Virus record (IMG/VR): IMGVR_UViG_3300022751_000018
Location: 1 to 64,000 of that record
Source of the DNA: a virus
DNA length: 64,000 nucleotides
Reading direction: 5' to 3' (one strand)
In this document: one piece after another, positions 1-64,000 of the stretch
How positions within the stretch are numbered: position 1 is the stretch's first letter
Layout of the letters: the number at the start of each line of letters is the position of its first letter
Notes under the pieces: model-generated
Database searches by the model: none
Told to the model about the DNA's origin: nothing
Seen by the model: only the letters and a program-made list of their open reading frames with translations
Translations under genes and position numbers: made by a program

Positions 1-183
1 GGGCGGTTAAATAATTGAGGCCAAGCTGACGCTTAGCCCCTCTTAGCCAACCGTAGTCAGCATTGCTCATGAAAAGAATGGCGATGTCCCAAAATTGATT
101 AACGTACGCCTCAGTCAAATCCTTGTATTTTGGAATTTGACGTTTAAATACAGCATAGTCGAACTCAATCAATGAATCTGCCA
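1..183 (-). CDS. hypothetical structural protein, N-terminal fragment (gene continues past the window start)
   Basis: Minus-strand ATG at 181-183 opens a reading frame (MADSLIEFDYAVFKRQIPKYKDLTEAYVNQF...) that runs off the left edge. It lies downstream of the capsid genes in the head module. Confidence 0.3.
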
Positions 184-187
184 TTTA

Positions 188-619
188 TTATTTATTCTCT
201 TGGCTTCTTGCTTCTCTTTCTTCGACAGATTCCATTTCATAAACGACTGACTCTCCGCTTCCTTTCTTTTTTAATCGCATATTTTTTTCATCCATCGGTA
301 GAGATTTGTTTTTCTTCTCCATGCCTTTCGAAACTTCTTCTGCGCTAACTTTGTTATCATTCATAACAGTCAAAAATCCTTGATCCACTTGATCATTAAA
401 ATGCTTAAGACTTTTAAGGAAAACTAATTCTTCATCATTTACAAACGTTTCAATAACAGCAGGAGCATGACCTAGTTTTTCATCATATATTCCAGCGCCT
501 CCTTTTATAAGTAATGTTCTTTCAGTTTCTCTTGGCGTAAATCCTTTCACCCCTTCTGGGATATCTTTATATTTTGTGAAATTACCTGAGCACGGGTGAG
601 TTGAAAAAATGTATGGCAT
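188..619 (-). CDS. hypothetical head-module protein
   Basis: 143-aa ORF on the same strand as the capsid genes, directly after them. No recognisable motif. Confidence 0.35.
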   Translation of the reverse strand: MPYIFSTHPCSGNFTKYKDIPEGVKGFTPRETERTLLIKGGAGIYDEKLGHAPAVIETFVNDEELVFLKSLKHFNDQVDQGFLTVMNDNKVSAEEVSKGMEKKNKSLPMDEKNMRLKKKGSGESVVYEMESVEEREARSQENK

Positions 620-723
620 AAGTAGGTCTCCTAATTTAAAAATATTATAGGGTTAAATTATTTTTTTGTAAACTATACATTGACTTTTGTTGTGTTATAA
701 TATACCTACCAGTAAGGAGTATT

Positions 724-1389
724 ATGAAAGTTTGTAACAAGTGTAAAACGGAAAAAACGTTTGAATGTTTTGCCAAATCACGAAAAGAAAATGACGGTCA
801 TGAATATACCTGCAAACAATGTACCAGCATTGCTAGAAAGGCTGTTAGAGATGCTCATCCTGAAAGGCATAAGGCAAGGAGTGCTAAGTACAGATCTGAA
901 AATAAAGAGAAAGTAAAAAAAATACAGGCTGAATGGCAGAAAAATAATCCTGAAAAATGCCGAGAAAAATCTCGTAGATTTTATGAAAACAATAAAGAAA
1001 AGGAGAAATTAAGAAGAAAAAAATGGGTTGAGTCTAATCCAAACTGGATAAAAGAATATGCCGTAAAATACAGGGCTGAAAATCAAGATCAATTTAAGAA
1101 ATACGATAGATTGTATTTAATCGAAAATCGAGCCATTGTTCAGGCTAAACATGCTAGAAGAAGAGCTTTAAAAAAGAAAGCTACCGTATCATGGGCCGAT
1201 AAAGAAAAAATATTAGCTATTTATAGAGAATGTGTTCGAATCACTGAAGAAACGGGAGTAGAGCACAATGTGGATCACATCATACCCTTAACCCATAAAT
1301 TAGTCTGTGGACTGCACGTAGAGAATAACTTGCAGATCATTACTGCGGTTGAAAACTCAAGGAAAAACAACAAGTTTCAACCGCACTAA
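724..1389 (+). CDS. HNH homing endonuclease with N-terminal Cys4 zinc finger
   Basis: CNKCKTEKTFEC...YTCKQC Cys cluster. C-terminal HNH motif VDHIIPL...GLHVENNLQIITAVENSRKNN. It is the only plus-strand gene inside the minus-strand head module, the usual location for a free-standing homing endonuclease. Confidence 0.75.
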   Translation: MKVCNKCKTEKTFECFAKSRKENDGHEYTCKQCTSIARKAVRDAHPERHKARSAKYRSENKEKVKKIQAEWQKNNPEKCREKSRRFYENNKEKEKLRRKKWVESNPNWIKEYAVKYRAENQDQFKKYDRLYLIENRAIVQAKHARRRALKKKATVSWADKEKILAIYRECVRITEETGVEHNVDHIIPLTHKLVCGLHVENNLQIITAVENSRKNNKFQPH

Positions 1390-1414
1390 CTTAATTTTGA
1401 TCTAATTGATCAAT

Positions 1415-2596
1415 TTATATCCCATAGTAACGCGTTGAATTCACAGGCCGTTTACACATAGCACCCATAGTCGCATTAGAATAACGTTCTTCGAAACCAT
1501 CAGTCTTTTGTTGAACGCCAAGCAATAGAAGCTTAGTAGGTCCGCCTGCTAACCAAGTTTCGCCGCCATCTGTTGAGTACGGATCGTTTTCGGTCGATAC
1601 CATATCTCCATATAGATAGAATACGTTAGAGTTTGAGTAAGCAAGTTGCAACTGAGGAGCGTCAACTACGCGGCACATAGGATAATCCTTCTCTAACCAT
1701 GTATTAACTGTGTAACCAAATTCAGTTGTTTTACTTAGCCAATCGATACAATTCGTTGGAACCGCTAACGTGGTTGGGGTAGTTTTTGGATTTACATTAC
1801 CCTGAGTTTGATTTCTAAGCGCAACAAAAGCAGTCAATAGATCTTGAATAATTTCTAAGGCTGTTTTTGATGCCCAAGTTGTAGAGCTTCCTGCGCCTGC
1901 TGGAACGATAGTGTATGCGCTTAATTCCGGCGCGTTTAGAAAACCATACGTTCCACCTGCGCCGGATATGAATCCATTGAACGCAATTGAATTCCGAGCG
2001 ATCTCTAAACCTTGGGCAACCGCTTTTCGTTTCCAGCCAGCATCATCAAGCATACCTGCGGCAGCTCGTTTAGACTCTAGTTGAGATACAGTTAAACCCA
2101 TTTGCAAACGAATAATCGTACGAGGATTGTATGAAGGCTGATAACTTGCCTGTACATTATCAGTATTATCTAAATAAACCACCGGATTAGCCGTCATTTC
2201 GATTACAGACTGAACAACTTGTTGATCTTCCCACCGACCCAATGTTGCATATCCCATCAGCTTATCAGCTTGCCTGATCGATGTTAAAACCGCAACTTGA
2301 CCAGTAGGCCAATATTGCAAGAACTGGATTGGCGTGGGAACTGAAGGTGTATTCTGCGTTACCTGAAGAGTAACGGCATCAAAAACAACTGCCCCACGTT
2401 GATTTTTAGCCGCTTCATATACCTGGCTTAAAGGATGTTCATCATAAAAAATACCCATGCTTCTTAAGGACTGGATATTTTCTTTTGTGCCGTTAAAGTT
2501 TTCAACGCTTTTTCCTTTTCTTGCATCGAAGTCTCTAGCATGAATGACAGACTGGATTGCTGTCATGTTCTGTCTTGAATAGTTCATATTTTTCAC
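1415..2596 (-). CDS. major capsid protein (putative, HK97-like size)
   Basis: 393 aa. Last large gene of the terminase-portal-MuF-scaffold order. Confidence 0.55.
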   Translation of the reverse strand: MKNMNYSRQNMTAIQSVIHARDFDARKGKSVENFNGTKENIQSLRSMGIFYDEHPLSQVYEAAKNQRGAVVFDAVTLQVTQNTPSVPTPIQFLQYWPTGQVAVLTSIRQADKLMGYATLGRWEDQQVVQSVIEMTANPVVYLDNTDNVQASYQPSYNPRTIIRLQMGLTVSQLESKRAAAGMLDDAGWKRKAVAQGLEIARNSIAFNGFISGAGGTYGFLNAPELSAYTIVPAGAGSSTTWASKTALEIIQDLLTAFVALRNQTQGNVNPKTTPTTLAVPTNCIDWLSKTTEFGYTVNTWLEKDYPMCRVVDAPQLQLAYSNSNVFYLYGDMVSTENDPYSTDGGETWLAGGPTKLLLLGVQQKTDGFEERYSNATMGAMCKRPVNSTRYYGI

Positions 2597-2611
2597 CTAA
2601 TAATCGTTAGT

Positions 2612-3139
2612 TTATGCTGCTGCTGGTATTGCGTATGTCGGTTGAATCCTAATTACCGCCAAGCCTGCGCCTGCTGTTGAGTAGTTAATTACTTCTGCCT
2701 GGGCAAATAGTGTACCTGCGGACAAAGTAGCCCCTGGTGCAATAGTCGTAATAGTGCCTGTTGTCGTGTTATAACAAACTTTATCACCGATATTAGCTGC
2801 TGCTGGTAGATAAACTAACATCACACCCATAGAGCAAATAACTACTTGCGATGAATTCGCAACTGTCATGCTTGCTGTAAAATCACCATTATATAAAGCT
2901 AACGATTTAGGGCTTGCAAGAAAACCCGCCCACTTTGTTGAAGCATCTGATCCTTGACCAGCGGCGACATAAAGTGTTCCTTGGGTAGGCTGCCATGTAG
3001 CTACTGTTTTACCAATAACATTATAAGCCGCCGAAACTGAATTAATTGTTAACGCTTGGCCTGACCAGGGAGCGCTTTGATAGATCTCGCCCTGAATGCC
3101 AACACCCATTGTTTGATAAGTTGCTGATTGAAATGCCAT
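2612..3139 (-). CDS. putative head decoration / auxiliary capsid protein
   Basis: 175-aa Ala/Gly/Thr-rich ORF lying between the scaffold-like gene and the capsid gene. Confidence 0.3.
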   Translation of the reverse strand: MAFQSATYQTMGVGIQGEIYQSAPWSGQALTINSVSAAYNVIGKTVATWQPTQGTLYVAAGQGSDASTKWAGFLASPKSLALYNGDFTASMTVANSSQVVICSMGVMLVYLPAAANIGDKVCYNTTTGTITTIAPGATLSAGTLFAQAEVINYSTAGAGLAVIRIQPTYAIPAAA

Positions 3140-3141
3140 GA

Positions 3142-4368
3142 TTAAATTTCCCCTTTTTTGTATGCTGAAAGAAAGTCATAGGCTTCAACCTTTGGCTTAT
3201 CTGCTTTATCCATCGCCATAACAACTGCTTGTGGCGCTTCTTTTCCTGTTAAAAAACCTTTTAAATAGGTGACTTCATCCCCAATTGCGCATTCAATGGT
3301 ATGACCCATTTCCTTTAGTTTTTTAACGCCATATTGAGCCATTTCATTTAAAGTTAAAATATCTTTATTTGGAATAGTAATATGATCGGCAAGACTTTTT
3401 GCAAAATTTTCTCTTTCATTATTTCTAAGAAGGAATTCTTTTTCATCCATAGCTTTAGCGCCAGATTTTTCCTCATCCTTTTTATCTTCTTTGGATTCTT
3501 TTTCTGACTCGTCTTTAGCGGGAATTTTTTTATCTGCTTCACTTTCGCTATCAGCAATTGCAGCCGCTTTTGCTTCTTTCATTGCACGCACATCTTCACG
3601 TATTTCAGTAATCGCATCCATACAATCTTGAAGAGTAACAGACTTGTCTTTTGACTCATCTTTTTTTGATTCTTCATCTTTCATAGGAGCGTCTTTAGAC
3701 TCATCGTCTTTCTTGTATTCGTTATCAGCCATTTCAATAACCGCCTCTTGATTTGTTTCCGCTTGATCAAGAACCGCTACCAACGCACCCGATCGACCAT
3801 TGTTTACGATTGCAATATGATTGCCTGCGATGTTTTCTTGCACCACTTCGTATTCCTGTCCATTATAAACACCGTTTTGTATTTTGTACAAGCAGGTTGC
3901 TCCAATAGATATTTGTTTTTTTCCTTTTTCCATTTCTTTATTCATGTGGCCTGAAAAAAACATTAAATTAGATTTTAACATTCCGTCAGTTTCATCATAG
4001 AAAACCTCTTGCCCAGTAGCTCCATGTACTATTTTTTCTTCTGGCAAAATTCCATCTTTATTACTCACTGATAAGTAAGCGTGTCCATCAATAATTGGTT
4101 TTATTTTAAAAGAATCTAAAGTGTCACTTGCAGATAATTGCGCTGGAGATCTAAAAACTTTATACATTTTATTAGGATCAATTCCTTCTAAAACATTTCC
4201 ATCTGAATCAATAATGTTTTTCCCGAGATATTCTAATATCCCAGATCGCGCGATAGGGTTTGCTTTAATTTCGAAAAAACCATCTTTATTATAGTTTCTT
4301 TTGCTTTCTGAAATATCAAAAGCTAAATGAATTTCAGATAATTCATTTTGTAATTCAATCGTCGCCAT
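3142..4368 (-). CDS. putative scaffolding / prohead-processing protein with an acidic KDE-rich C-terminal half
   Basis: 408 aa. Long low-complexity acidic stretch (KDDESKDAPMKDEESKKDESKDKS...) typical of scaffold proteins. Position between the MuF-like and capsid genes. Confidence 0.4.
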   Translation of the reverse strand: MATIELQNELSEIHLAFDISESKRNYNKDGFFEIKANPIARSGILEYLGKNIIDSDGNVLEGIDPNKMYKVFRSPAQLSASDTLDSFKIKPIIDGHAYLSVSNKDGILPEEKIVHGATGQEVFYDETDGMLKSNLMFFSGHMNKEMEKGKKQISIGATCLYKIQNGVYNGQEYEVVQENIAGNHIAIVNNGRSGALVAVLDQAETNQEAVIEMADNEYKKDDESKDAPMKDEESKKDESKDKSVTLQDCMDAITEIREDVRAMKEAKAAAIADSESEADKKIPAKDESEKESKEDKKDEEKSGAKAMDEKEFLLRNNERENFAKSLADHITIPNKDILTLNEMAQYGVKKLKEMGHTIECAIGDEVTYLKGFLTGKEAPQAVVMAMDKADKPKVEAYDFLSAYKKGEI

Positions 4369-4384
4369 CTAAATAATCCTCATA

Positions 4385-6265
4385 TTAAAAACGAAATATA
4401 GCTCGCATTTTGCATTTACAATTCTTGCTTGTTATTTCTGTAGATGATACATTGAACCATCCATTATAACTTTCCATGGTGTAAACATGGCCTTCAAATA
4501 TACTACTGACTTTCTTCTCAACGCGAAACAATTTTTGGATGAGGGAATGACTTTGAGAGAGTTTTGCAAAATTAATAAAGTAGGACAAAGTCATTTGACA
4601 AAAGCCCTTAGGAATAGAATTAATTATATTTTGCCAAGCACTATTAAAATCAAAGCTGTGAATGCTAATGGCTCCAAAATTGTCGCAAGATATAATAAAG
4701 GAGAAAGCGTCCAATCTATCTCTATTTTCTATAAAGTTAGTCGGCAAAAAATTAATAGTATCCTTCAGGGGGAAGGAATTATTCTCAGGAATGGAAGTGT
4801 CGCTAGTAAAATCAGAATGTCTAAACTCACCATTGACGAAAGAAAACTTTTGAGCAAATCCGCCAGAAGAGCCAAGCTCAACAATCTTGGACATAAAGCC
4901 AGGAATAAAATTATTGATGATCAAATCGGAAAAGGTGAGGAAGAGCTTTTCAATGTCCTCGTCGCCGATGGATTTATCCCAGAAAGGCAGGCAATTATCG
5001 GTGATTATTGTATCGACATCGACCTCGGGCACATCGCCATGGAAGTTAAATTTAGAGCCAATATCAGTAAATTTGGAGCCGGAAGCCTCGATAGAATAAA
5101 AAAGATCAGCGAAAGTGGTCGTGATTTTTGTTTTTTTGTTATCAATGATCCTGTTGTCATAAGCTTGGCAAGAGACGAGATAATCTCCCTCATTCACGTT
5201 ATTGGCAGGAATCCAGCCCCTCAAGGTCAATATTGGGTGGTTAGGTGTACACTCGATAATCTCTCCGCCATTAAAACTTATGGAGACCATATCCCCTCTA
5301 TACATGTATCTCCAGAGGTTACGACATCCATTAGCAAGAGATACTATAGTTGATCCTGTAAAACAATTTGCTGGAAATCCAGGTAAACCTCGATCTTTAG
5401 AAGGAACTCCTAACGCGGCTTGCTCAGATAATAGATTGTCGAATGAAAATATCTCGCCGTCAATTTTTATATGCGAATGCCTCGGGTATCTTGATTCATA
5501 GGTATAAACCCATTCAAACTCTTTTATTCCTGCATTCATCAATCCTTGCTTGTTAATTGCAGTGTAAGCTTTTCTGGTTTGATCGTATGCTATTCTTGCC
5601 GCTCTACTGCTTACTAGTAAGTTATATTTTCCTAATATTCCAGTCGATTTTTTTTCTGAATGATTAATTATTTTTTCAGAATCTGGTATTAGTGATTTTA
5701 TTCCATCTCCTCCTTCGCTAATGGCGCGCATAACGGATCCAGAAACATCCGTAAAATATTTTTCTTGCAATGAATTTATATAAGTTATGTTTTCTTCAAT
5801 AATTGACTTTGAAATGTCATCAGTTCCTTTTTCCAACACTTCCTTTTTAATTGAAAGTCCGTCTTTCATTTTTCCGAAACTAAAGTTCAAGTTTACTAGG
5901 CTAATATTTTTTGTCTTACGCAACATTTCTTTTGCAATCAATTTTGCTCTTTTATTAAATATATATGAAAATTTAGCTATAAGTGAATTAATCAAAATCC
6001 TAGCTTGAGAGGATATGCTTTTATCGGAATCGTCCTCATCAATAGCAGAAAGTTTATTTTGTTTATTTAAAAATGATTCGAATGCTTTAGATGAAAATAA
6101 TTTTGATAGCTCAAGTGTTGTAGTAAATGTCATGTCATTAACAAGAATCATTATTTGATTATGATAATTTCTTTGAAGTGCAGCATTGTAATTAAGGGTG
6201 TGCCCCTTAATTACATTTTTATCACGATTAAGTAATCGTTTATTCTTCGTAGTCATTTGAATCAT
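4385..6265 (-). CDS. minor head protein, Mu F / SPP1 gp7 family, containing an intein
   Basis: N-extein carries YPRHSHIKIDGEIF, the MuF-like R..H..DG motif. The C-terminus carries SKNCKCK, matching the conserved NCRC end of the family. The frame stays open through an inserted Hint-domain-like segment. The start overlaps the portal gene, as is usual. Confidence 0.6.
   Translation of the reverse strand: MIQMTTKNKRLLNRDKNVIKGHTLNYNAALQRNYHNQIMILVNDMTFTTTLELSKLFSSKAFESFLNKQNKLSAIDEDDSDKSISSQARILINSLIAKFSYIFNKRAKLIAKEMLRKTKNISLVNLNFSFGKMKDGLSIKKEVLEKGTDDISKSIIEENITYINSLQEKYFTDVSGSVMRAISEGGDGIKSLIPDSEKIINHSEKKSTGILGKYNLLVSSRAARIAYDQTRKAYTAINKQGLMNAGIKEFEWVYTYESRYPRHSHIKIDGEIFSFDNLLSEQAALGVPSKDRGLPGFPANCFTGSTIVSLANGCRNLWRYMYRGDMVSISFNGGEIIECTPNHPILTLRGWIPANNVNEGDYLVSCQAYDNRIIDNKKTKITTTFADLFYSIEASGSKFTDIGSKFNFHGDVPEVDVDTIITDNCLPFWDKSIGDEDIEKLFLTFSDLIINNFIPGFMSKIVELGSSGGFAQKFSFVNGEFRHSDFTSDTSIPENNSFPLKDTINFLPTNFIENRDRLDAFSFIISCDNFGAISIHSFDFNSAWQNIINSIPKGFCQMTLSYFINFAKLSQSHSLIQKLFRVEKKVSSIFEGHVYTMESYNGWFNVSSTEITSKNCKCKMRAIFRF
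4487..5353 (+). CDS. antisense ORF nested in the intein, codon-aligned with it. Its status as a gene is uncertain.
   Basis: 288-aa ORF exactly complementary codon-for-codon to intein codons 304-593. Contains HTH-like segments (LREFCKINKVGQSHLTKAL, SISIFYKVSRQKINSIL) and a DUF559/Vsr-like PD-(D/E)XK-like stretch (EELFNVLVADGFIPERQAIIGDYCIDIDLGHIAMEVK). May still be a chance open frame. Confidence 0.15.
   Translation: MAFKYTTDFLLNAKQFLDEGMTLREFCKINKVGQSHLTKALRNRINYILPSTIKIKAVNANGSKIVARYNKGESVQSISIFYKVSRQKINSILQGEGIILRNGSVASKIRMSKLTIDERKLLSKSARRAKLNNLGHKARNKIIDDQIGKGEEELFNVLVADGFIPERQAIIGDYCIDIDLGHIAMEVKFRANISKFGAGSLDRIKKISESGRDFCFFVINDPVVISLARDEIISLIHVIGRNPAPQGQYWVVRCTLDNLSAIKTYGDHIPSIHVSPEVTTSISKRYYS
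4620..5365 (-). other. intein inserted in the MuF-like head protein (about 241-249 aa; C-terminal boundary uncertain)
   Basis: Block A CFTGSTIVSLANG begins at codon 301 (nt 5363-5365). Block B is ECTPNHPILT (the T..H...T motif). Candidate terminal Asn followed by Ser at FDFN|S (4643-4645) or IIN|S (4619-4621). Extein motifs resume afterwards. Confidence 0.5.
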
Positions 6266-7844
6266 TAGACTCCTCTTCAGGCTTTTCTATTATCTTATCC
6301 TCATCAATTCCAGAATAGTTTGATTCCTCATTATGAGCTATTCTTGCTCGCTCCTCTTGAGGGTCAATTGCGCCGGACATAATCAATGTTTGCCCTGTTC
6401 TAGCATCAATCTCGTTAATTTCTGCGACTTCTTTTTGTGTAACAGAATCTAGTTTCTTCCAAGATATTTTGCATGTGAAATCTTTTTTATATTTTGGAGT
6501 TATAATAGATTTCATAATAAGCTCATGATGACGATGAACAATTGGAGTAACTTGCTTCAGCAAAGTTTCAAGACTAAGTCTATATGCCTTCTCTTCTGCA
6601 TCACCAGAATTAAAGCCCTTGGGAGATGTTTCAAGCAGCCGAGATGCAATAACGTTTGAGCCTGCTGCAACTAATTGCAATAGCATCATCTGAACTTCTA
6701 CAACATCGGTAAGAGATGTATCAAACTGCTCCATTCTGTCATCAAGATCCAAGTACTTGGTCCCAGTATTTCTTCGGTTTGCTATGTAATCCTTAGCCTT
6801 CTGTGTAAAATTGTCCTGATTTTGTAATGCTGCCATCATATTAGTAAATACAACGTCCGTTCGCTTAGTGTTTACCAGCTCTACTGCGTCACCTGCTGCG
6901 TGCATTGCATTGTAGACTAACTCTGCTATCAACTGAGGAATAGGAATCCCCCCATATTGGTACATTGGCTTAATCATATCAGGAAGATTTTCCGTTCTAA
7001 GAACGACGCAATGGCTTCGGTGCATGTAAACACCGCCAGGAACATTCCACCAAGTAGGGTTTAAATAATCTTTACTAGCGGGATTACTTGCTGAATTAAA
7101 ATCAAATTCTGGAGTCATATAATAAGGATCAACTTGTGATATCCCCTTATATGATCCAGGTGTTATAGCATCTATATTAAATGGATTCTTATAAAATTCT
7201 TTATTTTTTTCTGCGCTTCCCAAATCAACTACAAAATAAACCACTCTAATTCCGAATACTTTATTTTTATAAATAGCATCCTTTAGATTCTCATGAAGAT
7301 TGAATTGATTATCTAAATCAACCATCTCTTCTATTATTTTTTTATCTACTTTTTTACCGTCATTAACAAGGATGTCAAACCAGTTTCTGATAGCATCCTC
7401 CGCTGGAACTAAGCAGGCTTTATTAATTAACCAATGCTGGCAAAGTATGGCGCATTGCGCGTAGCCAATAAATCTTGTTTGCGCATAATAAGCAAAAATA
7501 TCATTATTATAAAAACCCCATCCACTATTTGCATAGCTTGTATTGTCGCAGCTATCCATTGCAAATCCTGTCTGAGGCTTTGATTTGAATGTAGCTTCAA
7601 TATTTTTCTTTAGAGTTTTATCTATTGAATTATCGCAAATATCCTTCCAAAAAACTTTTAACTCATCTGTTTTTTTTGTTTTGTCTTCGATAGGCTCAAT
7701 TTTTTTTTCGTAAGTTCTATCAAGCGCTTCTTTGTAGAAATCAACTTTATCCGATAATACCGTTAAGCTATTTTTTAGCTCAGTTATTAAAGGATCTTCT
7801 TTCTTCTTAAATTTATCTTTAACGTATGTTACCAATCCGCGCAC
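6240..7844 (-). CDS. portal protein
   Basis: 534 aa, directly downstream of the large terminase gene and overlapping it. Size and position are typical of portals. Confidence 0.6.
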   Translation of the reverse strand: MRGLVTYVKDKFKKKEDPLITELKNSLTVLSDKVDFYKEALDRTYEKKIEPIEDKTKKTDELKVFWKDICDNSIDKTLKKNIEATFKSKPQTGFAMDSCDNTSYANSGWGFYNNDIFAYYAQTRFIGYAQCAILCQHWLINKACLVPAEDAIRNWFDILVNDGKKVDKKIIEEMVDLDNQFNLHENLKDAIYKNKVFGIRVVYFVVDLGSAEKNKEFYKNPFNIDAITPGSYKGISQVDPYYMTPEFDFNSASNPASKDYLNPTWWNVPGGVYMHRSHCVVLRTENLPDMIKPMYQYGGIPIPQLIAELVYNAMHAAGDAVELVNTKRTDVVFTNMMAALQNQDNFTQKAKDYIANRRNTGTKYLDLDDRMEQFDTSLTDVVEVQMMLLQLVAAGSNVIASRLLETSPKGFNSGDAEEKAYRLSLETLLKQVTPIVHRHHELIMKSIITPKYKKDFTCKISWKKLDSVTQKEVAEINEIDARTGQTLIMSGAIDPQEERARIAHNEESNYSGIDEDKIIEKPEEESNDSNDYEE

Positions 7845-9438
7845 TGTGTAGACCTCTTCTTTTATCTTGCTTAGCGAAACAAATTACGGCCGAATCGGCC
7901 CGATTTGGCGATTTTGTTCCATCCGGCTTTTTATCTACCATAATCTTTTTATCATTATCTTTCACAAATCTTGCCTGAGATAGCTCCATTCTTAATTGTG
8001 ATAAACCATCTATTTTACTTGAGATGGAAATAATTTCAGAAGGATCGCAGGGCTTATTAAATTTTATCCATCTGTATGTTAACTGAAAACGTCTTCTAAA
8101 TTCCATCCAGGCTTGCGCTTTTCTGTTTGCAAAATAATCCTTATTGGTAGGTTGGTTCGCTCCCTCTTCATAATATCCTCTATCGCAATATGGGTTTCCA
8201 TCTGGATCAATAACTTTTCCACTTCCGAGAAATGCAAAAACAGGTATTGATCTAATTCTATCTGATCTTGCTTGCGCGTTAAGAACCCTAGCATCTCCTC
8301 TTAATGCTCCGCCAAGACCTACTGCATCATAAGAGATTTCTTCATAATCAAAATCGCGACAAATTTGCATGGATTTTTCTAAGGTTATCATTAGGTCAAT
8401 TCCTTTCCCTGACCATTCATTTTGATATTCAAGCAAAAATGACTGCCTTCCAGTAAAGCAATTTTTATCTGCACCTTGATCGCTGACATCCAGTCCAGCC
8501 AATCTTGGCCCTGAAGGGGTTAATCCTAGTTTTATATGAGCATCAATACACTCATCAATCCATTCCTTAGGGATAATAATTCCCTCAATAGATCCGTAGT
8601 AATCCATCTCATACTCTTGAGCAAAACGTATTAGGCACTCCGCCTCTTCTTTTTTCTTATCGAACCATTCTTGAGTTTTCCGTGGGTCTGAATACCACGG
8701 GAAGCTAAATACCTCAATTTTTCCGCTGAAGCGTTTCCGAGCGAATAAATTGGATGGGCCGCAGGGGGTTGATAACGTTATTCGGCAGTTGGTAGATGCC
8801 ATGAGTGCAGCATCGACTAGTTCTTGATGAGGGTGGAACGCGCTTTCATCGTCCGCGTACATAGAGAATCGGTCTCCCCTGCCCATGTTGTCTCCTGACT
8901 CTCCTGATATATACGCCTGAGTCATCGGGAAATAAATACGCATATCGGCGCTGTGCTTGCGCTCATTCCAATCTCCTGCGAACTCTTTTGGTAAGTGTAT
9001 GATGAAGCGTCGAGCTTTAAACAACAGGGCGCGAGGCATCTTGGCATCGACGTATTCTTTTTTTCGAGAGCCAAAGCCGAAATGGAAGCCCTTGTTGAAT
9101 AAACACTTTGCAACCGCATACGCCACAGTTAATTCACTAATTCCAACATCACGGCTCTTCTCGACAAGAAGACTCTTTCTCTCTCTGAAGCATTCCTCGA
9201 ACTTTTCAATAAGCTCACGCTGACGGGGAAACAAGATGAAAGGCACCATGGCTGGCAGGCCACGCTCAGGATTACGTGGGTCATACGTGGTTCCCCAGTC
9301 ATTGATAAAATCAGCGGGATGCGTCTTGTAGTACTTCCATAGCTTTCTGAACTTATCTTTATCGCGGCGTAACTCTTGCAGTCGCTCAATGCGCTGCTTG
9401 AATATTTCTGCATAAAGTGGCTTTTTAAAGTCGAACAT
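7819..9438 (-). CDS. terL: terminase large subunit
   Basis: 539 aa. ATPase-type motif KSRDVGISELT. Acidic Walker-B-like MYADDESAF. C-terminal nuclease-like region (LAGLDVSDQGADKN). Confidence 0.75.
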   Translation of the reverse strand: MFDFKKPLYAEIFKQRIERLQELRRDKDKFRKLWKYYKTHPADFINDWGTTYDPRNPERGLPAMVPFILFPRQRELIEKFEECFRERKSLLVEKSRDVGISELTVAYAVAKCLFNKGFHFGFGSRKKEYVDAKMPRALLFKARRFIIHLPKEFAGDWNERKHSADMRIYFPMTQAYISGESGDNMGRGDRFSMYADDESAFHPHQELVDAALMASTNCRITLSTPCGPSNLFARKRFSGKIEVFSFPWYSDPRKTQEWFDKKKEEAECLIRFAQEYEMDYYGSIEGIIIPKEWIDECIDAHIKLGLTPSGPRLAGLDVSDQGADKNCFTGRQSFLLEYQNEWSGKGIDLMITLEKSMQICRDFDYEEISYDAVGLGGALRGDARVLNAQARSDRIRSIPVFAFLGSGKVIDPDGNPYCDRGYYEEGANQPTNKDYFANRKAQAWMEFRRRFQLTYRWIKFNKPCDPSEIISISSKIDGLSQLRMELSQARFVKDNDKKIMVDKKPDGTKSPNRADSAVICFAKQDKRRGLHSARIGNIR

Positions 9439-9564
9439 TAAGCCTTCAATTGATTTATTTTTTACATTAGATCAAATTTAAACCATTAATTGATATAAAT
9501 ATAGACCTATCTGGTAGAGATAAGTGGTAGAAATGAAATTAATTAGAATTAATCGCAAAATCTA

Positions 9565-9593
9565 TTGCATACTTATCAGTGGAGTGGTACTAT
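9565..9593 (+). promoter_or_regulatory. sigma70-like promoter (TTGCAT, 17-nt spacer, TACTAT) preceded by the conserved ATCGCAAAATCTA box
   Basis: Member of a repeated promoter family (see findings). Points toward the tRNA cluster. Confidence 0.4.
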
Positions 9594-10191
9594 TTGTTTG
9601 TCGGTGGTTAGCGTGGTTTTTATTAGTTACATGCTGATAATCGACAAAGAGCCTAGCGTATGACTATCTCTTTAAATGGGAGTCATACCCATGCTATTGA
9701 CGAATAGCATTAGCTTTATGGATTTCGGGGTAAATTCACGCGGTCTGCGAGATGGACGATGTTAGTTGCTATTTATCATCTATAATAAATAGATACAGTT
9801 TTTTGAAAGATTAATTACTGTTCCGTCGATACTCTGCGGAGAAATTTAACTTTCAGACAACGTGTTGTAAGTTTGCAGTCTTAAAAATTGAAACTTTCTA
9901 GCTGAAGTAATTGATCAGCGAAAGAGTTGCTATTTCTCAACTAAAATAGCGGTGTACATTGTATGGACTTACACCTTAAAACTTATAAGAACATTCAGTG
10001 CATTTGTTAGTTTGGTACTTAAAATTAAATTATACTTTCTAACCTTCGCTTTCAGGGGACAATGTTTAAGACAATAATGAAGCTACGTTTTGCAAGTTTA
10101 CGGTAAATACAGGAAACTTCCACGAAATAACTGTTTACGGGTATTTCTACGGCTTTGCAAGTTTGCGCTAAACAGGAAACTTGAACTTTGT

Positions 10192-10264
10192 GCACGCATA
10201 GGCTCAGTTGGTAGAGCGGTTGGCTTAATGCTGGCGAGCGCTGGTTCGAGTCCAGCTGCGTGCA
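10192..10264 (+). tRNA. tRNA-like gene with canonical acceptor, D and T arms but an irregular anticodon stem. Loop is CTTAATG; anticodon uncertain, possibly UAA.
   Basis: Acceptor GCACGCA/TGCGTGC. D arm GCTCAGTTGGTAGAGC. T arm GCTGGTTCGAGTCCAGC. One extra nucleotide sits at positions 8-9, and the anticodon stem would need three G-U pairs. Confidence 0.45.
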
Positions 10265-10270
10265 ATTTAT

Positions 10271-10346
10271 GCAGACGTCGCCTAGTGGTTAAGGCACTTG
10301 CTTGTCAAGCAAGGTATCGTGGGTTCAAATCCCATCGTCTGCGCCA
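10271..10346 (+). tRNA. tRNA-Asp (anticodon GTC), CCA encoded
   Basis: Acceptor GCAGACG/CGTCTGC. D arm GCCTAGTGGTTAAGGC. Anticodon arm CTTGC-TTGTCAA-GCAAG. T arm GTGGGTTCAAATCCCAT. Ends GCCA. Confidence 0.8.
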
Positions 10347-10355
10347 ATTTATTAT

Positions 10356-10428
10356 GTGAGTATAGCTCAGCGGTAGTAGCAGCGGACTCATAATCCGTCG
10401 GTCAATGGTTCGAATCCATTTGCTCGCA
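10356..10428 (+). tRNA. tRNA-Met/Ile2 type (anticodon CAT)
   Basis: Acceptor GTGAGTA/TGCTCGC with two G-U pairs. Anticodon arm GCGGA-CTCATAA-TCCGT. T arm AATGGTTCGAATCCATT. Confidence 0.6.
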
Positions 10429-10434
10429 ATTATG

Positions 10435-10505
10435 TCTTTTGTAGCTCAATAGTGGCAGCACTTCCTTGACCAGAAGAGGACCTGGTGCGATTCCAGGCAG
10501 AAGAC
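10435..10505 (+). tRNA. degenerate tRNA-like element (possible pseudogene)
   Basis: Acceptor TCTTTTG/CAGAAGA and T arm CCTGG-TGCGATT-CCAGG are present, but the T loop has G in place of conserved U55. No regular anticodon stem can be drawn. Confidence 0.3.
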
Positions 10506-10559
10506 AAATATTAATATAATCGATCTATAAATTTAAAAATAATAATAAAAGGTTAAAAA

Positions 10560-10916
10560 ATGAACTTAGAATTAAATGAAGAAGAGTTTGATGCTTTATT
10601 GAATATGTGCATCATGGCACTAACAGTAGTGCAGCATAATGGCAATGTAACTCAGGATGAGATTCACATGAATGCGTTGTTTAACAAGATTGTTGCTTTA
10701 AAACCGAATCGAGATGAGTTTATTACAAATGAAAGATTTAATAGGCTTCATTATACTTTTTTTCATCCTTACCTTGATCATTTTAAAAACTTGCTTGATG
10801 AAGATGCAGAGCAGGCATTAGAAGTTAATGAAGTGGTTGATGCAGAGAATGTACAAGAGTTAGAGGAGCCGGTTGAGGCTGAGGTTATTAGAAATAATTT
10901 TTGGGGTAGATTATGA
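10560..10916 (+). CDS. hypothetical acidic protein
   Basis: 118-aa ORF, first gene after the tRNA cluster. Confidence 0.4.
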   Translation: MNLELNEEEFDALLNMCIMALTVVQHNGNVTQDEIHMNALFNKIVALKPNRDEFITNERFNRLHYTFFHPYLDHFKNLLDEDAEQALEVNEVVDAENVQELEEPVEAEVIRNNFWGRL

Positions 10917-11269
10917 AATTTTTAGAAGCGGCGAATAAGTTTAAAAAGATAAGGATGCCTAGCTGGTCAACTATATCTTTTGTAGAAAATGTTAATGGGT
11001 CATTAAAAATTAATTGCATGCTAACAACATCAGACCTTTCATCTGACGACTGGGAAGAATACAAAGAGCCACGCAAGTATCTTGAAAACAACAAGGAAGC
11101 TATGCAGGCTTTGATAGATGGCAAGAAGATTTCTAAAGACGCTTGGGGTGATGGTCGTTTTTTTACTCTTGATAAAGATGGATTTATAGTTGATAAGGAC
11201 GGTGATTATATTGATCCAACATGGCCCACCCCAAATTATCATGGCAAGTTTTATGTTGTTGAGGATTGA
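10913..11269 (+). CDS. DUF2829 (Tad2-like) family small protein
   Basis: N-terminus MKFLEAANKFKKIRMPSW fits the M.F.EAL..LK.GKK.RR..W pattern. DDWEEYKEPRKYL...AMQALIDGKK segment is shared with ORF 27913. Confidence 0.35.
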   Translation: MKFLEAANKFKKIRMPSWSTISFVENVNGSLKINCMLTTSDLSSDDWEEYKEPRKYLENNKEAMQALIDGKKISKDAWGDGRFFTLDKDGFIVDKDGDYIDPTWPTPNYHGKFYVVED

Positions 11270-11541
11270 TGATATCAGGCTTTGAAATAAAGAAAACCTT
11301 AAAACTTGTAAAGCCATCATCTAATACTTATAAGGCACTTAGAGATAGAAATCCTTTGTGTAGCATATTCTATTGTTTCGGTTGTGATCTTTATGTTGTT
11401 TCTTATATTTTTGGGCCAAATATAAACATGATGATATGGTTAGAATCAGGCGGCACTGCTTATGATTTGGATCACTTTGATTATGATATTCAGCCTAGGC
11501 TTGCTATGTGTGGACATAGTTATGTCACATTTTAAAATTAT

Positions 11542-11609
11542 GATTCAGTAGCTCCAATGGAAGAGCCCCGAAAGGGAGTGGTGCAGGGTTCGATTCCCTG
11601 CCTGAGTCA
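11542..11609 (+). ncRNA. tRNA-like element lacking an anticodon arm (replaced by a CCC-GAAA-GGG tetraloop hairpin)
   Basis: Acceptor GATTCAG/CTGAGTC. Consensus D arm GCTCCAATGGAAGAGC. Consensus T loop GGTTCGATTCC. Total 68 nt. Confidence 0.35.
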
Positions 11610-11626
11610 ATAAATAGGATTAAATT

Positions 11627-11905
11627 ATGGAAATAGAGATAGAAAAAAAATATAATTTTACTATGACTCAGATAGAGTATAACAATATAAGTGATTTATT
11701 ATTATTGGCAAGGAATATCATAGAGTATGCTTCATTCGAAAATTCTGATCTATCTTCTTGTAGAGAAAAAGCATTTGATATTGTAGAAAATTTTAATTTA
11801 TATACTCCTTATTGTAAGGAAAAGTCATTTTTTTTCGAGGATGAAATTTTGGCTCTTGCTTCTAAAAACATAGCCACAAGGATTAGTATTCATGGCGGCA
11901 TTTAA
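11627..11905 (+). CDS. hypothetical protein
   Basis: 92-aa ORF preceded by an AT-rich RBS. Confidence 0.35.
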   Translation: MEIEIEKKYNFTMTQIEYNNISDLLLLARNIIEYASFENSDLSSCREKAFDIVENFNLYTPYCKEKSFFFEDEILALASKNIATRISIHGGI

Positions 11906-11935
11906 AATAATTTTAAAATATATTGGAGTAAAACA

Positions 11936-12310
11936 ATGAGCTTAGATGTTTACTTATGGAAAGAAAAGTATGTTTGTTATGGAAAGCCAAGCTTAGAAGG
12001 ACTAAAAAGAGAAGATGAGATGGTATTTTGTCAAAATATTACTCACAACTTAAATGAAATGGCCATGGCTGTTTCTGATGATTTCTATAAGGCTTTGTGG
12101 CGTCCAGAAGAAATAAATTGTAAGTATGCAAAAGATATAGTGCTTATTCTTTCAAAAGGATATTTTGAATTATTAGGTAATGAAGAAGTATATAAAAAAT
12201 ACGATTCTCCAAATGGCTGGGGACTTTATAAAAACTTTTTGCCATGGGTTAAAGAATATTTGGATGCTTGCAAAGAACATCCAGATTCAGAAATAGAAGT
12301 AAGTCGATAA
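11936..12310 (+). CDS. hypothetical protein
   Basis: 124-aa ORF with RBS GGAGTAAAACAATG. Confidence 0.4.
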   Translation: MSLDVYLWKEKYVCYGKPSLEGLKREDEMVFCQNITHNLNEMAMAVSDDFYKALWRPEEINCKYAKDIVLILSKGYFELLGNEEVYKKYDSPNGWGLYKNFLPWVKEYLDACKEHPDSEIEVSR

Positions 12311-12330
12311 ACATAAATAGGAGAAACAAA

Positions 12331-12816
12331 ATGAACGAATACAGAAGGTTTATACCTGAAAATGATTTTAAACCAAAAAAAGGAGAAATTTACGAAAAGA
12401 TTGGAACCTTGAGATCCGTTAACGGCGTAAAATATAGCAAGTGTGATGATGGTATTGATATAATTGGAAGATTTTCACAAATAACTGAGCCTTTAGGTCG
12501 TGGAACTATATCAATTGGCTATGAGGAATTTGAAAAATTCTGGACCGGAGGAAAGATTGAATTTATAGGTCCATTCGAGTATAGAAAATTAACCGATCCC
12601 GAGGAAATATTAAAATATAAAGATGTTAATGAGAAAAAAATAAATGAAAAACGCGTATTTAAAACGGAGAATTTAGAGCTTGCAGATCCTGAGGATCTTT
12701 ATGAGCTTCTTTTTCACTGCGCTAAGGAACTTGCTAGATTAGAAGAAATAAGACTTTATACTTCAGCAGGCCATCCTGAGTATTACAGGAATATATTAAA
12801 AACTATTATCGCTTAA
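12331..12816 (+). CDS. hypothetical protein
   Basis: ORF with a probable start at 12331 (RBS AGGAGAAACAAAATG) rather than the upstream overlapping ATG at 12268. Confidence 0.4.
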   Translation: MNEYRRFIPENDFKPKKGEIYEKIGTLRSVNGVKYSKCDDGIDIIGRFSQITEPLGRGTISIGYEEFEKFWTGGKIEFIGPFEYRKLTDPEEILKYKDVNEKKINEKRVFKTENLELADPEDLYELLFHCAKELARLEEIRLYTSAGHPEYYRNILKTIIA

Positions 12817-12828
12817 AAGGAAACAAAA

Positions 12829-13701
12829 ATGACACTACTAATCATCGGCCTGTTAGGCACAATCTCAGCTTTTCTATTCATGAACTTTTTCAATGATGGT
12901 CGAGGTAATGTATTTAAAAAATATCGATTATTCTCTTTGCTAATATTTGGATTCTTCTTTGCCTTAAGCGCGTGTACGATTATCCATCCGGGGAACATCG
13001 GCGTTAAATCGACTCTAGGTAAAGTTGACCCTATCTCATTGCCAGCGGGATTTTACTTCATTAATCCCGTGTCTGATGTTCAGCAAATATCAGTTAGATT
13101 AGATAAGGCATCATTAGAAAGCGCCACGGCTAGCACAAAAGATCTTCAGGTGGTTCACACTGATATCGTCGTTAACTATCGATTAGAGGGTGCTGACGTC
13201 GCCAATATCTACAAGAACTTTGGCTTTGATCTTAAAGACAAGGTTTTGCTGCCTGCGATTAATGAGTCATTTAAGGCGATTACAGCGCGATATAACTCAG
13301 AAGAGCTAATCACCAAGCGTGATGTCGTTTCGGCCGCTATCAAGCAGGAATTGCAAGATAAGGTGGTTAAATACGGTTTGTCTATTAGCGAGATCTCTTT
13401 GGTGAACTTTGGCTTCTCTCAAGAGTATCAATCGGCTATCGAACAAAAGGTTATCGCCACTCAAAGCAAGCTTAAGGCTGAGCAAGATCTACAGCGTATC
13501 AAGGTTGAAGCGGAGCAGAATATTGCTAAAGCACAAGGTGAGGCTGAGTCTATTCGCATTCAATCTGCGGCGATTGAAACAAGCGGCGGCGTTAACTACG
13601 TTCATCTTAAAGCAATCGAAAAATGGGATGGTCAATTGCCTGCGACAGTAGTCGGAGGCGAATCTATGCCGTTTGTTAATATTCCAAGTGTTAAAAAATA
13701 A
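12829..13701 (+). CDS. SPFH / band-7 (prohibitin / HflC-like) domain membrane protein
   Basis: N-terminal transmembrane helix, then an SPFH core (VKSTLGKVDPISLPAGFYFINPVSDVQQISV...VHTDIVVNYRL). C-terminal coiled-coil region (QSKLKAEQDLQRIKVEAEQNIAKAQGEAE). Confidence 0.65.
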   Translation: MTLLIIGLLGTISAFLFMNFFNDGRGNVFKKYRLFSLLIFGFFFALSACTIIHPGNIGVKSTLGKVDPISLPAGFYFINPVSDVQQISVRLDKASLESATASTKDLQVVHTDIVVNYRLEGADVANIYKNFGFDLKDKVLLPAINESFKAITARYNSEELITKRDVVSAAIKQELQDKVVKYGLSISEISLVNFGFSQEYQSAIEQKVIATQSKLKAEQDLQRIKVEAEQNIAKAQGEAESIRIQSAAIETSGGVNYVHLKAIEKWDGQLPATVVGGESMPFVNIPSVKK

Positions 13702-13712
13702 AGGACAAAAAA

Positions 13713-14111
13713 ATGATCACACTGCCAGATATAATGGAAAGATTAAATGAGGTTTTGAATGACAGCAATATGCGTATTGGAATTAACGAAATAAAAGTAA
13801 GTGATTTATTTATTCTAAATCTAAGGCATGACATAAGTATTATCGCAAAACGTATTATTAATCATAATTTCGGTTCTTTAGAAAAAGAAATCGGTGCGAA
13901 AAATACTGATGATGATAATAAAAATGAGGATTGCAAAAATTACATTAAACTTAATCCTTATTTAGCGCCTGATTATAAAGAACCTGTTAAATTTTCAAAA
14001 AAAGAAAAAATAAACATATCGGGCGGTATTTTTAGCTTAATATTAAATGCAGAGGATAAATCAGAAGAAAATTTTTTATATGGCCTAATGGATAAGGTGC
14101 GAGAACTATGA
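13713..14111 (+). CDS. hypothetical protein
   Basis: 132-aa ORF. Confidence 0.35.
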   Translation: MITLPDIMERLNEVLNDSNMRIGINEIKVSDLFILNLRHDISIIAKRIINHNFGSLEKEIGAKNTDDDNKNEDCKNYIKLNPYLAPDYKEPVKFSKKEKINISGGIFSLILNAEDKSEENFLYGLMDKVREL

Positions 14112-14605
14112 AAATTAAAGAATATATTTTTGTTTATCCAAAAGAAAGCAGTCTTGGAGGAATATGCTCAAGTCTTTTGCAAAATCAGGTCCTTGATGAA
14201 ATTAAAAATGGGTATGAACTTTACGGAACAACATTTTATTGCCATAGCAGAAAGCTTATGTGTCAAGCAATGGTAAAATACGAAGAAGAAAATACAGAAT
14301 CGGCCAAGAATTTTTATTCTGAAATTCGCAATCATGAAACATTTGAAGAGGCCACTATCCAAAGACTTTTTCACATGGATATAAAGCTAGATCATATTAA
14401 GGAAGCTTTAGTTAAAAAAATAGTAAAAATGCATGAGGAATCAAAGATAAAAGAACGAAAATTGGTCGATTGCTTTACTTCAGTAATAGCATGTGGAGAA
14501 GACAGCGTTTACTGTGAAAATACGAAGAAAAAACTATTATCTGATGGCTGGGAGATTATTGAAGATAATTATTTGTCCTTAAAAATGGTGAAGTATGACT
14601 CGTAA
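14108..14605 (+). CDS. small protein of a local paralog family (tandem domains each ending ..MVKYE/D)
   Basis: Internal ...CQAMVKYEEE and C-terminal ERKLVDCF...LSDGWEIIEDNYLSLKMVKYDS. Paralogous to 15893..16225. Confidence 0.4.
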   Translation: MKIKEYIFVYPKESSLGGICSSLLQNQVLDEIKNGYELYGTTFYCHSRKLMCQAMVKYEEENTESAKNFYSEIRNHETFEEATIQRLFHMDIKLDHIKEALVKKIVKMHEESKIKERKLVDCFTSVIACGEDSVYCENTKKKLLSDGWEIIEDNYLSLKMVKYDS

Positions 14606-14789
14606 AGTTCTTGGCATAGTAACCTTAGGAGAATGTCACTTTAATAGCAGGGATGATTATTTAAAAGCAATAGATGAATACATATCACAAGGTTTCGAAA
14701 AGCTCATGGATGAGTTTTTTGACGAGGGAGATGATGTATTTATGAAAAAAGGCTTCTATCAGGGGTTGGTGAAATATGAGCGAATTTAA
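14595..14789 (+). CDS. hypothetical protein (ends ..GLVKYERI)
   Basis: 64-aa ORF whose start codon overlaps the upstream stop (TATGA junction). Confidence 0.3.
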   Translation: MTRKVLGIVTLGECHFNSRDDYLKAIDEYISQGFEKLMDEFFDEGDDVFMKKGFYQGLVKYERI

Positions 14790-14984
14790 GTGGAGCTATT
14801 GCTAATGAAATCAATCTTATTCAACGAAAACGACATTTTAGTTCTTGGAACTATATTAAATACAATCAAAGAAAAAGGATCGCTATGTTTTTGTGATGAA
14901 TGTAGCGAGGTATATTCAGATTTTTATGATTCAATAGGTTCGCAATTAATGGAATTTTATGAAAAAGCACCAAGGCATTAACTA

Positions 14985-15314
14985 ATGATTAACAATAAAA
15001 AACTTCCTGATGGATTTATTCAAATAGCGGGCTTTGATCCTGGGTATGGCGTTAACACTCGCGGCGAGATTTACTCATGCAAAACTGGTAAACTTCTTAC
15101 CAATAAATGCCTGTCTCACAACGGGCAAATAATTGTCGGATTGATGGACAACCGTTTTTGCAGATATGTTACGGTGGCAAGCATCATGATTCGCACATAT
15201 ATTGCATCTACATTTAACTGCAAATCATTTCAAGTGGTTCATCTCGATGGGGATAAATCTAATAACTCGATTGATAATCTTGATTTGAGAATTAATCTAA
15301 AAAGTAGAAAATAG
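14985..15314 (+). CDS. NUMOD4 / HNH_3-type homing endonuclease (small)
   Basis: IAGFDPGYGVNTRGEIYS (NUMOD4-like) and HLDGDKSNNSIDNLDL (HNH_3 motif). Confidence 0.55.
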   Translation: MINNKKLPDGFIQIAGFDPGYGVNTRGEIYSCKTGKLLTNKCLSHNGQIIVGLMDNRFCRYVTVASIMIRTYIASTFNCKSFQVVHLDGDKSNNSIDNLDLRINLKSRK

Positions 15315-15892
15315 ATGAAAATAACGCATATAAGAACAAAGGAAAATGAAGGCAGAAAGTTTTGCAGGATGCCTAAGAATTTTGTTCGCAGGGATTTATC
15401 TATGTCATGGGAAGATTTTGAAATAATTGTGATGGAGCACATGCTTTCTCGATTTATGAAGGTATGCCCTCATTGCATGAAAAGACTTAGATTTTCTTCG
15501 GAAGAAGCATGAGCTATATGCCTTTATTCATCCTTGGCCAAGGAAGCAATGATAAGTTAATTGCATTATTTATCATAATATTTGTTGCTATATTTATCGT
15601 ATGCTGTATACTTTGCTTCATTGATTTGATAAGGAAATGATGATGACAAGGTCAGAAACAGCTATAGCCAAGCTTACCCCAGAAACTAATTATCTTCTTA
15701 TATTGCTAGCTAGAAAATGGCGTCTAACCGTATCAAGTACTGTGGAGCAGATCATCAAAAACAGCATTGATTCTTCGACAATTACTCTTGATAAGAATGA
15801 ATGTAACTTCTTGCAAGATTTATATTCGTCGGTTAACGAGCAACAAAGAAAACGATTTGAAGGCATTATAAAACAAATAGAGCGAGATAAAA

Positions 15893-16225
15893 ATGAAAGA
15901 AACGATGATTGATGGTTATTTCCTAGCTGGCAATGGAGATCAACAGTTTACACTGGAAGAAGCGGTGCAATGGGGCGGTGCCAGTGGGTATCAAATTCAC
16001 GGCTCTCCAATTGTTTTTAATGGTCGAATTATTCAGCCGATGATTCAGTATTATTCAGAAGAAGAAGAAGGTAAAGAGCGAAAGATAGTTGATTGTTTTC
16101 ATGTGGATGCTTTTTCAATGATTAATGTTGATTTTATTGAGAAATCTACATTAGAACTTAATGATGGCTGGGAAACAATTTACAAAGATAACTCTAAGCT
16201 AAAAATGGTGAAGTATGAATCATAA
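15893..16225 (+). CDS. small protein of the same local paralog family (..ERKIVDCF..NDGWETIYKDNSKLKMVKYES)
   Basis: Protein- and DNA-level similarity to the 3-prime end of 14108..14605. Confidence 0.4.
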   Translation: MKETMIDGYFLAGNGDQQFTLEEAVQWGGASGYQIHGSPIVFNGRIIQPMIQYYSEEEEGKERKIVDCFHVDAFSMINVDFIEKSTLELNDGWETIYKDNSKLKMVKYES

Positions 16226-16673
16226 AGTTAAATTCTTGAGTCTTCCAGAGGATTTCAAGGATGGCATAAAGTTTGCTCAATATAATTTTTCTACTTTTAG
16301 GGCTCTAAATAGTATGCAGCTAGTCCAAGTTTCTGGAACTACAGACCTATTTATAGCTCAATTTTGCAATAGTGGCGGATTTATGTTTCTTCTTGAGGAA
16401 TGTGAAGCGTCATTTCAGCAAAGCGGATTTCCTTTTGAGGTTTTGTGGAGCGCTGATCTTCCTGATTACATTTATCAGTCTATTGTTGAATGTGAAAAAA
16501 TAAAAGATTTTAGAATTTTTAAAACATTATGCGAGCTTGCCAGGCAAAGAAAAAAGAATGCAGGAGTTTCTATTCAACTGTCATTTAAAGAGCTTGGCCA
16601 GATAACAAGCAATAATATTTCAAAGGAGCTTAGATCTAAGCTTAATCAATATGCTGATAAGGAGTATGAATAA
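16215..16673 (+). CDS. hypothetical protein immediately upstream of rtcB
   Basis: 152-aa ORF whose stop/start junction with RtcB overlaps (..KEYE* / MNHKV). Confidence 0.4.
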   Translation: MNHKVKFLSLPEDFKDGIKFAQYNFSTFRALNSMQLVQVSGTTDLFIAQFCNSGGFMFLLEECEASFQQSGFPFEVLWSADLPDYIYQSIVECEKIKDFRIFKTLCELARQRKKNAGVSIQLSFKELGQITSNNISKELRSKLNQYADKEYE

Positions 16674-18796
16674 TGAATCACAAGGTAATCTCTGGATTAT
16701 TTCATAAGCCAATTAAAATGTGGACGAATGGTTTGTCAGTTGAAGACGATGCGCTGACTCAGTTGAAAAATACTGCGTCAATGTCATTTGTTCGCCCTCA
16801 TGTCTCCGTAATGCCCGATGTTCATCTAGGCAAAGGGTCAACGATTGGGAGCGTAATACCTACGCAAGGCGCGATAATTCCGGCAACAGTTGGTGTTGAC
16901 ATTGGATGCTTTGTTGGCGAAACAAAGATTCCTCTGCTTAATGGAACACAAAAAACTCTTAAAGAGCTGGCAGAATATACAGAGCCGTTTTGGGTTTATT
17001 CTTGCAGTAATTTTAAAGTTGTTGCAGGTAAAGCTACTTGTAAAAAAACCAGAAAAGATGCTGATCTAGTTAAAGTTACTATATCTGGAGGTGATGAAAT
17101 AATATGCACCCCAGATCATAAATTTATGTTATTTGATGGTAGCTATAAAGAAGCCAAGGATCTTTCATATAATGAAAGTCTAATGCCTCTTTATAGAAAA
17201 TGGCATAAAAAAGATGGCTATGAAAGCTCTAACTGTGGATACAACACATCAAATTTGACTCATTGGGCATCATGGGAATCTATACATGGAGAAATACCCA
17301 AGGGATATGTTATTCACCACAGAGATCATTTTTATCTTAACAATGATCCAGATAATTTAGAGGCAATGACTGCAAGAGATCATTCAAAGCATCATAGGTT
17401 GGACAATCAAACATTTGACAATTCAAGCGAAGAGTTTCAAAAATTAAGAATGGCAGGAATAAAAAGAAGAGTATCAGATCCTGTGTCTTTTGAGAAAATG
17501 GTCAAGGTTGGAACTGAAAATATTAAAAAATACATGGAAGAGTCAAGAGAGGATTTTCTCGACAAGGTGAAGGATAATGGAAAAAGAGGGGCGCCATATT
17601 TACATAAATTTAATACGTCGCCACGCTCATGTGATGAATGCGACCATACTTCTAAGAACCCAGCGGCATTAAATTGGCATAAAAGAAAAGAGCATGGTAG
17701 TAATCATAGGGTCATTTCTGTAGAAAATCTTGGATTTAAGGATGATGTATATTGTCTAACAGTAGAAGACCATCACAACTTTGCATTATGCGCGGGTGTT
17801 TTTGTTCATAATTGCGGAATGATGGCCATTAAAACATCTTTGATGGCTTCAGATCTTCCCGATAACTTATTTGGCATTCGGTCGGCAATTGAATCGGCCG
17901 TTCCCCATGGTAGAAATGGCGGCCAAGGTCGAGACAAGGGAGCCTGGGGAAATATTCCACATGGAATAAGAAATATTTGGAATGCACAACTTTTAACTGA
18001 TTTTTATAAAATAGTCGATAAATATCCTTCACTTAGAAAGACTAACAATGACAATCACTTAGGAACTCTAGGCACGGGAAACCATTTTATTGAGCTCTGC
18101 ATCGATGAAGATAGTCATGTCTGGGTTATGTTGCACTCAGGATCTCGCGGCGTAGGCAATGCGATAGGCACGTTATTCATTGAGTTAGCAAAGAAAGACA
18201 TGCAGCGTTATTTCATTAACTTACCTGATGTCGATTTAGCTTATCTGCCAGAAGGATCTGTTTATTTTGACGATTACATCTTTGCATTAAATTGGGCTCA
18301 GAAGTTTGCAGCGTTGAATCGTGAAATCATGATGGATAATGTCTTGTCAGCGCTTCACTCAATCATAACGAAGAAATTCTGCTGTCTCGAAGAAGCAATA
18401 AACTGCCATCACAACTACGTTCAAAAGGAGCATCATTTTGGAAAAAATCTTTGGATTACTCGTAAAGGCGCTGTGTCTGCCAAGGAATCTCAGTTGGGAA
18501 TTATTCCTGGCAGCATGGGCGCTAAAAGCTTTATTGTTCGAGGTCTTGGCAATGCCGATTCGTTTCATTCGTGCAGTCATGGCGCGGGAAGGGTAATGAG
18601 CCGAACTCAGGCTAAAAAAATAATAACGCTTGATGATCATATCAAAGCCACGAGTCATGTCGAGTGCAGAAAGGATGAAGATGTGATCGACGAGTCACCG
18701 TCTTGTTACAAAGATATTGATTCAGTCATGGCGGCTCAGCCTGATTTGGTTGAAATTGTTCATACACTACGACAAGTAGTCTGTGTTAAGGGGTAA
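16673..18796 (+). CDS. rtcB: RtcB-family RNA 3-prime-phosphate/cyclase-end ligase, interrupted by an intein
   Basis: Extein motifs: MPDVHLGKGSTIGSV, GVDIG|C..., GTGNHFIELC, CSHGAGR. The spliced extein totals 78 + 328 aa. Confidence 0.85.
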   Translation: MNHKVISGLFHKPIKMWTNGLSVEDDALTQLKNTASMSFVRPHVSVMPDVHLGKGSTIGSVIPTQGAIIPATVGVDIGCFVGETKIPLLNGTQKTLKELAEYTEPFWVYSCSNFKVVAGKATCKKTRKDADLVKVTISGGDEIICTPDHKFMLFDGSYKEAKDLSYNESLMPLYRKWHKKDGYESSNCGYNTSNLTHWASWESIHGEIPKGYVIHHRDHFYLNNDPDNLEAMTARDHSKHHRLDNQTFDNSSEEFQKLRMAGIKRRVSDPVSFEKMVKVGTENIKKYMEESREDFLDKVKDNGKRGAPYLHKFNTSPRSCDECDHTSKNPAALNWHKRKEHGSNHRVISVENLGFKDDVYCLTVEDHHNFALCAGVFVHNCGMMAIKTSLMASDLPDNLFGIRSAIESAVPHGRNGGQGRDKGAWGNIPHGIRNIWNAQLLTDFYKIVDKYPSLRKTNNDNHLGTLGTGNHFIELCIDEDSHVWVMLHSGSRGVGNAIGTLFIELAKKDMQRYFINLPDVDLAYLPEGSVYFDDYIFALNWAQKFAALNREIMMDNVLSALHSIITKKFCCLEEAINCHHNYVQKEHHFGKNLWITRKGAVSAKESQLGIIPGSMGAKSFIVRGLGNADSFHSCSHGAGRVMSRTQAKKIITLDDHIKATSHVECRKDEDVIDESPSCYKDIDSVMAAQPDLVEIVHTLRQVVCVKG
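16907..17812 (+). other. intein (302 aa) inserted at the catalytic Cys of the RtcB GVDIGCGM motif; carries an HNH endonuclease plus a zinc-finger domain
   Basis: Starts CFVGETKIPLLNG and ends VFVHN followed by CGMMAIK. Internal HNH motif YVIHHRDHFYLNNDPDNLEAMTARDHSKHH and zinc finger CDECDHTSKNPAALNWHKRKEH. Confidence 0.8.
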
Positions 18797-18799
18797 AAA

Positions 18800-19120
18800 A
18801 TGAAATGGTTAGCAATTACAGAAACAGAGCCAGAGCCTAATAGGTTGGTTATATTCAGAGCTATTAAGAGGGATGATGATAAATCTTTATTTAAAGGATG
18901 CGCATCATTTCCGACAAAATTAGACCCTATTCCATGCGAGATTGGCTATTTTGTTTCAAGATATAGCAATATAGAGGGAACTTTTTTTATATTACGAGGA
19001 GTTCAAAAAGAAAATTTCAATAAGCTAATTGAATTTAAAGTTGAGCTTTGGGGCATGGGTGAAAAGCACCAATTCTGTTACTTGGATGAAGAAGAGCTAG
19101 GGGATAAAAATGTTAGTTGA
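18800..19120 (+). CDS. hypothetical protein
   Basis: 106-aa ORF. Confidence 0.35.
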   Translation: MKWLAITETEPEPNRLVIFRAIKRDDDKSLFKGCASFPTKLDPIPCEIGYFVSRYSNIEGTFFILRGVQKENFNKLIEFKVELWGMGEKHQFCYLDEEELGDKNVS

Positions 19121-20822
19121 GCTAAGCGAAAAAGAAATACTATTGGTGGATTTTCTTTTAAATAATTTTGGATATAGAGATGATTACATTAACTATGATG
19201 ATGAATCTTATGACCCAGAATTGCTAGAAATAATGAAAAATAGGTTCGACAATATTTTATTAGCTAGAGTTGGGGTCAATAATGAATGATAAATTAGAAT
19301 TATTAGCCGAGCATTCAATAATCAATAAAATAGAAGAAGATGATGAGAATTTATTCATAATGACTAAAATTGGAATACATGAACTAAGAATTGTAATCAG
19401 AAAGCATGATAGCGGCAATCAGCTTGATGAAATAGATATCTATATAAACAGAAATAATTGCTTTATTGGCGATAAAGAAGATATTCAGATAGCAAATATT
19501 GATCTTGGTTTTATAAGAAAAATGCTACCCGTCTGTGAGCTAATAGAGGATTACTCAAAAAATGAAACCGTTTAAATTTAGAGTCTGGGATAATCAAAAC
19601 AAGAATTTTGACCTAACAGATCAATGTTTTATTTCAAGTGAAGGAAGAATTTACCATAAATCTGCTTATATATGCGTTGATATTACAGATCGTATTGATA
19701 TTGAAATATCCTACTCAATCGGACTTTTCGACAAAAATGATAAACAAATATTCGAAGGGGATGTATTTCATTATGGAGACTGTAATTACTTAGTAAAATA
19801 TTGCTCATACAGCGCTAGATTTATAATGCGCCACTTCGATTATGATGATGAATATGATTTTAATGATATGGAAGATTGGAATGATGTTGAAATAATCGGA
19901 AACAGATTCGAAAACCCCGAAATTTTGGATAAATTAAAGTGAAAGTTTACTATAAATATGATGGCATTATAGAAATAGAAGGCGTGAAAGTTCCGATGTC
20001 ATTTTTCAATGAAGAGAAAGACAAAGAGTATTTTTCAATGACTGATATGTTTCCTGGCGTTTATGACAAAGGAATGATTACGGACCGAAAATTAACCATG
20101 ATAAAAAATAAATATTTGGAGAGCTTTAAATGAACATAGAAGACAAAAAACTAGACCTTGAGATAATGAAAAAATGGCGAGAAGAATCAAGGAAACAAAC
20201 TCTTGAAACCTTGCCTGCATTTATTGAGGAAATTAAAAGCTATAAGCACTGCTATAGCTCTATAGTAACCGGCATGGCTTCGGCGGCTAATGCGACAATA
20301 TCAGCGTTAGATAGAAGTGAATGCGGAGGAATAACAGGATTTCAATCGGTCTGCCTTATGTGGGAGATGGTTGGTTTATTGACTTTTAAAGAAGGCCCCA
20401 TGAAGCTTATTTCATTTGAAGATATGCTTTATCCTCAGAATGAAGAAAAATTCTCAAAAGTAATGACAAAAAAAACGTTTGAATGTTTGCAAGATAAAGC
20501 AACAGAACTCTTGAAAGACAAAATGTTTTCAGCGCATCCAGACGTTAAAAAACACTGGCAATCTATTGTTGATGGCGTTGTTCCGTTTGGTTATGAGATT
20601 GAGTATTTAAAATGAAAGAAGTAACTATTAATTGTAAAAATTTAACGCCTTTACCAAGTTATAAAAACAGTGATCTATGGTTGATAGAGCTTGTTAAGGA
20701 ATTAGAGGCCGAAGAGGCATTTAAATTGGGGCTTTCTCATATCCATTTCAGCGTTTCTGCAAAGACCTATTCTAAAATGATAAAAGTGGGTAACTTTTTT
20801 TACGACATACAAATAAATAAGA

Positions 20823-21200
20823 GTGAAAATTATGCCTAAATTAAAAAAAATATTGTGCATTGTTGGCGTGGTAGTTTTTGTCCCCTTTGCGATGCTTTCT
20901 TCTTGCGACACATCGGTAGGACAAAGAGTAGGAGTTATTGTCAAGGTAGCCGATGAAGGTAAGTTCATGAAAACGCATGAGGCTGAATTGATTAGAGGCG
21001 GCATGAGCAACGGTGGCGGCGCGTTTGGGGCCAAGCCTTTTGACTTTACGATCAGTAATTCAAAGGTCTACAAAGACGCCATGCGTGCGATGCAGACACA
21101 GCATGAAGTAAACGTTAGTTACCACTGCGAACTGTACTCTTTCCACTTTTCAAACACGGCGGATAATTGTTTCGCTGATAACATAACGGAGATTAAATAA
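20823..21200 (+). CDS. putative lipoprotein
   Basis: Signal peptide ending in the lipobox LSSC (MKIMPKLKKILCIVGVVVFVPFAMLSSCDTS). Confidence 0.45.
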   Translation: MKIMPKLKKILCIVGVVVFVPFAMLSSCDTSVGQRVGVIVKVADEGKFMKTHEAELIRGGMSNGGGAFGAKPFDFTISNSKVYKDAMRAMQTQHEVNVSYHCELYSFHFSNTADNCFADNITEIK

Positions 21201-21382
21201 TGAACATAGCTATTTTTGTAATTGTTACTATGTACATGCTGCTTGGAATTGTTGGCGCCATGGGTCATCGGAAGGCTGCCGGAGAAGATCTTCAAGCAAA
21301 GAAAACTCTTGCGATTATTTGGGTCATGATGATCCCACTTTTCATTTTGTCTTTGATTAAACTTTTTATAGGATAAAATTAA

Positions 21383-21613
21383 ATGAACCTATTTGATGCT
21401 CATAATAATCATTTAATGAACGGTAGAAAAATAAAGGCATCGCATTGGCGAAAAGATTCTTTTCTTCAAGAGAGGAAAATTGAAACTTATTTTTGCGGAC
21501 AATATGGCGAAAATACTTGCATAGTAGATCAAGATGGAAGGTTTGTTTCTCATTTTTACAAAGACTATTGGCCTCGTGAATATTACATGTACGAATGGGA
21601 GGTTGTTGAATGA
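21383..21613 (+). CDS. DUF2829 (Tad2-like) family small protein
   Basis: MNLFDAHNNHLMNGRKIKASHW ... EWEVVE. Confidence 0.3.
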   Translation: MNLFDAHNNHLMNGRKIKASHWRKDSFLQERKIETYFCGQYGENTCIVDQDGRFVSHFYKDYWPREYYMYEWEVVE

Positions 21614-21775
21614 ACACATGGGTTTTAATAATTCAGCTTAGTTTGTCTCAATATAATAGCATTATCACTATTCCTAACTTTAATTCTCAATCTACATGCC
21701 AGAAACAGGCTGATTATTTAACCAGAAGCCAAAATTTACCTCGAGCGTTCTGCATAGAAACAGACTCAAAGTTTT

Positions 21776-21799
21776 AAAGGTGTCGAATTCGACACCTTT
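21776..21799 (+). terminator. perfect palindromic hairpin AAAGGTGTCGAATTCGACACCTTT
   Basis: 9-bp stem and 4-nt loop in an intergenic region. Only a short T tract follows. Confidence 0.35.
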
Positions 21800-21837
21800 A
21801 CATCAACAAATCATCGCATTATTTATTGCAATATCCA

Positions 21838-21866
21838 TTGACAATACATATCGGTAAGTATACACT
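21838..21866 (+). promoter_or_regulatory. consensus-like promoter: TTGACA, 17-nt spacer, TACACT, with an upstream ATCGCATTA box
   Basis: Read directly from the sequence. Confidence 0.45.
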
Positions 21867-21891
21867 GATAAAAATTAAAAAGGAGATTGAA

Positions 21892-21948
21892 ATGTGCCCG
21901 TTACTAATAATTATCGCCTTCTGTGTAGTTGTGGATCTGATTAAATGA
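21892..21948 (+). CDS. 18-aa hydrophobic micro-ORF (MCPLLIIIAFCVVVDLIK) overlapping the start of the next gene
   Basis: Strong RBS AAAGGAGATTGAAATG. Its stop overlaps the ATG of the HNH_3 gene (AAATGATT). Confidence 0.25.
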   Translation: MCPLLIIIAFCVVVDLIK

Positions 21949-22415
21949 TTTTAAATACTTTGGAAGGATTTATTTGTATAAAAGGGTTTGAAGGGTACTA
22001 TTCATTAAATGATAATGGAGATGTTCTCTCAGATAAAAGAAGAGTTCTTTTAAGAAGAAGAGGGCCATCAAAAAGTAGTGTTACGTTAAGCAAAAATGGA
22101 GAAAAAAAATGTTTTTCCGTATCAAGTTTAGTCGTTGAACATTTTAGTGATATTTCCTTGAAAAATAAAAGAAATTTAGTTTTTGATTACATAGATGGAA
22201 ATTCCCATAACAAAAACATTAAAAACATAAGAATAGTTAAAAGAAGCCCTTTTAAAAAAAACTATAAAGATAACTTATTTAAAAAAAGAGTATTAAACAA
22301 TTTAGACAAAATCTGTTTTTTTAGCATAAGATCGGCAGCTAAATTTTATAAAAAAGAACCAATATCAATAAAATATAAGTGTAAAAATAAAATAAAAGGA
22401 TTTCAGTTTATATGA
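21945..22415 (+). CDS. NUMOD4 / HNH_3-type homing endonuclease
   Basis: GFEGYYSLNDNGDVLS and DYIDGNSHNKNIKNIRIV. Confidence 0.55.
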   Translation: MILNTLEGFICIKGFEGYYSLNDNGDVLSDKRRVLLRRRGPSKSSVTLSKNGEKKCFSVSSLVVEHFSDISLKNKRNLVFDYIDGNSHNKNIKNIRIVKRSPFKKNYKDNLFKKRVLNNLDKICFFSIRSAAKFYKKEPISIKYKCKNKIKGFQFI

Positions 22416-22828
22416 AAATATACATACTCATGGCGTCACAGGGTGAATATTCTGATAGAGAAGAAACTCCCGTTAAAGCTTATTTAACCAGGGAGAAGGC
22501 AGAAGCAGCATTGCTGAAGGCTGACGAAGAAGAAAGGGTTCATCGGTATAAGCATAGCCTAGATAATGATTACTGTATTAATCCTGATGATCCATGGTTT
22601 GAAGAAACAACATATTTTATTAACGAAGTGGAGCTAGAGGAATGAAATTTTTAAAATTAAGTAATGCAGATGGGTCTATTGATTTGGTTAATCTTGATTC
22701 CGTTGTCGCTATTTTTGAGGCCCCGAGATCATCAGGTCTAATCATATTTTCTCTAATTGGCGGTAAGAATTATGAGTATAAAGCTTCATCATCATTAATG
22801 GCTCAGGAATTTATAAAAGGAATATTCG

Positions 22829-23287
22829 ATGAAAACAGTCATATTTGACCTAGACGGAACGTTGGCGGATGTATCCCATAGGAGACGTTTTAAAGACGAT
22901 GGCTCGTTTGATTGGAAGTATTTTAATGATCCTGAGAATATTAAGAATGACACTCCTAATAAGCCTATAATTGATTTATACAATCATTTTAGGCTTGGAG
23001 AAAAATACAAGTCTGTTGTTCTATCAGGAAGGATGAAGGATCATTTTGATATAACCGTTGATTGGTTTAGAAAGCATGTTGATGCTTACATGTTGATATC
23101 TCACACCATTATTATGAGAGAAATTGGAGACTATCGAGAAGACTATATCATCAAGAAAGAAATGCTAGATAATTTGCTAAGCAAAGGCCACGAAATAGCA
23201 TTCGCAATCGATGATCGGGATCAGATCGTAGAGCTATGGCGTAGTCTTGGTATTACTTGTCTTCAGTGTGCTAAGGGGAATTTTTAA
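22829..23287 (+). CDS. HAD-superfamily phosphatase (Pnk 3-prime-phosphatase-like / nucleotidase-like)
   Basis: Motif I VIFDLDGTLADV. Motif II-like VVLSGR. FAIDDRDQ. Confidence 0.6.
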   Translation: MKTVIFDLDGTLADVSHRRRFKDDGSFDWKYFNDPENIKNDTPNKPIIDLYNHFRLGEKYKSVVLSGRMKDHFDITVDWFRKHVDAYMLISHTIIMREIGDYREDYIIKKEMLDNLLSKGHEIAFAIDDRDQIVELWRSLGITCLQCAKGNF

Positions 23288-26200
23288 ATGATTTTAGCCC
23301 TGTACTTTATTATTGGAGCGGTTATCTCTTTTTATTTTACAAAATATGTTGCTAAACCTGATCTTGAAAGGGTAGAGGATGATTTCATGATTGGGCTTGT
23401 GTTTATTGTAATAATGATAGTTTGGCCAGCTATTTTTATAGTTTCTTTACTATTGTTTACTTGTAATTTTATTGGAAAATTATTTTAACAAAGGGGGATT
23501 TTTGATGGACCACATAGCAAGAGATATCATTGATGTTATGTACACTCATAATTGCAATATTTGGCACAGCTCTACCGGAGATTATCTGGAAAGAGGGTGC
23601 GAAAATAAATCTGGACTTGAAGAAAGGCTAAGAAATGTAAAAGATCAGTCTAAACAGCTTCATAAAAAATTAATTGAGTTATCAGAGCATTTAAAACATA
23701 CAGGAGTGCTTTGATGAACAAAAAAGACTATGAATTTAAAATAGCTAGGCTCGAAGAAAAAATAGAAATCCTGGCTGATTGTATCATTACAATGGGGCAA
23801 CATTTTGATACTTCTCCCATGACAACTAATGAATGGCGAAACTTATTCCTGGAGCTTCAGGCCATGATTTTCAGAGGAGGAGAATTACCAGGCGGAAAAA
23901 AAATTGCTCATTATGAATGTAAATATAAATGATTACAGGAGTTTTGAATGAGAAAAGTAACTAAGGAAGAGGTGCTTCATTATCTTGCGAAGAACCAAGG
24001 CAAATGGAATATGTTTTTTGAGATAGAGCATGAGTTAGGCATAGAGCCACGATCAGGATGTGGCCCTAATAAGCGTCATGCAGTAACGCTGAGAAAACTT
24101 TATAAATCTGGAATGATAGGCGGGTGCATTTGCGGTTGCAGAGGTGATTTTGATATCACTGATAAGGGTTTGGAATTTATTGGAATTGAAAGATATGCTG
24201 AATATCATGGATATTAGCTTTATAAAACAGTTTTTCTGTAAGCATAAATTTCAGTTTACACATGAAATTATTGATTATTATGGGAGTTACAGGGGTCGAG
24301 ATGTTTATAAGCATGGCGGATTCAATACATGCGAATTATGCGCAAAAAGAAAGAGGATGTATTAAATGAAAAAAAATCAAGTATGGGTTGAATATGACTC
24401 GCAAACAAATTCTATTAGTCTTGATAATATTAACGTGGTAGAAAGACAGCAGAGATCGTATTGTCCTTCTATTTCAAATCCTGATGTACTATCAGAAGAA
24501 TACAAAATGGATATAAAAAATTACTGTCTTCTGGAGTTTTCTGTTGACGATAGAATAGATAGAGAAAATTTAGCATTAGAGGTATTCGAAAGAATAAAAA
24601 AAGAGATGCTAAATTATTCTCAGCCTGATCTAAAAAGATTTAGAGAGTCGTTGCTTATGGTTGCATATTCAGTATATCCAAAAATGTTCTGCCCTAGTGA
24701 CAAAGCCATTTTTGATAAAATGAATGAACTAAGGAGGCTAGCAGAATGAAAAAAACCAGCTTCCTATGTACCTTCCTTCTCTGTTGGATAATATGCACGC
24801 TGATTATGTCGATAATATATCATTTACCTGCGTTAGTTTTGGCATCAATTTTATGCCTTGCTGTTCTTGTAATAGTTGAAAATTCAGATAAAAAAGGAAA
24901 ATGAAATGAAGAAATACGATGTCACTATATGCAGCAAAGCTTCATATAATCTAACTATCATGTCTGAATCTGAGGATCAGGCATTAAGAGACGCAGTAAA
25001 ATTTATGGAAGGACAGGATTTTTATTATAATGGAATATCTATAGGCAATTTCAATTTCAATATAACCGATACTTTTGTCGGAGAGGCTTAATTATGAACC
25101 ACCATGAATCATACGCTTTACAAAAAGAACGTGAGCTTGACGAAATAAGAAACACAGATGAATTTATAGCCCTTTCCTTTGAAGAAAAAAACAGAAGGAC
25201 AATGGAGTTTTTAGAGGCTAACTTCACTATTAAGCGACCTACTAAAGTTATTCAAGACATATCTTGAGTCTCAATTAATTTATATTATATCGCTATAATC
25301 CTTTACTTATTTATCGCATTATGATAATCTATTCATGATCAAATAATAAAAGGCGAACAAATGCTAAACTTACGAATAAACAAAACAGAACACGAAACTT
25401 TGCTTGATATGATGTCACTTGCAATGATGGTCGCATACGAAGCTGGTGCTGATGATGCTCATTATAGAAGCATGACATCTATGTATAACACAATCCTGGA
25501 AATGAGTCATGATAGAAAAAACGCTCTGTCAGACGAAAAGCTTGACATGCTTCAGGATAAATATCTTTTCCCTGCTTGCATGACTTTTTACAAGAAAATG
25601 AATGATGACATCAAAGAGGCGGTAGAAGTGGTTGCGGCACCTATCGAGTCGCAGGTGATTCGATGATTAAAGAAACTATACTTGCTTATGCGCTTTTGTG
25701 TGATTCTAGCGGGTTCAGCGTGGACAGCGCATTAATCGGCCTTAATGCGCAAGTTAAACAACATATTCAAGAAGGCTGGCAGCCCTTTGAATCTCCTTTA
25801 AAATCTGCTCAATCAATGACAGTTTGCCAAGCCGTCGTTAAATATCAGGAGTAGCTCATGCTTGTCGCTCACCCAAGAACAGAGAAACAATTTATCGATG
25901 ACATCACATGCAGACTTGAACAAATAATAAATATTTCTTCAGAAATGAAGCGTGATATAGATAGAATTAAGTGGTATAAATTCCAAATTGATAGTTTGAA
26001 TAAAAATATTTCTTTTCTAACAGAGGATTTTGACAGCTTCATTGAGATTCTTAAATATGAGAAATAACGATGCAATATGGAAAAGGATATTATCTCCTCA
26101 AGATCCTGTGGTTACTGAAGATGACATATTTTACAGAGAATCATTAGAAAGATTGCATAAGAATGGAATTAGCTATTGGGCTGAACAATTCGAGCAAAAA

Positions 26201-27912
26201 GTCGTTGATGCAAAAAAGGACTTTATGCCCATGCTCACCATGGTTTCAAAAGGAATTTTTATTCATTCTCATTATTACGATGGCCATCGATGCATAGGAA
26301 ATCCAAATAAAATTTGCGACAAAATGTCAGTTAGTGATATAATGGAATCAACGGATTGCTTTAATATTTATGGAAATTTGAAAGAGCATAAACTGATAGA
26401 ACTACATAACAACACTTATATTTTAACTGAAAAAGGATCAGTTGTGTTTAACAGAATTAAGGAAAGTAAAAATGAAAGTTAATTTAACATTAAAAGAGCT
26501 TGAGTGGATTATCACAGGAATATATACGGCTAATGGAGAATCAGCGTATGAACATGAAGAAACCGATGTCATGATTTTTGCAAGAAAACTAGAAAATATA
26601 ATGAAAAACACCACGACAATAGGAAAGTAAAAATGCTAATTGACATCGACAATCGAGAGGCTCACATCCTAATCGAAGCTCTTTTCCCTGAAAAGCACAG
26701 GCAAGATAAAAGTTTAGCATACAAAGAATTTTGCGAACTGCTTCAGCTTAAAATTATTCGTCATAAAGACAAACTTTTGTCTCAATTTAAATGCAACGAA
26801 TACGAGAGAACATAAATATGCTAGTAGAGCTATCTTACGACGAAATAGAATACTTAAGACTTGGAATCATGAGCTTAAGACACACGCTTGATCTTTCGCC
26901 TAAGCAATCAATCGAGAACTCTTACTTAGAGATTAAACTTTATGAATCAATCACGGGAGATAAAAATGCTAGTTGATTTAACAGAGTGGGAGGCCAAGGT
27001 TCTTAGAGCTGAGTTTTCAATGCCTCATACTCTTGGCAGATTTTTGCCGGAAGCTTATAAAAAACGTGATGCACTTTTAGAAAAGCTAAATAATATGGCG
27101 GATAATTTCAATGAGGATTATAAAAGTACGTGCAAGCCTGAAATAACGAATGGCGGCCATCTTAAAATATCTGACGATTTATTATTAGATATTTTCATTA
27201 AAAAATTCTTAAGCAAAGACGATGTTAATACTATTCTTGATGTTTTCTACGCTAGAAAATGTGGCATGGATCCTTCGCTTAAGCAGTACAAAGATATTAA
27301 AGATTTAGAACTAAAACTTAGAAAACTATATCCAGAGGTAGAAAAATGATAATCGAAAAAGACAAAAAATGGCTTGAGCTATCTGCTAAGTACAATATTA
27401 ATAGAATTCTCAAGCACTACGAGCTGGCAAAGCTAAATCATACATGTTTTGAATCTATAGACATAATTTTGCATGAGCTAAACTCACTGAAAAAACATCT
27501 TAACAAATTTATTGAATCTAAAGAGGAAAAATAATCAATGAAACCCGAAAACGGAATTAACCATCTAAAAAATATGAACGCTAGAATCGCGAAAGGAATA
27601 GAGCGACGCCGCGTGTTTAGCAAGTACTTTAAAAACGGCAGAGACGAAGGTCAGTTTGACAAAGCATGTCGAGCGCTAGAAACTGGGCTTGGCTATTCAG
27701 AAGAAGATTTTAACAACATTAAAGAGCTGTTGAAATTCGATGAACGCGTGCAGCTTGATGTCATTCGATCGTTTCTTAGTCATGAAGAAGTGGACGAAAT
27801 TATAGCTGGCCTAGGATGCACTCAATCAGAGTGCGGATTATCTCAAAATGAGATGAAATTTATCTCATCGATTTCACTTAAATTAGAAAAACTTTACGAA
27901 TAGGAGCATGAA

Positions 27913-28284
27913 ATGAACATATATGAAGCAAGTATAAATTTCGAAAAAATAAGAAGAAAGGGATGGCCTACGAAAAATTATCTTATATTAGGATTTAATA
28001 CGAAGATGTTTGAATCAAATTCTATAGATAATGATCAGTATTCTTTATCTTGGGATCAATTACGAGCCAATGACTGGGAAGAGTACAAAGAGCCTAAAAA
28101 GTATTTGACGACTAAAGAGGCTATGCAAGCATTGATTGACGGGAATAAGTTGCAAGCAGATAACTATGATGAAGATATCTTTATTTATCTTTGCGATCAA
28201 GGTCATATTTTGTTTAATCATGGGGCCGAGGCTTTTCCATGTTTCAGCAAAGATAGACAGTTTTACATATACGAGGGTGAATAA
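27913..28284 (+). CDS. DUF2829 (Tad2-like) family small protein, paralog of 10913
   Basis: MNIYEASINFEKIRRKGW. NDWEEYKEPKKYL..KEAMQALIDGNK. Confidence 0.35.
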   Translation: MNIYEASINFEKIRRKGWPTKNYLILGFNTKMFESNSIDNDQYSLSWDQLRANDWEEYKEPKKYLTTKEAMQALIDGNKLQADNYDEDIFIYLCDQGHILFNHGAEAFPCFSKDRQFYIYEGE

Positions 28285-29412
28285 TGAACGCGAATATTAA
28301 AAAAGCATTATTAAATCTTTTAAGAGTACTTCATGACGAAGATTCAAATCTTATTAATGAACCTATTAATGTTTCTGTTGTTACTAAAGTTAGCCCAAGG
28401 CTATATATTAGTCATATAGCAATATCTCAAAATTGTGTTGGAGTATTTAGACATGATAATGTTGATGATAATCTTATATTATCTGATGACTTATACGATG
28501 GAGAATTATCATAATTGAATTTTATAAAAGATTCGTCTACGGGAAACAAGAAATTATAACTTTAATTGAGAAGAAAATGAAAATTACGTCACCAGAATTA
28601 GAAAAAGAACAGGCTATTGAGATGGCCAAGAACATGCAACATGAAATAAAAGAGGCATACGATAAATGTACATTAAAAATAATATACCGCTATACCTGTT
28701 CAGGTATAGCTACAAGTCTCTATAGCACGACTCTTGATGCAATAAAGATTCTACTTGAAAAACCGGAGTTTAAACAATGAGATTTATTGATTACATGTTT
28801 GTTGGTTGCATTTATGCTGGGGCTATTATTTTGGGTAGCTGTATAGTTGTTGGTCTTTACAATTTTGTGATGGGGTGAGCAATGGAAATAAGGGACATAA
28901 AAGAACTAAAAAATACAGAGAAAAAAAAGTATGAGGCAAGTTGTATTTTTCAAGATAAATTAATTTCAAAAACATATTACGCATTTCATCCAAATAACGC
29001 AAAATATTATCTTTGGTGCGATATTGAAAAAAATAATACAAGTCTTCCTCTCGAGCTTTGGCTTAACATTAAATGCCAGGAGATTAAATAATGGTAACTG
29101 AGATCTCACAAAGACATGGGGACACGCGCACAAACTACAACTTAAGGCTAGTTCATGAGGGGATGCAATATGAGGCTAGCTTTGCTGAGCAAAACGAGAT
29201 AGAAGCTAAGAACAGGTTTTATCGTGAAATAAAGGGCATCAATTCTGATTTTTATTATTCTTTCGAAGAATTAGATATTCAATGCAAAAAAATTGATACG
29301 CCATTTTCATTCTGCAAAAAAATGGACGAACAAGAAACTTCCTAAATCAGGAAGTTTCCCGCTGTAAAACTCAATTCAATTAAAAATAACTCAAAATACA
29401 TCGCAAAATCTA

Positions 29413-29441
29413 TTGCAATTACTAACTAGCAGGGGTATACT
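29413..29441 (+). promoter_or_regulatory. promoter: TTGCAA, 17-nt spacer, TATACT, with upstream ATCGCAAAATCTA
   Basis: The 18-mer ATCGCAAAATCTATTGCA is identical to the one at 9553. Confidence 0.4.
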
Positions 29442-29846
29442 TATCTTAAGTGAGACGATATTAACAAAGGAGATGAAAATGATTGATAGAATAAAGAGTA
29501 TAAATGATGAGCTAAAGAACTTTTTAAGCATGGAGGCCGACCTAGTCGCTTATAGAACTATTTTAAGCTGCATGGACTCACTAGAAACCTACAAAATCAT
29601 ATTAGAAAAACGTGAATCAATAAAAGGTAAATAGCATGTCAATTAAAAAGTATACCTCTGTCAGGCTAGACAATGAATTTAACAGCACCATGTTTACAAC
29701 TTGCTGCGGTTTAGCTGTATGTGATGATCAATCATGCTGCCCTGGCTGCGATTTAGAAGTGTATGAAGAAACACGCGAGCAAAGATGGAATAAAGCGTAC
29801 GGATATCGAGAAGTAATTTACAGAAACAATGAATAAATAAAAGGAG

Positions 29847-29942
29847 ATGATGATGACTTATCTAAAAGAACTACTACTTGACGCCGCCGTTATGTTCGTA
29901 TTTGTCGGCGTATGGACTGCGATTTTTATGGTGGCTTTGTAA
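29847..29942 (+). CDS. 31-aa hydrophobic peptide (MMMTYLKELLLDAAVMFVFVGVWTAIFMVAL)
   Basis: RBS AAAAGGAGATG. Single predicted transmembrane segment. Confidence 0.25.
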   Translation: MMMTYLKELLLDAAVMFVFVGVWTAIFMVAL

Positions 29943-31216
29943 TGATTTATTTAAAAAAACAAAAGCCAAACTACATGCAATGGGTTTTGATAAAAACATT
30001 AAATCCTATTGATGGAGATCCTTTTTTCGTTGCACGCCTAATGAGAGATGGATACGAATACTTTGAATGCAAAGCAGGAAATGGTTGTAGGCCAATAGAA
30101 TTTTACGCTGAATTTGTTACGCACTGGCAAGAGCTTCCAAAGGACAATGAAAAATGAAAGTAAAAGAACTGATAGAAATATTGAAAAGCGTTAATCCTGA
30201 GCTTGACGTGGTCATGTCGAAAGATGCGGAAGGCAATAGCTATTCTCCGCTTTCAGATTTTAGTTTTGGAGTATATGAGCCAGAAAGCACGTGGTCGGGT
30301 GACTTTGATATATACATTGATGAAGACGGCACAGCATGTTACACAGAAGAAGAAAGCAATGCAATTTGCCTCTGGCCGGTGAATTAGTATGATTCAAAAT
30401 TACTGGATACTCGGAATCTCACTATTTTTTTCTTTTTATAATATTAACAAGATAAATAAGGGCGATGATGACCGAACTTTAATGATTAATGCACTAGTAT
30501 TTGTTGCGATACACTTTTTGTCACTTTCTGTGATTATATCATGCGATTAAATTACGACGAAGCAGAGGGAAAAGACAAAACGTTTATATTTTTCAGGGAT
30601 CAATTAACAGAGCGCAATATAGCGATGGCTGAGATATTGAATAGTGAAATCAAGAACGACGACGAGTCAAAGCTAAAACTGCTAAACGCTTTTAATTACA
30701 GATTAGAATCATATCAAAGAGACGCGCTAATAGCAGCCGCAAAAAAATTTATAGGTAACAAATGAACTTTTCAGACTTAACAGTATTCGAAGAAACGAAA
30801 AAAACTGATGATTCAATCATTTCTATTACTTCTGAAAACAAAATTATTTTGCGACAAGGATTTATTAGAAATGCACGATGCGATCTTGAGAATATGACTC
30901 ACGTTATATTGAGCTATTCGCAATCTAATAGAGTGATCGTTTTTAACTTTACTGATAATAAGAACGCAAAAGGATCATTTACGCTCAGTAAAGCGACTAA
31001 CACAGAAAACTTTATCATATGCTCAACGCAATTCTTTTCTTTTTTTGAGATAAAAGAGCGCGTATTTGGCAAGTATTTTGCAGAATTGAATAAAATAGGT
31101 GAGAAAGGATATTTCTGGACTATAAACTTGAATAATAAAATAAGATAAGATAATTATTTGGCGAATGCGCGGGGGATTACACCCACCCTTTTAATTAAAA
31201 TATATCAAAATATCTA

Positions 31217-31244
31217 TTGCAATAAATATCCTGTGTGATATTAT
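31217..31244 (+). promoter_or_regulatory. promoter: TTGCAA, 16-nt spacer, TATTAT
   Basis: Same family; upstream ATATCAAAATATCTA. Confidence 0.35.
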
Positions 31245-31478
31245 CTCATTATAACAAGAGCGCAACGAGCGAACGACTTAAAACACAAAGGATATGATTA
31301 TGAACTACACATCAATGTACACCGGAAACACTCTTACTGCCCTTGACCACGAGGGATATTGCAAGCATATGATTGACAGAGAAAACGGAGTAAAAATGGC
31401 TAATGGAAAATTTCCCTCTTGCGCTGAAATAATCAAAGATAACGAAAACGGTCAAATAACGTACTGGGTTGATTTAGA

Positions 31479-31910
31479 TTAAACCTTCCCATTCATAACG
31501 TCTTTGTACATGCTCTCGGCTTCTTCATCGGTGATAGTCGAGACATCCACCTCTTTCGGCTCTTGAGCATCGGGATTGTCCATGAGCATATCTTGAACTA
31601 TTTTAGCATCGGCAGCACCCATCTTTCCGTCTAAAACTGCCTGAGCAAGTTTAAGTTTAATTTCTTCCATATTTTCAGATTTGATTTTTTTAGGCAGGTC
31701 TATGTCTACGCTAGTGTATTTTATTTTTGCAACTAAACTTTCATAGCAAAGTCGCATAGCGATAGGTTGGCCCATTTTAGCTTGCTCAATAACCGCTGAT
31801 ATTATTTCCTCACCCTGGTCCTTCACCATGTTGTAAAATCGCGTGCGCTCGCTTACAGCGCCCTTTGTTCGCCCTTTAGCATTACCGCTCTGTCCTTTTT
31901 TAAATGCCAC
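31479..31910 (-). CDS. hypothetical DNA-binding-like protein (N-terminal KKGQSGNAKGRTKG motif)
   Basis: A lone minus-strand gene inside the plus-strand block. Gly/Lys-rich N-terminus similar to motifs in small terminase-like or DNA-binding phage proteins. Confidence 0.3.
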   Translation of the reverse strand: MAFKKGQSGNAKGRTKGAVSERTRFYNMVKDQGEEIISAVIEQAKMGQPIAMRLCYESLVAKIKYTSVDIDLPKKIKSENMEEIKLKLAQAVLDGKMGAADAKIVQDMLMDNPDAQEPKEVDVSTITDEEAESMYKDVMNGKV

Positions 31911-32218
31911 TGTAAAAACCTTGCATAGTGCAACAATAATTGATCAAATTTTATCCTTACCAGTGAAAATAATCAAGCATCATTAAAAAAATCACTTTTT
32001 ATCGAATTTATGTATATTAAATGATATACAAATTTCGTCCTGCAGGTGATTTTCAATAACAAAACCTAAATAAATTACTGCTATAACAGTAAAAATCGTT
32101 TATTTTCTGATTAAATGACTCAAAAATAAACAAAAATGACCAAAAATACCGCTATAGCAGTAAAAAACAGGGATTTAAGAATCATTTCAATTTATTTCAA
32201 TATTTATCGCATTATCTA

Positions 32219-32246
32219 TTGTATTATATCTCGCTTATGATATTAT
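32219..32246 (+). promoter_or_regulatory. promoter: TTGTAT, 16-nt spacer, TATTAT, with upstream ATCGCATTATCTA
   Basis: Same family. Confidence 0.35.
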
Positions 32247-33506
32247 TATCACATGTAGCCGAGACATGAAACTTAACGAAAAGGAAATTAAAATGATCAG
32301 ATTACAACAACAGTATATTACGGATGGCGAGAATCAGGCGGTTGTATCTTACACATATCATGAGCATTTCGCTGGCAGAAAAGCAGTTATCATGTCGGCC
32401 AAAGCAGAATCAGACTCATTCTACAAAGTAGCCAGAAAAATTATAGGAACTGACGAAAAAGGCGATTACAACTCTTTTCTATGTTATCGCGCAATAATTA
32501 TTTATGAAAACAACCCACTGTATACGCGTGCGGTAGAAATGGCATCAAAATAAGGATTTTAAAATGAGCACAATAAATAAATTGAATGAATTTTTAGCTA
32601 CAAGTGTCGCCGCAATGGATGATGTAACTTTAAGGGCATGGAATGTATTAAGTGATTTTGAAAAGCAATTTATTGCGGCTGGAAGCTTCTATTTCAAAGA
32701 AAACATAAACTCTTTAAAAAGAAAAGATGAGATATTGAAACTTAAATTTAAAAATGTGCCGTTTATTTAATCAAGGAAATCAACATGTATTTTATAGAAA
32801 AAGTAGACATAGAAGCATTAGACGACTACCCGATTTTTGAATCAGAGTATTTAAGCGCAGCGATTGATCAGTGTCGCATTAACTGCGAGAGCTACACATT
32901 CAAAGATCATGAAGCAAGCGTAGCATTTGAAGTGTACAACGATAGATTTGACAAGTTTTTTGAGTTTAAGAAATTTAATATTGAACCGACAATAAGAATT
33001 TCTGATTATGTGACAATAAAAACTCATATTGTTGAGCGAATTGTAGCCAATGCCTCGGGGCAGGCATAGCCCCACTTATTAATAAAGGAGATGAAAATGA
33101 GCGTACTTGATTGTTTAGAAATTAGACTTCCCGCGCATGTGTGCGAAGCGATTAATCGATTGAATGAAATTGAATCTGACGACTACTTAGAGCTAGACGA
33201 GGAGTATTAAAAATGCAAAAAATAAATCTTAACTATGCGAGTGATTATGATTCAATTTTATACAGGTATCTTCGAAGATATAAAACAGCATTGAAAAAAC
33301 TAGGAAAAGATCATGCGGTGATCAATAGAGCCCCGCTTGAAGACGCAATCTTTGGAAGGCCTCTAGACTGGTCGATGAAGAAAGCAGCTCATGAATGGCT
33401 TAAATCGTTCTTAGCGAATGAATTGCTTGAAGATGAGAAAGGCGTTGCTAAATTTATTAGAAATCATCTTTCGCATTAAATATATTGAAATATATCATAA
33501 TATCTA

Positions 33507-33534
33507 TTGTATAATATAATTAGTATGCTATACT
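33507..33534 (+). promoter_or_regulatory. promoter: TTGTAT, 16-nt spacer, TATACT
   Basis: Same family. Confidence 0.35.
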
Positions 33535-34779
33535 TATCCTATGTCAGCGAGACATAGAGCAAACAAAGGAGATGGCAATGGAAAACGTAAGAGTATTTAT
33601 TCAAGTAGGTAATGATAAACAAGACCAACTTTTTCAATTTGAAACAAGATTAGGCTACGTAAGATTTCTAAATTACTTAGAAACAAGAGTGGGTGCGGGC
33701 AAGCATGTAGTAAAAATAATAAGCCCAGAAAGCGAAGAGATGTTTTTTTATGATGAGCTTAAAATGTTTTGCACAAGAGATGAGTATATAAATCTTAGAA
33801 ATGAAATGTATATTGAACAGAGAAATGCGCATGGTTACTACATGAGAACACGATAAAAGGAGATGACAATGTACACAGCAATTTTAAACGTAGGCTATGA
33901 AGAACCGATACAGTCTTTCATAAATAAAGACGATGCTATCAGTAGATCTCGCTTAGTTCTTGAGGGCTACGAATTCGATGAATACGAAAGTTCCGTTAAA
34001 GTTGAAGTTAGAGACGAAAAAGGCATAAAAGTTTGGGAAGATTACAAAGAAAATTTAGACTATTAAAATTTATTAAATAAGGAAATATTAAAATGAACGA
34101 AAATGAATCACTTTATTCTGGCGCGATGTTAGATCAATTTTTTGGAAAAACTGTTCAGCGTAATTTGTGGCCAATTCAGTCTGAAGAAGAAGCCGACGAG
34201 CACTGGGAAGATTTCAAAGAATCAAGAAAACCTATCGAGAATAAAAAATGAAAAATAAATATAGAAAACAAATGGCCGAGGAATACTCAAAAGAGGCTGC
34301 TTACGATGCTACGTACGATGTCATGAAAGCATTTGAATCAATAAAAAAAGAAAGCGGATTAAATAGATCGGCGCATCTTAGAGCAAGAAATTGCGCATAT
34401 TCTGTTGCTTACGACTCTGCTTTTGAGGCTTATTGTAAATCATTAAAAAAAGATGGGCTATTATGAACAAAGAAACTGAATCAAAAATGCTACATGAAAG
34501 AGAGCTTGAGCTTTCATCGAATCTTGAGACTTTGCTTTATGGTCACTTAATAGATGTTAAAGACTCATTGTCTGAGTCATTCGAAACTCTTATGAAATTG
34601 GGCCAAGATAAAACTTTTGGACTTAATTCTGGAACGTGTTTTGAGTCTTATATGCACAATGTTATTGATGTTCTTTTTGACCTTGCATCGATAAGGTCTG
34701 ATTTAGACGATGATAAAAAGATTTATCGCTATTTATTGTCTGCAATTACAAAAGCTAAATACAGACGAGCTTAGATAAA

Positions 34780-35100
34780 ATAATAGTCATTATTTACACA
34801 AAAACCTTTCAAATTATATAATCTTTTATTGATTAATTTTAAATCATTATGAGATTATTTATGTCTATAATTCAATTCTAAAAAAAATTTAAGCAGTAAA
34901 ATTAATTATTTTTAATAAAAGCAAAATTTCAAGTGGGACGTTTACAGGATAAAAAGGGACGTTTACAGGATAGAGTTTTTTCAATTTAAAAAAATCTGTG
35001 GATAAGTGCCACTTTTTCTGTGCATAAGGTTGTGGATAACTTTATTGCCCTGTGGATAAGTCTTTAAATAAAAGACGGATTATTACTCGGTGCTTGATTG
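34780..35100. other. putative origin of replication: AT-rich region, two 17-bp iterons and three perfect DnaA boxes
   Basis: TGTGGATAA at 34997-35005, 35031-35039 and 35051-35059, plus TGTGCATAA at 35019-35027. Iterons GGGACGTTTACAGGATA at 34935-34951 and 34956-34972. AT-rich tract 34800-34930. The region has no credible ORF. Confidence 0.6.
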
Positions 35101-36676
35101 TCATCTCATAAATGCTTGCTTGCTTGCCTTTTTGGAAGCGGCGGCGCTACGCATTTTATTTCGGTTTACGTTGAAAGAATATCTTACTAGAGTACTAGTG
35201 AAGATATTAAGAATAGTATTTTGTTTTTTAAACCTTGTCAATAGGGCAATAGAAAATATATTTTATTTGCGTTGTTTAACTTGATATTTGTTATATATTG
35301 AACTATAATTATCTAGTCATAAGATGATTAATGGGAGTATTTAATATGCAAACTGAGTCTTACACTTTACTAGATAAGGTCAATCAAGCTCGAGAACACC
35401 AAAAAGATTGGCTTGTTAGATGCAAAGAGAAAGGCATTGATATGTCATGGAAAGCGCATGTGGTTAAGAAAAAACCCATTAGTTTCGTTCCTATGAGTAG
35501 CCATAGAACCACCAATTTAGATTGGTAGCAGGAGATTAATTAATGAACACAAACATTTATCAAGTAAATGCGGGCCTTAGAGCTTGCAATCATTTTTCAG
35601 AATCTTACCCAGAAGAATTTACGCCTGAACTTTACGAATTTATTCTATTTTTAGAAGAGCTTAAAAAAGACTTGGAGGATTAATAATGGGATTTAACAAA
35701 AATACTATTTTAAAAAGTATAGAAGATTGTTTTAATAACATAAGCGAATCTGCGATTTGCTTGAATGATGGAAAAAATACAGATAAATGTAGAGAAGACA
35801 TTATTCTAAATGTAATGAATGGTATTCATGAACTTAGATCGCTTGAAAGTGAATTGCATGAAATTAAAGAGTCTATTTTACAATTAATGTATTGAGGTTA
35901 AATTATGAACTTACCTGAAATAATGAAAAGTGGTGATTATAAAAACGAAAGTTATGAATATTTTCTAACAAATAAGTCAGGGCATGAAGAAGATTTTGTT
36001 TTCTATTCAAGTAGCCTTCTATCTAAATGGGGATTTAATGACGGCGATACTTGGAGTGAAGAAAGCCTAGAAACTATTATTAATCAGTTTATTTTGCCTA
36101 ATTTAGATCAAAAAGTTGAAATATGTCACATATCGACTTCACACAATCCTTGGCGGGCAGAATCCATTGATGGCGTTGAAGTGCATCAATATTGGAGTGA
36201 TTACGAAAAATGCCCCGTAAAGATTACCCCGGAATTTTTATTTTTTAAACAAAAAGACATTTGGAAAGCATTAATTGAAAAAAGAGATAAAATATGAGCT
36301 TATTCGATAAAATTGATATTACAGATCGAGGCATTGATCAGATTGACAATATAAGGCATATTTTTAAGAAAATGGACGCTTATATTGACAGAATTATGCT
36401 AAAAGATATCGAAGGCACAAGCTCACGTTATAAAAGAGAGTTTGATATATGCAAGCAAAAACTTGAAGAAGCATGCTTTTATGCGATTAAATCTTGTTGC
36501 ATTAAAAATAGAAAATAATATATAATGCGCTTGAGTCTATAGCTTAATTTTAAAGCACCGTTTTTATAAGGGTGATCCTAAGGGTGAACAGTTTAGGTGG
36601 GCTCACAATCTGATCTACATTTAGTGTAGAAACAGTACCTGAGATCGTTATGCGATCACTGCTTTTAAATATTAAA

Positions 36677-36686
36677 AAGCATGCTT
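36677..36686. repeat. AAGCATGCTT palindrome copy 1
   Basis: AAAAAGCATGCTTATTA. Confidence 0.5.
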
Positions 36687-36923
36687 ATTAATAACATTGA
36701 TTTTTTTGAATTATGGCATTGGGGTTTAGCGTCTAGAAGCCATGACCCCTAAGCCACCAAATTATTGAATTATGGGAGTGAAGTTTGAATACTTGTTTGA
36801 TCGACAAGAACTATAAAACCTGCTGAGGTGCACCCTTGTAGCCTCCCACTTTTTTACCCGATTAGCGCCAGGCCACTACGGCCACGGCTCCACCGTAAAT
36901 ATGGGGATATCGGACCAATTTAT

Positions 36924-37000
36924 GATCTTGTTCGTCTAGCCCAAGACGCTGCGCATCTCGTATGAGACGCGGTACGTGGATTAAAGAAGCCACACAAGGT
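36924..37000 (+). ncRNA. degenerate tRNA-like element: acceptor stem and Glu/Asp-like D arm, with the anticodon arm replaced by a long hairpin
   Basis: Acceptor ATCTTGT/ACAAGGT. TCGTCTAG D-arm signature. Hairpin GCGCATCTC-GTAT-GAGACGCG. Confidence 0.3.
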
Positions 37001-37012
37001 CAACTTTTTTAT

Positions 37013-37085
37013 GATTTTGTTCGTCTAGTAGACTAGGACACCACTGGGTCACGGTGGAAACGTCGGAGCACATCCGGCACAAGAT
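37013..37085 (+). ncRNA. degenerate Glu/Asp-like tRNA (pseudo-tRNA). Anticodon loop GGGTCAC, T loop AGCACAT.
   Basis: Acceptor ATTTTGT/ACAAGAT. D arm GTCT..GGAC identical to the tRNA-Glu pattern. Non-canonical residues 32/33 and non-canonical T loop. Confidence 0.3.
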
Positions 37086-37097
37086 CAACCTTTTTAT

Positions 37098-37170
37098 GCG
37101 ATAGTAGCTCAATTGGCAGAGCGCCTGGTTTCCACCTAGGAGGTTGCACGTTCAACTCGTGTCTGTCGCT
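37098..37170 (+). tRNA. tRNA-Gly (anticodon TCC)
   Basis: Acceptor GCGATAG/CTGTCGC. D arm GCTCAATTGGCAGAGC. Anticodon arm CCTGG-TTTCCAC-CTAGG. T arm GCACGTTCAACTCGTGT. Confidence 0.7.
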
Positions 37171-37177
37171 AATCTTT

Positions 37178-37251
37178 CCGTCAATCGTATAATGGCATTA
37201 CCTTGGCCTCCAAAGCCAAAGATTTGAGTTCGATTCTTAATTGACGGGCCA
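37178..37251 (+). tRNA. tRNA-Trp (anticodon CCA), CCA encoded
   Basis: Acceptor CCGTCAA/TTGACGG. Anticodon arm TTGGC-CTCCAAA-GCCAA. T arm TTGAGTTCGATTCTTAA. Ends GCCA. Confidence 0.7.
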
Positions 37252-37265
37252 TATTCAATACAAAA

Positions 37266-37275
37266 AAGCATGCTT
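37266..37275. repeat. AAGCATGCTT palindrome copy 2
   Basis: AAAAGCATGCTTATAT. Confidence 0.5.
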
Positions 37276-37344
37276 ATATTTTTGTTAGCAAATGTAATTA
37301 CAAAAAACCATAGTTGCATTTAAGGCTCTAAATGTAATTATAAA

Positions 37345-37354
37345 AAGCATGCTT
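37345..37354. repeat. AAGCATGCTT palindrome copy 3
   Basis: AAAAGCATGCTTTAAA. Confidence 0.5.
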
Positions 37355-37675
37355 TAAATTAAGCAGGTAATAAAAAACGATTTTACCTACTTAACACGAT
37401 TTTACCTACTTCTTTACCTTAATATTAGTGCAAACATATAATTATCGCTAAATTAATCATAATAACCATTGCTTTTGCATTAATATAAGGATATAGTTTA
37501 ATTATAAAAAGGAGGGTTAAAAATGACCTTACAAGAAATACACGACGAGTTAATTGACTTAAGAAAGAAAGAGTCAGAAGTTTTTGATGATAGAGGATTA
37601 TATTTTGCTATAAGCGCTTGCGCAGATTCTTTTTCTTGCTATAGAACTATTTTAAACGAAAAAGGAGAATGATAA

Positions 37676-38011
37676 ATGTTTGTATATTTCGATGACTTTA
37701 ATTGCAGTGATATGATTGTAAATAAAACAGAAAAGCAGTCTTTTGGAAGGTTGTCAAAAAAATTCTTGGTTAAGAATGATATAGATTTAAAAAATAATTT
37801 AAAGGTAAAATTTTTAATAAACAGTGAAAATATTAATGAAATTGGAATCTGTTTTTTAAAAAATCAAGGGGGCTTAAATCCACAAAATAATCAATTTTTT
37901 ATTAGCAAAAAGTTAAACATAGAAAAAGGGCATTACAGATTGGTAAAAAATACTTCTGATTCAATAGGTGTTTTTTTTGTTATTGAAAAAATAAAGGAGA
38001 ATGAGAAATGA
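37676..38011 (+). CDS. hypothetical protein
   Basis: 111-aa ORF with the conserved AAGGAGAATGATAAATG start context. Confidence 0.35.
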   Translation: MFVYFDDFNCSDMIVNKTEKQSFGRLSKKFLVKNDIDLKNNLKVKFLINSENINEIGICFLKNQGGLNPQNNQFFISKKLNIEKGHYRLVKNTSDSIGVFFVIEKIKENEK

Positions 38012-38172
38012 AAAATATTGAATGGTTGACTGTTATATTTTTTCTTGGCATGGAGTTTTTTGCTTTTTCTATATTAGTATTTTTTGCAATATCATTCCCA
38101 CTGTCTTTATTTGCCAGCATACCATTTTTTATTGCGTGGACAGCTTGGGGCATTCAGATTACCTTTTACTTA
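38008..38172 (+). CDS. small hydrophobic membrane protein (54 aa, two transmembrane segments)
   Basis: Same conserved start context AAGGAGAATGAGAAATG. Confidence 0.3.
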
Positions 38173-38207
38173 TAAATAAAAATAGTATTCACTAAGGATA
38201 ATGAGAA

Positions 38208-38378
38208 ATGAAAAAAATAGAAATACATTTGGTAGACGTTATTTTTAACTACGAATATCAAGAAGATTTTGACGAAGATGATGCAAGCAAAAGTGCTGAA
38301 ATTCTTTTAAAGAATCATCTTGATAAATTAAAAGGTATATCATACGAAATTGACTGTACTTATTTTTGTAACGAATAG
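38208..38378 (+). CDS. small acidic hypothetical protein (56 aa)
   Basis: Same conserved start context AAGGATAATGAGAAATG. Confidence 0.3.
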   Translation: MKKIEIHLVDVIFNYEYQEDFDEDDASKSAEILLKNHLDKLKGISYEIDCTYFCNE

Positions 38379-38750
38379 TAGCCACTATATAACACAAGAC
38401 GTATTCAATACGCTGGCCCGAGGCTGCCTTAGCCTAAAATTTTAAAATTGGAGTTATTATGCACACATTAACACCTGAAGCTTATGCTAATATTCAATTG
38501 TTTCAGAGGATAGCTGAGAAAAAGCGACGTCAAGAAATTAAAAAAGCTAATCATGAATACAAAATGCAATTTTTCAAAAAAGGTATTGACTGCATTGAGA
38601 TGAAAGACATGTCAAAAAATAAACAATTATTAAGCGAAGAATCAAATAAAAATATTTCCACTTTGCTTAATAAAGAGAAGACAGAAGACAACTGGAGTAT
38701 ATTTGTGCATAAAGTACCCAAATAATGGACATAGACAAATATTTTATAAT

Positions 38751-38760
38751 AAGCATGCTT
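38751..38760. repeat. AAGCATGCTT palindrome copy 4 (18-bp palindrome TAATAAGCATGCTTATTA)
   Basis: Lies downstream of the stop of 38459..38725. Confidence 0.5.
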
Positions 38761-39043
38761 ATTATCGGGCCATCAATAATTTTAATCGCAATTTTTTTAA
38801 TGTAAGGAAAGTAAATGAAAAACAAGACACTTTGTATTTGTATTGCATCAATTGTAATTTCCGCATCAATTTCTTATGTTTTATACTCAAAACATAGGGT
38901 AACTCAGCAATGTGAGCGAGCTTATGATAACTATATAGACTATATGAAAGACATAAATAAGATAGCTATTGACAATGGGTTTGGCGAGCAGTCCGTAGTT
39001 TCTCTTTATCAATTTTGTAAAAATTAAAATAATAAGCATGCTT

Positions 39044-39053
39044 ATTTAAGGGG
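39044..39053. repeat. AAGCATGCTT palindrome copy 5
   Basis: Downstream of the stop of 38815..39027. Confidence 0.5.
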
Positions 39054-39371
39054 CCGACATGTGCAGAAGCGATGATCCTAGTTTCTACGATCCAGACTGG
39101 GAATCAATTGAAAGAGAGAAAATAGTGCTTAGGCGTGATTTAGAAGAAGACTATGCGGACAATATTAACGATGAGGAGTGGCTTAAAAATGAAAGAAATT
39201 AAAAAACGATGCAAAGATTATGTAAAAAAAAGATACACATTTGGATGCACGGTTTCGATGACCTCAAGGGTAGGTGAAGTAGAAGTTACTTTAACAGCTA
39301 GAAGCATTGAAGACCTTCTAAGGCTTAATGATGAGCTGACAAAAAGAGCTGCAAATAATAAAGAGCATTAA

Positions 39372-39381
39372 AAGCATGCTT
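39372..39381. repeat. AAGCATGCTT palindrome copy 6
   Basis: Directly follows the stop of 39153..39371. Confidence 0.5.
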
Positions 39382-39753
39382 ATTTATTAGTGATTAAAGC
39401 TTACTGATGAGTTAATATTTAAAACTTAATAACCAGGAGAAATTCAATGTCAGAAAATTTAAAAATTAATCCAATTCAAGAATCTTTCAAGATTCAAGAG
39501 CTTATAAATGAGAATGCTAGATTGAATGGAGAGCTTAGCTTGACAATGTCAAAGCTTAACCAATCAAAGGGCATGACTCAGAATTTAATTATTCAGCTTA
39601 CTGATCTTCATGGAGAGCTAGAGGTTCTACGTGAAATTAATAATTTTGCAAAAAATATGAATGAAAATAAGGAAAACATAACCCCAGATTCCAATGAAGA
39701 AATTAATGAACCTATTTCCCCTCAGGATATTAAAGAAACAACTGCTGAATAAT

Positions 39754-39763
39754 AAGCATGCTT
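39754..39763. repeat. AAGCATGCTT palindrome copy 7
   Basis: Directly follows the stop of 39447..39752. Confidence 0.5.
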
Positions 39764-39774
39764 ATTTTTATTCT

Positions 39775-39800
39775 AGGGCGTAAATTTAAATACGCCCTGA
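39775..39800. terminator. bidirectional hairpin AGGGCGTAAATTTAAATACGCCCT between convergent genes
   Basis: 8-bp GC-containing stem between the plus-strand gene ending at 39752 and the minus-strand gene ending at 39806. Flanked by T and A tracts. Confidence 0.45.
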
Positions 39801-39805
39801 ATTAA

Positions 39806-40000
39806 TTAAGGATCAAGGCCAAGCTCGGCGCATCTCTGTGCGTACAATTCATAATCTGTAAATGTTTCCATTTCCTCAAGACCCGTAGTCATACACTGGT
39901 CCGGGTCTACTTTTCCATTAGCGTAAATAGTTTCGTTTTCATTGACCACCGTGTACGCAATAAAATACGTAGTTACAAGTGGATAGTTGATTTCGTGCAT
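39806..40000 (-). CDS. hypothetical small protein downstream of the fibre genes (possible fibre assembly factor)
   Basis: 64-aa ORF whose start overlaps the upstream stop. Confidence 0.3.
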   Translation of the reverse strand: MHEINYPLVTTYFIAYTVVNENETIYANGKVDPDQCMTTGLEEMETFTDYELYAQRCAELGLDP

Positions 40001-41049
40001 TATGGCGTCCCCGCGTCAGTAATAAACCAGAATTTTTGAATTAAAGCGTCTCGGCCTGCGATAGCATTAGCCCCTGAATAATGGGCGCTGCCTGCGCTAA
40101 ACGTAACGCCGTTTTGCACTGTTGCCTGCGAAGGCCAGCCGGTTGTTATGTCTAAAAGTTTGTTATAATTTGTAATTGAAAACGCGGAGCCTGTCATCAT
40201 GTTTGCCGCATTAACTAATGCTGAAATACTTAAAAAGCTAACATCTTGATCAAAAGACGCGGCGCCTGAAAACATTAAATCAAAACGCGTGCATAATGTC
40301 GTTGTTCCAAAATTTGTTAGTGGCTGATTAAACGGAGTGTTTTGAAACATGCCGTCACATCTAAGCATTACTGTTGAGTTTAAATTTATCGCGCTATTCA
40401 TGGCAGTGTTTCTAAACATACTGGCATACGAGTTACTTAGCGGAGCGTTGATAGTAACCGGAGAGTTAAAGCTTGTAGCTCCATCTAAAAATGATCCTAT
40501 GGAAGTTGCAAGTGGAGCTTGAATGTTGATCGGCATATTAAATAATACGCAGCTACCGCCTAAAAAGTTTCCAATACTCGTAACGTTACGAAAATTCCAC
40601 TGATTTAAGCTGGGGATTGTTGTGAGCGATGCGCAGCCGAAAAAAAACTGGGTCATGCTCGTAGTTAAACTTAAATCTAAAATATCCGTAGCCGTTATTT
40701 CTAGGTTTGAGCATCCTCGGAATACTCCTGTGCCAGTGACCGGCTTAAAACTTCCCCATCGAGAAATTTCTATAATTTTCAAAAAATTACCCGTGGCGTT
40801 AAATAAAAGTCCGTTAACTTTTCCTGAAATTACTATCGTATAGACGCCTGGCTCTGGGTATATGTGCTCCCATTGCGGATCATTATACGTAGTGATAGTT
40901 GATGACGTACCATCTCCCCAAGCAACAATGCAGTTGTACGATCCAGTGCTTATTGCCGGGAAGATGAACAAATCGTTATCTTCAATGCCAGCGCCAAGGC
41001 TCGTGTCTACTGTAAACGTAAAATTTGAAATTATTCCTCCTGACATCAT
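40000..41049 (-). CDS. tail fibre / receptor-binding-like protein with DUF285 (BspA-type) repeats, paralog A
   Basis: Repeats of the form F.GCSNL...T......MF.GC.SL..IP.LN.WN. Conserved N-terminal block (NC.VAWGDGTSSTITTYND..W.H.YP.PGVYT) and C-terminal block (MMTGSAFSITNYNKLLD.TTGWPSQA) shared with 41049..42449. Confidence 0.5.
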   Translation of the reverse strand: MMSGGIISNFTFTVDTSLGAGIEDNDLFIFPAISTGSYNCIVAWGDGTSSTITTYNDPQWEHIYPEPGVYTIVISGKVNGLLFNATGNFLKIIEISRWGSFKPVTGTGVFRGCSNLEITATDILDLSLTTSMTQFFFGCASLTTIPSLNQWNFRNVTSIGNFLGGSCVLFNMPINIQAPLATSIGSFLDGATSFNSPVTINAPLSNSYASMFRNTAMNSAINLNSTVMLRCDGMFQNTPFNQPLTNFGTTTLCTRFDLMFSGAASFDQDVSFLSISALVNAANMMTGSAFSITNYNKLLDITTGWPSQATVQNGVTFSAGSAHYSGANAIAGRDALIQKFWFITDAGTP

Positions 41050-42449
41050 TAGGGGCTACCTCCGTCCGTAATTGTCCATAAATTAACCGATGTGAGAATA
41101 TTTCTTCCAGTTGTTGGGTTCCCCACGCTGTAATGAGCAGTTCCAGCGCTAAACACAACGTTATTTTTTCTAACCGCTTGAGATGGCCAGCCCGTCACAG
41201 AATCAAGCAATTTATTGTAATTCGTAATATTAAACGCGGATCCTGTAAACATAGTCGCAGCTGATGTTAAATTTGCAATTATCCATAAACTTACATCGGG
41301 ATTTGCCAATGTCGCACCGTTGAACATACTAGTAAACGTTGTCGCAGCATTGGTTAAAAGAGAAATTGTATTGTTAAACGCAACTGCTCCTTGCAAGAAA
41401 GAAAGAAAAGTCGTGCAAAGTGGCGTATTAAAACTAATCGGTTGGTTGAATGAAACACAGTTAAAGAAAAATGAGTTCATCAATGTCACTGCCGCCAACG
41501 TCAATGTTATAGAGCTATTAAATGCAGTAGCGCCATTTAAAAAGCTATTCATCGCCGTGCAATTAGGAAGATTGAAGTTGATCGGTTGATTAAACGAAAT
41601 AGCATTAAAAAACATAACGCTTGCATTCGTAACATTCGTAAAAGTGCCAAGATTAGCGACCGACTGATTAAATGCAGGACAATTTTGAAACATAGCTGAT
41701 ATTGAATTAACAGTAGTTGAATTTAATACGACAGCACTATTAAAAATAGTGCATCCCAATAAAAAAGACGCATAAGACGAGCACGAAGTGGCATCAATAG
41801 TAATCGGTGAATTGAGCTTAATACAATCTCGAAACATTAAATCAATAGTTGTGTTTACTGTAACCCTGATATTTATAGTCATGTTAAGATTTGAGCATCC
41901 TAAAAAACATGAACCGAATGAAATAATATTTAAAAAATTCCATCGGTTAAAGTTGGGTATAGAAACAAGTGATGCGCATCCTGAAAAATATAAATCCATT
42001 CTGTTAGCGCCGGTCATATCAACAATATCTTGCGCAGATATTACTAAGTTAGCGCATCCAGCGAATGCACTGGATTGTTGATTGAATCTAAATGCGCCCC
42101 ATCTCAATATATTTAATAACTTTAATCTATCAGAGTTTGCCGAGCCAAATTGAATGCCATAGAAAATACCAGAAATAACAACTGTATAAACACCTGGCGA
42201 TGGATAGGTGTGAGTCCACGCCGCATCATTAAAAGTGGTAATAGTAGATGTAGTGCCGTCGCCCCATGAAACGACGCAATTGTAAGAACTTCCAGCGCCG
42301 CCGACTGTTGGAAACTTTATTTGATTGCTAGCCGAAGACCCGGTGCTAGTTTTCGTAGTGTCCCATACGGTCGTAAAATTTCTGTTAACGCATCCTGATA
42401 TAATACTCATGAAATTCTCGTCATTTTTATTGAGCCAAAGCCAACGCAT
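41049..42449 (-). CDS. tail fibre / receptor-binding-like protein with DUF285 repeats, paralog B (longer repeat array)
   Basis: Multiple (A/S)FNQ(P/S)I and MF..C..L repeats. Termini homologous to paralog A. Confidence 0.5.
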   Translation of the reverse strand: MRWLWLNKNDENFMSIISGCVNRNFTTVWDTTKTSTGSSASNQIKFPTVGGAGSSYNCVVSWGDGTTSTITTFNDAAWTHTYPSPGVYTVVISGIFYGIQFGSANSDRLKLLNILRWGAFRFNQQSSAFAGCANLVISAQDIVDMTGANRMDLYFSGCASLVSIPNFNRWNFLNIISFGSCFLGCSNLNMTINIRVTVNTTIDLMFRDCIKLNSPITIDATSCSSYASFLLGCTIFNSAVVLNSTTVNSISAMFQNCPAFNQSVANLGTFTNVTNASVMFFNAISFNQPINFNLPNCTAMNSFLNGATAFNSSITLTLAAVTLMNSFFFNCVSFNQPISFNTPLCTTFLSFLQGAVAFNNTISLLTNAATTFTSMFNGATLANPDVSLWIIANLTSAATMFTGSAFNITNYNKLLDSVTGWPSQAVRKNNVVFSAGTAHYSVGNPTTGRNILTSVNLWTITDGGSP

Positions 42450-44158
42450 GAGCCAACAGAAAATGTCGGCTTACCTTTTAGATATAACGCTCCATCGGAA
42501 GTTGTTGAAAAAGTAAATGTTACGATTCCCGCTGTTGACCTAGCGCTTGCTCCAGCAACAAAAGGTGTCGCCCATGCCGTAGTTTCGTCATCTTGTCCTG
42601 CGGTTGATGTGCCTGAAGCCGTTCCTACAAACGCTTCTAAAACCGTTGATGTGATTGTCGTTCCTGCAAAACTTAAATTAGCAGATACCGCCCAATTCCC
42701 TTTTGTGTAATTAAGTGTCGTAACGGGCGTTACTGTCGCAGTCGGCAAGGAAACAGCAGAGGCGAAGGGCACTAGAGCTTTCAACACTTCTCCAACATAG
42801 CCTGTCGGCGGAGTTAAGCCCGTTATTATTCCTAAACCGTTTGATGAGTAACCCGTCCATCCTGTAGCCGTACCATTTATAGTAATTACGGTTGACTGCA
42901 ATGCAGTTGATCCGATCGTTGGGGAGTAACTGTTAGATGTTGACCATACTATATTTGCCCAAGAAACAGTTCGTCCGCCCACTGCATCTTGAATTAATTC
43001 TACGTTAAATTGACGGTCTTGTGTGCCTGTTGGAATTGCTGCTAGCGTGATTACACAGTTTCCGGTCAACGTGATTTTTTGATATGGTCCGTTAGCGGGA
43101 TCAATAGTTATCGCGGTGCCTGAGTTAGCAGAAAAAACTGTAATCGTGTCAACTGCGCCGGTGTGATCGATTGTCGGCGTAGTTATTTTTGTTACGAATG
43201 TCGGAGAAGTGTTAAATACTGCAACACCTGTGCCCGTCTCATCCGTCAGTGCCGCAAGTAAATTTGCAGAGCTTGGTGTAACTAAAAAAGTATTCACGCC
43301 AGTACCGGGAACAGTAGGCCCGTATTGTACGTTCCACTGTGCCGCTGTCGTGCCGACAATTGCGTTGCAAGTTAAAAGCACATAAGTTTTAGCCTGCATT
43401 ATCTGAATCACACTGCCGCCTACGCTGTAGAGAGTAGTTAGCGCAGTGCTATTGTTCGAAAAATAGTATTGTTTTCCGACGTACAATCCCGTGACTGCTG
43501 GTGCTGTTATATCTTGATTGATAGTCCCAGTAACATTTTGGATAGTCGCGCTGACGCTTGTTAATGTAACAATTGAAGCCGAAGAAACAATTGTATTGTA
43601 TGGAAGTTGCCCTTCCCATGATGTTTGGCCGCGATAAATTGTTAGACCTGGAGTCGTTCCGAAGGTTCCGTTAAATAAATTTGTGTAAGCTAAGTTTGAT
43701 GATCCAATCGCCACTGCGGGTGATTGAAGATAAAAAGCATCTCCACCATTTACGGTGCCTTGTTGTACAACGATATAGCCGACGGAGTTAATCTTTTCAA
43801 TTGTGTCATAATTTGTCGCTCGCTCAAGAACCGCAGGTGCTCCCGCTGAGCTGACTTTTAAAAGATAAATACCATTTGCATGTCCGCCATAGGTAGTATC
43901 GTTTTTATACAGTATGTTAGTCAAAGGCGGCGTTACACCGTCCATGTCAAAAACTCCATTCGATGGAGCGGTTAACGTCGCGCCTACGCCGTCTACTCCA
44001 TTGTCGTACACGTAGCCTGTTAGATTAGCTGTTGACGCCAAAAACACGCTAGCTTGACCTCCGCCACTTCCGCTGCCGCCACCGCCTCCGCCAGAGCCAT
44101 TAAGATTTACCCCAAAAACAGCGCATAGATAGAGAAAAGTACTATAATTTAAAGTCAT
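42407..44158 (-). CDS. large fibre-like protein with N-terminal signal-peptide-like segment and Gly-rich linker
   Basis: MTLNYSTFLYLCAVFGVNLNGSGGGGGGSGSGGG, followed by a Thr/Ser/Gly/Asn-rich beta-type sequence 583 aa long. Confidence 0.4.
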   Translation of the reverse strand: MTLNYSTFLYLCAVFGVNLNGSGGGGGGSGSGGGQASVFLASTANLTGYVYDNGVDGVGATLTAPSNGVFDMDGVTPPLTNILYKNDTTYGGHANGIYLLKVSSAGAPAVLERATNYDTIEKINSVGYIVVQQGTVNGGDAFYLQSPAVAIGSSNLAYTNLFNGTFGTTPGLTIYRGQTSWEGQLPYNTIVSSASIVTLTSVSATIQNVTGTINQDITAPAVTGLYVGKQYYFSNNSTALTTLYSVGGSVIQIMQAKTYVLLTCNAIVGTTAAQWNVQYGPTVPGTGVNTFLVTPSSANLLAALTDETGTGVAVFNTSPTFVTKITTPTIDHTGAVDTITVFSANSGTAITIDPANGPYQKITLTGNCVITLAAIPTGTQDRQFNVELIQDAVGGRTVSWANIVWSTSNSYSPTIGSTALQSTVITINGTATGWTGYSSNGLGIITGLTPPTGYVGEVLKALVPFASAVSLPTATVTPVTTLNYTKGNWAVSANLSFAGTTITSTVLEAFVGTASGTSTAGQDDETTAWATPFVAGASARSTAGIVTFTFSTTSDGALYLKGKPTFSVGSCVGFGSIKMTRIS

Positions 44159-44170
44159 TTTTTTTACCTT

Positions 44171-44428
44171 TTAAGCTGGATTGTTAGGGATAAATTTTGA
44201 CCACCCAGTAATCGAGGTGCCATCATTATAGATAGTCTGAACATACGTAACATTATTTTCTGGTTTAGGAGGGTTTGCGTTTGTAAGACCCTGATATATC
44301 ACTGTTATAGTTTTAGTAAACGTATTTTCTCCAACTGTTTCTGTGGTTAATGTTGCACCGCCTGATTCTAAAGCCGTGGTAAGGTCCATGGATAAATAAA
44401 AAGAAGTGGCTTGTGATTGTGCGCTCAT
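44171..44428 (-). CDS. hypothetical small protein at the start of the fibre module
   Basis: 85-aa ORF. Confidence 0.3.
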   Translation of the reverse strand: MSAQSQATSFYLSMDLTTALESGGATLTTETVGENTFTKTITVIYQGLTNANPPKPENNVTYVQTIYNDGTSITGWSKFIPNNPA

Positions 44429-44606
44429 CTAAATTGCCTCAAATATAAAAACTTATTTCAATAGGTTAGATGATACGGTAAAAAAAAAGTGTTTAAAATA
44501 AGCCCTACCTGTAAGTACAGGCACTTATTTTTTCAATAATTAAAGTATTTTAATGATGGAAGGCATAATTCATGATAAATGGGTTATTAATGGAGCCTGA
44601 ATAAAA

Positions 44607-44762
44607 TTAGCTAAGATTTTCGCTCAGTTTTTTTGAAACTTCTCTGAGATTAGAGATCTTAGCTCGAAAGTGAAAAGGTATTTGTGTTAAATGATTTATC
44701 TCTTGCTCAATTAGATCAATTATAATCTTTAGCTGATAGTCGGTAAATTCTATTTTTTTCAT
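44607..44762 (-). pseudogene. downstream frame of the split TetR-like gene (MKKIEFTDYQLKIIIDLIEQ...), start overlapping the upstream stop (ATGA)
   Basis: 51-aa ORF in another frame beginning within the A7 homopolymer. It may be a genuine frameshifted C-terminal domain, a pseudogene or a coupled small ORF. Confidence 0.25.
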
Positions 44763-45058
44763 ACAAACAAAATTTCTTTAAGCTTTTCTTGGATTTCCGG
44801 TGATAATCCAGAGAAAACAAGTGTTCTATCAAGAATTCCTTCTATGATAATGGAATATTCTAAATCTTCGACTGCCTTCTTAAAAATCAGATCTTTTAAA
44901 GTATCAACTGAGTAAAATACTCCGTAAAATTGCGCATTGCAAATTCCTAACTTACGCCCAATTTTGTAAGTTGTAGTTTTTTTAACTCCTATTTCTTTTG
45001 CCATTTCATAAGCGGCATCAAAAATTGGTTTTTCCCATTTTTTGGTCTTTACAATCAT
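44759..45058 (-). CDS. TetR-family regulator, N-terminal HTH part (gene split at an A7 run)
   Basis: IGVKKTTTYKIGRKLGICNAQFYGVFYSVDTLKDL fits the TetR HTH signature. The ORF ends at TGA inside GTATGAAAAAAATAG, where a second frame starts. Confidence 0.45.
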   Translation of the reverse strand: MIVKTKKWEKPIFDAAYEMAKEIGVKKTTTYKIGRKLGICNAQFYGVFYSVDTLKDLIFKKAVEDLEYSIIIEGILDRTLVFSGLSPEIQEKLKEILFV

Positions 45059-45131
45059 CGCAAGATATACTCAATTAAATATTTACTGACATTAAATTTT
45101 ATGGTAACATACTGATTAGTGTGTTGCAATT

Positions 45132-45869
45132 ATGTTCTACGTGGAGCATTTAAGGAAGAGAGTGAGCGAAGATATTTTAGTTAGGCCTTCTGGCCTTGAT
45201 AGACTAGTTAATTGCCCAGGATCATGGGCTTTAGAAAAGCCTATCCCTAACAAAGACAGTCCTTATGCCATAGAAGGAACAAATGCCCATGTTCATGCGG
45301 CTAAGATATTGAGCCTAGATTTTTTTGATGCTGATTTATTTAACGATGAAAAACAGCTTGAAGGATGGTCTGGATTAATGACCTACTATAATCATGTTCA
45401 TGATTCTCTTGGCAATAAAAAGTCTTTGCTAAAAATTGAGAAAAAAATAAGCCTTACCAACTTACACTCTAAATGTGCTGGAACGCCGGATGCTTTATTT
45501 TATGATGCAGAAAGAGAATATGTTCATATTTTTGACTTTAAGTATGGTTATAATGTGGTTCATGCTGAAAAAAACTGGCAACTTCTTGGATATGCAAGTA
45601 AATTTATCGATGTGGTTCCAAGCACCACGATCTTTAAGCTAAGCATAGTTCAACCCAGAGCTTTAACAAAAGATCCGATACGAGTTAGCGAAGTAAGCTT
45701 TGATGGTATTCTTAATGCTAAAAGAACTATTAGATCAAAGATTGATGAGGCAATGTCGGATAATCCTAGGTTTAAAGTAGGAGAGCACTGCAAGTATTGT
45801 AAGGCTAGGTCTATTTGTGAAGAGTTTAAAAAAAAATCTAATGCAATTATTAACGAACTAAGGAAGTAA
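45132..45869 (+). CDS. PD-(D/E)XK exonuclease, Cas4/RecB-like, with a 4-Cys cluster
   Basis: GTPDALFYD ... VHIFDFKYG (D..D/ExK). Cys at LVNCPGSW plus C-terminal CKYCKARSIC. Sits upstream of recT. Confidence 0.5.
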   Translation: MFYVEHLRKRVSEDILVRPSGLDRLVNCPGSWALEKPIPNKDSPYAIEGTNAHVHAAKILSLDFFDADLFNDEKQLEGWSGLMTYYNHVHDSLGNKKSLLKIEKKISLTNLHSKCAGTPDALFYDAEREYVHIFDFKYGYNVVHAEKNWQLLGYASKFIDVVPSTTIFKLSIVQPRALTKDPIRVSEVSFDGILNAKRTIRSKIDEAMSDNPRFKVGEHCKYCKARSICEEFKKKSNAIINELRK

Positions 45870-45870
45870 A

Positions 45871-46296
45871 ATGACAAAAATTATTGAACTTAAAATGTCG
45901 ATAACAGAAGAGAATCTAAAAATTATTCGTGATGCACTTTGTATGTCATTGCATATTTTATATACTCCACAGCATTTGGAGGGTAAAATATCTGAAGAAT
46001 TTATCCAACTAAGAGATAAATACTACTCAGCCATTGTTAGCGAGGTTAAGGATATTAACTCAGTCCTTAACTATGGAGATAGCGAAACACTGCTTTCCGT
46101 TGAAGATAATAAGCTTTTAAATTCCAAATTTTTTGGGCCTTATATAAAGCAAGTTTCCTCTAATGTCTGCTTACATGCTTTTAGCACTGCATTTAGCGAT
46201 AAACTTATTAATGACTCAGTGACAACACTTTTACAAATTCCAGAATCAGAATGGAACCCAGCAATAACAACACAGGAACAAAAAGAAAATGACTAA
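45871..46296 (+). CDS. hypothetical protein
   Basis: 141-aa ORF. Confidence 0.35.
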   Translation: MTKIIELKMSITEENLKIIRDALCMSLHILYTPQHLEGKISEEFIQLRDKYYSAIVSEVKDINSVLNYGDSETLLSVEDNKLLNSKFFGPYIKQVSSNVCLHAFSTAFSDKLINDSVTTLLQIPESEWNPAITTQEQKEND

Positions 46297-46564
46297 ATTA
46301 TTTGATATTGAAGATACTAGTGATTTAACAGAAGGATGTAAAATACATCTAAAACTAGATAACCTACGTCCAGACACAAAAAAATTGTTGGATTTATTCT
46401 TGAAAAAACAAAAACTTTCTATTGATCAGATCCTAGTTGGACTTAATAGAGAGCATAAAATGGAAAAGAAAAGAAACTGGGTTACGGCAACTTTATATAA
46501 CTTATCTCAAAAAAATAAAGTAAGGAAGGTTGTTGGAGAACAGGGTGTTTATGAAAAAGTATAA
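46289..46564 (+). CDS. hypothetical protein
   Basis: 91-aa ORF. Confidence 0.3.
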   Translation: MTKLFDIEDTSDLTEGCKIHLKLDNLRPDTKKLLDLFLKKQKLSIDQILVGLNREHKMEKKRNWVTATLYNLSQKNKVRKVVGEQGVYEKV

Positions 46565-46702
46565 AGTAACTACGTACGTTGAATGTCGTCACGATATGAT
46601 CGTAGATGCTGATACTGCTCATAAAGCTATGAGAAAATGCAAAGATATTCTAAAAGAAGAATATAAAGATAAAAATCATAGCGAGATGGATATATCAAGC
46701 CA

Positions 46703-47353
46703 GTGGGCAGAAGGTGTTTAATAAAGATGTTAACAACGCCCTTGAATGAAAAATCCAAGTTTTTTAAAGTTAAATTAAAGCCATTAGATGCTGATTTGTC
46801 TAATTGCTATATGATACAAGGCCATGACAATTCGATTAAATATGATACTGAGCAACATTCGATTAATACTAATTACGCATTTATTGACAATAAAGGAGAT
46901 ATAAAAATGGTAACATCAAATTCAGCAGTAGAGCTATCTACTATTCCTCAAGAAGAAAAAATTCACCATTTGCGTGAAAAAAGTATTTCTGAAGAAATAT
47001 TAGAAACCAAAGAGGCCATAAGCACGCTTAAAATGCGCTTAGAAGATCTTGAAAATAAAGCTATAGAATCTATTCGGGAAGGAAAAGAAGTTTCGGGGTT
47101 TAAAGTTGTGCCTCAATTTAGTCGAGTTAAATGGACCCTTAAAGATAATGACGTTATTAAGCTTGCGAGTGCTTATAATGTTATTGTTGCAAAACCTGCG
47201 AAGCTTGAATTGATTACTCCTCTTCAGGCAATTAAAGCAGGGATTCCTAAAGAGATTGTTAAGCAATATTCAAATTCAGAATTTAAAAGCTACAAGCTTG
47301 CCAATGAAGGTGACAAACCTGGCGTTGATGAATTTGATTTTGATTCACTATAA
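46703..47353 (+). CDS. hypothetical protein (coiled-coil middle region). Alternative start at 46727.
   Basis: 216-aa ORF in the recombination module. Confidence 0.35.
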   Translation: MGRRCLIKMLTTPLNEKSKFFKVKLKPLDADLSNCYMIQGHDNSIKYDTEQHSINTNYAFIDNKGDIKMVTSNSAVELSTIPQEEKIHHLREKSISEEILETKEAISTLKMRLEDLENKAIESIREGKEVSGFKVVPQFSRVKWTLKDNDVIKLASAYNVIVAKPAKLELITPLQAIKAGIPKEIVKQYSNSEFKSYKLANEGDKPGVDEFDFDSL

Positions 47354-47363
47354 GGATTTATGG

Positions 47364-47747
47364 ATGATTATCACTGCTTTTAACATGAAATGCGACTACT
47401 GCAAAAATGAAGCGAAGCTTGTTAGTGGCAAGGAAATCTACCCTAGTAGGAAAGATCTTCATAGCTTAAAATTCTGGTCATGCAAGCCTTGCGATGCTTA
47501 TGTGGGATGTCATAAAAGCAGTAAAAATAATGCTCCTCTTGGAATATTAGCCAATGCTGAGCTTCGTAAGGCAAAAAGTGACGCTCATGCTAAGTTTGAC
47601 CCTATGTGGAAATCTGGCCGAAAGACTAGATCATCGGCATATGCGTGGCTTGCTAACGAGCTAGGAATAAAATTTAGCGAATGTCACATTGGGATGTTTG
47701 ATCTTGCTATGTGCAAAAAGGTAATTGGCCTCGTTAATTATGATTAA
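47364..47747 (+). CDS. DUF3268-like zinc-finger protein
   Basis: MKCDYCKNEAKLVSG...CKPCDAYVGCHKSS...PLGILANAELRKAKSDAHAKFDPMWK fits the CxxC...CxxC...PLG.LAN.ELR pattern. RBS AAGGATTTATGGATG. Confidence 0.45.
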   Translation: MIITAFNMKCDYCKNEAKLVSGKEIYPSRKDLHSLKFWSCKPCDAYVGCHKSSKNNAPLGILANAELRKAKSDAHAKFDPMWKSGRKTRSSAYAWLANELGIKFSECHIGMFDLAMCKKVIGLVNYD

Positions 47748-48023
47748 AGAATCTCCAGAAGATATCATTTCTATGCACTGTATATTTGATGTAAGAAATA
47801 CTAAGTGCGCCCGTCTTGAGAGCGCCCAGTGCCTATTATGCAAAACAAGCTCCTGGGTTTGTATAAGTCCTGAGTGCATTTCTGATTTAAACATTACTTT
47901 TCATTTCGCACATTGCAATCAATGCGATAAAGGATGGATGATTCTTGATGAGAAATTCAAGGGTAATTTTATTGGGAATAAATGGCAGCCATTGAAAATA
48001 TCGTAAAATTCATCATAAAATAG

Positions 48024-48051
48024 TTGACATACTTACTGATAGGGGTATAAT
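48024..48051 (+). promoter_or_regulatory. near-consensus promoter TTGACA, 16-nt spacer, TATAAT, with upstream ATCATAAAATAG box; precedes recT
   Basis: Read directly from the sequence. Confidence 0.5.
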
Positions 48052-48081
48052 TTACTTAACTTAATAAAAGGGGAAAGTAAA

Positions 48082-48837
48082 ATGTCAGAATTAGTAAAAT
48101 CAAATATGGCTTTAGCAGAATGGCACACAGAAGAAAATCTACAGCTTATTAAAAACTCAATGTGCAAAGATCTTAGTGATGATGAGTTCAAGATTTCTAT
48201 GGCGATGGCCTTATCTCGCGGATTAAATCCTCTAGCAAAACAAATCTATTTCTTGAAACTTCAAGGAAGGCTTGCATCTTGCGTTTCTATTGACGGCTTT
48301 AGATCATTGGCAGCAGAAACTGGACTTCACATGGGCACCTCTGATCCTATTTTCGATATGGAATCAGATGGAGTAACTCCAGTTTCTTGTAAAATTGTTG
48401 TTAAGAAATTGGTACAGGGTCAAATTGTAGAGTTCTCTTCTATTCTTTATTACAAAGAATTTGCAAACTCCAATCCTAATTGGGCTAAAATGAAAAGGCA
48501 CATGCTGGCTGTTAGAGCCGAAGGGCACGCTCTTAAAAAAGCATTTCCTGAGAAACTGGCTGGACTTACTGAGCAATCAGAAGCAGAGGATTATTCAAAA
48601 GCACCTAGTGGCAACGCAGTTTTGGACGCTTCTTTTGAAGAAGTTGACAATACTCCCAAGATTAAATCTTTTGAACAGCTTGAGATGGAAGGAAATGCAA
48701 AAGTATTCGATGGTCATGACGCTCTAAAATCATGGTATCACTCCCTTAAAAAAGAAGAAAAAGTGTTAATAACACCCGTTATGCCTTCTATAAAATCAAA
48801 ACTTGCAGTTGATCCGGCTACTGGCGAGTTATTATGA
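48082..48837 (+). CDS. recT: RecT-family single-strand annealing protein
   Basis: LSDDEFKISMAMALSRGLNPLAKQIYFLKLQGRLASCVSIDGFRSLAAETG matches the RecT core (GLNP..K..Y......G......G.R.LA...G). Confidence 0.6.
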   Translation: MSELVKSNMALAEWHTEENLQLIKNSMCKDLSDDEFKISMAMALSRGLNPLAKQIYFLKLQGRLASCVSIDGFRSLAAETGLHMGTSDPIFDMESDGVTPVSCKIVVKKLVQGQIVEFSSILYYKEFANSNPNWAKMKRHMLAVRAEGHALKKAFPEKLAGLTEQSEAEDYSKAPSGNAVLDASFEEVDNTPKIKSFEQLEMEGNAKVFDGHDALKSWYHSLKKEEKVLITPVMPSIKSKLAVDPATGELL

Positions 48838-49085
48838 AAAAACAGATATTAACTTATCTAGGAAATATGATAGCGTCATTTAAAGAGCAGGATAGGCTTG
48901 AATCTTTATGTGTTGCAAATTCATTAAAGACCTTTGTTGAGAAATTAAACGATCCCATAGTTGAAAGTAATTTTTCTTTTTATGAAAAACGAAATATTAT
49001 CAATTCTATTGGGTATGCCGTTCAAGAAGAAATTTTTAATGAAAAAACAGGGTTTCAACTAATTAAAAAGGTTTGCGAATTATGA
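48834..49085 (+). CDS. hypothetical protein
   Basis: 83-aa ORF. Confidence 0.3.
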   Translation: MKKQILTYLGNMIASFKEQDRLESLCVANSLKTFVEKLNDPIVESNFSFYEKRNIINSIGYAVQEEIFNEKTGFQLIKKVCEL

Positions 49086-49894
49086 GAACTGAAAAATTTA
49101 TATCAAAAGATGGATTCGAAATTCAACAGTTTGATAGTGGCGAGTGGGATGTTCGCCTAATCGACTGCAAAAATTTAAACACTGAAGTTATTTGGAACTG
49201 GTTTAAAGAGCCAGATATTATGATTCCTTTGCTTAAGGCAGATTGCATACGTCAAGTATTTGGGCTAGTTGAATTGACTTTGATTTGCAAATATCTTCCT
49301 TATTCAAGGCAGGATAGAGCTTTTAATTTAGGACAAGGAATACCTGCCCAAAGGATTGTTAGAACTTTGTTTAATCAGTTTGAATCAATAGAAACAATGT
49401 GCCTTCATAACTTTCCAATTCCTCATGATGGCGACGAAAGAATTTACAATGAATTTATTGAAATTAATAATAACAAAATAATTGTTTTTCCTGATAAAAA
49501 TGCCCCAAGACATTTTAATGTTAATGACTCAGTTCCTCATATAATGCTTGAGAAAATTAGGTCAGAAAATGGTATAAAATCTGAAATAACTTGCGAAAGT
49601 CTTCCTGATGGTGTTTCTGAGTTTGATATAAATGAATCATTTTTAATATGTGATGATATATGCGATGGGGGAAGATCCTTTGTAGAATGCTCTGAAAAAT
49701 TAAAAGAAAGATTCGGTCATGATATTAAAATAGAACTTTTAGTAGCGCATGGATTTTTATCCCGTGGTTTAGAGACATTAAAAGCAAGCGGTATATCAAA
49801 GATATATATAGCCAATTATGACTCTTACGAATATTTACGAGATAAATTCAATGATGATTATATTGAATTTCTTGGCCTCCAAATGCCATTTTAA
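49073..49894 (+). CDS. ribose-phosphate pyrophosphokinase (Prs)-like enzyme; candidate ADPR-PP synthetase (Adps) of NARP1
   Basis: LPYSRQDRAF (Prs N-domain motif). PRPP-binding loop FLICDDICDGGRSF. Shorter (273 aa) than housekeeping Prs. Directly upstream of the NAMPT-like gene. Confidence 0.55.
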   Translation: MRIMRTEKFISKDGFEIQQFDSGEWDVRLIDCKNLNTEVIWNWFKEPDIMIPLLKADCIRQVFGLVELTLICKYLPYSRQDRAFNLGQGIPAQRIVRTLFNQFESIETMCLHNFPIPHDGDERIYNEFIEINNNKIIVFPDKNAPRHFNVNDSVPHIMLEKIRSENGIKSEITCESLPDGVSEFDINESFLICDDICDGGRSFVECSEKLKERFGHDIKIELLVAHGFLSRGLETLKASGISKIYIANYDSYEYLRDKFNDDYIEFLGLQMPF

Positions 49895-49907
49895 TTAAGG
49901 AATAAAA

Positions 49908-50141
49908 ATGTGTACTGAACTTTTCGAAATTGGGCAATCAGAAATAAAAATTAAAAATGGATTTCTTGTTCAAGGAGATTTTAGTGCAATAAAAATACAA
50001 GAAATAATAAGTATATATAAGACTGGGTTAGAATATTTGCATATAAATATCAAAGGGATTGATTATTGCCATCCACATAGATTTTTTTCGGAAAATGAAC
50101 GAAATTTAATATTTAATAAAATTATTGAGAATAAGGAATAA
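49908..50141 (+). CDS. hypothetical small protein
   Basis: 77-aa ORF. Confidence 0.3.
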   Translation: MCTELFEIGQSEIKIKNGFLVQGDFSAIKIQEIISIYKTGLEYLHINIKGIDYCHPHRFFSENERNLIFNKIIENKE

Positions 50142-50143
50142 AA

Positions 50144-51820
50144 ATGAACCCACTATTATTAACTGACGCCTATAAAACAGGCCATCATAAACAATATCCT
50201 GAAGGCACTACGTTGGTTTATTCCAATTTTACGCCACGCAGCAATAAGTACGCGCCTAAAGGATACGATCATGTCGTTTCTTTTGGTATGCAGGCAGTGT
50301 TTAAATTCATAGATCAAATATTCGTTAATGACTTTTTCAAAAAACCAAAAGAAGAAGTTTGTGGCGAAATGAAGCGTGAACTGTCGCTTTACCTAAATAC
50401 TGACTACGATGTTTCTCATTTTGAAGCGCTTCATGATCTTGGCTATCTTCCTATTTGTGTTAAGACAATTGAAGAGGGTTCCTTGGTTCCCATGAAGGTT
50501 CCTGTATTAACGATTTATAATACGCATCCTGATTTTTTCTGGGTGACAAACTACTTAGAAACTTTAATAAGCAATTTACTTTGGAAGCCTTTGACCTCAG
50601 CAACAATCGCCTTTCAGTACAAAAAGCTATTAACTGAATGGGCTTTAAAAACTGACAAAGAGAATGTAGATTTTGTTGATTTTCAGGCTCATGATTTTTC
50701 TATGAGAGGATTAAGTGGAATTGACTGTGCGGTTTTCTCTGGTCTAGGCCATTTAACATCTTTCAAAGGAACGGATAGCTTGCCTGCTATTTGGGGTGCT
50801 AGGCAGTTTTATGGAATGATAGGTTCAAAAGAAGATCCATTTATCGCTGGCAGCGTTAATGCAACCGAGCATAGCGTAATGTGTGCGGGCGGCAAAGAAG
50901 ATGAGCTTGAAACTTTTAGACGTTTGCTCTCAACTTACCCAACGGGAATACTATCAATCGTATCTGACACGTGGGATTTGTGGAAAGTGCTCACTGAGTA
51001 TCTTCCTATCTTACGTAATGAGATTATGGCACGCGACGGTAAGATTGTGATTCGTCCTGATAGTGGCAAACCAACGGATATTATTTGTGGCGATTCAGTA
51101 TTGAAATATGAAAATCTTAAAAAAGCAAAAGACAAATTTGAGCAGAATATTCATGATATGCAGGAGCATGGCGAACAGGGTGACGATGAATATGATTGCA
51201 TATCTAAAATTGGGGACAAGTTTTATAAATTGAATGCTGAGATTGAATGGAATCGTTACGATAAACAATATTATCATATTGAAGGAATTCGCATTTCTGA
51301 AGAAGAATATTATTTGAACAACAAAGAAAAAGGTGTCATAGAGCTACTGTGGGACATATTCGGAGGAACAGTAAATTCACAAGGCTATAAGGTTCTTGAT
51401 CCACACATTGGAGCTATCTACGGTGATTCTATTACGCTTGAAGTAGCCGAAGATATTTGTCAACGCTTACAAGCGAAAGGTTTCGCGTCAACGAATATTA
51501 TTTTTGGAATAGGTTCATTCACATATCAGATGAATACCCGAGATACCTTTGGCTTTGCCATGAAATCAACTTATGTCGAAATAAACGGCCAAGGTCATAA
51601 TATTTTCAAAGATCCTATTACGGATGATGGCATGAAGAAGAGCGCCACTGGGTTATTAGGTGTTGGAATTTTGCCAGAAAATAAAGAATTTATACTTGTT
51701 AATGGATGCTCCTGGGAAGTTGAAAAAACAGGATCATTACAGGAAATCTACAGAGACGGTAATTTTAGCAATCAGACTAATTTAGAAAATATTAGAAAAA
51801 AACTTAAGGAACGGTTATGA
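50144..51820 (+). CDS. nadV: nicotinamide phosphoribosyltransferase family (NadV/NAMPT-like); candidate Namat of NARP1
   Basis: N-terminal NPLLLTDAYKTGHHKQYPEGTTLVYSNFTPRS matches the NadV signature (DxYKxxH..YP....YS.FTPRS). Length 558 aa. Confidence 0.8.
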   Translation: MNPLLLTDAYKTGHHKQYPEGTTLVYSNFTPRSNKYAPKGYDHVVSFGMQAVFKFIDQIFVNDFFKKPKEEVCGEMKRELSLYLNTDYDVSHFEALHDLGYLPICVKTIEEGSLVPMKVPVLTIYNTHPDFFWVTNYLETLISNLLWKPLTSATIAFQYKKLLTEWALKTDKENVDFVDFQAHDFSMRGLSGIDCAVFSGLGHLTSFKGTDSLPAIWGARQFYGMIGSKEDPFIAGSVNATEHSVMCAGGKEDELETFRRLLSTYPTGILSIVSDTWDLWKVLTEYLPILRNEIMARDGKIVIRPDSGKPTDIICGDSVLKYENLKKAKDKFEQNIHDMQEHGEQGDDEYDCISKIGDKFYKLNAEIEWNRYDKQYYHIEGIRISEEEYYLNNKEKGVIELLWDIFGGTVNSQGYKVLDPHIGAIYGDSITLEVAEDICQRLQAKGFASTNIIFGIGSFTYQMNTRDTFGFAMKSTYVEINGQGHNIFKDPITDDGMKKSATGLLGVGILPENKEFILVNGCSWEVEKTGSLQEIYRDGNFSNQTNLENIRKKLKERL

Positions 51821-52197
51821 AATTTGAAGAGATACTGCCTTTATTGAAAAAAGGTAATAAAGCGTATTGCGAGGGACGAATGGTCGGATGTTATTTATCA
51901 ATAAATTCAGACAATCTTTTATGTTGGTCTTGTATAGCAGTTAAAGCAGTCACCCATTGGTTCGAAGGATCAAATATGTGTCTTAGAGATGACTGGGGAA
52001 TTTATGAAGAAGAAGCCAAAGATAATAAAGAAAAAAGACTAATTGATTTTTCTGTAAGCTGGCACTCAACCATTGACTATATGGACAGAAACGAAAAAGA
52101 CTTTATCGCCGATGGATGGGAAACTTTTAAAAAAGAATCTCTTGAGCACGGAGATGGACTTATGTGTCACAAATTAATGATGGTAAAATATGAGTAA
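51817..52197 (+). CDS. DUF2829-like small protein with C-terminal DGWETF..LMMVKYE
   Basis: MKFEEILPLLKKGNKAYCEGRM N-terminus. C-terminal motif shared with 14108, 15893 and 52190. Confidence 0.35.
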   Translation: MKFEEILPLLKKGNKAYCEGRMVGCYLSINSDNLLCWSCIAVKAVTHWFEGSNMCLRDDWGIYEEEAKDNKEKRLIDFSVSWHSTIDYMDRNEKDFIADGWETFKKESLEHGDGLMCHKLMMVKYE

Positions 52198-52399
52198 AAT
52201 ATTAGCCGTTAAATTAATTTGCGCTCTTAGTTTTAATGACCTTGACATTAAAGAAAACGAATTGTTATTAAAAGAGTATCAGCCCTATGAAAACGTATTC
52301 GAAAAAACTGGAGATGAAAATTCATCGGCAAATGGCATTGATCTGTTTTCGAGAATTTATAAATGCCAAAGAATGGTGAAATATGACCAATATAAATAG
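52190..52399 (+). CDS. small protein ending CQRMVKYDQYK (same motif family)
   Basis: 69-aa ORF. Start overlaps the upstream stop. Confidence 0.3.
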   Translation: MSKILAVKLICALSFNDLDIKENELLLKEYQPYENVFEKTGDENSSANGIDLFSRIYKCQRMVKYDQYK

Positions 52400-52407
52400 G
52401 ATTAATA

Positions 52408-52665
52408 ATGGCAGACTTTGAATGGGTAATGTTTGATCAAGAAGACATAGAAACCTGGCCTGATTATGAAGTTCCGGTTATTATTGAAATAACAGATTTT
52501 GATAGTTTTTGTTATTTTGTAGCATGTTTAGAGCATGATTCACATAGTTCTGTAGATTATTTTTGCAAGAACTGTAATTGTGGTTATCAACCAAATAACT
52601 TAAGTGATAATAGGTTTCACGTTGATTTAAAATATGTAATAAGGTGGAAGTATGTCGGACTTTGA
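52408..52665 (+). CDS. hypothetical Cys-rich small protein
   Basis: 85-aa ORF. Confidence 0.3.
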   Translation: MADFEWVMFDQEDIETWPDYEVPVIIEITDFDSFCYFVACLEHDSHSSVDYFCKNCNCGYQPNNLSDNRFHVDLKYVIRWKYVGL

Positions 52666-53263
52666 AATAGCACTTAAAAAAACCCTTCACAACGAAGGTT
52701 TAGATAAGTACACAGAAACTAAAGATGACAGAGGCGGAGCAACAAAGTACGGAATCTCATTATCATTCTTAAAATTATGTTTTGAAAAAGATAAAGATAA
52801 GCTCTTAAGAGCGCTGGGTACTTTTTTTAATGAGCCAAGCAAGAATATTATATCAGGATTAACGCTGGATCAGGCTAAATCTATGTACAGAGAGTACTTC
52901 TGGTCAGCAAACCGATATGGTGAGATTAACGATCAATGGATGGCGGAAAAATTATTCGATCTTTCTGTTTTATTTGGACAGCACCCGGTTAATATTAGAA
53001 TACAGAGAGCAATAAATAAAATTTTGAAATTTGAAGATTCTATGGATTATATAGATTATGACAAATTTAGACTAAACCACGATGGAATAATTGGCCAAAA
53101 AACCATTTCTTTGATTAATGAAGAATCGAATCTTAATTTTAGAAACGAGGCGAGAATGATTGTATTCAAGAAATATATGACAACTTATTGCCTAGATATA
53201 TGCAACGAAGACAAAAAACAAAATGGAAGCTTAAAGGGTTGGTTAAATAGGGTGATGTCGTGA
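52652..53263 (+). CDS. GH108-family lysozyme (N-acetylmuramidase-like), probable endolysin
   Basis: N-terminal LHNEGLDKYTETKDDRGGATKYGIS matches the GH108 EGGY..D..D.GG.T.YGI signature. Confidence 0.55.
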   Translation: MSDFEIALKKTLHNEGLDKYTETKDDRGGATKYGISLSFLKLCFEKDKDKLLRALGTFFNEPSKNIISGLTLDQAKSMYREYFWSANRYGEINDQWMAEKLFDLSVLFGQHPVNIRIQRAINKILKFEDSMDYIDYDKFRLNHDGIIGQKTISLINEESNLNFRNEARMIVFKKYMTTYCLDICNEDKKQNGSLKGWLNRVMS

Positions 53264-53716
53264 CCCCAGTTGTAAAATATATAAAATCAAGAGATTGTGA
53301 TGTTCCATTTGAAACATGGAGGCGTGTAGACTTAGATTGTATTTTACATGATGGATGGCTAGCTGGTGGAATGTGCCTTGATACAGGAAAATATGTCTTA
53401 CATGATAAAGTTAATTGCATAAAGTATGGTATGGACGAGGTGGATATTTATGGTTTTTGTAATGAATAGGGTGATGTCGTAATGTCAGCAGAATTCGATT
53501 GCTTTGATAGCTGTGTTAGAGACGCATTGAAAAAAATAAATGAACTTGATATTGATAAAGACATAAAATCAATGTTGACTAGTTATCTAAAAATATTAGA
53601 TTTAACTGAATTTGATATTTATGATTCTTGGGAGTTTTCTTATGGTGAATTTCTTTTAGACCAAGCCGAGAGATTTGTTAAGATAGAAAATTCGCATAAA
53701 AATAGGGTGGTTAAAA

Positions 53717-54052
53717 ATGTTTAAATGGAAAGAAGGACGACAAAAGACTGGCTATCGCATCATGAAGCTGTTCGCCATTAAATGGCCAATAGCCGTAGAT
53801 TCTTACTTAATACATTACCCCATGGGATCTTATATTAATGAGCATAGTGATGATGTAGATGGTTATAATCACTACAGATGCAATATAACCCTTAAACGAG
53901 CAAAGAAGGGAGGTGGGTTTGGATGCCTTGGGTCTATTTTTAAAAGCAAATATCTTAATATCTTCAGATCTGATTTATCCCACAAAGTCTATGAAATAAC
54001 AGAAGGATCACGATGGGTATTATCTTTTGGTTATTGTAAGAAGTTAAAATGA
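53717..54052 (+). CDS. hypothetical protein with HxD...H (possible 2OG-Fe(II) oxygenase-like) motif
   Basis: IHYPMGSYINEHSDDVDGYNHY. Confidence 0.2.
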   Translation: MFKWKEGRQKTGYRIMKLFAIKWPIAVDSYLIHYPMGSYINEHSDDVDGYNHYRCNITLKRAKKGGGFGCLGSIFKSKYLNIFRSDLSHKVYEITEGSRWVLSFGYCKKLK

Positions 54053-54741
54053 GTGAATTTAAGAGAATACCTGGGTTTTCAAATTATGCCATTAATGAAA
54101 ATGGTAGGGTTTACGATTTGATTCAAAAAGAAACTGTTAAGCAATTTATTTTAAAAAAGAAAGATTCTGCAAGATCAGAAAAAGAAAACAGCCACAGAAG
54201 ATGCAAGATTAACGGAAAAAATCAAATGGTGACTATTTTACAGATAGTAACTTATTTTCAGGGAGATATTCATAAAAATATAAGCTACGAGTATATAGAC
54301 GGTGATTTCACCAACCTAAATATTAAAAATATTCGGTGGTGGTATAGAAGAAAGTATGTTGGTAAAGTACCATTAAGCTATGAGAAATTTTTAACCAAAA
54401 TTCAAAGAAATAGCGAGGGAGCATTGATTGAAACCATAGATGAGTCGTCAATTTTTAGTCATGGAGATATTGCAGTTAATAATGACGACAAGCCAACAAA
54501 GAGAAAAAGAATAAAGAGAATTACTTTTTTTGATTGGATTTATCTTCAGAGAAAACGGGACGATCCTATTGGTGAGTTTTCACTTCGCGTCATTAATGAC
54601 CCTAGATTTCCACAGAAAACAAACGATAAGAAAGAGATAACCAATCATTTGACAAAAAATGGTGCTTGCATTAATTCTTTTATGGCCTTCAAGAGGGCTT
54701 TTTCAGAATATAGAAAGCATATTGATATGCAAAGAAAATAA
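54049..54741 (+). CDS. NUMOD4 / HNH_3-type homing endonuclease
   Basis: IPGFSNYAINENGRVYD and YIDGDFTNLNIKNIRW. Confidence 0.55.
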   Translation: MSEFKRIPGFSNYAINENGRVYDLIQKETVKQFILKKKDSARSEKENSHRRCKINGKNQMVTILQIVTYFQGDIHKNISYEYIDGDFTNLNIKNIRWWYRRKYVGKVPLSYEKFLTKIQRNSEGALIETIDESSIFSHGDIAVNNDDKPTKRKRIKRITFFDWIYLQRKRDDPIGEFSLRVINDPRFPQKTNDKKEITNHLTKNGACINSFMAFKRAFSEYRKHIDMQRK

Positions 54742-54890
54742 AGGTATATCTATCTTTAATGAATGTGAGATATGATCCATGTCATACGTGAGACATGTCT
54801 CATTGTTTGTTTAAATAGCTTGATTTATAATAATTTATGATAAAAACCTGGTATTATAGAATGCCAATAAAGGGAGTTTTTCGGTGAACC

Positions 54891-55157
54891 ATGAAAAAGA
54901 CAGAATTCACCTCTTCGGAGGAATCAAAAATTAAAACTAGAATGCAGTCTACGATGACCTTTGTTATTACATTGGTTATGTTTTATGTGGTGTATTTGTT
55001 AGCACATAATCATATACCAGAAGAAAACAAAGACATATTCTATACTGCTACTGGGGTTATTCTTTCAACGTTCAGGGATGCTTTCAATTACTACTTTTCG
55101 AGCAACTTCTCGTCTGCTCGAAAAGATGAATTGCTTTTAAATAAAAAACCAGAGTAG
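54891..55157 (+). CDS. small membrane protein (holin-like candidate)
   Basis: 88 aa with one hydrophobic helix (MTFVITLVMFYVVYLLA). Confidence 0.3.
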   Translation: MKKTEFTSSEESKIKTRMQSTMTFVITLVMFYVVYLLAHNHIPEENKDIFYTATGVILSTFRDAFNYYFSSNFSSARKDELLLNKKPE

Positions 55158-55257
55158 CTTATGCTTAAGTTTATTATTCAATCGATTGTAAGCACTGTAG
55201 TAAATTCAATAATAAAGTGCTCATTTAAAAATAAAGCGCCTGTAGAAGATGCAAAAC

Positions 55258-55617
55258 CTATTTACGAAAAGAGCCCACGTCCGTAACAAAGCAAGCGTCT
55301 CCTCCCATTTCATTTATTTTATCGAGCACGGCTTTCTGCCCTTTCTCATGCTCAGTACCTTTATACTTCCAATTGCCGTGCTTTACTTCACGAGCCACCA
55401 ACTGAAGCATAGTTTTCCCGACCATATCTTGAGTAATAATTATTGACCTTCCGCCTAATAAATCAGGTGATTTTTCGCCCCATCCAAACTTAACATATCG
55501 ACCCTTGGGATTGAGCATTGCACCAGAATTAACTCGCTCAAGCATGATCCCCATCATATTAGCCTCTTGCTTTACCAGCTTTAAAACTTGAGCCTCAGAA
55601 ACTTTTAATTTCGCCAT
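55258..55617 (-). CDS. VRR-NUC domain nuclease
   Basis: SPDLLGG...LVAREVKHG...KGQKAVLDKINEMGGDACFV fits the PD...(E)VK...QK...GG pattern of VRR-NUC. Confidence 0.55.
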   Translation of the reverse strand: MAKLKVSEAQVLKLVKQEANMMGIMLERVNSGAMLNPKGRYVKFGWGEKSPDLLGGRSIIITQDMVGKTMLQLVAREVKHGNWKYKGTEHEKGQKAVLDKINEMGGDACFVTDVGSFRK

Positions 55618-55678
55618 CTAACTTTCCTCTAAAATTTATGCTATAACATATCACAAATTTAAACATAACGGAAAAATC

Positions 55679-55930
55679 ATGAATAAAGAAATTTTAGATC
55701 AGTACTATAAAACACTTAAAAAATTTGAAAAACACATATCCTCATTGCTTGATAAAATAGAGCCAGAAGATCATGTAAGCAGGATGTATATTCTAAATGA
55801 TCTTTACTTCTTTTCAGATTCATTAAAGAAAAACGTTTTAGAGCAGTTAGAGCAGCTTAACATCGATCTGTATAAGGAAATTTCAGCCCCAAAGAATGAG
55901 GCTGAATGTACAAAGACTAGTAGCGAATAA
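55679..55930 (+). CDS. hypothetical protein
   Basis: 83-aa ORF, the last gene of the plus-strand block. Confidence 0.3.
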   Translation: MNKEILDQYYKTLKKFEKHISSLLDKIEPEDHVSRMYILNDLYFFSDSLKKNVLEQLEQLNIDLYKEISAPKNEAECTKTSSE

Positions 55931-56987
55931 AAGATCTAACCATTACGCCAGGGGGAACGGTAGGAATAGGATCGTTAGTTGTTCCGCCTGTGATTCCTCC
56001 GGTAACTGGATCATAAGAAAGCCTTGCTCCTCCAGTAGAATATTCAACTGTTCCCGATAAATTTGATCCGATAAAGGTCCCTGAGCCTGCATAGGGGTTA
56101 TGAGTATGCTCAGGCAAGTTATCTTTAACTATTTGATAAGTAGCCGCGCCTAATGTTTGACCTACTCTATTGTAAGTATTTCCATCATAGGTAATACCTG
56201 TGCCACCTGCAAAAGCCAAATAATGTTCAGATTTCTTTGGAATATTGAATGTTGTTGATCCATCTCCATTGCCCCAGGTAAAGAATCTAATATTGATATC
56301 GGTTGCAGTAGCAGTCGCAGCGATAGATATCTGAACACTGGTATCGTTAGGAACGGCAATGACGGTTGATCCCGCTGTAATTCCAGCAGCCTCAACTTTT
56401 GAACCAATTTTTATTCGTAAAGCATTGGTCAGCCCTGTAATCATATCGCTCGTGTTTGCTGTGTCTCCCACTTTAACGGGGCAAATAACATTATACAAAG
56501 CGCCATAAGTTGTACGGCTGATAGCACTTCCATCTTCTTCGAACCATCGACCAACTGGATTTTCAATGCTATTCCATATCATGGAGCTTCCGACTAAAGA
56601 AGATTCAGCTCCAATCACCCACGTGTCATCCGTGCCTGGAGTGGCGACATTTCCCGCCACAGTATTTCTATAAATCTGAGCATTGTAATAAACGATAGCA
56701 TTAATAGGATAAGCCAATGCAACGCCTAAATTATCGGCAGCGGCAGTCCATAAAGTTAAGCCATATTGCATCCAAGATTGTTGGTTTTGAGTCATCGTTA
56801 ACATAAGCTGATTAAATTGGCCGCGAGGAAAAGGAAGTGCTGACGGATTTACTCGCAACTTCAACTGATAACGCGGGCCAAAACCTTGCTGATAGCTAAC
56901 CGAGCCATCGTCTACTGTTTCAAAGGGGATGTCGGCTAAATCGTCAGCATCTTGGCCAAAAGGAATCGGGATATAGGTTTGTGTCAT
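55917..56987 (-). CDS. tail fibre / baseplate-distal protein
   Basis: 356 aa, Gly/Thr/Asn-rich, the last gene of the baseplate operon. Confidence 0.45.
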   Translation of the reverse strand: MTQTYIPIPFGQDADDLADIPFETVDDGSVSYQQGFGPRYQLKLRVNPSALPFPRGQFNQLMLTMTQNQQSWMQYGLTLWTAAADNLGVALAYPINAIVYYNAQIYRNTVAGNVATPGTDDTWVIGAESSLVGSSMIWNSIENPVGRWFEEDGSAISRTTYGALYNVICPVKVGDTANTSDMITGLTNALRIKIGSKVEAAGITAGSTVIAVPNDTSVQISIAATATATDINIRFFTWGNGDGSTTFNIPKKSEHYLAFAGGTGITYDGNTYNRVGQTLGAATYQIVKDNLPEHTHNPYAGSGTFIGSNLSGTVEYSTGGARLSYDPVTGGITGGTTNDPIPTVPPGVMVRSFIRY

Positions 56988-57001
56988 TTTATTTTCTCCT
57001 G

Positions 57002-57709
57002 TTAATCTTCGTCTGGGGCAAAGTTGCCATTGTTAAAGTTCTGGTTATCTTCGCCAAAGCCGAAGAATGAATCTGTTTCTAGGTAGTAATCAATCAATAC
57101 TCCTGTTGGGCGTGGAAAGGCATCATTGTCTTTAATGGCCTGTAGTAGACTTTCCGAAAATGTCGGGAATGAAAAAACATACGTCATCGACATGTCAAGC
57201 CCATCAAGTGCATAGATTTTACCGCTGTAGCCAATATCGGATGTTGATACTAGGTAATCTAAAAATTCATTCACGCCTGTAACGGCTGCCCGAGTAGAGT
57301 ATTTAAAAAATATCAATCTTAGAAAAAACCGCTGTTCTTCTGTGGTTAAGACAATAGCGGGCTCTTCATGCGCAAAGTTTCCTTGCTCAAAATTCTGATT
57401 TGAGTTATCCATTTCAGTCGTTGACTCGCCGACAAACGCATTAAATCCAAATACCTCAACATTCTCAGGGTTAACATCCGCGACATAATAAGGCACGTCT
57501 AATATTTTTGACCAAACAGATAGTCCGAAATTATCCGCTGTTAATAGATTGAAAGTATCATCAAACCAGTCTTTCCAAAATTTAGATTGATTAATCGAAT
57601 ACCATGCTTGTTTTTTTTGAATAAGTCCGACGATATGGGTTGATTTATTATACTGCCAAACAAGCGCTTGTAATAAATCAACGACATAATCAAACTGCTG
57701 TATTCTCAT
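57002..57709 (-). CDS. baseplate protein (P2 gpI-like)
   Basis: 235 aa. Follows the gpJ-like gene, and its start overlaps that gene. Confidence 0.4.
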   Translation of the reverse strand: MRIQQFDYVVDLLQALVWQYNKSTHIVGLIQKKQAWYSINQSKFWKDWFDDTFNLLTADNFGLSVWSKILDVPYYVADVNPENVEVFGFNAFVGESTTEMDNSNQNFEQGNFAHEEPAIVLTTEEQRFFLRLIFFKYSTRAAVTGVNEFLDYLVSTSDIGYSGKIYALDGLDMSMTYVFSFPTFSESLLQAIKDNDAFPRPTGVLIDYYLETDSFFGFGEDNQNFNNGNFAPDED

Positions 57710-59136
57710 GACGAAACAACCTGCACAAGATTAATATTTGTGTAAGCTTGCTGCCAAATACTCATTGGAACTTCAGTGCCTTGATAAACAAGCGCTTTTG
57801 TGGAAGTTAAAACATTGTTAACAATAGTCTCGGTTGCATTGGCGCTGATAGTTATTTGATTCGGCGTAGCGGTACTTATAATCGTTACACCGTCAGGTAT
57901 TCCTTCCCCAGAAATAACCTGCCCACTGGCCAATCCTGTTGTACTAGGGATTCCAACTATAATAGGCGATCCTGTGGAGATATCACCCTGAAATGACATG
58001 CCTTGTACTGCCACTTCAACTTGCTTAACAAATACGCCTTGCACGAAATACATTACCGCTCCAGCAATCTCATAAGGAGAAACTGAAGCGCCAACGACAA
58101 AACCTGGCTGATTGGGCATCTCGCCGTTAGCGTAAGAAACTACCGCCTGCTTAACATTATCAATAACATCGACAACAGTTGCATAAGTTCCTATGGTAAT
58201 TCGAACATTAATCGTGATTTGAGAGGGCCTATCAAACAATACAGTAATAGGTTGTAAACTATAGGGATCAGTAATTACAACGCTCTCTTGAATGCCATAG
58301 CCATTATTATAAGCGCATCCAAAGTTTTTAATGGAAGTCAGACCCTCTCCAATCTCTTGATTCGTTGCTGAGCCAGCGACGCAGGCATACAATGAATTTT
58401 TTACCATTGTTACGCCTTGAATAACCATAGTAGTAGAATAATAATTCTCAATTAACTTTAAGCTAGTTACCCCTGGAATTAATAAAAGCCCAGAAATTAA
58501 TGCCTTTGCTGATCCAGAAGAGTTTGCAGCAACAGTCTGTTTTCTTAAATTCTTTTTCTGAGCGTCAGATAAAGAAAGCTGCCCAGGTGTTCCAGCCTGA
58601 GGATTAGTCACAGTTTCCCATGCGTCATAGTTGCTCAGTATTTGAGTTAATGCGCCAACATTACATGATATAGGTCCGTTTTCGGTGCATTTAAATATTG
58701 CATTCGTAATCGTTCCGCTATCGGGAATAATTAGCTGTTCAGTATTATAAAATATAGCGTTATTTTGTGTGTTTTGAACCTGAGACCCAATTTCAATGAC
58801 AGCTCCAGGAGCGCCTGTAACAACGACATTTAATACGGTCGTTGGATATCCGGCAATAGAATATGAGCCAAGAAGAGCCATTAGCGCATCAAGAAAAACA
58901 CCTCCAGCCTGATTAGGATTTATTTGATTGGCTAATTGAGCATTATTATCAGCCACTGCAATTCTTGCCGAAGTCTCGGCATTAATTAAAATAGCCTGAG
59001 CGGTTGGGGTTGTGCTATCGACAACAAGATCGCTTCCAAACTCATCTAAATATTCATCGGTTACTTCTTCACGAATTACACCTGCATCAGGAACAATCAC
59101 GCCATCTTCTGTTATGTAATCATAGACATTAGCCAT
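57706..59136 (-). CDS. baseplate J-like protein (gpJ / gp47 family)
   Basis: 476 aa. Position after the gpW-like gene, and overlapping starts. Confidence 0.5.
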   Translation of the reverse strand: MANVYDYITEDGVIVPDAGVIREEVTDEYLDEFGSDLVVDSTTPTAQAILINAETSARIAVADNNAQLANQINPNQAGGVFLDALMALLGSYSIAGYPTTVLNVVVTGAPGAVIEIGSQVQNTQNNAIFYNTEQLIIPDSGTITNAIFKCTENGPISCNVGALTQILSNYDAWETVTNPQAGTPGQLSLSDAQKKNLRKQTVAANSSGSAKALISGLLLIPGVTSLKLIENYYSTTMVIQGVTMVKNSLYACVAGSATNQEIGEGLTSIKNFGCAYNNGYGIQESVVITDPYSLQPITVLFDRPSQITINVRITIGTYATVVDVIDNVKQAVVSYANGEMPNQPGFVVGASVSPYEIAGAVMYFVQGVFVKQVEVAVQGMSFQGDISTGSPIIVGIPSTTGLASGQVISGEGIPDGVTIISTATPNQITISANATETIVNNVLTSTKALVYQGTEVPMSIWQQAYTNINLVQVVSS

Positions 59137-59539
59137 TTAAACTCTCATTTCTTAATAGTTCATCAGCAATAGCTGAGGTCCCATAGATTGTAGTAATAGT
59201 CACTGAATAACTAAACACATTTTTTACATAATTTGTCGTTAAATCGCTGACATTTGTCACTAAACCACCCCCACCTACTGATAAGAATGACTTTCGAAGA
59301 GATGCTGAAAACGTTTGTAAATCAACAACCCCATTCCATAAAGATTCAAAATAAGGGTTTCCTGCATTGGTATTAAATATCAATTCACCAAGAATAGTAC
59401 GCGCGGCTTGAGCGCAGGCTTGCAATATAGCGTCTTGATCATAAGCCATTGCGATATTGCCGTTTTTATCCAAATAGAGGTCATAAGGGGCTACTCCTTC
59501 TATATCATTGTTCGTGTTGGTCGCTAAGGTTTTTGCCAT
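59129..59539 (-). CDS. baseplate wedge protein gpW / gp25-like
   Basis: 136 aa with a gpW-like core (DKNGNIAMAYDQDAILQACAQAARTILGELIFNTNAGNPY). Confidence 0.55.
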   Translation of the reverse strand: MAKTLATNTNNDIEGVAPYDLYLDKNGNIAMAYDQDAILQACAQAARTILGELIFNTNAGNPYFESLWNGVVDLQTFSASLRKSFLSVGGGGLVTNVSDLTTNYVKNVFSYSVTITTIYGTSAIADELLRNESLNG

Positions 59540-59559
59540 TTTATTTCCTTTTTAAATTA

Positions 59560-60210
59560 TTATGGTGGAGGAGGTACATCCGGCGTTATTGATCCTTCAG
59601 CTTGAATATTGCCTTTAACGTAAAGGTTTCCGCCTTCGGGATTAATAAAGTTAATAGTAGATTCTGTTTGACCTTCAATAATGACTTCAGGCGCAGATAT
59701 TTTTATTCTTTCATCGCTTAATGAAAATTTAACAGAGCCACTAAGATTCTGGATAACCAAAGAATCGTCATCTTCAGAAGATATTGTATAGCCTCGAATT
59801 ACTGTTGGAATAAAAACACTACTTGTATAATCTTTTATCGTGTAGACCGGAGGGCTGGCTGCCTTCAATGACTTTAAAAACGCAGATATATTTCTGTCCA
59901 TGGCAACTACGTAGCCAAGATCACCTGCTTTAAGAGCGAAATTCATCACGAAATTACCACCACCCATAGTCATAACGGGAATATTAGGCAATTGCTTTCC
60001 TGGAATTATTTCACCGCTTGTACCGACTTTATTGATCATAACCTGGATTTGAGCGGTATTGCTTTCCCTATCATAAGCCAACACCTTTCCGGGTAATACG
60101 CCATCGCATTTTTTCATGAAGTACATAAATGACTGCTGTAAAATACCAGTAAGATCATCGTCATTTGCGGGGTTCCTATAGGGAAAATTTTTATTAAATT
60201 CTGCTGACAT
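59560..60210 (-). CDS. baseplate spike / assembly protein V-like
   Basis: 216 aa upstream of gpW. Pro-rich C-terminal tip (DVPPPP). Confidence 0.4.
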   Translation of the reverse strand: MSAEFNKNFPYRNPANDDDLTGILQQSFMYFMKKCDGVLPGKVLAYDRESNTAQIQVMINKVGTSGEIIPGKQLPNIPVMTMGGGNFVMNFALKAGDLGYVVAMDRNISAFLKSLKAASPPVYTIKDYTSSVFIPTVIRGYTISSEDDDSLVIQNLSGSVKFSLSDERIKISAPEVIIEGQTESTINFINPEGGNLYVKGNIQAEGSITPDVPPPP

Positions 60211-61049
60211 TATTTGTAACTCGCTCTTTTGCAGTCTGCAATATAGTAAAAAGGATTTTCACGCGTTGTTAATTGGAATCCAAGCCTATAAATAACATAC
60301 TCGCCATTGAGCTCAGGATATTGTACGGTCGTCAATACAATGCCAGCGCCCAGTTTTACCTTGGGATCAAATAAAAACTTAATTTTAACACCTTCCTCGG
60401 TAAGCTGAGGTATGCCAATCATTCCGGTATCTTTATTAATTTGCGTTATAACCTGACCTCTTGTTTGAACCAGGCCGTCCTTAACATACAAAACCCCATC
60501 GTCAATAAAGGCATCAATACCACCAAAATTGTTCATAGCATAAACTTGGTCAAGCGCTGGTCCACTAAAAGAATAGCCGGGTAAATTCCTATTTTCTGCG
60601 TCAAATTTTAAAACAACTGCATTGTCATTAGCAATTTGTTGAGCAATAACCTTAAGAGATACCGTTCCGCCCATGCTTCTATTGACCAGGTTACCTAAAG
60701 CATAATTACCTGTTAAGCATTTTAATGATACGCCAATATCTGGTGGATCAGAGCACGTTCCCTCAACTACATTTCCCTCATAAACAACCGAGGTTCCATA
60801 TTTTTCTCTTCCTGCTTCAACGCGCACACTTTTCGGAAGATAATTTTTATTAAACGGAGTAACTCCAGTTAAAATATAGTTCTGAACACTAGCGCTTAAA
60901 TTTTCAATGATAATTTCGGCCTCATTCTGCAATGAGTTTGCGTAGTTTGTGCCTGCTACAGTAATTGCTAAAGGCTCCTCAAATACTAAGATATCTGTTC
61001 CAAGGTCAATCGTAACTTTAATTTTTCTTAAATCAAAACCGCTAGCCAC
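60210..61049 (-). CDS. baseplate hub / tail protein (gpD-like position)
   Basis: 279 aa in a conserved position between the tape measure-proximal genes and gpV. Confidence 0.35.
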   Translation of the reverse strand: MASGFDLRKIKVTIDLGTDILVFEEPLAITVAGTNYANSLQNEAEIIIENLSASVQNYILTGVTPFNKNYLPKSVRVEAGREKYGTSVVYEGNVVEGTCSDPPDIGVSLKCLTGNYALGNLVNRSMGGTVSLKVIAQQIANDNAVVLKFDAENRNLPGYSFSGPALDQVYAMNNFGGIDAFIDDGVLYVKDGLVQTRGQVITQINKDTGMIGIPQLTEEGVKIKFLFDPKVKLGAGIVLTTVQYPELNGEYVIYRLGFQLTTRENPFYYIADCKRASYK

Positions 61050-61395
61050 TAAATGATGCCTCCATCTCCGCTTGAGACATGTAAACTAAAAACTGATTGA
61101 CTCCAAACAAGCGCCAATTAGGGTATTGATCATTTTCTGTAACAATAACAAAATTGCCATCACATAAATTCAAAAAAGGAATTAATGGGCATCCAGTACA
61201 CGCCCGAACGCCCTGAATAATCATCTCATTGTTTCTAATGATGTCTACCGCCATTATATCGGTGCCAAGCGATGCATTATATCGAGTATCATGAATGCGA
61301 ATTTCATAAGTATTATCATCAAGAATAGTATTTATTTCTTGGTTAGCGATTCTTTGAAGTGCGATTACTTGCATATTATGCCACCTTTGGAGCAA
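61042..61395 (-). CDS. hypothetical tail protein
   Basis: 117-aa ORF. Confidence 0.3.
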   Translation of the reverse strand: MLQRWHNMQVIALQRIANQEINTILDDNTYEIRIHDTRYNASLGTDIMAVDIIRNNEMIIQGVRACTGCPLIPFLNLCDGNFVIVTENDQYPNWRLFGVNQFLVYMSQAEMEASFSG

Positions 61396-61939
61396 GCGTG
61401 CTTACTGACGCTGTAGCTTTAGTTATCTGATCATCATTAGCAGGAGTTCCTTGTTTAATGCCAGTTGGCACTGTATTAGAGTTAGCAGGATTTTTAGGTG
61501 TAATTCCATATTTTGGCTGAGTAAATAGTGCTTGCTGAAATGTTATCTGAATATCAATTCCTGAATAATTATCAGCATATTGCTTGGTCGGCAAAGCAGT
61601 TATATACATGTCTGTATAGGAGTTTACTTTCGACTGAACTATAAGCTTTGTCTTATCATAAAAAGCATCGTAAATTTTAAAATAAACAGATTGATAATCA
61701 ATATTTACTAATTTGCAGCTAAGCTTTATTTCTAATGGCTGAATGACGTCATGATCTGCAATTATTGAGCCATCCTCAACGGGATGATACATTATTCTGC
61801 TGTGTAAATTATCTTGAAAATCCAATATTCCTAATGTATTAATAATAGGGTTAAAATCAGAATCACAAACTCTAACTTGATTTTGCCTAGGGCGTCTTCC
61901 GCCTATAATTTCATTAGCTAAGTCAGTTATACCAGCCAT
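61376..61939 (-). CDS. hypothetical tail protein
   Basis: 187-aa ORF. Confidence 0.3.
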   Translation of the reverse strand: MAGITDLANEIIGGRRPRQNQVRVCDSDFNPIINTLGILDFQDNLHSRIMYHPVEDGSIIADHDVIQPLEIKLSCKLVNIDYQSVYFKIYDAFYDKTKLIVQSKVNSYTDMYITALPTKQYADNYSGIDIQITFQQALFTQPKYGITPKNPANSNTVPTGIKQGTPANDDQITKATASVSTLAPKVA

Positions 61940-63255
61940 TATATTACCTCTCCAGATCTAAAAGTATGCGTTGACTTCCATAATTGACTCATAAATCTTT
62001 TATCTATTAAATCTGAAAACATCTTTTGCGCATCAGGAGCTTGAGTGACTACGGTAACATTATTCATTCTAAAACTTTGATCATTATTCATTTGAGTTTG
62101 ATTGCTATTATTTGCTATTGCGCCGGAAGTTTGGCTGTTTACTGGGCTATTTGAATATTTATATAAATCTAATGATGATCCATTATATAAATCAACTTTA
62201 TCATCATTATTGTCAAATAATCCTAGCAACCTTGATAGTGGAGATTTTTTATCTAAATCTATATCCCCAGAAATCATATCGTCGGCAGTATATTTTCCTC
62301 CAATCGCATTTTTACTAGCCAAGCTAATAGCATCTACAGATCCCTTTCTCTTATTTTCAAAAGCATTAAATTTTTCAAAAAGTGGCATCAACTTTTCCAT
62401 TGAAACAACAATCAGCGCTACTGAAGCAGCTATTCCAACAAATTCTATATTGGCTAGAACTAATGCGGCGCTTAAACCAGTAAATCCTGCCGCAATTAAC
62501 AATAAGGCAGCTTTTGTTTGCTCGGGATGCTTTCTGAGCTCTATGAGCCCCTCTGTTATGCCTTTTAAGAAAGTATTTATTGTAGGGGCTAGCTCTATCA
62601 TAGCTAATAAAAAATTATTTTTAAGCGTATTGCTAGTATCTAGCAAATTATCGTTAAGCTCTTTTAATTTAAGTGCCTCTTCATGGGTAGCCACTCCCAA
62701 TTCTTTTTGATGATCAAGTAATTTTTTAAGAGCGGGGCCTCCTATAGTTAACATTTGAGCAAAAGAATCTGTAAAAGTATATTGCTCTGCAATAGTATCC
62801 TTTTGTTTTTGATTGTAGTGAGAAAATGTATTGGCCAACTGGCTTAATTCAACATCAGTTATTAATTCTGGGGTGGTTCCAAAATATTTGGCAACTCCTT
62901 TGATATTTTGTGCCGCCTCACCCTTTTTACCTCCAAAATGCTCTAATGCCTGATCATAAGCTTGAAGGGTGCTTATATTAAGGCCCATTTGATCCGCTTG
63001 ATAGGCAAGTGCGGTCGTATACTGCCTTGCACCTTCAAGACCTTTAAATAAAGCGCTTGCACTTAAGCCTGCTGCAACAAAACCAGCTACAGATTTGACT
63101 AGGTTAGTAAATGATTCGGTGAGTTTTTCAGTATAGCCATCGGCGTCTTTTAGAGAGGTTTTAAACTCATCCATAGACTTCTTGGCTTCTTTAGTTCCTT
63201 GTTTTACACCTTTAGTGTCGGTTTTGAAGGTGATGTATAGTGTTTGGAAATCCAT
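61939..63255 (-). CDS. tape measure protein (short, 438 aa)
   Basis: Helical, with a hydrophobic segment (ALLLIAAGFTGLSAALVLANIEFVGIAASVALIVV). Located downstream of two small overlapping chaperone-like ORFs and upstream of the baseplate genes. Confidence 0.5.
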   Translation of the reverse strand: MDFQTLYITFKTDTKGVKQGTKEAKKSMDEFKTSLKDADGYTEKLTESFTNLVKSVAGFVAAGLSASALFKGLEGARQYTTALAYQADQMGLNISTLQAYDQALEHFGGKKGEAAQNIKGVAKYFGTTPELITDVELSQLANTFSHYNQKQKDTIAEQYTFTDSFAQMLTIGGPALKKLLDHQKELGVATHEEALKLKELNDNLLDTSNTLKNNFLLAMIELAPTINTFLKGITEGLIELRKHPEQTKAALLLIAAGFTGLSAALVLANIEFVGIAASVALIVVSMEKLMPLFEKFNAFENKRKGSVDAISLASKNAIGGKYTADDMISGDIDLDKKSPLSRLLGLFDNNDDKVDLYNGSSLDLYKYSNSPVNSQTSGAIANNSNQTQMNNDQSFRMNNVTVVTQAPDAQKMFSDLIDKRFMSQLWKSTHTFRSGEVI

Positions 63256-63469
63256 TATCTACCTTTTTTACTTGCTTGTTCAGACGCACTATTCTCATTA
63301 TAGCGAGATGTTATCTCAATTTCCCACAATAGCATCATATCCTCCAATGAGTAAATCGTCTGAAGTTCATGAAGTGTTGCTTTTCCACCTGAAATAACCG
63401 CCCCAATAAACGGATGAATATTCCTAAAGCTCTCGGAGTAAAACGAAGAGCGGTAGTTTTCGAGAAAAT

Positions 63470-63778
63470 CTAACTCCGCCCGAGTGCTAAAAAATGTTGA
63501 TTATAAAGTATCAGTTTTTCTTGTAATTGCTGAAGATCATAAGGAGAAAGCTCATCTTCAATAAGTTCATGAGTTATTCTAATCAGCTTTGAATTATTAA
63601 CTAACCTACAATACGATAAAAGACCAAATAAAAAATCCTTAACTTGATCGTAATCTTCAGGAGGGTTTTCAATGATCTCCTGAAACTTTGGTATCAATTT
63701 AAGCGCATAGTAAGCGGGTATCATAGAAATGATGAATGATTTCTCATTAATTTTTATCTTTTTCTTATGAATCAACAT
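63470..63778 (-). CDS. tail assembly chaperone-like protein (second ORF of the pair)
   Basis: 102 aa. Overlaps the upstream ORF by 14 nt in the +1 frame. Confidence 0.35.
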   Translation of the reverse strand: MLIHKKKIKINEKSFIISMIPAYYALKLIPKFQEIIENPPEDYDQVKDFLFGLLSYCRLVNNSKLIRITHELIEDELSPYDLQQLQEKLILYNQHFLALGRS

Positions 63779-63995
63779 GCTCTTTGGCTTCCTTTGATTG
63801 CTTAGTTTTTTCGATTATTTGGAAAACAAAAGGGATAAATTTCTCAATCCAAGAAGGTAGTAAACCTTTAACTCTTTCCATTGCCTTTTTAAAGTAGGAA
63901 ATTACAATTGAGTTAGAAAACCATTCCGAATTAAAATCTAATGATTTATGCAGAATGCTCACCACTTCTTCCATAGTAAAATACTTGTCGATCAT
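63765..63995 (-). CDS. tail assembly chaperone-like protein (first ORF of the pair)
   Basis: 76 aa, immediately upstream of the tape measure region. Confidence 0.35.
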   Translation of the reverse strand: MIDKYFTMEEVVSILHKSLDFNSEWFSNSIVISYFKKAMERVKGLLPSWIEKFIPFVFQIIEKTKQSKEAKEHVDS

Positions 63996-64000
63996 TTCTT

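Follow-up and report, generated by a model that had tools for sequence, protein, structure and literature searches.

The window, by which we mean the whole 64,000-nucleotide stretch of viral DNA that was analysed, contains a phage head module with the gene order terminase (7819..9438), portal (6240..7844) and MuF (4385..6265), followed by scaffold-like and capsid genes. The MuF gene appears in the ORF list as a minus-strand frame of 626 aa plus stop. It lies directly after the portal ORF, and PF06381 portal genes are found at the same position in homologous loci. Its product is the precursor of a MuF/SPP1-gp7-like minor head protein with an intein inside. An earlier note, made from the sequence alone, had proposed a MuF-like protein, and Phage_Mu_F (PF04233) indeed matches residues 174-301 at 29.7 bits, above the cut-off of 29.6; the head-protein families phrog_324 (E 1.3e-34) and phrog_15127 also match. 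The TIGR01641 match (E 1.4e-7) lies under the cut-off, and phageSPP1_gp7 and intein_Nterm each fall under their own NCBIfam cut-offs. The phage is AT-rich (36% GC), its TerL is at most 49% identical to that of any phage in the collection, and blastn against that collection found no DNA-level relative of the locus. Another long antisense ORF, at 62102..62710 in the same window, has a low-complexity look and is probably spurious.

All of the motifs quoted in the earlier note, YPRHSHIKIDGEIF, CFTGSTIVSLANG (with Cys301), ECTPNHPILT and NCKC, are present in the 626-aa frame. The intein that it placed in the head protein is borne out by the Hint motifs, by an intein-free allele, by mini-intein alleles and by Foldseek matches that are almost all inteins. 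The best 31 PDB matches of the precursor are inteins throughout (probability 0.41-1.00, E 4e-3 to 1e-1), the weak E-values arising because the query was the whole 626-aa precursor. Its extent and its C-terminal junction need correction. The insert comprises 315 aa, from Cys301 to Asn615 (4421..5365, minus strand), rather than about 240 residues, as judged from conserved columns, intein-free and mini-intein alleles and Foldseek. The N-extein, residues 1-300 (5366..6265, minus strand), ends in ...GLPGFPAN, as placed by the junction DNA and by alignment with the intein-free homologue P0061. The C-extein, CKCKMRAIFRF (residues 616-626 plus stop; 4385..4420, minus strand), matches CKCVFKPIIDF of P0061.

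Alignment with intein-free MuF homologues had been suggested as a check, and P0061 fixes the exact insertion at N|C. The intein ends ...GHVYTMESYNGWFNVSSTEITSKN615|C616KC, where P0061 reads ...GLPGVPINCKCVFKPII; the rejoined flanks in P0061 are ...PINCKCVFKPII, compared with ...PAN|intein|CKCKMRAIF in the window. FDFN|S and IIN|S, the two junctions favoured earlier, both lie inside the non-conserved, unstructured middle of the intein and are rejected, SKN615|C616 being set by P0061 and by the conserved H593, N615 and C616. The NCKC string reported at the C-terminus is thus there, but it is made up of the last Asn of the intein followed by the C-extein. Since the intein-free homologue reads ...PINCKCV..., splicing would restore the conserved N-C-K-C motif. 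Reconstituted for the window, the intein-free MuF site is ...CCTGGATTTCCAGCAAAT|TGTAAATGCAAAATGCGAGC..., or TCTAAAGATCGAGGTTTACCTGGATTTCCAGCAAAT|TGTAAATGCAAAATGCGAGC in a short synthetic form.

Across 43 homologues, the invariant or nearly invariant columns are C301, T340, N342, H343, P344, H593, N615 and C616. These include the N-terminal nucleophile C301, which is invariant, the block B TxxH motif (T340-P-N-H343) and the C-terminal Asn with its Cys +1 residue. The penultimate His of block G is absent, as had been noticed; the window has K614 at this position, and S, H, R or A occur in its relatives. Many inteins without this His are competent to splice. The Hint N-terminal lobe, delimited by Pfam, AlphaFold2 and the mini-inteins, spans residues 301-421 (5003..5365, minus strand) and carries block A, CFTGSTIVSLANG, and block B, ECTPNHPILT, with T340 and H343. 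A search for Hint domains, which the note had also proposed, gave an Intein_splicing (PF14890) match to residues 315-384 (E 2.6e-7, 31 bits, under the 35.8 gathering cut-off). AlphaFold2 block-mean pLDDT for this lobe lies largely between 60 and 85 and falls below 50 at residues 369-378. The Hint C-terminal lobe, residues 577-615 (4421..4537, minus strand), was placed by AlphaFold2 and by its conserved columns H593, V594, Y595, G602, W603 and N615; it contains block F, GHVYTMESYNGWF, and block G, EITSKN, with block-mean pLDDT of 62-85. Between the lobes lies a linker without a confident predicted fold (residues 424-576; 4538..4996, minus strand), which is the reverse-complement reading of the gene described below. 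These data support the assignment of a class-1 intein to the MuF-like head protein, and the intein would be expected to splice.

The main feature of the locus, missed by the earlier note, is a 288-aa ORF with a TGA stop on the plus strand at 4487..5353, codon-aligned with the intein frame and wholly nested inside the intein. The suggestion that a recognisable endonuclease domain may be lacking holds for the intein frame, where pLDDT stays below 50 over residues 424-576, but not for the locus, which has a complete Vsr-like gene in antisense. A Shine-Dalgarno-like GGTG and the ATG occupy 4478..4489 (plus strand), and the ATG is the reverse complement of the block F His593 codon. In ten of ten embedded loci checked the ATG is opposite the block F His codon, preceded at about -13 to -7 by GGAGGT, GAGGT, GAGAT, AAGGTG or GGTG, and the stop falls 3-45 nt inside the 5' boundary of the intein. 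In the window and in Malisha and Vivi2, the ORF leaves 63-105 nt of the intein uncovered and extends over the Hint N lobe. The putative ribosome-binding site of the endonuclease gene, like its start codon, would consist of block F (H-V-Y-N-L-E) read in antisense.

The predicted protein begins with two helix-turn-helix DNA-binding modules (residues 7-44 and 62-95; 4505..4771, plus strand), seen as AlphaFold2 helices, with weak HTH_7/HTH_28 Pfam matches in the N-terminal part and a tandem-HTH match in the PDB (2LVS, E 1.1e-6). A Vsr-like nuclease domain follows at residues about 150-288 (4934..5350, plus strand), for which AlphaFold2 gives a confident model with a Vsr-type fold. The plus-strand protein alone found no match among PDB sequences by phmmer; only the family profile (hmmsearch) reached 3R3P, the homing endonuclease I-Bth0305I, at E 1.8e-5. 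A Gordonia member of the family has a DUF559 match (8e-5) and a weak vsr match. E151, D177 and E186 are invariant in the family and intact in the window copy, in which no conserved His or second Asp of the EDxHD residue set could be assigned. The His that follows the catalytic Glu in Gordonia copies (VAVEVLGGNWHG) is absent from the window copy (IAMEVKFRAN), and the Lys of its E-V-K is not conserved across the family, so that the catalytic competence of the window endonuclease is uncertain. The AlphaFold2 alignment consists mostly of sequences that are probably intein-embedded themselves, and covariation in the plus-strand protein is therefore not fully independent of Hint constraint. The gene is directed head-on to the late structural operon; a scan for promoters and terminators around the locus gave 11 promoter-like sites against 11.2 in shuffled sequence, none of them significant.

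Could the long antisense ORF be a functionless by-product of an ordinary mini-intein or a decaying intein? Such ORFs are common in GC-rich genomes, for instance in the Gordonia and Pseudomonas phage loci (GC 0.62-0.68), and annotators never called this one where it lies inside a MuF gene. The window, at 36% GC, is a different case. In its endonuclease ORF, TTA and CTA are absent from the 22 Leu codons and TCA from the 25 Ser codons (P about 1.4e-11, with genome-wide use of TTA, CTA and TCA at 39%, 12% and 31%), and recoding simulation put the chance of double openness at about 1e-10.4 to 1e-10.9. By avoiding these three codons, the endonuclease gene keeps the minus frame open. In all 11 loci with an endonuclease ORF inside the intein both frames are open, and the antisense register is codon-aligned in every locus. 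Through the middle of the intein, 99 codons are conserved in the plus frame and changed in the minus frame, against 33 for the reverse (p 7.5e-9), and substitutions concentrate at plus-strand third positions; the plus frame is the better conserved frame in this region. Together with the confident Vsr-like model, the sequence homology to I-Bth0305I, the conserved Shine-Dalgarno-like motif and ATG, and intact free-standing homologues with a closed antisense frame, these observations make a by-product very unlikely.

A second alternative takes intein residues 424-576 to be a novel endonuclease or DNA-binding domain, with the plus-strand ORF secondary. The open minus frame, with conserved motifs such as FNFHGD, speaks for it. 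However, FHGD in reverse complement reads as the nuclease motif I-A-M-E, a motif that free-standing homologues with a broken minus frame conserve as well, and the minus frame is the less conserved of the two. AlphaFold2 gives residues 424-576 a pLDDT of 25-39, below 40 on the very DNA in question, despite an alignment of 43 sequences; these residues are largely deleted in the mini-intein homologues P0051 and P0060, which keep the Hint N lobe. They show no convincing Pfam or PHROG family either, the sole match being Cloacin_immun at 475-505 (E 0.1, 13 bits against a 25-bit cut-off). We regard an in-frame domain as highly improbable.

The plus-strand gene belongs to a large family. A single-sequence, word-indexed protein search returned just one homologue, and an alignment query was needed. 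At E<=1e-30 the family comprises 1,392 representatives, most of them full-length proteins of about 290-300 aa. By tblastn the plus-strand ORF matched 59 phage records, where the region of the match is annotated as a MuF/head-morphogenesis gene or as a hypothetical protein without a name; the match is antisense inside the MuF gene in eight of the eight phage loci examined at strand level, and no phage record among those examined annotates the embedded ORF. In three Acinetobacter phage records there is instead a free-standing, annotated endonuclease CDS beside an intein-free MuF gene. In the one of the three that was read, phage IME285, the antisense frame contains 12 stops, and a metagenomic locus (L016) likewise has a free-standing endonuclease with an antisense frame full of stops. 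At both loci the endonuclease gene converges on the 3' end of the intein-free MuF gene, its stop in IME285 lying 54 nt from the CKC codons. Free-standing homing endonuclease genes beside their target gene are a feature of intronless homing in T-even phages, and these two loci are alike in this respect; in the window the endonuclease is inside an intein, and the insertion can thereby occupy the coding sequence itself. Antisense to the region upstream of the free-standing Acinetobacter copy there is a block-F-like remnant, 'NHVHSLM*'. It hints that this copy may derive from an embedded one, the resemblance (5 identities over 23 positions) being too weak to decide the matter.

An arrangement other than a contiguous intein must also be weighed, namely a group I intron, or else a split intein ('fractured gene') whose halves flank an endonuclease gene. 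According to work cited in Gosselin et al. (bioRxiv 10.1101/2025.01.02.630785), it was with split inteins that an association between Vsr-like endonucleases and inteins was first made, and in one relative (L013) a stop interrupts the intein frame. Against this, the minus frame runs unbroken from N-extein to C-extein in the window and in ten other embedded loci. For the window itself the split reading is refuted by the continuous 626-codon ORF, with 0 stops antisense to the endonuclease gene. No Rfam intron family matched at E<=1 over 4000..6600, on which ground the intron is rejected; the insertion is in frame and has Hint motifs. Arrangements of this kind are practically discounted.

The explanation that we think very probable is that the MuF gene is interrupted by a composite mobile element, made up of a class-1 intein on the minus strand and a complete antisense HTH-HTH-Vsr-like homing endonuclease gene on the plus strand. 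It builds on the architecture, boundaries, homology and selection signatures described above, from which we infer that the intein would splice, that the plus-strand gene would be expressed and that its product would cleave DNA. The element would have inserted at a codon boundary inside the conserved MuF motif N|C(K/R)C. On the minus strand, the Hint N lobe, a linker of roughly 150 residues without predicted fold and the Hint C lobe would be translated within the head protein, and self-excision would join N300 to C616, taking out an otherwise harmful insertion together with a meaningless antisense-of-endonuclease peptide. On the plus strand the same triplets, in reverse complement, would form a complete gene with its own Shine-Dalgarno-like sequence and ATG. 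In co-infecting phages, the endonuclease would cut MuF alleles that lack the intein, close to the NCKC-coding site, and repair off the intein-bearing copy would move intein and endonuclease jointly.

The architecture may be as described and the element nevertheless immobile, with an endonuclease that has lost its activity or taken on another role, such as that of a DNA-binding regulator, and an intein that is vertically inherited. The missing His after the catalytic Glu, unlike the Gordonia copies, would fit this, and about 35 metagenomic relatives of roughly 590-620 aa, which at >90% query coverage appear intein-bearing, could reflect vertical inheritance; vertical-looking patterns are reported for some VSR-type inteins (bioRxiv 10.1101/2025.01.02.630785). 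On the other hand, the family-invariant E151, D177 and E186 are intact, the ORF is still open despite strong mutational odds, and relatives at 37-46% identity include intein-free, full and mini alleles side by side, as expected from a homing cycle. We consider immobility unlikely, and prefer a mobile composite element.

Over 5003..5353, about 117 codons appear on both strands to belong to folded domains: the Hint N lobe on the minus strand and the nuclease core with its C-terminal beta extension on the plus strand. AlphaFold2 predicts both frames to be folded here, neither frame is more conserved than the other at the amino-acid level (49 vs 46 discordant codons), and conservation is strong at second codon positions. 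With the Hint sequence taken as given, the plus frame would be open across this interval by chance with a probability of about 7e-4. The Hint N lobe and the nuclease domain each have relatives elsewhere that are independent and do not overlap, and purifying selection appears to act on both. Whether the interval is truly bidirectional, with the Hint N lobe and its blocks A and B opposite the last beta-alpha unit and C-terminal beta extension of the Vsr-like nuclease, seems to us evenly balanced. Compared with the known layout, the joint encoding of Hint N lobe and nuclease core by about 117 codons appears to be the new point. Gosselin et al. (bioRxiv 10.1101/2025.01.02.630785) place secondary ORFs outside the splicing domain, and dual coding at 5003..5353, if true, contradicts that placing.

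Antisense Vsr-type inteins were first reported, as a rare layout, in actinobacteriophages (Gosselin, Arsenault & Gogarten 2025, bioRxiv 10.1101/2025.01.02.630785), and Supplemental Table 1 of that preprint lists Gordonia members among the 'VSR -1 ORF' inteins of MuF-like minor capsid proteins. These inteins (Malisha gp5, Vivi2 gp14, Angelicage, Affeca and Fosterous) share with the window element the host protein family, the insertion point N|C[KR]C, the class-1 intein and the codon-aligned antisense endonuclease; tblastn with the window ORF matches all five loci (E 2e-9 to 2e-12), and matches to Vsr (1CW0) and 3R3P are common to the window protein and the preprint's inteins. The window element thus belongs to a recently described kind. 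Unlike the Gordonia members, it comes from an AT-rich (36% GC) uncultured phage, and further members lie beyond the actinobacteriophage survey, in phages of Edwardsiella, Klebsiella, Salmonella, Pseudomonas, Vibrio and Aggregatibacter.

Other known systems share parts of this design. As cited in the same preprint, anti-sense LAGLIDADG endonucleases occur inside the inteins of Synechocystis DnaX and a Chloroflexus SpoVR-like protein (Gorbalenya 1998; Gogarten 2002). There too the endonuclease gene is opposite a contiguous intein, but with a LAGLIDADG nuclease and other host genes, where the window has a Vsr-like nuclease and MuF. The 'fractured genes', cited there from Dassa et al. (2009), have a free-standing Vsr-like endonuclease gene between the halves of a split intein. 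They too tie a Vsr-like homing endonuclease physically to an intein, with host gene and intein in two trans-splicing ORFs, whereas in the window the intein frame is continuous through the endonuclease gene. I-Bth0305I (3R3P), an EDxHD-family enzyme, is encoded on the sense strand of a Bacillus phage group I intron; the window protein differs in its two N-terminal HTH modules and in having no obvious His after the catalytic Glu. The ShiLan domain (Arsenault et al. 2025, PMC11855218) is an HNH endonuclease concealed out of frame within an insertion in a phage methylase. Like the window element it has a homing endonuclease in an alternative frame of an insertion that is open in the host-gene frame; unlike it, the nuclease is an HNH enzyme on the same strand in the +2 frame, without a Hint splicing domain.

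The element would be a selfish one that packs two genes into one DNA stretch, a spreading endonuclease on the back of a harm-removing intein, with three avoided codons as the only coding cost of the two-strand layout. The statistics are far cleaner in this AT-rich genome than in the GC-rich actinophages of the first report, and the endonuclease-intein family reaches phages of several proteobacterial pathogens. Annotation pipelines miss the embedded ORFs, so that inteins of this kind are mistaken for decaying ones or for ones without an endonuclease. As a candidate site-specific enzyme, the nuclease would target the conserved NCKC-coding sequence of MuF. The seemingly deep overlap between two folded domains offers a natural test bed for the limits of antisense dual coding. 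If it is real, phages of Actinobacteria and Proteobacteria would carry a natural and widespread pair of ancient folds encoded codon-for-codon by opposite strands, which is the arrangement postulated by the Rodin-Ohno sense/antisense hypothesis.

The 626-aa minus-strand ORF at 4385..6265, which appears in the ORF list with all the strings quoted from it in the earlier note, encodes a MuF-like precursor. Pfam matched Phage_Mu_F at residues 174–301 (29.7 bits, just over the 29.6 cut-off) and Intein_splicing at residues 315–384 (E 2.6e-7, under the gathering score); the PHROGs matches were head-morphogenesis families, and those in NCBIfam, SPP1 gp7 and intein_Nterm, were both sub-threshold. The gene occupies the usual MuF position: the portal ORF (6240..7844) directly precedes it, and the terminase ORF (7819..9438) comes before that. 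Just 3' of the portal/MuF overlap, in MuF codons ~17–26, is an inverted repeat whose 12-bp arms match perfectly around a 5-nt loop (TGTAATTAAGGG-TGTGC-CCCTTAATTACA; 6187..6215), called terminator-like on the plus strand by the scan; such a repeat within a coding region is unusual.

Searching with the full-length protein gave 48 relatives, most of ~600 aa and carrying the insertion. P0061 (355 aa), one of them, lacks the intein, its sequence being ...SHIKIDGKIFSF...RGLPGVPINCKCVFKPIIDF; it allowed the alignment that the earlier note had proposed for locating the insertion. Among 43 aligned sequences, C301 is invariant, while T340, N342, H343 and P344 (block B), H593-V-Y and G602-W (block F), N615 and C616 are nearly so. 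From these columns and the comparison with P0061, we place the intein at residues 301–615 (315 aa; DNA 4421..5365, minus strand), followed by C616, with junctions ...RGLPGFPAN/CFTGST...EITSKN/CKCKMRAIFRF. Nearly all Foldseek PDB matches were intein splicing domains (high probability, weak E-values of ~4e-3), and a search of Rfam found no intron family at the locus. The earlier note was thus right to recognize an intein in a MuF-like protein and to find no canonical HN terminus, the penultimate residue being Lys rather than His (S, H, R or A in relatives). Its candidate C-terminal junctions, FDFN/S or IIN/S, give way to N615/C616, and its estimate of ~240 inserted residues was too low.

In an AlphaFold2 model built from 43 sequences, the full precursor shows a folded MuF part and two folded Hint lobes: block-mean pLDDT was mostly 60–85 at residues 301–423, with a dip below 50 at 369–378, and 62–85 at residues 577–615. 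The middle, residues 424–576, scored 25–39. The earlier suspicion that an endonuclease domain is absent therefore holds for the intein frame, whose middle has no confident fold, but fails for the element as a whole, because an endonuclease is encoded antisense. Its gene, an ATG-initiated plus-strand ORF of 288 aa (4487..5353) wholly within the intein, had been overlooked, though it was in the same ORF list.

Purine skew is negative across the flanking minus-strand genes and positive exactly over 4500–5250. Several concordant lines of evidence, the free-standing copies described below among them, establish that this gene is real. By tblastn the ORF matched 59 phage records, from phages of Salmonella, Pseudomonas, Gordonia, Klebsiella, Acinetobacter, Edwardsiella, Aggregatibacter/Haemophilus and Vibrio; in all eight phage loci opened, the match lay antisense within an annotated head or MuF gene, and in none was the embedded ORF annotated. 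Among 1.84 billion cluster representatives searched with the profile, 1,392 matched at E<=1e-30, mostly full length (~290–300 aa). The predicted protein (AlphaFold2, mean pLDDT 82) is modelled as a pair of helix-turn-helix modules plus a helical linker and an alpha/beta domain; E151, D177 and E186 are invariant across the family, whose profile matched the 3R3P sequence (E 1.8e-5).

In the window and in 10/10 other embedded loci, both ORFs read the same triplets in reverse complement, a register in which avoidance of TTA, CTA and TCA by the endonuclease gene keeps the intein frame open. None of these three codons occurs among the 22 Leu and 25 Ser codons of the window gene (P ~1.4e-11); in the rest of the window, TTA and CTA make up 39% and 12% of Leu codons and TCA 31% of Ser codons. 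Synonymous-recoding simulations predict ~18–19 stops across the full overlap in either direction. The phage carries tRNAs for Leu(UAA), Asp and Met and for Gly and Trp (10191..10429 and 37098..37251); TTA, read by tRNA-Leu(UAA) and the genome's commonest Leu codon, is one of the three codons absent from both ORFs of the overlap. Over three independent pairs of loci, the intein middle held 99 codons with the plus-frame residue kept and the minus-frame residue changed, against 33 of the reverse (p 7.5e-9), and substitutions piled up at plus-strand third positions (248 vs 191, p 0.0075). We conclude from codon avoidance and frame conservation that, as judged from sequence comparison, the intein middle is an endonuclease gene first, its minus-strand reading only a tolerated linker.

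The ORF also overlaps the Hint N lobe. Plus residue p lies opposite minus residue 594-p, so that plus residues 173–288, comprising the catalytic E186 strand, then an alpha/beta unit aligning to I-Bth0305I and, C-terminally, a beta extension shared with free-standing copies, face intein residues 306–421, blocks A and B included. Here AlphaFold2 predicts both frames to be folded, discordant codons are evenly divided (49 vs 46), indicating equal conservation, changes are much rarer at second codon positions than at first and third ones, and the chance of an open plus frame given the Hint sequence is ~7e-4. Together these computational results suggest real dual coding across ~117 codons (5003..5353). 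A second antisense pair, 62102..62710 (plus, 202 aa) within 61939..63255 (minus, 438 aa), has a plus-strand product that looks spurious, being of low complexity and rich in S, L and F.

The reverse complement of the block F His codon (G-H-V-Y) forms the endonuclease ATG in 10/10 of the embedded loci checked, 60–66 nt inside the intein 3' boundary, and the stop lies 3–45 nt inside the 5' boundary; the whole ORF therefore travels with the intein. At all loci checked, GGAGGT, GAGGT, GAGAT, AAGGTG or GGTG stands 5' of the ATG at Shine–Dalgarno distance, this stretch being antisense to block F residues N-L-E (T-M-E in the window). A promoter scan around the locus yielded no significant call.

Other arrangements occur. 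Homologues are free-standing annotated CDSs in three Acinetobacter phage records; in the one opened, IME285 (L004), the CDS runs convergently with a short MuF gene that lacks an intein (...LPMCKCRAKL), an arrangement shared by metagenome locus L016. In the IME285 copy none of the three antisense frames is open; 12 antisense stops were counted there, against none in any of eight embedded copies. The free-standing copies lie tail-to-tail with MuF (L004:413-2127, L016:1261-2840), and 54 nt separate the endonuclease stop from the CKC codons in L004. The antisense reading 5' of the L004 ATG, 'NHVHSLM*', resembles intein block F (GHVHNLQME in locus L002), a likeness which hints that the free-standing form may derive from the embedded one.

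Two relatives, P0051 (481 aa) and P0060 (456 aa), represent mini-intein alleles: both Hint lobes are retained, but most of the middle is missing and, with it, the N-terminal two-thirds of the endonuclease gene; with P0061, all stages of a homing cycle are found in one clade. In an Aaphi23-like prophage (L013:2851-4200; GCA_021310225.1, JABKAD010000003.1), the intein frame has one nonsense codon (LACEIK*TFD) where phage Aaphi23 has Gln, the antisense ORF is intact, and the gene caller divided MuF into two genes; the locus may belong to a defective prophage or mark a stage on the way to a split arrangement. The intein-bearing MuF proteins of Aaphi23 (801 aa, L007:2284-4686) and Vivi2 (~1100 aa, L011:848-4171) have long C-terminal extensions past the NCRC motif, consistent with MuF-fused cargo or toxin domains downstream of the intein.

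Elements of this kind were recently described. A survey of actinobacteriophage inteins (Gosselin, Arsenault & Gogarten 2025, bioRxiv 10.1101/2025.01.02.630785) reported 'non-canonical' inteins with antisense LAGLIDADG or VSR-like endonucleases, MuF-like minor capsid proteins included, and its Supplemental Table 1 lists a 'VSR -1 ORF' in Malisha gp5, Vivi2 gp14, Angelicage, Affeca and Fosterous. These are among the loci that the window ORF matched by tblastn, and Malisha and Vivi2 share its insertion site and frame register; the window element is a further member of that family. As older precedents the preprint cites LAGLIDADG inteins of the antisense type (Gorbalenya 1998; Gogarten 2002), and also split inteins accompanied by free-standing Vsr-like endonucleases (Dassa 2009). 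The ShiLan insertion, with its out-of-frame HNH endonuclease (PMC11855218), represents a related idea. The preprint remarks that secondary ORFs are usually located outside the splicing domain, whereas the window ORF takes up almost all of the intein, overlapping the Hint N lobe.

The architecture and the signatures of selection are observed in these loci. We infer expression, cleavage and splicing: the endonuclease would drive the intein's homing into MuF alleles that lack it, and protein splicing would rescue the head protein after insertion. What the window adds is an AT-rich uncultured phage, its TerL at most 49% identical to that of any phage in the collection, in which double openness is statistically compelling. 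It also adds evidence that antisense-endonuclease MuF inteins reach well beyond actinophages, that free-standing relatives occur at the MuF 3' end, and that intein-free, full and mini-intein alleles coexist in a single clade. The interest would be greater if the dual coding of two folded domains over 117 codons holds true.

Follow-up and report, generated by a model that had tools for sequence, protein, structure and literature searches.

A phage MuF-type head gene with a probable two-strand intein: a codon-aligned antisense gene for a homing-endonuclease-type protein

The window analyzed here (64,000 nucleotides of a virus, IMG/VR record IMGVR_UViG_3300022751_000018) contains an intein whose central codons can be read on both strands, which raises the question of whether the plus-strand frame at 4487..5353 is a gene and, if so, what its product does for the intein opposite which it lies. 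The analysis shows that the plus-strand frame is a real gene. The stretch at 4421..5365 is, with high probability, a mobile two-strand intein, consisting of a minus-strand intein in a MuF gene and a plus-strand antisense homing endonuclease.

The intein and its host gene

The minus-strand gene at 4385..6265 encodes a 626-aa intein-bearing minor head (head morphogenesis) protein of the MuF / SPP1 gp7 type. Its Pfam Phage_Mu_F match (29.7 bits, cutoff 29.6, E 1.1e-6) covers residues 174-301 and positions 3-107 of the 112-position profile, marks the host protein as MuF-like (IPR006528 / PF04233) and stops at the intein junction. PHROG matches were to 15127 (E 3e-55; 'head protein') and 324 (E 1e-34; 'head morphogenesis'), and the protein is collinear with annotated Mu gpF-like proteins. 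The gene is flanked by a portal gene (6240..7844) on one side and a scaffold-like gene (3142..4368) on the other. The N-extein (aa 1-300; 5366..6265, minus strand) ends in ...GLPGFPAN and is collinear with intein-free homologues, which read ...GxPGxxIN-C(R/K)C... at the insertion point (Leptolyngbya phage Lbo-JY16, Vibrio phage BT-1011). The C-extein, CKCKMRAIFRF plus the stop codon (4385..4420, minus strand), holds the conserved MuF 'N-CRC' motif, which the intein splits. Megablast of 4300-6300 against phage genomes returned 0 matches, and no close relatives of the window's own N-extein, intein-free ones included, were found in viral contigs.

The intein itself (4421..5365, minus strand; 315 aa, gene aa 301-615) is of class 1 type and is delimited by a 945-bp insert relative to intein-free homologues, by computed boundaries, and by Pfam and profile matches. 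The insertion N300|C301...N615|C616 is clean, and the contiguous, read-through intein carries class 1 splicing residues: Cys1 (CFTGSTIV...), block B TPNH (T40-x-x-H43, invariant), block F/G ...GHVYTMESYNGWFNVSSTEITSKN, a terminal Asn and a +1 Cys. Pfam Intein_splicing was found in the minus-strand protein with E 2.6e-7, and the intein profile matched the RecA, KlbA and RadA mini-intein structures. Two lobes of the HINT fold can be placed: an N-lobe with blocks A and B (intein residues ~1-75; 5141..5365, minus strand), aligned to RecA mini-intein residues 56-97 and KlbA residues 76-134, and a C-lobe with blocks F and G (residues ~282-315; 4421..4522, minus strand), based on the KlbA alignment at profile positions 282-304. 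Like the mini-inteins of Mtu RecA, Mja KlbA and Pho RadA, to which its N-lobe (~16-70) and C-lobe (~282-304) align with E ~1e-5, the window intein has Cys1, TxxH, a terminal Asn and a +1 Cys; it differs from them in having ~200 residues between the lobes, without an endonuclease fold of their own, and a penultimate Lys rather than His. On these residues and boundaries, the 626-aa precursor would be expected to splice, yielding a 311-aa head protein and the 315-aa intein. No endonuclease of the intein's own was found in the minus-strand protein, where Pfam detected only Intein_splicing and Phage_Mu_F and the intein profile retrieved only mini-intein (HINT) structures, in agreement with the original prediction of an intein that lacks one.

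A codon-aligned antisense gene

The plus-strand ORF begins with ATG, and the codon lower bounds of both ORFs equal 2 mod 3, so that their triplets coincide exactly, as had been proposed; the plus-strand ORF thus lies in the -1 (codon-aligned) frame of the opposite strand, inside the intein, as it does in all 35 related loci examined. The overlap covers minus-strand codons 305-593, one codon off the predicted 304-593. Avoidance of TTA, CTA and TCA, the other part of that proposal, is complete in both frames, with none among the 22 Leu and 25 Ser codons of the plus frame or among the 18 Leu and 30 Ser codons of the minus frame in the overlap; the predicted Leu count was correct, while the Ser count had been put too high, at about 35. 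Elsewhere in the window, TTA and CTA make up 37% and 12% of Leu codons and TCA 31% of Ser codons, the three together accounting for 6.05% of all codons. Given the amino-acid sequences, their complete absence has a probability of 3e-11 in the plus frame and 8e-11 in the minus frame (1.5e-8 by overall codon frequency). In addition, the antisense-open run of the 4385..6265 gene spans 301 codons, with 28 TTA, CTA or TCA codons in the rest of the gene, compared to a maximum of 111 codons (typically 30-80) for codon-aligned runs in 33 other window ORFs of at least 150 aa. The claim that this openness is improbable by chance is thereby upheld.

The endonuclease gene fits closely into the splicing blocks. 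On the opposite strand, its stop codon pairs with the codon for intein residue 5 and its ATG with the CAT codon of a conserved His in block F (GHVY), 22 residues before the intein end, so the C-lobe overlaps the start codon and first ~12 codons of the ORF. Both GC skew and AT skew flip sign at 4501-5250, a pattern that would be expected were plus-strand coding under selection in this interval. A Shine-Dalgarno-like GGTG (4478..4481, plus strand) is located 5 nt upstream of the ATG, and in almost every one of 31 lineages the ten bases preceding this start codon contain GGTG, GAGG or AGGT; as a putative translation signal this motif is suggestive only, because the same bases are also fixed by conserved intein residues. 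A promoter scan upstream of 4487 gave 4 sites against 4.1 expected, and promoter and terminator searches across 4200-5600 found no more sites than in shuffled sequence. The ORF would presumably be transcribed and translated.

The product is a 288-aa homing-endonuclease-type protein with a tandem helix-turn-helix (HTH) region and a Vsr-like PD-(D/E)XK domain, as indicated by the ORF list, a family profile and an AF2 model (pLDDT 93.0, pTM 0.77). A word-indexed protein search returned a single homologue, while an exhaustive profile search revealed a family of 1,621 cluster representatives at E<=1e-3, 539 at E<=1e-10 and 35 at E<=1e-30; the exact plus-ORF product has no record in the assembly index. 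Queried alone, the window protein gave sub-threshold HTH matches only in Pfam and nothing among PDB sequences. The two HTH segments noticed in the original prediction were borne out by model helix pairs at residues 23-45 and 62-95 (4553..4771, plus strand; presumably the DNA-recognition region), by family-profile matches to the tandem-HTH structure 2lvs (E 3e-5) and to resolvase and transposase HTH domains (Sleeping Beauty PAI), and by Pfam HTH_23, HTH_7 and HTH_28 matches of family members.

The Vsr-like nuclease domain occupies residues 148-288 (4928..5350, plus strand), and the fold is that of the predicted structure. The suggested DUF559/Vsr-type core (residues 151-188) is likewise supported, with family-profile matches to the DUF559 structure 3hrl (E 9e-4) and to I-Bth0305I (3r3p) and with Pfam MTES_1575 and DUF559 in 12 and 3 of 61 family members, respectively. 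Invariant columns in the 61-sequence alignment are G72, R101, E151, Q168, D177 and E186; those of the nuclease domain, together with K188, the majority rather than an invariant residue at its position, lie at 4937..5050 on the plus strand. The window motif I-D177-I...E186-V-K188 (D177-x8-E186-x-K188) is a canonical PD-(D/E)XK motif carried on model strands at 174-180 and 183-189. From these features, the protein may be a nuclease acting at a target in or near the intein-free MuF site.

Among the closest characterized architectures is that of I-Bth0305I and the EDxHD family (Taylor et al. 2011, PMC3239194), which shares the N-terminal tandem HTH/NUMOD region and C-terminal Vsr-like domain of the window protein, although sequence similarity between the family and I-Bth0305I is marginal (profile E 0.075). 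I-Bth0305I is sense-encoded in a group I intron (PMC3239194), and its relatives lie between split-intein halves (PMC2677866). Nothing invariant in the window family corresponds to the catalytic His213 and Asp222 of I-Bth0305I; the family instead keeps D177...E186-x-K188 in the classical PD-(D/E)XK arrangement, and among the invariant positions of the 61 aligned sequences there is neither a His nor a downstream Asp corresponding to the EDxHD composite motif (H213 general base, D222). Strict EDxHD membership is ruled out by the unconserved His general base, and the chemistry may therefore differ, such that activity is not to be assumed.

Selection on two frames across related loci

The 35 related loci reduce to 29 non-redundant full-length lineages with a median identity of ~31% and 36-65% GC. 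A broken antisense frame in orthologous inteins had been named as evidence against a gene, and the opposite was found: all 35 loci have two open frames, and a single recent endonuclease nonsense allele was observed. The closest homologue (49% amino-acid and 59% nucleotide identity) has no indels and both frames open, and the antisense ORF is present in every intein homologue of 32-34% identity. When viral contigs were scanned with a hand-built degenerate DNA motif for the catalytic motif, 38 stretches were obtained, all belonging to the family and each antisense within an open MuF-plus-intein frame of 560-690 codons. Across the overlaps, minus-frame TTA, CTA and TCA number 0 of 8,020 codons, compared to 295 of 8,491 codons in the remainder of these ORFs. 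Both frames are therefore held open by selection.

The constraint is divided between the two proteins along the overlap, as measured with a synonymous-redraw null that ignores shared ancestry and has a baseline excess of ~0.2 BLOSUM units. Plus codons 21-160 are constrained by the endonuclease only, while codons 1-20 and 161-288 are constrained by both proteins. The intein 'spacer' (gene aa 434-573; 4547..4966, minus strand) is an antisense read-through of the HTH region, with a mean BLOSUM62 of 0.18 in the minus frame against 1.41 in the plus frame across 29 lineages and with nucleotide diversity peaking at plus codon position 3; its amino-acid sequence is unconserved and merely stop-free. 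The plus-frame substitution pattern, in which position 3 varies most, is of the coding type. In the N-lobe region (5141..5365), the minus frame dominates conservation and diversity peaks at plus codon position 1. A further conserved minus-frame segment, TF..LF...F.FHGD..D..VD.I (intein residues ~85-126; 4988..5113, minus strand), is not part of the canonical HINT core and lies across from the catalytic motif of the nuclease. The segment has two invariant residues, D118 and L126, and three near-invariant ones, F89, F108 and G110, and its conservation exceeds that imposed by the plus-strand protein alone (observed 1.27, null 0.29).

The architecture is also fixed: the endonuclease stop codon coincides in most lineages with intein residue 5, and its start codon faces a His located 20-22 residues before the intein end. 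The endonuclease ORF makes up ~92% of the intein in the window and in all 35 loci, extending over HINT blocks A and B as well as the beginning of block F. The family comprises hundreds of 50%-identity clusters from phages of Proteobacteria and Actinobacteria and from marine metagenomes, and it occupies the MuF N|CRC site in every examined case. Its distribution is sporadic, the endonuclease being present in 59 phage records and the N-extein in 399. Cultured phages that carry the element include Salmonella Jerseyvirus, Aaphi23 and Gordonia phage Malisha. In most GenBank phage records, the ORF is unannotated beneath a 'head protein' gene. A natural allele at one locus, L039, has an endonuclease nonsense mutation with the intein frame intact, which indicates that endonuclease loss does occur.

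A two-strand homing unit and its alternatives

In the explanation that we consider highly probable, the 315-aa intein, which interrupts the conserved ...N|C(R/K)C motif, would be co-translated with its host protein and then excise itself, its ~140 central residues (gene aa 434-573) amounting to a mere stop-free antisense of the endonuclease gene. The plus strand, in the same codon register, would express the free-standing-type 288-aa homing endonuclease from an antisense message of its own. In co-infection, this endonuclease would cut MuF alleles that lack the intein, at or close to the insertion site, and recombinational repair would then copy the entire two-strand unit into the cut allele. 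The original proposal of an antisense endonuclease serving an intein without its own is supported by the HTH region, the nuclease core, the endonuclease-free intein and the open frames in all 35 loci, and the element may still be mobile at present.

There are several potential alternatives to this explanation. Among the alternative frames of a gene, the codon-aligned antisense one is generally the most open, and the window protein alone lacks a significant Pfam or PDB sequence match, so the ORF could be viewed as a non-coding by-product of intein codon usage. However, openness with a probability of about 1e-8 to 1e-11 in an AT-rich window, the hundreds of full-length homologues, the coding-type substitution pattern and the confident predicted Vsr-like fold are set against this, and a chance ORF is refuted, its residual probability being negligible. 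Scarcely more probable is a 'fractured' host gene, a type of locus described by Dassa et al. 2009 (PMC2677866), in which the minus-strand middle would go unread and two split-intein products would be joined by trans-splicing. Vsr-like endonuclease genes are known between split-intein halves in those loci, and the central 140 intein residues are unconserved as protein; yet known cases have an endonuclease and a host gene in the same orientation, with the host gene in two ORFs, and neither applies here. The minus frame is a single uninterrupted 626-codon ORF with an antisense endonuclease, and in all 35 related loci, AT-rich ones included, it is stop-free across the insert, which is highly improbable by chance and expected only if ribosomes must read through; the split-intein reading was rejected on these grounds.

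A rather unlikely, but more serious, alternative is that the ORF derives from a homing endonuclease that no longer works as one, being inactive or decaying after fixation of the intein or co-opted as an HTH regulator or for another nuclease role. The L039 nonsense allele, the unconserved EDxHD His, the failure of the promoter scan to find a promoter, and the apparently vertical inheritance of several VSR-type intein groups (Gosselin et al., bioRxiv 10.1101/2025.01.02.630785) are in its favor. Conversely, the window copy is full length and retains all six invariant residues, purifying selection on the plus frame is strong across the 29 lineages, and a dead gene would gather stops fast, since numerous mutations that create plus-frame stops leave the intein sequence unchanged. 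The alternative reading originally offered, a chance or relic frame, is rejected, with a decayed or co-opted endonuclease retaining a small probability.

The two-strand intein has a precedent in the MuF-like minor-capsid inteins of actinobacteriophages that Gosselin, Arsenault & Gogarten (bioRxiv 10.1101/2025.01.02.630785) list with a 'VSR -1 ORF', among them gp5 of Gordonia phage Malisha ('minor capsid, MuF-like, VSR -1 ORF'). The plus-strand ORF is homologous to this listed member, matching the Malisha gp5 region by tblastn over 95% of its length (25% identity, E 2e-9). The window element shares with those inteins the MuF-like host, class 1 contiguous intein, -1 frame endonuclease and Vsr-like fold, and differs in coming from an unrelated phage or prophage with 36% GC rather than from an actinobacteriophage. 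The two-strand design has therefore been known since the 2025 preprint, to which the window element adds a well-supported member. The preprint also cites anti-sense LAGLIDADG endonucleases of inteins (Gorbalenya 1998; Gogarten et al. 2002), as in Synechocystis DnaX and the Chloroflexus SpoVR-like intein; there, too, the endonuclease gene is opposite a contiguous read-through intein, but the fold is LAGLIDADG rather than Vsr-like and the host genes are different.

The published description places such ORFs typically outside the splicing domain (bioRxiv 10.1101/2025.01.02.630785). Here, the nuclease domain (residues 148-288) lies opposite the HINT N-lobe and the conserved intein segment at ~85-126, and the start and stop codons of the endonuclease gene are fixed within conserved splicing blocks. 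It is about an even chance that the element is an old, single-origin unit in which both strands code for nearly their full length and the same codons specify folded parts of two proteins. If so, it would be among the largest and deepest natural cases of long antisense dual coding, and dual coding over the splicing domain would apparently go beyond the published description.

The occurrence of this arrangement in an unrelated AT-rich phage confirms that contiguous inteins can depend on an opposite-strand endonuclease, and indicates that the arrangement is conserved, common and routinely overlooked by annotation. Surveys that call inteins of this kind 'mini' or 'decaying' will underestimate the number of active homing elements. 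The family provides a natural data set, deeply diverged in sequence and base composition, on the co-evolution of two proteins over the same codons; because a stop can often be introduced into one frame through a change that is silent in the other, as in L039, where a plus-frame CAG to TAG change is CTG to CTA (Leu to Leu) on the intein strand, each gene could be knocked out separately with the other protein untouched. Finally, the unconstrained spacer of ~140 residues represents the amount of unconserved polypeptide that a splicing-competent intein can apparently hold.

The minor head gene and its intein

The minus-strand phage head genes of the window form a consecutive run, in which the ORF listing places a major capsid gene (1415..2596), a scaffold-like gene (3142..4368), a 626-aa ORF (4385..6265), a portal gene (6240..7844) and a large terminase gene (7819..9438). 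The 626-aa product matched Phage_Mu_F (Pfam) over residues 174-301, Intein_splicing over residues 315-384 and PHROG 15127 'head protein' (E 3e-55), and is, on its Pfam and PHROG matches, a MuF / SPP1 gp7-like minor head protein. The large terminase is 47-49% identical to its best matches among sequenced phages (Burkholderia phage Bups phi1, Elizabethkingia phage EKP1 and Burkholderia phage Magia), and megablast of the gene region 4300-6300 against phage genomes gave no match; the window therefore represents an undescribed phage or prophage, with a GC content of 36%. The portal and MuF genes overlap by 26 nt (6240..6265), as do the terminase and portal genes (7819..7844), which is probably tight late-operon packing with ordinary translational coupling.

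Two intein-free homologues, the head morphogenesis protein of Leptolyngbya phage Lbo-JY16 and the Mu gpF-like protein of Vibrio phage BT-1011, are collinear with the window protein and read unbroken over the junction (...GxPGxxIN-C(R/K)C...), so that the intein (aa 301-615, window 4421..5365) is delimited as a clean 315-aa insertion running from N300 to C616. It carries Cys1, an invariant T-x-x-H (TPNH), a terminal Asn and a +1 Cys. A profile of 19 inteins matched solely mini-intein (HINT) structures (Mtu RecA, Mja KlbA, Pho RadA and NrdJ-1; E about 1e-5), so that the HINT core maps to intein residues about 1-75 and about 282-315. No endonuclease domain was detectable in the minus-frame product, either with Pfam on the product or with the intein profile against structures, in agreement with the original prediction that this intein lacks an endonuclease of its own.

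An antisense gene in codon register

The same prediction placed a codon-aligned plus-strand ORF inside the intein, and the ORF listing contains it at 4487..5353 (288 aa, ATG start). Because the lower bounds of the plus and minus ORFs are both 2 mod 3, their triplet boundaries coincide as proposed, with the overlap covering minus codons 305-593 rather than 304-593. Among 33 other window ORFs of at least 150 aa, TTA, CTA or TCA account for 6.05% of codons and the longest codon-aligned antisense-open run is 111 codons, compared with a 301-codon run free of all three in the minus gene, which has 28 such codons elsewhere. With both amino-acid sequences given, and at window codon usage (Leu: TTA 37%, CTA 12%; Ser: TCA 31%), the plus frame with its 22 Leu and 25 Ser codons would lack all three with probability 3e-11. 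The figure for the minus frame is 8e-11, and there the predicted 18 Leu codons were found but Ser codons number 30 instead of about 35. The avoidance is thus improbable by chance, as had been suggested. The signs of GC skew and AT skew both reverse over 4501-5250. GC content is 0.37-0.41 in the intein/endonuclease region (4501..5500) and lower (0.27-0.31) in the flanking extein DNA; the raised GC fits either a foreign origin or the avoidance of six AT-rich triplets (TAA, TAG, TGA, TTA, CTA and TCA) in one register.

The plus ORF is a genuine gene and is conserved. A word-indexed search found one homologue (P0001; 49% identity, 288 aa, gap-free), on whose contig the intein frame antisense to the endonuclease stays open, and four IMG/VR contigs are identical to this contig across the intein/endonuclease region. 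With the intein as query, three further MuF proteins (32-34% identity) were found in Tara Oceans marine metagenome, Logan and JGI assemblies, all three with a homologous codon-aligned antisense ORF. Viral contigs were also scanned for the catalytic core as a degenerate DNA motif (GxGE-x15-RQ-x5-YxVD-x8-ExK), with no openness requirement imposed on either frame. All 38 stretches recovered were true family members (HMM E 1e-60 to 1e-106), and each of the 38 lies antisense within an open frame of 560-690 codons (unless a contig end truncates it) whose product is MuF-like and has its intein at the N|C(R/K)C site. The 29 non-redundant full-length lineages have a median plus-protein identity of 31% and contig GC of 0.36 to 0.65; in 28 lineages, TTA, CTA and TCA make up none of the 8,020 minus-frame codons in the overlap versus 295 of 8,491 elsewhere in the ORFs. 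Both frames are maintained in every relative examined (35 loci with genomic context inspected, of a family with hundreds of clusters), and the comparison of homologous inteins that had been proposed as a check accordingly found the antisense frame open throughout, with one nonsense allele (L039, described below).

In an exhaustive profile search, 1,621 cluster representatives passed E<=1e-3, of which 539 also passed E<=1e-10 and 35 reached E<=1e-30; most are 280-300 aa long and give full-length matches. Residues G72, R101, E151, Q168, D177 and E186 are invariant in a 61-sequence alignment, and the family motif is GxGE...RQ...Y.IDI...AVE.K. The AlphaFold model built from this alignment (pLDDT 93.0, pTM 0.77) has helix-turn-helix (HTH) units at residues 23-45 and 62-95, then a long linker helix, and an alpha/beta nuclease domain at residues 148-288. 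Its best PDB match by Foldseek is 3r3p; the family profile matched 3hrl (E 9e-4), 3r3p (E 0.075) and the tandem-HTH protein 2lvs (E 3e-5), and individual members have Pfam matches to HTH_23, HTH_7, MTES_1575 and DUF559. Given this predicted structure and these profile matches, the original reading of two HTH-like segments and a DUF559/Vsr-type nuclease core was correct. Shorter variants of the element occur at L010 (Logan SRR28985146) and L011 (JGI 3300041751), with inteins of 235 and 279 aa and antisense endonucleases of 208 and 218 aa, respectively; each endonuclease is missing one HTH module, and the L011 catalytic motif reads EIH in place of EVK.

Constraint along the overlap

In the comparison of the window with P0001, the plus frame is the better conserved over plus codons 1-156, with plus position 3 most variable, and the minus frame over plus codons 229-288. 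Across the 29 lineages, mean BLOSUM62 at plus codons 21-160 (4547-4966) is 0.8 to 2.0 in the plus frame and -0.1 to 0.7 in the minus frame, with plus position 3 most variable; at plus codons 241-288 (5207-5350) the ranges are 0.5 to 1.8 and 1.8 to 3.5, and plus position 1 varies most. Conservation was compared with a null in which one protein was fixed, synonymous codons were redrawn at lineage GC and the other frame was scored. The minus frame at plus codons 21-160 is almost unconstrained (0.18 observed, -0.02 under the null), and this small excess estimates the effect of shared ancestry. At plus codons 1-20, 161-240 and 241-288, both frames exceed the null by 0.6-2.2 units (phylogeny ignored).

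Opposite the HTH half of the endonuclease is a spacer of ~140 residues (gene aa 434-573), of which, in our reading, the intein requires only the absence of stops; the nuclease domain faces the HINT N-lobe and an extra conserved intein segment (residues about 85-126). This segment falls beyond the canonical HINT core and directly faces the nuclease catalytic motif, and the plus protein alone does not account for its conservation. Its window position is 4988..5113 (minus strand), with the conserved motif TF..LF...F.FHGD..D..VD.I..D..L. Minus residues D118 and G110 appear to be kept through fixed plus-frame synonymous choices at codons 176 (third base always C) and 184 (Ala, GCC), as deduced from the genetic code and invariant or near-invariant alignment columns.

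In most lineages the endonuclease stop codon is antisense to intein residue 5, usually Ser TCA opposite TGA, and its ATG is antisense to a His CAT codon in the block F motif GHVY(T/N), 20-22 residues ahead of the intein C-terminal Asn; with these positions fixed, the ORF spans about 92% of the intein. Nearly all lineages have GGTG, GAGG or AGGT within 10 bases upstream of the ATG (GGTG at 4478..4481, plus strand, in the window), but this Shine-Dalgarno-like motif is only suggestive of a ribosome-binding signal because the same bases encode conserved intein residues. No promoter for the plus ORF could be called in a scan of 4200-5600.

Known systems, distribution and mobility

Actinobacteriophage inteins with an endonuclease encoded outside the intein frame have been described, including anti-sense LAGLIDADG types, reported earlier (Gorbalenya 1998; Gogarten 2002), and anti-sense VSR-like types (Gosselin, Arsenault & Gogarten, bioRxiv 10.1101/2025.01.02.630785). 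The supplement of that preprint tables Gordonia phage Malisha gp5 and others as 'minor capsid, MuF-like, class 1, VSR -1 ORF', and the window ORF matched Malisha directly by tblastn, so this kind of element is already described and the window element is a new, distant member of it in a 36% GC phage. The phenomenon is striking and under-annotated, yet no longer unknown; the current study adds the breadth of the family, its so far exclusive association with the MuF N|CRC site (35 loci), the near-coextensive overlap that takes in splicing blocks, and the map of the constrained frame. Vsr-like endonucleases also occur in sense orientation between split-intein halves (Dassa et al. 2009, PMC2677866), an arrangement rejected here because the window endonuclease is antisense within an unsplit intein. 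Conserved Vsr catalytic residues define the EDxHD family, whose member I-Bth0305I has D196, H213 and D222 among its superposed active-site residues (Taylor et al. 2011, PMC3239194). The window family shares the EDxHD fold and domain order but keeps D177...E186-x-K188 and no invariant His; it is therefore filed as Vsr-like rather than as a strict EDxHD member. The prediction of an antisense endonuclease serving an intein without its own is supported; that the endonuclease is expressed and cleaves DNA, and that the intein splices, are predictions.

The endonuclease was found in 59 of 50,697 phage records, compared with 399 containing N-extein homologues, and the element is thus sporadic; intein-free alleles exist (the Lbo-JY16 and BT-1011 homologues). 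Carriers include Salmonella Jerseyvirus and other Salmonella phages, and phages of Pseudomonas, Klebsiella, Acinetobacter, Gordonia, Edwardsiella, Haemophilus/Aggregatibacter (Aaphi23, S1249) and Vibrio. Wherever named, the overlying gene is 'head', 'minor head' or 'head morphogenesis', and the endonuclease was antisense to it in all three records inspected. Two near-identical IMG/VR contigs (L039, 3300010356_002707; L040, 3300003279_000015; 1,701 aligned bases) show 2 differences across about 1 kb of intein/endonuclease versus 17 across about 0.7 kb of N-extein, the intein being much more similar than its host gene in this single pair. Of the two intein differences, one turns CAG into TAG in the L039 endonuclease frame, a nonsense change that is silent in the intein frame (CTG to CTA, Leu). 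It truncates the endonuclease to 175 aa, leaves the 567-codon MuF-intein frame open, and may reflect either a natural knock-out of the endonuclease or an error in sequencing. For this single pair, the pattern is that predicted by a homing cycle, in which recent transfer or gene conversion would be accompanied by occasional endonuclease loss.

In GenBank phage records the antisense endonuclease is almost never annotated and the head protein gene alone is called, as in Aaphi23 ORF42, Edwardsiella phage MSW-3, Salmonella phages LSPA1 and BPS11Q3, and Gordonia phage Malisha gp5. In the Salmonella phage PK1 record the endonuclease ORF, which overlaps the head morphogenesis gene, is entered as a 'hypothetical protein'.

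Follow-up and report, generated by a model that had tools for sequence, protein, structure and literature searches.

Does one phage encode an expanded set of Tad2-type proteins, and do these act as sponges for the signals of Thoeris and CBASS? The question is raised by a stretch of 64,000 nucleotides (hereafter the window; positions 1 to 64,000 of IMG/VR record IMGVR_UViG_3300022751_000018), which belongs to an uncultivated phage with a circular, complete genome of 68,281 bp and a structural module of the myovirus type. An earlier reading of this DNA, referred to here as the sequence-only reading, regarded four, and up to eight, of its small proteins as candidate Tad2 sponges. Taken at full strength, this reading would give them canonical pockets for gcADPR (3'cADPR/2'cADPR) and/or CBASS cyclic dinucleotides, with duplication against several defence systems. 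Our analysis reveals a short DUF2829/Tad2-fold domain (50–76 aa) in six copies, distributed over four small proteins. With a probability of about 0.5, these four are Tad2-fold binding proteins, plausibly sponges, that are not demonstrable as gcADPR sponges.

Organization of the genes

The four ORFs, 10913, 21383, 27913 and 51817, exist as previously described, and the occurrence of four DUF2829-like genes in one phage is indeed uncommon. They are scattered across 41 kb, have strongly diverged from one another and display three architectures, namely a tandem double domain (10913 and 27913), a lone domain (21383) and a DUF2829–DUF1737-like fusion (51817) (Table 1). All four look like real genes: they lie on the same strand as the adjacent genes, with little space between or with an ATGA overlap, and have ribosome-binding sites, and counterparts of 10913 and 27913 are found on separate contigs of related phages. 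The start of 10913 overlaps the stop of 10560 (ATGA), an AGGA ribosome-binding site precedes 21383, and 27913 has an orthologue-like counterpart (P0004) in a syntenic context in L009. The upstream gene 10560 is itself a paralogue of 25361–25666 (phmmer E 2.5e-8), which in turn precedes the DUF1737 gene 25663.

Table 1. Coordinates of the features discussed in the text (positions in the window; L005 is a syntenic relative)
Feature	Coordinates	Strand	Length (aa)	Description
10560	10560..10916	+		Upstream neighbour of 10913; no Pfam match; orthologue at L005:1166-1498
10913	10913..11269	+	118	Tandem DUF2829 protein
14108	14108..14605	+	165	DUF1737-like, two modules
14595	14595..14789	+	64	Weak DUF1737-like member, one module, ending LVKYERI
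15893	15893..16225	+	110	DUF1737-like, two modules
21383	21383..21613	+	76	Lone DUF2829-like domain, ending YEWEVVE
25663	25663..25854	+	63	DUF1737 protein, single domain; start overlaps stop of 25361
27913	27913..28284	+	123	Tandem DUF2829 protein, paralogue of 10913
34093	34093..34251	+	52	End of an N-domain plus linker (..HWEDFKESRKPIENKK); possible degenerate remnant, doubtful
NARP1-type pair	49073..51820	+		Prs/Adps-like 49073-49894, then Nampt/Namat-like 50144-51820; directly upstream of 51817
51817	51817..52197	+	126	Fusion of DUF2829-like N-domain and DUF1737-like module
52190	52190..52399	+	69	DUF1737-like, single module; overlaps end of 51817

Megablast matched 10.5–28.5 kb to none of 50,697 phage records, NCBIfam had no model that fitted one of the nine small proteins, and PHROGs returned families of unknown function only. 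A scan of 9.4–29.4 kb for sigma-70 promoters and terminators found no excess over shuffled sequence. The span 10913–28284 under which the sequence-only reading had filed its family leaves out 51817 and 52190, both of which it named.

Shared motifs and membership in the DUF2829/Tad2 family

The first residues of all four ORFs fit M-x-[FLIY]-x-[ED]-[AI], and a basic G(K/R/N)K stretch comes after them. The common start M.F.EA...K.GKKIR...W proposed earlier stands in this looser form; the Trp of the R...W motif is missing in 51817. Among the 311 ORFs that have 40 aa or more, the motif [DEN]W[EG][EIV][YV] occurs in these four and no others, whereas 200 shuffles yielded 0.1 on average and never more than 1. 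This (D/E)W motif had been placed at the C-terminus, a position that it occupies in 21383 only; in the other three it lies mid-protein, at residues 46 (10913), 54 (27913) and 59 (51817), and closes the first domain. The longer motif DWEEYKEP(R/K)KYL..KEAMQALIDG(K/N)K is common to 10913 and 27913 as reported (phmmer E 1e-16).

The Pfam family PF11195 (DUF2829), the natural first check of the assignment, is the only or top Pfam family for 10913 (20.9 bits), 27913 (20.7 bits) and 51817 (15.3 bits over aa 1–30), but none of these reaches the gathering threshold of 25 bits and 21383 has no Pfam match at all. Profiles that contain no window sequence recognise all four. With profiles of outside sequences, the four ORFs score E 2e-28 to 6e-6 and the next best ORF E 0.5 (n=311), with E 3e-8 for 51817 and E 6e-6 for 21383. 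At the level of domains, the six window domains score E 9e-15 to 8e-6 and SPO1 Tad2 E 4e-8, with values of E 2e-11 and 9e-15 for the N and C halves of 10913, E 6e-13 and 5e-13 for those of 27913, E 7e-7 for 51817, and E 8e-6 for 21383 among the 311 ORFs. A profile of the 10913 family recovers Tad2/AcrIIA7 chains only from the PDB (E 3e-6 to 2e-3). When single proteins are searched against PDB sequences by phmmer, 10913 reaches Tad2 only marginally (E 0.18) and 27913 does not reach it, so the family profile is needed to reach Tad2.

The 10913-family profile detects 282 relatives (clusters at 50% identity) among 1.84 billion representatives. PF11195 is matched (E <= 1e-3) by 66 of the best 91, and a close relative, P0003, has a precomputed match to it. 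Two domains are present in 96 of 147 clade representatives and three to five in nine, including arrays in proteins as long as 943 aa, one of them with Clp_N domains. By these profiles, 10913 and 27913 are assigned to a large uncharacterised clade of ~120-aa "double DUF2829" proteins. A tblastn search of 50,697 phage records with 27913, 10913 and the relative P0014 gave no match. A scan of IMG/VR with the family alignment found a single distant locus, in a 178-kb phage, where the DUF2829 domain is attached to a different C-terminus; for the members P0013, P0017 and P0026 the context consists of 1–2 kb contigs that hold small ORFs only.

The two tandem proteins are internal duplications. In 10913, an N-domain (aa 1–50, nt 10913–11062) is joined by the linker DWEEYKEPRKYL to a C-domain (aa 55–118, nt 11075–11266); in 27913, the linker DWEEYKEPKKYL connects aa 1–58 and aa 61–123. 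Alignment of N halves with C halves by hhalign gives a probability of 97.8% (E 8e-13). A short ORF at 34093–34251 resembles 10913 (phmmer E 1.6e-3), but was rejected as a fifth copy as the profiles do not support it (E 2.7 and E 4).

Comparison with the Tad2 structures

Confidence in the AF2 models is moderate or low (68.7 and 62.6), and the N-domains are modelled poorly. For 10913 (mean pLDDT 68.7), the top Foldseek matches in the PDB are Tad2 structures, with probabilities of 0.96–1.0 that apply to the better-modelled C-domain of this one protein, in agreement with the fold that the sequence-only reading anticipated. The model superimposes on Tad2 with a root mean square deviation of 1.8 Å. 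A match to a neck protein is much weaker (3.3 Å) and is accompanied by no sequence match.

Like Tad2 (SPO1 gp34.65, HgmTad2/AcrIIA7, SptTad2, ModTad2; PF11195), the window proteins are small accessory proteins encoded by a phage. They share with it the N-terminal helix (F/L)xEAlxxLxxGKKvrR..W, an antiparallel beta-sheet core, a domain end D(l)lAxDWe and mutual recognition by profiles. Tad2 proteins are, by contrast, single domains of 89–104 aa that form homotetramers with pockets at the protomer interfaces, whereas three of the four window proteins are two-module and their domains are shorter.

Four unrelated, short, AT-rich ORFs that share a few residues by chance could give rise to sub-threshold Pfam scores of this kind, and 21383 finds only itself in a search of 5.8 billion proteins, which makes it an orphan at the sequence level. 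The gap between the four ORFs and the next in the outside profiles, the motifs at least 40-fold above shuffled expectation and the match to the Tad2 fold render a chance likeness extremely improbable; for 10913, 27913 and 51817 it is already refuted.

Ligand-binding residues

In Tad2, a Trp-Asn-Gly loop between beta1 and beta2 (W25/N26 in SPO1, W21/N22/G23 in HgmTad2) contacts the diphosphate of gcADPR. It is reported to be conserved in ~99% of Tad2 homologues, and the W21A/N22A exchange in HgmTad2 markedly reduces gcADPR binding. The equivalent positions in the six window domains read WST, WGD, WPT, YDE, RMV and WRK, where SPO1 and ModTad2 have WNG. A second segment, W-x-x-S-x-T-D, precedes the last helix (W73/S76/T78/D79 in SPO1, W87/S90/T92/D93 in HgmTad2). 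With the register set by the terminal Trp, it corresponds to C..T.SD in 10913-N, Y..S.DQ in 27913-N and W..G.NM in 51817-N; the alignment is ambiguous for the C-domains and 21383, and the whole set is kept in no domain. In proteins of the HgmTad2/SptTad2 type, an insertion of 35–41 residues between beta2 and beta5 forms the pocket for cGG/cGAMP. The profile alignment contains no such insertion in the window domains, which at their length cannot accommodate it; relative to the double-DUF2829 clade, SPO1 Tad2 and ModTad2 need long inserts.

These data bear directly on the proposal of canonical sponges. In its favour are the fold family, the N-terminal helix and the GKK.R..W motif shared with Tad2, the ligand specificity of Tad2, which is known to differ among clades, and the position of 51817 in a NARP1-type operon. 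The WNG loop is, however, found in none of the six domains and in none of the 147 clade representatives, an equivalent of Asp79 is present in 10913-N alone and one of Trp73 in 51817-N alone (the residue is aromatic in 27913-N), and four of the "eight" proteins are DUF1737-like. Canonical sponging is consequently improbable, and a role as anti-Thoeris gcADPR sponges does not follow from a domain in which both loop and dinucleotide insertion are missing in all six copies.

A second family of DUF1737-like proteins

The count of "four to eight" DUF2829 copies included 14108, 15893, 25663 and 52190, which were grouped by a DGWE-type C-terminus. The group is real, but Pfam and profiles assign its members, together with 14595 as a weak further one, to a separate DUF1737-like family distinct from DUF2829. 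The motif [DE]GW[EQ] occurs in 14108, 15893, 25663 and 51817 and is absent from 52190; the unifying feature is a terminal [MV]VKY[EDQ] in 14108 (twice), 15893, 25663, 51817 and 52190 (shuffled mean 0.08). Only 25663 exceeds the PF08410 (DUF1737) gathering threshold of 24 bits (25.7 bits); 14108 and 15893 reach 17.9 and 16.4 bits, and 52190, 14595 and the isolated C-modules have no match to PF08410, the first two having no Pfam match of any kind.

Profiles link the remaining members. With a profile of three outside relatives, 14108, 25663, 52190, 14595, the C-module of 51817 and 15893 rank as the top six of the 311 ORFs (E 1e-9 to 1.4e-2). The outside-only N-module profile scores 14108 at E 1e-9, as compared with E 0.9 for the DUF2829 profile, 52190 at E 2.6e-4 and 14595 at E 7.5e-3. 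The C-module profile scores 15893 at E 4e-3, and by phmmer this protein matches 14108 (E 9e-10) and 51817 (E 4e-4). Orthologues of 14108 (L005:673-1176) and 25663 (56% identical) are encoded in L005, and related phages have arrays of up to four consecutive DUF1737-like genes. Homology between DGWE and the DWE of DUF2829 was considered and found to be unsupported (profile E 0.64, over a 12-residue helix-strand stretch only), and the two are probably not homologous. The sole connection between the families is the 51817 fusion.

The fusion protein and the adjacent NAD+ genes

The fusion protein 51817 comprises a DUF2829-like domain (aa 1 to ~64) and a DUF1737-like beta-alpha-beta-beta module (aa 72–126, ending MMVKYE) that scores E 3e-32 against the C-module profile. 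In the AF2 model, the C-module has a pLDDT of 80–92 and the N-domain is below 50. The C-module is predicted to contain one helix and three strands, which agrees with the published description of DUF1737. Its Foldseek matches are weak ones to dodecin, ACT and NikR-like folds, and we did not build on them. Among relatives of 51817, the N-domain alternates between DUF2829-like and DUF1737 before the same C-module.

The start of 51817 overlaps by 4 nt the stop of a Namat-like gene. The NARP1 signature is a phage operon in which a gene of the Prs family directly precedes one of the Nampt family, and the system offsets the loss of NAD+ that type I Thoeris brings about (bioRxiv 10.1101/2024.02.11.579819). 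An Adps-like gene followed by a Namat-like gene is present here: 49073 matches PF14572 and TIGR01251 (E 1e-15), and 50144 has ~50% identity to phage Nampt/Namat-type genes by tblastn. By this gene pair, the locus is assigned as a NARP1-type NAD+ reconstitution operon. The family was earlier said to lie beside NAD+ genes, which applies to one gene of the four; in the syntenic relative L005, the fusion gene is preceded by RecT and an 89-aa gene, and Adps and Namat are absent.

The arrangement recalls RyDEP, an anti-Thoeris gene embedded in the NARP1 operon of mycobacteriophage DyoEdafos. Like RyDEP, 51817 is a small accessory gene at an Adps–Namat operon, which suggests, by analogy, a combined answer to Thoeris-type immunity. 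The two differ in that RyDEP is an RyR-domain glycosidase that degrades cADPR signals, whereas 51817 would be a non-enzymatic Tad2-fold/DUF1737-like fusion, and in that the adjacency of 51817 to the operon is missing in L005.

Possible functions

The DUF2829-like proteins would be small binding proteins that oligomerise and have no enzymatic activity. Each tandem chain may represent a covalent pseudo-dimer, in which case two such chains could rebuild a four-domain assembly like that of Tad2, with pockets at the domain interfaces. Such assemblies would trap a small molecule, for which a host immune signal derived from a nucleotide is the most plausible candidate. It would probably be bound otherwise than gcADPR by SPO1 or HgmTad2, since neither the six copies nor the clade as a whole have retained the Trp-Asn-Gly loop. 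In the literature searched, all Tad2-fold proteins whose activity has been demonstrated are signal sponges, and the ligands differ by clade (gcADPR, His-ADPR, cGG/cGAMP).

Protein-binding or structural modules (virion decoration, assembly factors, inhibitors of host proteins), with DUF2829 and DUF1737 as interchangeable oligomerisation or docking domains, are a somewhat unlikely alternative. The sole experimental role of DUF1737 in the literature searched is that of a hexameric capsid-binding anchor, in phi24B gp84, and the exchange of N-domains among proteins related to 51817, the arrays with three to five repeats and the loss of the ligand residues all fit generic docking. The genes of both families nevertheless lie among accessory ORFs of the same strand, distant from or opposite to the structural modules, and the neck-protein match is inferior to that of Tad2. 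In phi24B gp84/NanS-p, DUF1737 is the N-terminal capsid-binding domain of an esterase, whereas the proteins described here are free-standing, of one or two modules (63–165 aa), and one module is joined to a DUF2829 domain.

The reading as Tad2-fold binding proteins can be extended. The short, tandem, WNG-less clade may sponge a signal that is new to Tad2-type proteins, with DUF2829 and DUF1737-like modules shuffled in a battery of at least nine decoys. This extension is speculative and rather unlikely; if true, the DUF1737-like beta-alpha-beta-beta modules would constitute a second scaffold of anti-defence proteins, so far unrecognised.

Few counter-defence proteins of phages are as widespread as those with the Tad2 fold, and every clade studied to date has brought to light an immune signal of its own (gcADPR, His-ADPR or cGG). 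The analysis defines a large clade of 282 clusters, mostly tandem, with no canonical ligand loop and, for the three members searched, no BLAST-level match in 50,697 phage records. Should these proteins be sponges, the ligands could lead to signalling molecules or defence systems new to Tad2, in the way that ModTad2 was used to discover His-ADPR. The Pfam name "Tad2-like" is no warrant for labelling every DUF2829 match "anti-Thoeris", and the expanded DUF1737-like family, now separated out, would otherwise have been mislabelled.

Related arrangements in Bacillus phages

More than one DUF2829 gene per phage is likewise found in the temperate Bacillus phages phi4J1 (NC_029008 39288–39793) and vB_BtS_BMBtp3. 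There, the genes are separate, encode 80–87 aa and lie side by side, two or three per genome, and one is close to SPO1 Tad2 (52% identity), whereas those of the window are dispersed and diverged. Two adjacent genes of this kind are likely the precursor state of the tandem-domain fusion.

Four proteins of the Tad2 fold family

The sequence-only reading had proposed an expanded family of DUF2829/Tad2-like signal sponges, and all the ORFs that it named, by start position, are present in the window. ORFs 10913, 21383, 27913 and 51817 do have a common start, read here as M-x-[FLIY]-x-[ED]-[AI] and then a basic stretch, G(K/R/N)K. Among the 311 window ORFs of at least 40 aa, exactly these four contain the motif [DEN]W[EG][EIV][YV] (mean 0.1 in 200 residue shuffles). 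Its proposed C-terminal position applies to 21383 only, and in the other three it lies mid-protein. ORFs 10913 and 27913 do share DWEEYKEP(R/K)KYL..KEAMQALIDG(K/N)K, and are clear paralogues (phmmer E 1e-16).

Pfam family PF11195 (DUF2829, now named 'Tad2-like'), suggested as a check, is the sole or best-scoring family of 10913 (20.9 bits), 27913 (20.7 bits) and 51817 (15.3 bits), but all three score below its gathering threshold of 25 bits, and 21383 has no Pfam match. Homology was therefore tested by other routes. At the word-index level the 10913 family comprises five proteins, one with a precomputed PF11195 match. A profile of this family retrieved 282 relatives from 1.84 billion cluster representatives; 66 of the best 91 match PF11195 at E <= 1e-3. 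Among PDB sequences, the profile of these relatives matched Tad2-type chains only, namely ModTad2 (E 3e-6), the Myroides phage Tad2 (8V3E; E 4e-6), SptTad2 (E 1.8e-4), SPO1 Tad2 (E 1.9e-4), HgmTad2/AcrIIA7 (E 3.8e-4) and a second AcrIIA7 chain (9KZR; E 2e-3). A whole-protein HMM of 113 relatives of 100-140 aa, with neither 51817 nor 21383 among them, recovered both among the 311 window ORFs (E 3e-8 and 6e-6), the next ORF having E 0.5. Domain profiles built without any window sequence gave the values tabulated below.

Profile matches and W-N-G loop residues (-N, -C: N- and C-terminal domains)
Protein or domain	Outside-only DUF2829 domain profile, E	DUF1737-like N-module profile, E	W-N-G loop
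10913-N	2e-11		WST
10913-C	9e-15		WGD
27913-N	6e-13		WPT
27913-C	5e-13		YDE
51817-N	7e-7		RMV
21383	8e-6		WRK
SPO1 Tad2	4e-8		WNG
ModTad2			WNG
51817 C-module	0.64	1e-2	
34093 (52 aa, doubtful degenerate remnant)	4		
15893	13	1.4e-2	
25663	21	2e-5	
14108		1e-9	
52190		2.6e-4	
14595		7.5e-3	

It follows from these profile results that the predicted fold-family assignment is sound in the case of 10913 and 27913. It is good for 51817, and acceptable for 21383, which is an orphan: a search of 5.8 billion proteins gave no homologue. The four proteins very probably belong to the Tad2 fold family, and a chance resemblance is highly improbable. The family itself is already known, as the Pfam name 'Tad2-like' says.

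Domain architecture

ORFs 10913 and 27913 encode internal tandem repeats, and the N halves of the clade align to the C halves with 97.8% probability (hhalign, E 8e-13). Two domains are detectable in 96 of the 147 representative relatives (median length 126 aa), one in 42, and three to five in 9, the longest of which has 943 aa; these multi-repeat proteins pass Pfam's threshold. The short DUF2829 domains of the window span 50-76 aa, whereas characterised Tad2 proteins have 89-104 aa.

The 51817 protein is a fusion, in which the N-terminal 64 residues are DUF2829-like and residues 72-126 form a separate module, confidently predicted by AlphaFold2 as beta-alpha-beta-beta (pLDDT 80-92) and nearly invariant among its relatives. 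The domain that precedes this C-module is DUF2829-like in relatives P0007 and P0009, and DUF1737 in P0008, P0010 and P0011. In a jumbo-size phage (IMG/VR UViG_3300006467_000563, 178 kb), a DUF2829 domain closes in the 'DWEEYKEP' linker noted above, and what follows is a helical C-terminus of unrelated sequence type; this linker is therefore a domain boundary prone to recombination.

A second, DUF1737-like family

The ORFs grouped earlier by a 'DGWE' C-terminus are a real group, but a separate family from the four DUF2829 ORFs. The true hallmark is a terminal [MV]VKY[EDQ], which five ORFs carry where 0.08 would be expected; [DE]GW[EQ] occurs in 14108, 15893, 25663 and 51817, and not in 52190. 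ORF 25663 exceeds the Pfam DUF1737 threshold (25.7 bits against 24), and 14108 and 15893 score under it. An N-module profile from three outside relatives places 14108, 25663, 52190, 14595, the 51817 C-module and 15893 as the top six of the 311 ORFs, and a C-module profile matches the 25663 orthologue of a related contig (E 3e-6). Because the DUF1737-like ORFs match their own profile and have no match to the DUF2829 profiles, the supposed 'four to eight copies' of one family resolve into four DUF2829 proteins and five free-standing DUF1737-like proteins, plus the 51817 C-module. The second family is expanded in relatives as well, and 14108, 25361 and 25663 all have orthologues on the syntenic contig L005.

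In the literature searched, the sole experimentally assigned role of DUF1737 is that of a hexameric capsid-binding anchor in phi24B gp84. This role, a match to a neck protein of phage 812, the domain swapping and the long repeat arrays all favour the rival view of the Tad2-fold proteins as protein-docking or structural modules, a reading that we consider rather unlikely, though far from negligible.

Copy number

A tblastn search with SPO1 Tad2 (gp34.65 of NC_011421) gave 453 matching places in 428 phage records, so that at the sensitivity of BLAST a phage normally has a single copy, a count to be read as a lower bound since all four window genes would escape it. Phage phi4J1 has three matching places, two of them adjacent annotated DUF2829 genes. 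A set of four genes and six domains within 68 kb is unusual, as had been claimed, but not different in kind.

Ligand site and proposed function

SPO1 Tad2 contacts the Thoeris signal gcADPR through W25, N26, W73, S76, T78 and D79. The HgmTad2 site comprises W21/N22/G23 and W87/S90/T92/D93, and binding is lost when it is mutated to W21A/N22A or to S90A/T92A/D93A; about 99% of Tad2 homologues are reported to keep the gcADPR site. Read by alignment to the outside-only profile, the loop differs from WNG in each of the six window domains (table above), and WNG occurs in 0 of the 147 clade representatives. The W..S.TD segment is kept only in part, in 10913-N (C..T.SD), 27913-N (Y..S.DQ) and 51817-N (W..G.NM). 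Cyclic dinucleotide binding by HgmTad2 and SptTad2 requires an insertion of 35-41 residues, which cannot fit in the short window domains. On a defining feature, therefore, membership of the functional Tad2 family fails. A canonical Tad2 that binds gcADPR or cyclic dinucleotides is contradicted by this comparison, and we regard it as improbable. The comparison lowers the likelihood that these proteins are Tad2, and lowers less the likelihood that they work like Tad2, since clades of this fold are known to differ in the ligand that they bind; ModTad2, for example, takes His-ADPR, not gcADPR.

The window thus encodes four Tad2-fold proteins in three architectures, from a large uncharacterised clade without the canonical ligand loop. 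We propose that they are non-enzymatic binding proteins. The tandem protein would be a pseudo-dimer in one covalent chain, and two such chains could form a four-domain assembly like that of Tad2, with pockets at the interfaces. Most likely, the proteins would sequester a signal derived from a nucleotide, though not gcADPR bound in the canonical manner. A sponge or anti-defence role, taken by itself, is tentative and falls somewhat short of an even chance; for fold family and sponge role weighted together, the probability is roughly 0.5. No description of the short tandem clade without WNG, of the DUF2829-DUF1737-like fusion with N-domain swapping, or of two small-domain families that expanded together within a phage lineage was found in the literature searched. 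The value of the finding lies in the clade that it brings out, and in whatever ligand that clade may have.

Genomic context

In the ENA record of the same contig (k141_1923607), 4,281 bp join the window end to its start, which gives a circular, or circularly permuted, phage genome of 68,281 bp. The 68,422-bp contig has a 141-bp terminal overlap. Outside the window lie genes for E217/Pa193-type tail sheath and tube proteins, and no further copy. All the window genes discussed up to here are on the + strand, amid small ORFs packed closely together, and have ribosome-binding sites. At their starts, 10913 and 25663 overlap the stops of the upstream genes 10560 and 25361, respectively, which are paralogues of each other. 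Counterparts of 10913 and 27913 occur in two separate related contigs (P0002, 66% identity, and P0004), so the duplication is old.

The 51817 start overlaps the stop of the Nampt-family gene 50144, which is preceded by the Prs-family gene 49073 (PF14572; TIGR01251 E 1e-15); by homology, the pair is the two-gene signature of the NAD+ reconstitution operon NARP1, Adps plus Namat. There is a known precedent for an anti-Thoeris enzyme within such an operon. The suggestion that NAD+ genes sit alongside the DUF2829 genes holds for this overlap, but the adjacency is not conserved in L005, where RecT is followed by an 89-aa gene and then by the fusion gene, and Adps and Namat are absent between RecT and the fusion gene. 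No Nampt gene was seen near P0007 on its contig. Since the related phage has only the 89-aa gene at that position, the operon seems to have been inserted, or lost, in a lineage-specific way.

Coordinates of further features in the window and in related contigs
Feature	Position	Strand
Paralogous genes, 101-118 aa, no Pfam match; directly upstream of a tandem DUF2829 gene (10560) and a DUF1737 gene (25361), each with an ATGA overlap	10560-10916; 25361-25666; L005:1166-1498	+ (window genes)
DUF2829 protein of the jumbo-size phage	L004:10001-10336	
Four consecutive two-module DUF1737-like genes (142, 119, 126, 109 aa), each overlapping the next, related metagenomic contig	L010:3726-5192	
NARP1-type pair, between RecT and the fusion gene	49073-51820	+
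Equivalent place in L005, 89-aa gene only	L005:2722-4231	
RtcB RNA ligase, 707 aa, apparently split by an intein with HNH-type endonuclease (junctions ..GVDIGC/FVGETKI ... VFVHN/CGMM..)	16673-18796	+
PNKP-type HAD phosphatase	22829-23287	
tRNA clusters	10191-10429; 37098-37251	
Mu F-like head protein, 626 aa, weak intein-splicing Pfam match (precomputed table)	4385-6265	-
Small-ORF run opening with (M)L(V/I)(D/E)L(T/S)xxExxxL	19110-19289; 26442-27349; 27538-27903	+
Paralogues resembling homing endonucleases (phmmer E 1.6e-6, 3.9e-6), the last with a YozE SAM-like domain	14985-15314; 21945-22415; 54049-54741	+
Split DUF2800/PD-(D/E)XK nuclease, profile positions 6-242 and 255-337	45132-45869; 46703-47353	+
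Two adjacent large paralogues (E 5e-96), DUF285/BspA-like repeat type	40000-42449	-

RtcB, the PNKP-type phosphatase and the two tRNA clusters suggest a tRNA-repair counter-defence set, and the Mu F-like head protein may contain a second intein of the genome. The small ORFs with a shared opening may make up a third expanded small-protein family; paralogy is detectable between 26942 and 27538 (E 9e-4). About 830 bp of small ORFs between the DUF2800 nuclease halves may be an insertion, and the DUF285/BspA-like paralogues are probably duplicated receptor-binding proteins.

What the first reader, a model, noticed from the sequence alone, without database searches (positions are those of the whole stretch)
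11542..11609. Anticodon-less tRNA-like RNA (acceptor, D and T arms intact; anticodon arm replaced by a GAAA tetraloop hairpin)
What is seen:
- The 68-nt element has a 7-bp acceptor stem (GATTCAG/CTGAGTC).
- It has a consensus D arm (GCTCCAATGGAAGAGC) and a consensus T loop (GGTTCGATTCC).
- Where the 17-nt anticodon arm should be there is only CCC-GAAA-GGG.

What it could be:
- It cannot decode.
- It could still be a substrate for RNase P, CCA-adding enzyme or tRNA-targeting defence nucleases.
- It could be a tRNA-derived regulatory RNA.
Basis: seen in the sequence. Interest (0 to 1): 0.55.

Follow-up and report, generated by a model that had tools for sequence, protein, structure and literature searches.

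The report
Phage tRNA-like RNA without anticodon
This 68-base stretch is a real, conserved phage RNA that folds like a transfer RNA but has a stub where the anticodon arm should be, and it belongs to a previously undescribed family that often sits, in frame, inside phage protein genes.

Summary
Window 11542-11609 (+) folds as a cloverleaf with a 7-bp acceptor stem, D arm and T arm. A CCC-GAAA-GGG hairpin replaces the anticodon arm, so it cannot decode. It is not a decayed tRNA. About 24 IMG/VR phage contigs carry the same architecture. A covariance model built without the window scores it at 74.5 bits, against 31 bits or less for the phage's own tRNAs. Twelve of 22 base pairs show compensatory changes. 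The stub hairpin varies in length (3-6 bp) and loop sequence, while the nucleotides of the tRNA core are invariant.

In most relatives the element lies in frame inside mosaic small phage proteins. Its length there is 69 or 72 nt. Homologous genes lacking it join the same two protein modules directly. The insertion or deletion matches the tRNA-like unit, G1 to A73, within one base.

In the window it fills an intergenic gap in an early region that also encodes RtcB, a PNKP phosphatase domain and NAD-salvage genes. The function has not been shown. My best guess is that host tRNA-processing enzymes release it as a non-decoding tRNA mimic. Rivals are a cis processing signal and a selfish cassette. 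I found no published description.

The parts
11542..11548 (+). Acceptor stem, 5' strand (GAUUCAG)
   Evidence: Pairs with 11602-11608. In the family 5 of the 7 acceptor pairs show compensatory changes; G1-C72 and G7-C66 are nearly invariant or invariant.
11549..11550 (+). U8 A9 connector
   Evidence: Invariant in all 20 distinct family sequences. These are the canonical tRNA core positions (established tRNA knowledge).
11551..11566 (+). D arm: stem GCUC/GAGC, loop CAAUGGAA
   Evidence: The stem is invariant in the family. The loop follows N-A-A-R-G-G-N-A, with G18 G19 and A21 invariant. A scan that left the D arm unconstrained found no member with a different D stem.
11567..11576 (+). Stub hairpin CCC-GAAA-GGG in place of the anticodon arm
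   Evidence: In the family this hairpin is 3-6 bp with a variable loop. Four of its five modelled pairs show compensatory changes.
11577..11582 (+). Linker AGUGGU (equivalent of the variable loop)
   Evidence: AGUG(G)U is conserved in all members. This is partly imposed by the search patterns used.
11583..11601 (+). T arm: 6-bp stem GCAGGG/CCCUGC, loop UUCGAUU
   Evidence: Three of the six stem pairs covary. The outer G-C never covaries, so the sixth pair is inferred, not proven. The loop UUCGANU is invariant.
11602..11609 (+). Acceptor stem, 3' strand (CUGAGUC), plus discriminator A
   Evidence: The discriminator is A in 18 of 20 distinct members. No CCA is encoded here; the next bases are AUAAAU.
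11272..11535 (+). Upstream same-strand ORF (87 aa, no known family). Its TAA stop lies 6 nt before the element and in frame 0 with it.
11627..11905 (+). Downstream same-strand ORF (92 aa, orphan). Its AGGA ribosome-binding site lies 7 nt after the element.

Best explanation
The element is a gene for a non-decoding tRNA mimic. It belongs to a conserved phage family in which a complete tRNA body carries a short, sequence-variable hairpin instead of an anticodon arm. The body comprises the acceptor stem, the D arm, the variable-loop linker and the T arm.

Shown:
- The fold.
- Membership of the family.
- Selection acting on the RNA structure.
- The cassette-like boundaries of the element.

Inferred:
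- It is transcribed as part of the early polycistronic message. No convincing promoter or terminator of its own is present.
- The host's tRNA-maturation enzymes cut it out: RNase P at G1, then a 3' endonuclease or exonucleases, then the CCA-adding enzyme.
- The result is an L-shaped RNA of about 70 nt. It can occupy proteins that recognise the tRNA elbow, core and acceptor end, but it cannot enter decoding and has no anticodon loop for anticodon nucleases to cleave.

The most likely use is as a decoy or competitor for a tRNA-binding host factor, such as a tRNA-targeting defence effector. This fits its position in an early region that also carries tRNA-repair and NAD-salvage counter-defence genes.
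For: - Fold: the MFE cloverleaf has z = -3.55. Rfam tRNA aligns end to end with only the anticodon arm missing.
- Family: 24 IMG/VR loci, 19 distinct sequences, share the architecture. They score 70-94 bits with model R1, while every other tRNA or tRNA-like sequence tested scores 53 bits or less.
- Membership: the leave-one-out model scores the window element at 74.5 bits.
- Structure under selection: 98.6% of cells are paired and 12 of 22 pairs have compensatory changes. None of 500 shuffles reaches this, and slid controls pair at about 40%. RNAalifold finds the same structure independently.
- tRNA core retained: U8, A9, G10-C25, U12-A23, C13-G22, G18 G19, A21, the GG of the linker and UUCGANU are all invariant. 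That is more than a bare RNase P or RNase Z recognition signal would need.
- RNA, not protein, is selected: where the element is translated, the hairpin-encoded residues change radically (RASGS, PAAES, RLGGS) while the base pairing is kept.
- Context in the window: RtcB ligase, a PNKP phosphatase domain, NAMPT with a weak PRPP-synthetase-associated-domain hit, a weak Tad2-like ORF two genes upstream and five to six phage tRNAs.
- Context elsewhere: in L386 the element lies in the early region between an integrase and a T7-like RNA polymerase.
Against: - There are no expression or processing data. No trans target is known.
- Most relatives sit inside translated ORFs. Excision there would destroy the host mRNA and leave a non-stop 5' fragment, which is awkward for an RNA that must be released.
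- No protein partner consistently co-occurs with the element.
- The 13-bp acceptor/T stack and the C at D-loop position 14 are unusual for substrates of tRNA enzymes.
- Anticodon nucleases that recognise the anticodon loop itself would not bind such a decoy.
- The link to defence rests only on gene neighbourhood in one phage.
Confidence: 0.4

Rival explanations
1. Selfish or passenger cassette. The element is a tRNA-derived unit that spreads between phage genes as a discrete block, possibly through an RNA intermediate. It survives where it lands in frame in a tolerant linker or in an intergenic gap. The tRNA-like fold serves its own propagation or processing, not the phage. The analogy is the in-frame palindromic elements of Rickettsia (from my own knowledge).
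For: - Filled and empty alleles exist. P0144 and P0195 join ...RIPLYLN directly to AQWQGLTDEEI. P0122 and about 70 other proteins carry 24 extra codons at that point.
- At the DNA level the difference is the 72-nt unit G1..A73, within one base, in an otherwise 99% identical upstream context.
- Nearly the same element is joined to at least three unrelated upstream modules and several downstream modules, and to unrelated intergenic sites in the window, L137 and L389.
- Copies traversed by an ORF are 69 or 72 nt. Copies of 68 or 71 nt are never traversed.
- Partial remnants exist in P0211 and P0155.
- Thirteen of 20 distinct copies have CC directly after A73. This could be a relic of a CCA tail.
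Against: - No mobility enzyme, target-site duplication or conserved terminal sequence was found. The terminal inverted repeat is the acceptor stem, and it covaries freely.
- Only one copy was seen per contig.
- The full set of tRNA tertiary-contact nucleotides is conserved, which suggests a function that needs a genuine tRNA shape.
- Recombination between mosaic genes at a conserved linker could mimic mobility.
Confidence: 0.22
2. Processing signal acting in cis. The tRNA-like fold recruits RNase P and 3' tRNA-processing enzymes to cut the early polycistronic transcript between genes. This sets mRNA ends and stabilities, as plant mitochondrial t-elements do and as RNase III sites do in T7 early RNA.
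For: - In the window the element fills a 91-nt gap between two same-strand ORFs. It begins 6 nt after a stop codon and ends 7 nt before a ribosome-binding site.
- No own promoter or terminator stands out above chance.
- In L389 a stop codon directly precedes the element, and L137 is also intergenic.
- t-elements are a documented precedent (PMC1920247).
Against: - Most family members lie inside ORFs that are read through the element. A cut there would abolish the protein.
- A processing signal needs only the acceptor and T arms, yet the D arm, the core triples and the linker are invariant.
Confidence: 0.2
3. Decaying tRNA pseudogene: a phage tRNA gene that lost part of its anticodon arm by deletion and is drifting.
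For: - The phage has tRNA clusters nearby, at 10191-10505 and 37098-37251.
- Rfam scores the element just below the tRNA threshold.
Against: - Homologues occur in about 24 other phage contigs and in dozens of metagenomic genes, with compensatory changes in three helices and invariant core positions.
- The stub is always a clean hairpin.
- The element keeps 56% G+C in a genome of 35% G+C.
Confidence: 0.03
4. Y-RNA-like (YrlA-type) tRNA mimic working with a Ro60/Rsr-RtcB RNA-repair module.
For: - The phage encodes RtcB 5 kb downstream.
- YrlA RNAs mimic tRNA and occur in some phages (PMC4201824).
Against: - YrlA is defined by a Ro60-binding helix formed by the RNA ends, a GNCGAA motif and a TROVE gene within 4 kb.
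- Here the ends form the acceptor stem.
- The stub loop is not conserved.
- No TROVE gene lies within 5 kb on either side or among the larger ORFs scanned.
- No Y RNA family appears even in a permissive Rfam scan; the best non-tRNA match is 15 bits.
Confidence: 0.02

Closest known systems
mascRNA / menRNA (tRNA-like small RNAs cut from MALAT1 and MEN-beta by RNase P and RNase Z)
   Same: - A tRNA-like RNA of about 60 nt with acceptor, D-like and T arms and a shortened, non-decoding anticodon stem.
- Embedded in a longer transcript and released by tRNA-processing enzymes (PMC11693755, and my own knowledge).
   Different: - It is eukaryotic and nuclear.
- There is no sequence relationship: Rfam RF01684 scores 15.3 bits against a gathering score of 42.5, and only over the T arm.
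- It lies at the 3' end of a non-coding RNA, not inside phage mRNAs or ORFs.
Plant mitochondrial t-elements
   Same: tRNA-like folds inside mRNAs that host RNase P and RNase Z use to define transcript ends (PMC1920247).
   Different: - t-elements act in cis and usually keep only acceptor and T-arm features.
- This family keeps the entire tRNA core and often lies inside translated ORFs.
tRNA-like domain of tmRNA
   Same: A tRNA mimic that lacks an anticodon arm and keeps the acceptor and T arms.
   Different: - The tmRNA domain is formed by the two distant ends of a long RNA, has no D stem, and is linked to a tag reading frame and pseudoknots.
- ARAGORN finds no tmRNA in the window.
YrlA bacterial Y RNAs
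   Same: tRNA mimicry with T and D arms. Found in some phages and genomically linked to RtcB operons (PMC4201824).
   Different: - Opposite topology: in YrlA the RNA ends form the Ro60-binding helix and the acceptor-like stem is closed by a loop.
- It requires a Ro60 gene nearby, and none is present here.
Rickettsia palindromic elements (in-frame selfish insertions in protein genes; my own knowledge)
   Same: Short, structured repeat units found in frame inside ORFs and translated. Homologous genes exist with and without the insert.
   Different: - Those elements are simple palindromes present in many copies per genome.
- This family has a four-helix tRNA fold, apparently one copy per phage, with the tRNA tertiary nucleotides conserved.
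Phage-encoded canonical tRNAs used to evade tRNA-targeting defences
   Same: Phage-borne tRNA-shaped RNAs in early or accessory regions. A counter-defence role has been proposed for them (PMC12409363).
   Different: - Those tRNAs are decoding and replace cleaved host tRNAs.
- This RNA has no anticodon and could act only by binding.

Membership tests
Canonical tRNA (Rfam RF00005) | 7-bp acceptor stem, D arm, T arm with a UUCRANY loop | tested here: met
   The T stem is 6 bp rather than 5, and the first D-loop base is C rather than A.
Canonical tRNA (Rfam RF00005) | Anticodon arm: 5-bp stem with a 7-nt loop carrying an anticodon | tested here: not met
   A 10-nt hairpin (3 bp plus GAAA) stands in its place. 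The loop is not conserved across the family.
Canonical tRNA (Rfam RF00005) | Reaches the curated detection thresholds | tested here: not met
   26.7 bits against a gathering score of 29. Absent from the gathering-threshold scan. Not called by ARAGORN.
   The leave-one-out model R2 gives 74.5 bits, E = 8.6e-21. The best true tRNA in the window scores 31 bits.
   The window copy is intergenic and 68 nt long. An in-frame TAA lies two codons upstream and another directly after the element. L137 and L389 are also outside ORFs.
tmRNA | Tag reading frame and pseudoknots between the halves of the tRNA-like domain | tested here: not met
   ARAGORN finds no tmRNA. No tmRNA family appears in Rfam. The element is a contiguous 68 nt.
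YrlA / bacterial Y RNA | Ro60-binding helix formed by the RNA ends, GNCGAA motif, TROVE gene within about 4 kb | tested here: not met
   The defining features are taken from PMC4201824. No TROVE domain is found among genes within 5 kb on either side. The RNA ends form the acceptor stem.
mascRNA-menRNA (RF01684) | Match to the family covariance model | tested here: not met
   15.3 bits against a gathering score of 42.5, over the T arm only.
Substrate of RNase P, RNase Z and the CCA-adding enzyme | Cleavage at G1 and after A73, then CCA addition | not testable with these tools
   This is inferred from the acceptor/T stack and the intact elbow nucleotides. It needs in vitro assays or RNA-end mapping.

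The most novel reading that the evidence does not exclude
Phages carry a discrete, horizontally spreading RNA cassette of 68-72 nt. It is a complete tRNA body with the anticodon arm amputated. The cassette can be dropped precisely (G1 to A73) into intergenic gaps or, in frame, into linkers of accessory proteins. Host tRNA enzymes release it from those messages. It then acts as an uncleavable tRNA decoy that blunts tRNA-targeting immunity.

It would be one lineage of a much wider, unrecognised class of anticodon-less tRNA-like genes in phages. A truncated IMG/VR scan already gave 80 distinct examples.
Probability: 0.15. Interest if true: 0.9.

Novelty: new variant of a known kind. Interest (0 to 1): 0.7.

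Why it matters
tRNA mimics are known from tmRNA, Y RNAs, mascRNA and plant-virus 3' ends. Phage tRNAs are now recognised as weapons against tRNA-cleaving defences. I did not find a conserved phage RNA described in the searchable literature that keeps every tRNA core contact but has deliberately lost the anticodon arm.

If it is a decoy, it would add an RNA-based counter-defence aimed at tRNA-targeting immunity.

If it is a mobile cassette, it would be a rare case of a structured-RNA gene that lives in frame inside protein genes and whose boundaries coincide with RNA-processing sites.

In either case standard tRNA finders miss these elements, so phage annotations overlook them systematically. 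The covariance model built here makes the family searchable, and the hypotheses can be tested directly.

Tried and rejected
1. Close relatives of the phage. Megablast and blastn against 50,697 phage records found nothing beyond T-loop matches. The nearest TerL is 52% identical, from E217-like phages of 42-45 kb with unrelated early regions. Synteny could therefore not be used.

2. Neighbouring ORFs. The downstream ORF is an orphan. The ORF at 11936 has no relative in IMG/VR.

3. First DNA pattern (GAGC-N-CCGAAAGG...). It hit only the long variable arms of type II tRNAs.

4. The single metagenome scan and the single genome scan were wasted. My pattern allowed a 26-nt spacing, so it matched ordinary tRNAs: 241 of 244 hits, mostly Lys, His, Asn and Val. 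The distribution of the family in bacterial genomes and metagenomes therefore remains unmeasured at the DNA level.

5. A relaxed IMG/VR scan of the 3' half, with the D arm unconstrained, gave no new members.

6. Pfam and PHROGs searches on the flanking modules found no informative family.

7. Own promoter. A TGGACA-16-TAAAAT match ends 3 nt before G1. The scan as a whole is at chance level, and the spacing would truncate the acceptor stem.

8. Rejected readings: tRNA pseudogene, decoding tRNA, tmRNA, YrlA, and an attP copy of a host tRNA. An attP would carry only a 3' part of the tRNA.

9. Five literature searches found no description.

Full report
**Observation**

Window 11542-11609 (+) reads, in order:
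- GAUUCAG: acceptor stem, 5' strand
- UA: connector
- GCUC-CAAUGGAA-GAGC: D arm
- CCC-GAAA-GGG: stub hairpin
- AGUGGU: linker
- GCAGGG-UUCGAUU-CCCUGC: T arm
- CUGAGUC: acceptor stem, 3' strand
- A: discriminator

The thermodynamic fold is exactly this four-helix cloverleaf. It has -27.8 kcal/mol, takes 85% of the ensemble, has z = -3.55, and none of 200 shuffles folds as well.

The Rfam tRNA model aligns from its first to its last position. It places 11 nt where the 17-nt anticodon arm belongs, and it scores 26.7 bits, just under the gathering score of 29. ARAGORN and the gathering-threshold Rfam scan find the phage's five ordinary tRNAs but not this element.

I add three details:
- The first D-loop base is C, not A14.
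- The T stem can form six pairs.
- The hairpin follows the D stem directly.

**Genome context**

The window is a phage genome of about 35% G+C.
- It has an E217-like head and tail module.
- The same sequence occurs in a Logan assembly, and the source contig is 68 kb.
- No sequenced phage is close to it. The nearest terminase is 52% identical and comes from phages with unrelated early regions.

The element fills a 91-nt gap between two small same-strand ORFs. It starts 6 nt after a TAA stop and ends 7 nt before an AGGA ribosome-binding site.

The surrounding early region carries:
- a tRNA cluster;
- an ORF with a weak Tad2-like hit;
- an RtcB RNA ligase interrupted by an intein with an HNH domain;
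- a PNKP phosphatase domain;
- NAMPT, with a weak PRPP-synthetase-associated-domain hit in the ORF upstream of it.

This is a region rich in RNA-repair and counter-defence functions. Promoter-like and terminator-like matches around the element are at chance level.

**A family, not a one-off**

DNA-pattern scans of IMG/VR that required the D arm, a short middle region and the T loop recovered 24 loci with the same architecture. The architecture is:
- a 7-bp acceptor stem;
- UA;
- GCUC-NAARGGNA-GAGC;
- a hairpin of 3-6 bp set directly against the D stem;
- AGUG(G)U;
- a 6-bp T stem;
- UUCGANU;
- the acceptor 3' strand;
- usually A as discriminator.

The largest group (GACGCAG...) is identical to the window copy at 31 of the 33 positions of the 3' half.

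With a covariance model of the 20 distinct sequences, members score 70-94 bits. Every other tRNA or tRNA-like sequence in about 2 Mb of fetched phage DNA scores 53 bits or less. A model built without the window sequence still scores the window element at 74.5 bits, E = 8.6e-21, against 31 bits or less for the window's own tRNAs.

On the model-guided alignment:
- 98.6% of cells are paired.
- 12 of 22 pairs carry compensatory double changes.
- None of 500 column shuffles reaches these values.
- Sliding the partner columns drops pairing to about 40%.
- RNAalifold predicts the same structure on its own.

The stub hairpin is where most variation lies.
- Its stems are CCC/GGG, CUGC/GCAG, CCCGC/GCGGG, CUCCG/CGGAG, CGUUC/GAACG and CCCAAG/CUUGGG.
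- Its loops are GAAA, GCAA, GUGA, GCAG, CUCG, UUCG, AAAU, AUUU, GAAC and AAA.
- The loop therefore carries no conserved information, and certainly no anticodon.

By contrast, the nucleotides that build the tRNA core and elbow in canonical tRNAs never change. These are U8, A9, G10-C25, U12-A23, C13-G22, G18 G19, A21, the GG of the linker and the T loop. The assignment of these positions rests on established tRNA structural knowledge. Part of this invariance was imposed by my search patterns. However, a scan that left the D arm free found no members with a different D arm.

**The surprise: most copies lie inside genes**

In 17 of the 24 IMG/VR loci, the upstream ORF is in frame 0 relative to the first base of the element and reads straight through it into a downstream protein module.
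- Copies that are read through are 72 or 69 nt long.
- The 71-nt copies (L392, L398) and the 72-nt copy in L396 end the ORF at a UGA in the hairpin loop.
- L389 has a stop codon immediately before the element.
- The window copy, at 68 nt, has an in-frame TAA two codons upstream and another directly after it.

The upstream coding frame is confirmed by synonymous variation. For example, YEAGYN is encoded in three different ways.

A protein search with one spanning ORF returned 1,236 homologues. Of the best 120, 70 contain the element-encoded peptide DAVAxxxEP.....G.GFESLPAS. In that peptide the residues encoded by the hairpin change radically (RASGS, PAAES, RLGGS, RSGES) while the RNA pairing is preserved. 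Selection therefore acts on the RNA, not on the protein.

Homologues without the peptide join the same modules directly. P0144 and P0195, for example, read ...RIPLYLN|AQWQGLTDEEI. Partial remnants also exist in P0211 and P0155.

At the DNA level I compared an empty allele (L455) with a filled allele (L393).
- They are about 99% identical up to ...CTCAAC.
- The filled allele then carries exactly GACGCAG...CTGCGTCA before the sequences resume.
- That insert is 72 nt and equals G1 to A73, within one base.

The element therefore behaves as a discrete cassette whose borders coincide with the ends of a mature tRNA. It is joined to at least three unrelated upstream modules and several downstream ones, and it also occupies unrelated intergenic sites in the window, L137 and L389. 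None of the flanking modules matches a known family. In L386 the gene lies between an integrase and a T7-like RNA polymerase, which is an early region.

**How it most likely works**

Shown:
- a conserved tRNA-shaped RNA structure under purifying selection;
- it has no anticodon;
- it has cassette-like boundaries;
- it lies in early or accessory regions.

Inferred:
- The acceptor/T stack, the G at position 1, the intact elbow and the absence of an own promoter or terminator point to excision from the message by RNase P and the 3' tRNA-maturation pathway.
- The complete tRNA core is retained, which is more than a cleavage signal needs. This suggests that the released RNA must look like a tRNA to some protein.
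- Such an RNA cannot decode, and it offers no anticodon loop to cleave.

My preferred reading, with confidence 0.4, is a trans-acting tRNA mimic or decoy. The target is plausibly a tRNA-targeting defence effector or another tRNA-binding host factor. This fits the RtcB, PNKP and NAD-salvage neighbourhood in the window.

The main difficulty is that excision from an ORF-embedded copy destroys that mRNA.

Two rivals remain serious.
- A selfish or passenger cassette (0.22). It best explains the filled and empty alleles, the exact borders, the restriction of 3n lengths to translated copies, and the frequent CC after A73. No mobility machinery is evident, however.
- A cis-acting processing signal like plant mitochondrial t-elements (0.2). 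It fits the window copy but not the ORF-embedded majority.

These three readings are not mutually exclusive.

The remaining readings fail explicit tests: pseudogene, decoding tRNA, tmRNA and YrlA.

**Comparison with known systems and novelty**

The closest functional analogues are listed below, with the difference from this family.
- mascRNA (PMC11693755): a tRNA-like RNA with a shortened anticodon stem, cut from a longer transcript by RNase P and RNase Z. It is eukaryotic and unrelated in sequence.
- Plant mitochondrial t-elements (PMC1920247): they act in cis and usually keep only acceptor and T-arm features.
- The tRNA-like domain of tmRNA: it is formed by the two ends of a long RNA and has no D stem.
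- YrlA (PMC4201824): it has the opposite topology and needs a Ro60 gene nearby.
- For the in-frame insertion behaviour, Rickettsia palindromic elements (my own knowledge): these are simple palindromes present in many copies per genome.

None is a family this element belongs to. Five full-text searches found no description of a phage-encoded tRNA-like family without an anticodon arm.

I rate it a new variant of a known kind, namely tRNA mimics, with interest 0.7.

**A wider class**

The family appears to be one lineage of a broader, overlooked class. Each has at least 6 of 7 acceptor pairs and a full T stem, but only 8-19 nt between the D and T stems, against 22-23 nt in canonical tRNAs. They cluster at 9 nt (no hairpin at all) and at 16-19 nt (a stub of 3-5 bp).

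**Limits**

- There are no expression data.
The distribution outside IMG/VR is therefore known only through the protein search.
- The sixth T-stem pair is not supported by covariation.
- Members of the family were found with patterns that fix parts of the sequence, so its true diversity is probably larger.

Noticed in passing
window 10435-10505 (+): A sixth tRNA-shaped sequence lies directly after tRNA-Met. ARAGORN and the whole-window Rfam scan both miss it. In a local Rfam scan it scores 35.9 bits, above the gathering score. It has an aberrant T loop (UGCGAUU) and a non-standard anticodon loop, so it may be another non-canonical tRNA.
   Followed up: partly
window 16673-18796 (+) and 22829-23287 (+): An RtcB RNA ligase is interrupted by an intein with an HNH endonuclease. 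A stand-alone PNKP phosphatase domain lies 4 kb further on. Together they look like a phage tRNA/RNA-repair kit.
   Followed up: partly
window 49073-51820 (+) and 10913-11269 (+): NAMPT lies next to an ORF with a weak PRPP-synthetase-associated-domain hit (possible NAD salvage). Another ORF has a weak, sub-threshold Tad2-like match. This suggests that the early region is an anti-defence island.
   Followed up: no
IMG/VR loci L013-L132: At least 80 distinct phage elements have an intact acceptor stem, D arm and T arm but only 8-19 nt in place of the anticodon arm and variable loop. One recurrent group has the acceptor YGGAAYG/CRUUCCR with a 4-bp stub. Another is a 58-nt group with no stub at all (ACGUGCA...).
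   Followed up: partly
L115: 350-410, 2052-2113, 3556-3610, 10701-10761 (-): One phage contig carries four dispersed copies of a 55-62-nt tRNA-like element without an anticodon arm. Each is followed by the same conserved stretch of about 45 nt, like a repeated unit.
   Followed up: no
L132: 14421-14723 (-): Two short tRNA-like elements without an anticodon arm (58 and 65 nt) sit in tandem with a normal-length tRNA in one cluster. This suggests co-transcription and tRNA-type processing for that class.
   Followed up: no
L001, L002, L005 (IMG/VR): A type II tRNA with a long variable arm appears to have the anticodon UCA (loop GUUCAUA). It could be an opal-suppressor or selenocysteine-like tRNA in phage contigs.
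   Followed up: no
window 11511-11538 (+): A sigma-70-like match (TGGACA, 16 nt, TAAAAT) ends 3 nt before the first base of the element. The scan as a whole is at chance level, and the spacing would start transcription inside the acceptor stem.
   Followed up: partly
proteins P0122-P0241; loci L378-L399, L455: A large mosaic family of small phage proteins is built from shuffled modules (MTDRELMQQALEAL......EQEPVAW..., WQGLTDEEI...AIEAKLKEKNT), with 1,236 hits. The function is unknown, and one member carries DUF551. This family hosts most copies of the tRNA-like cassette.
   Followed up: partly
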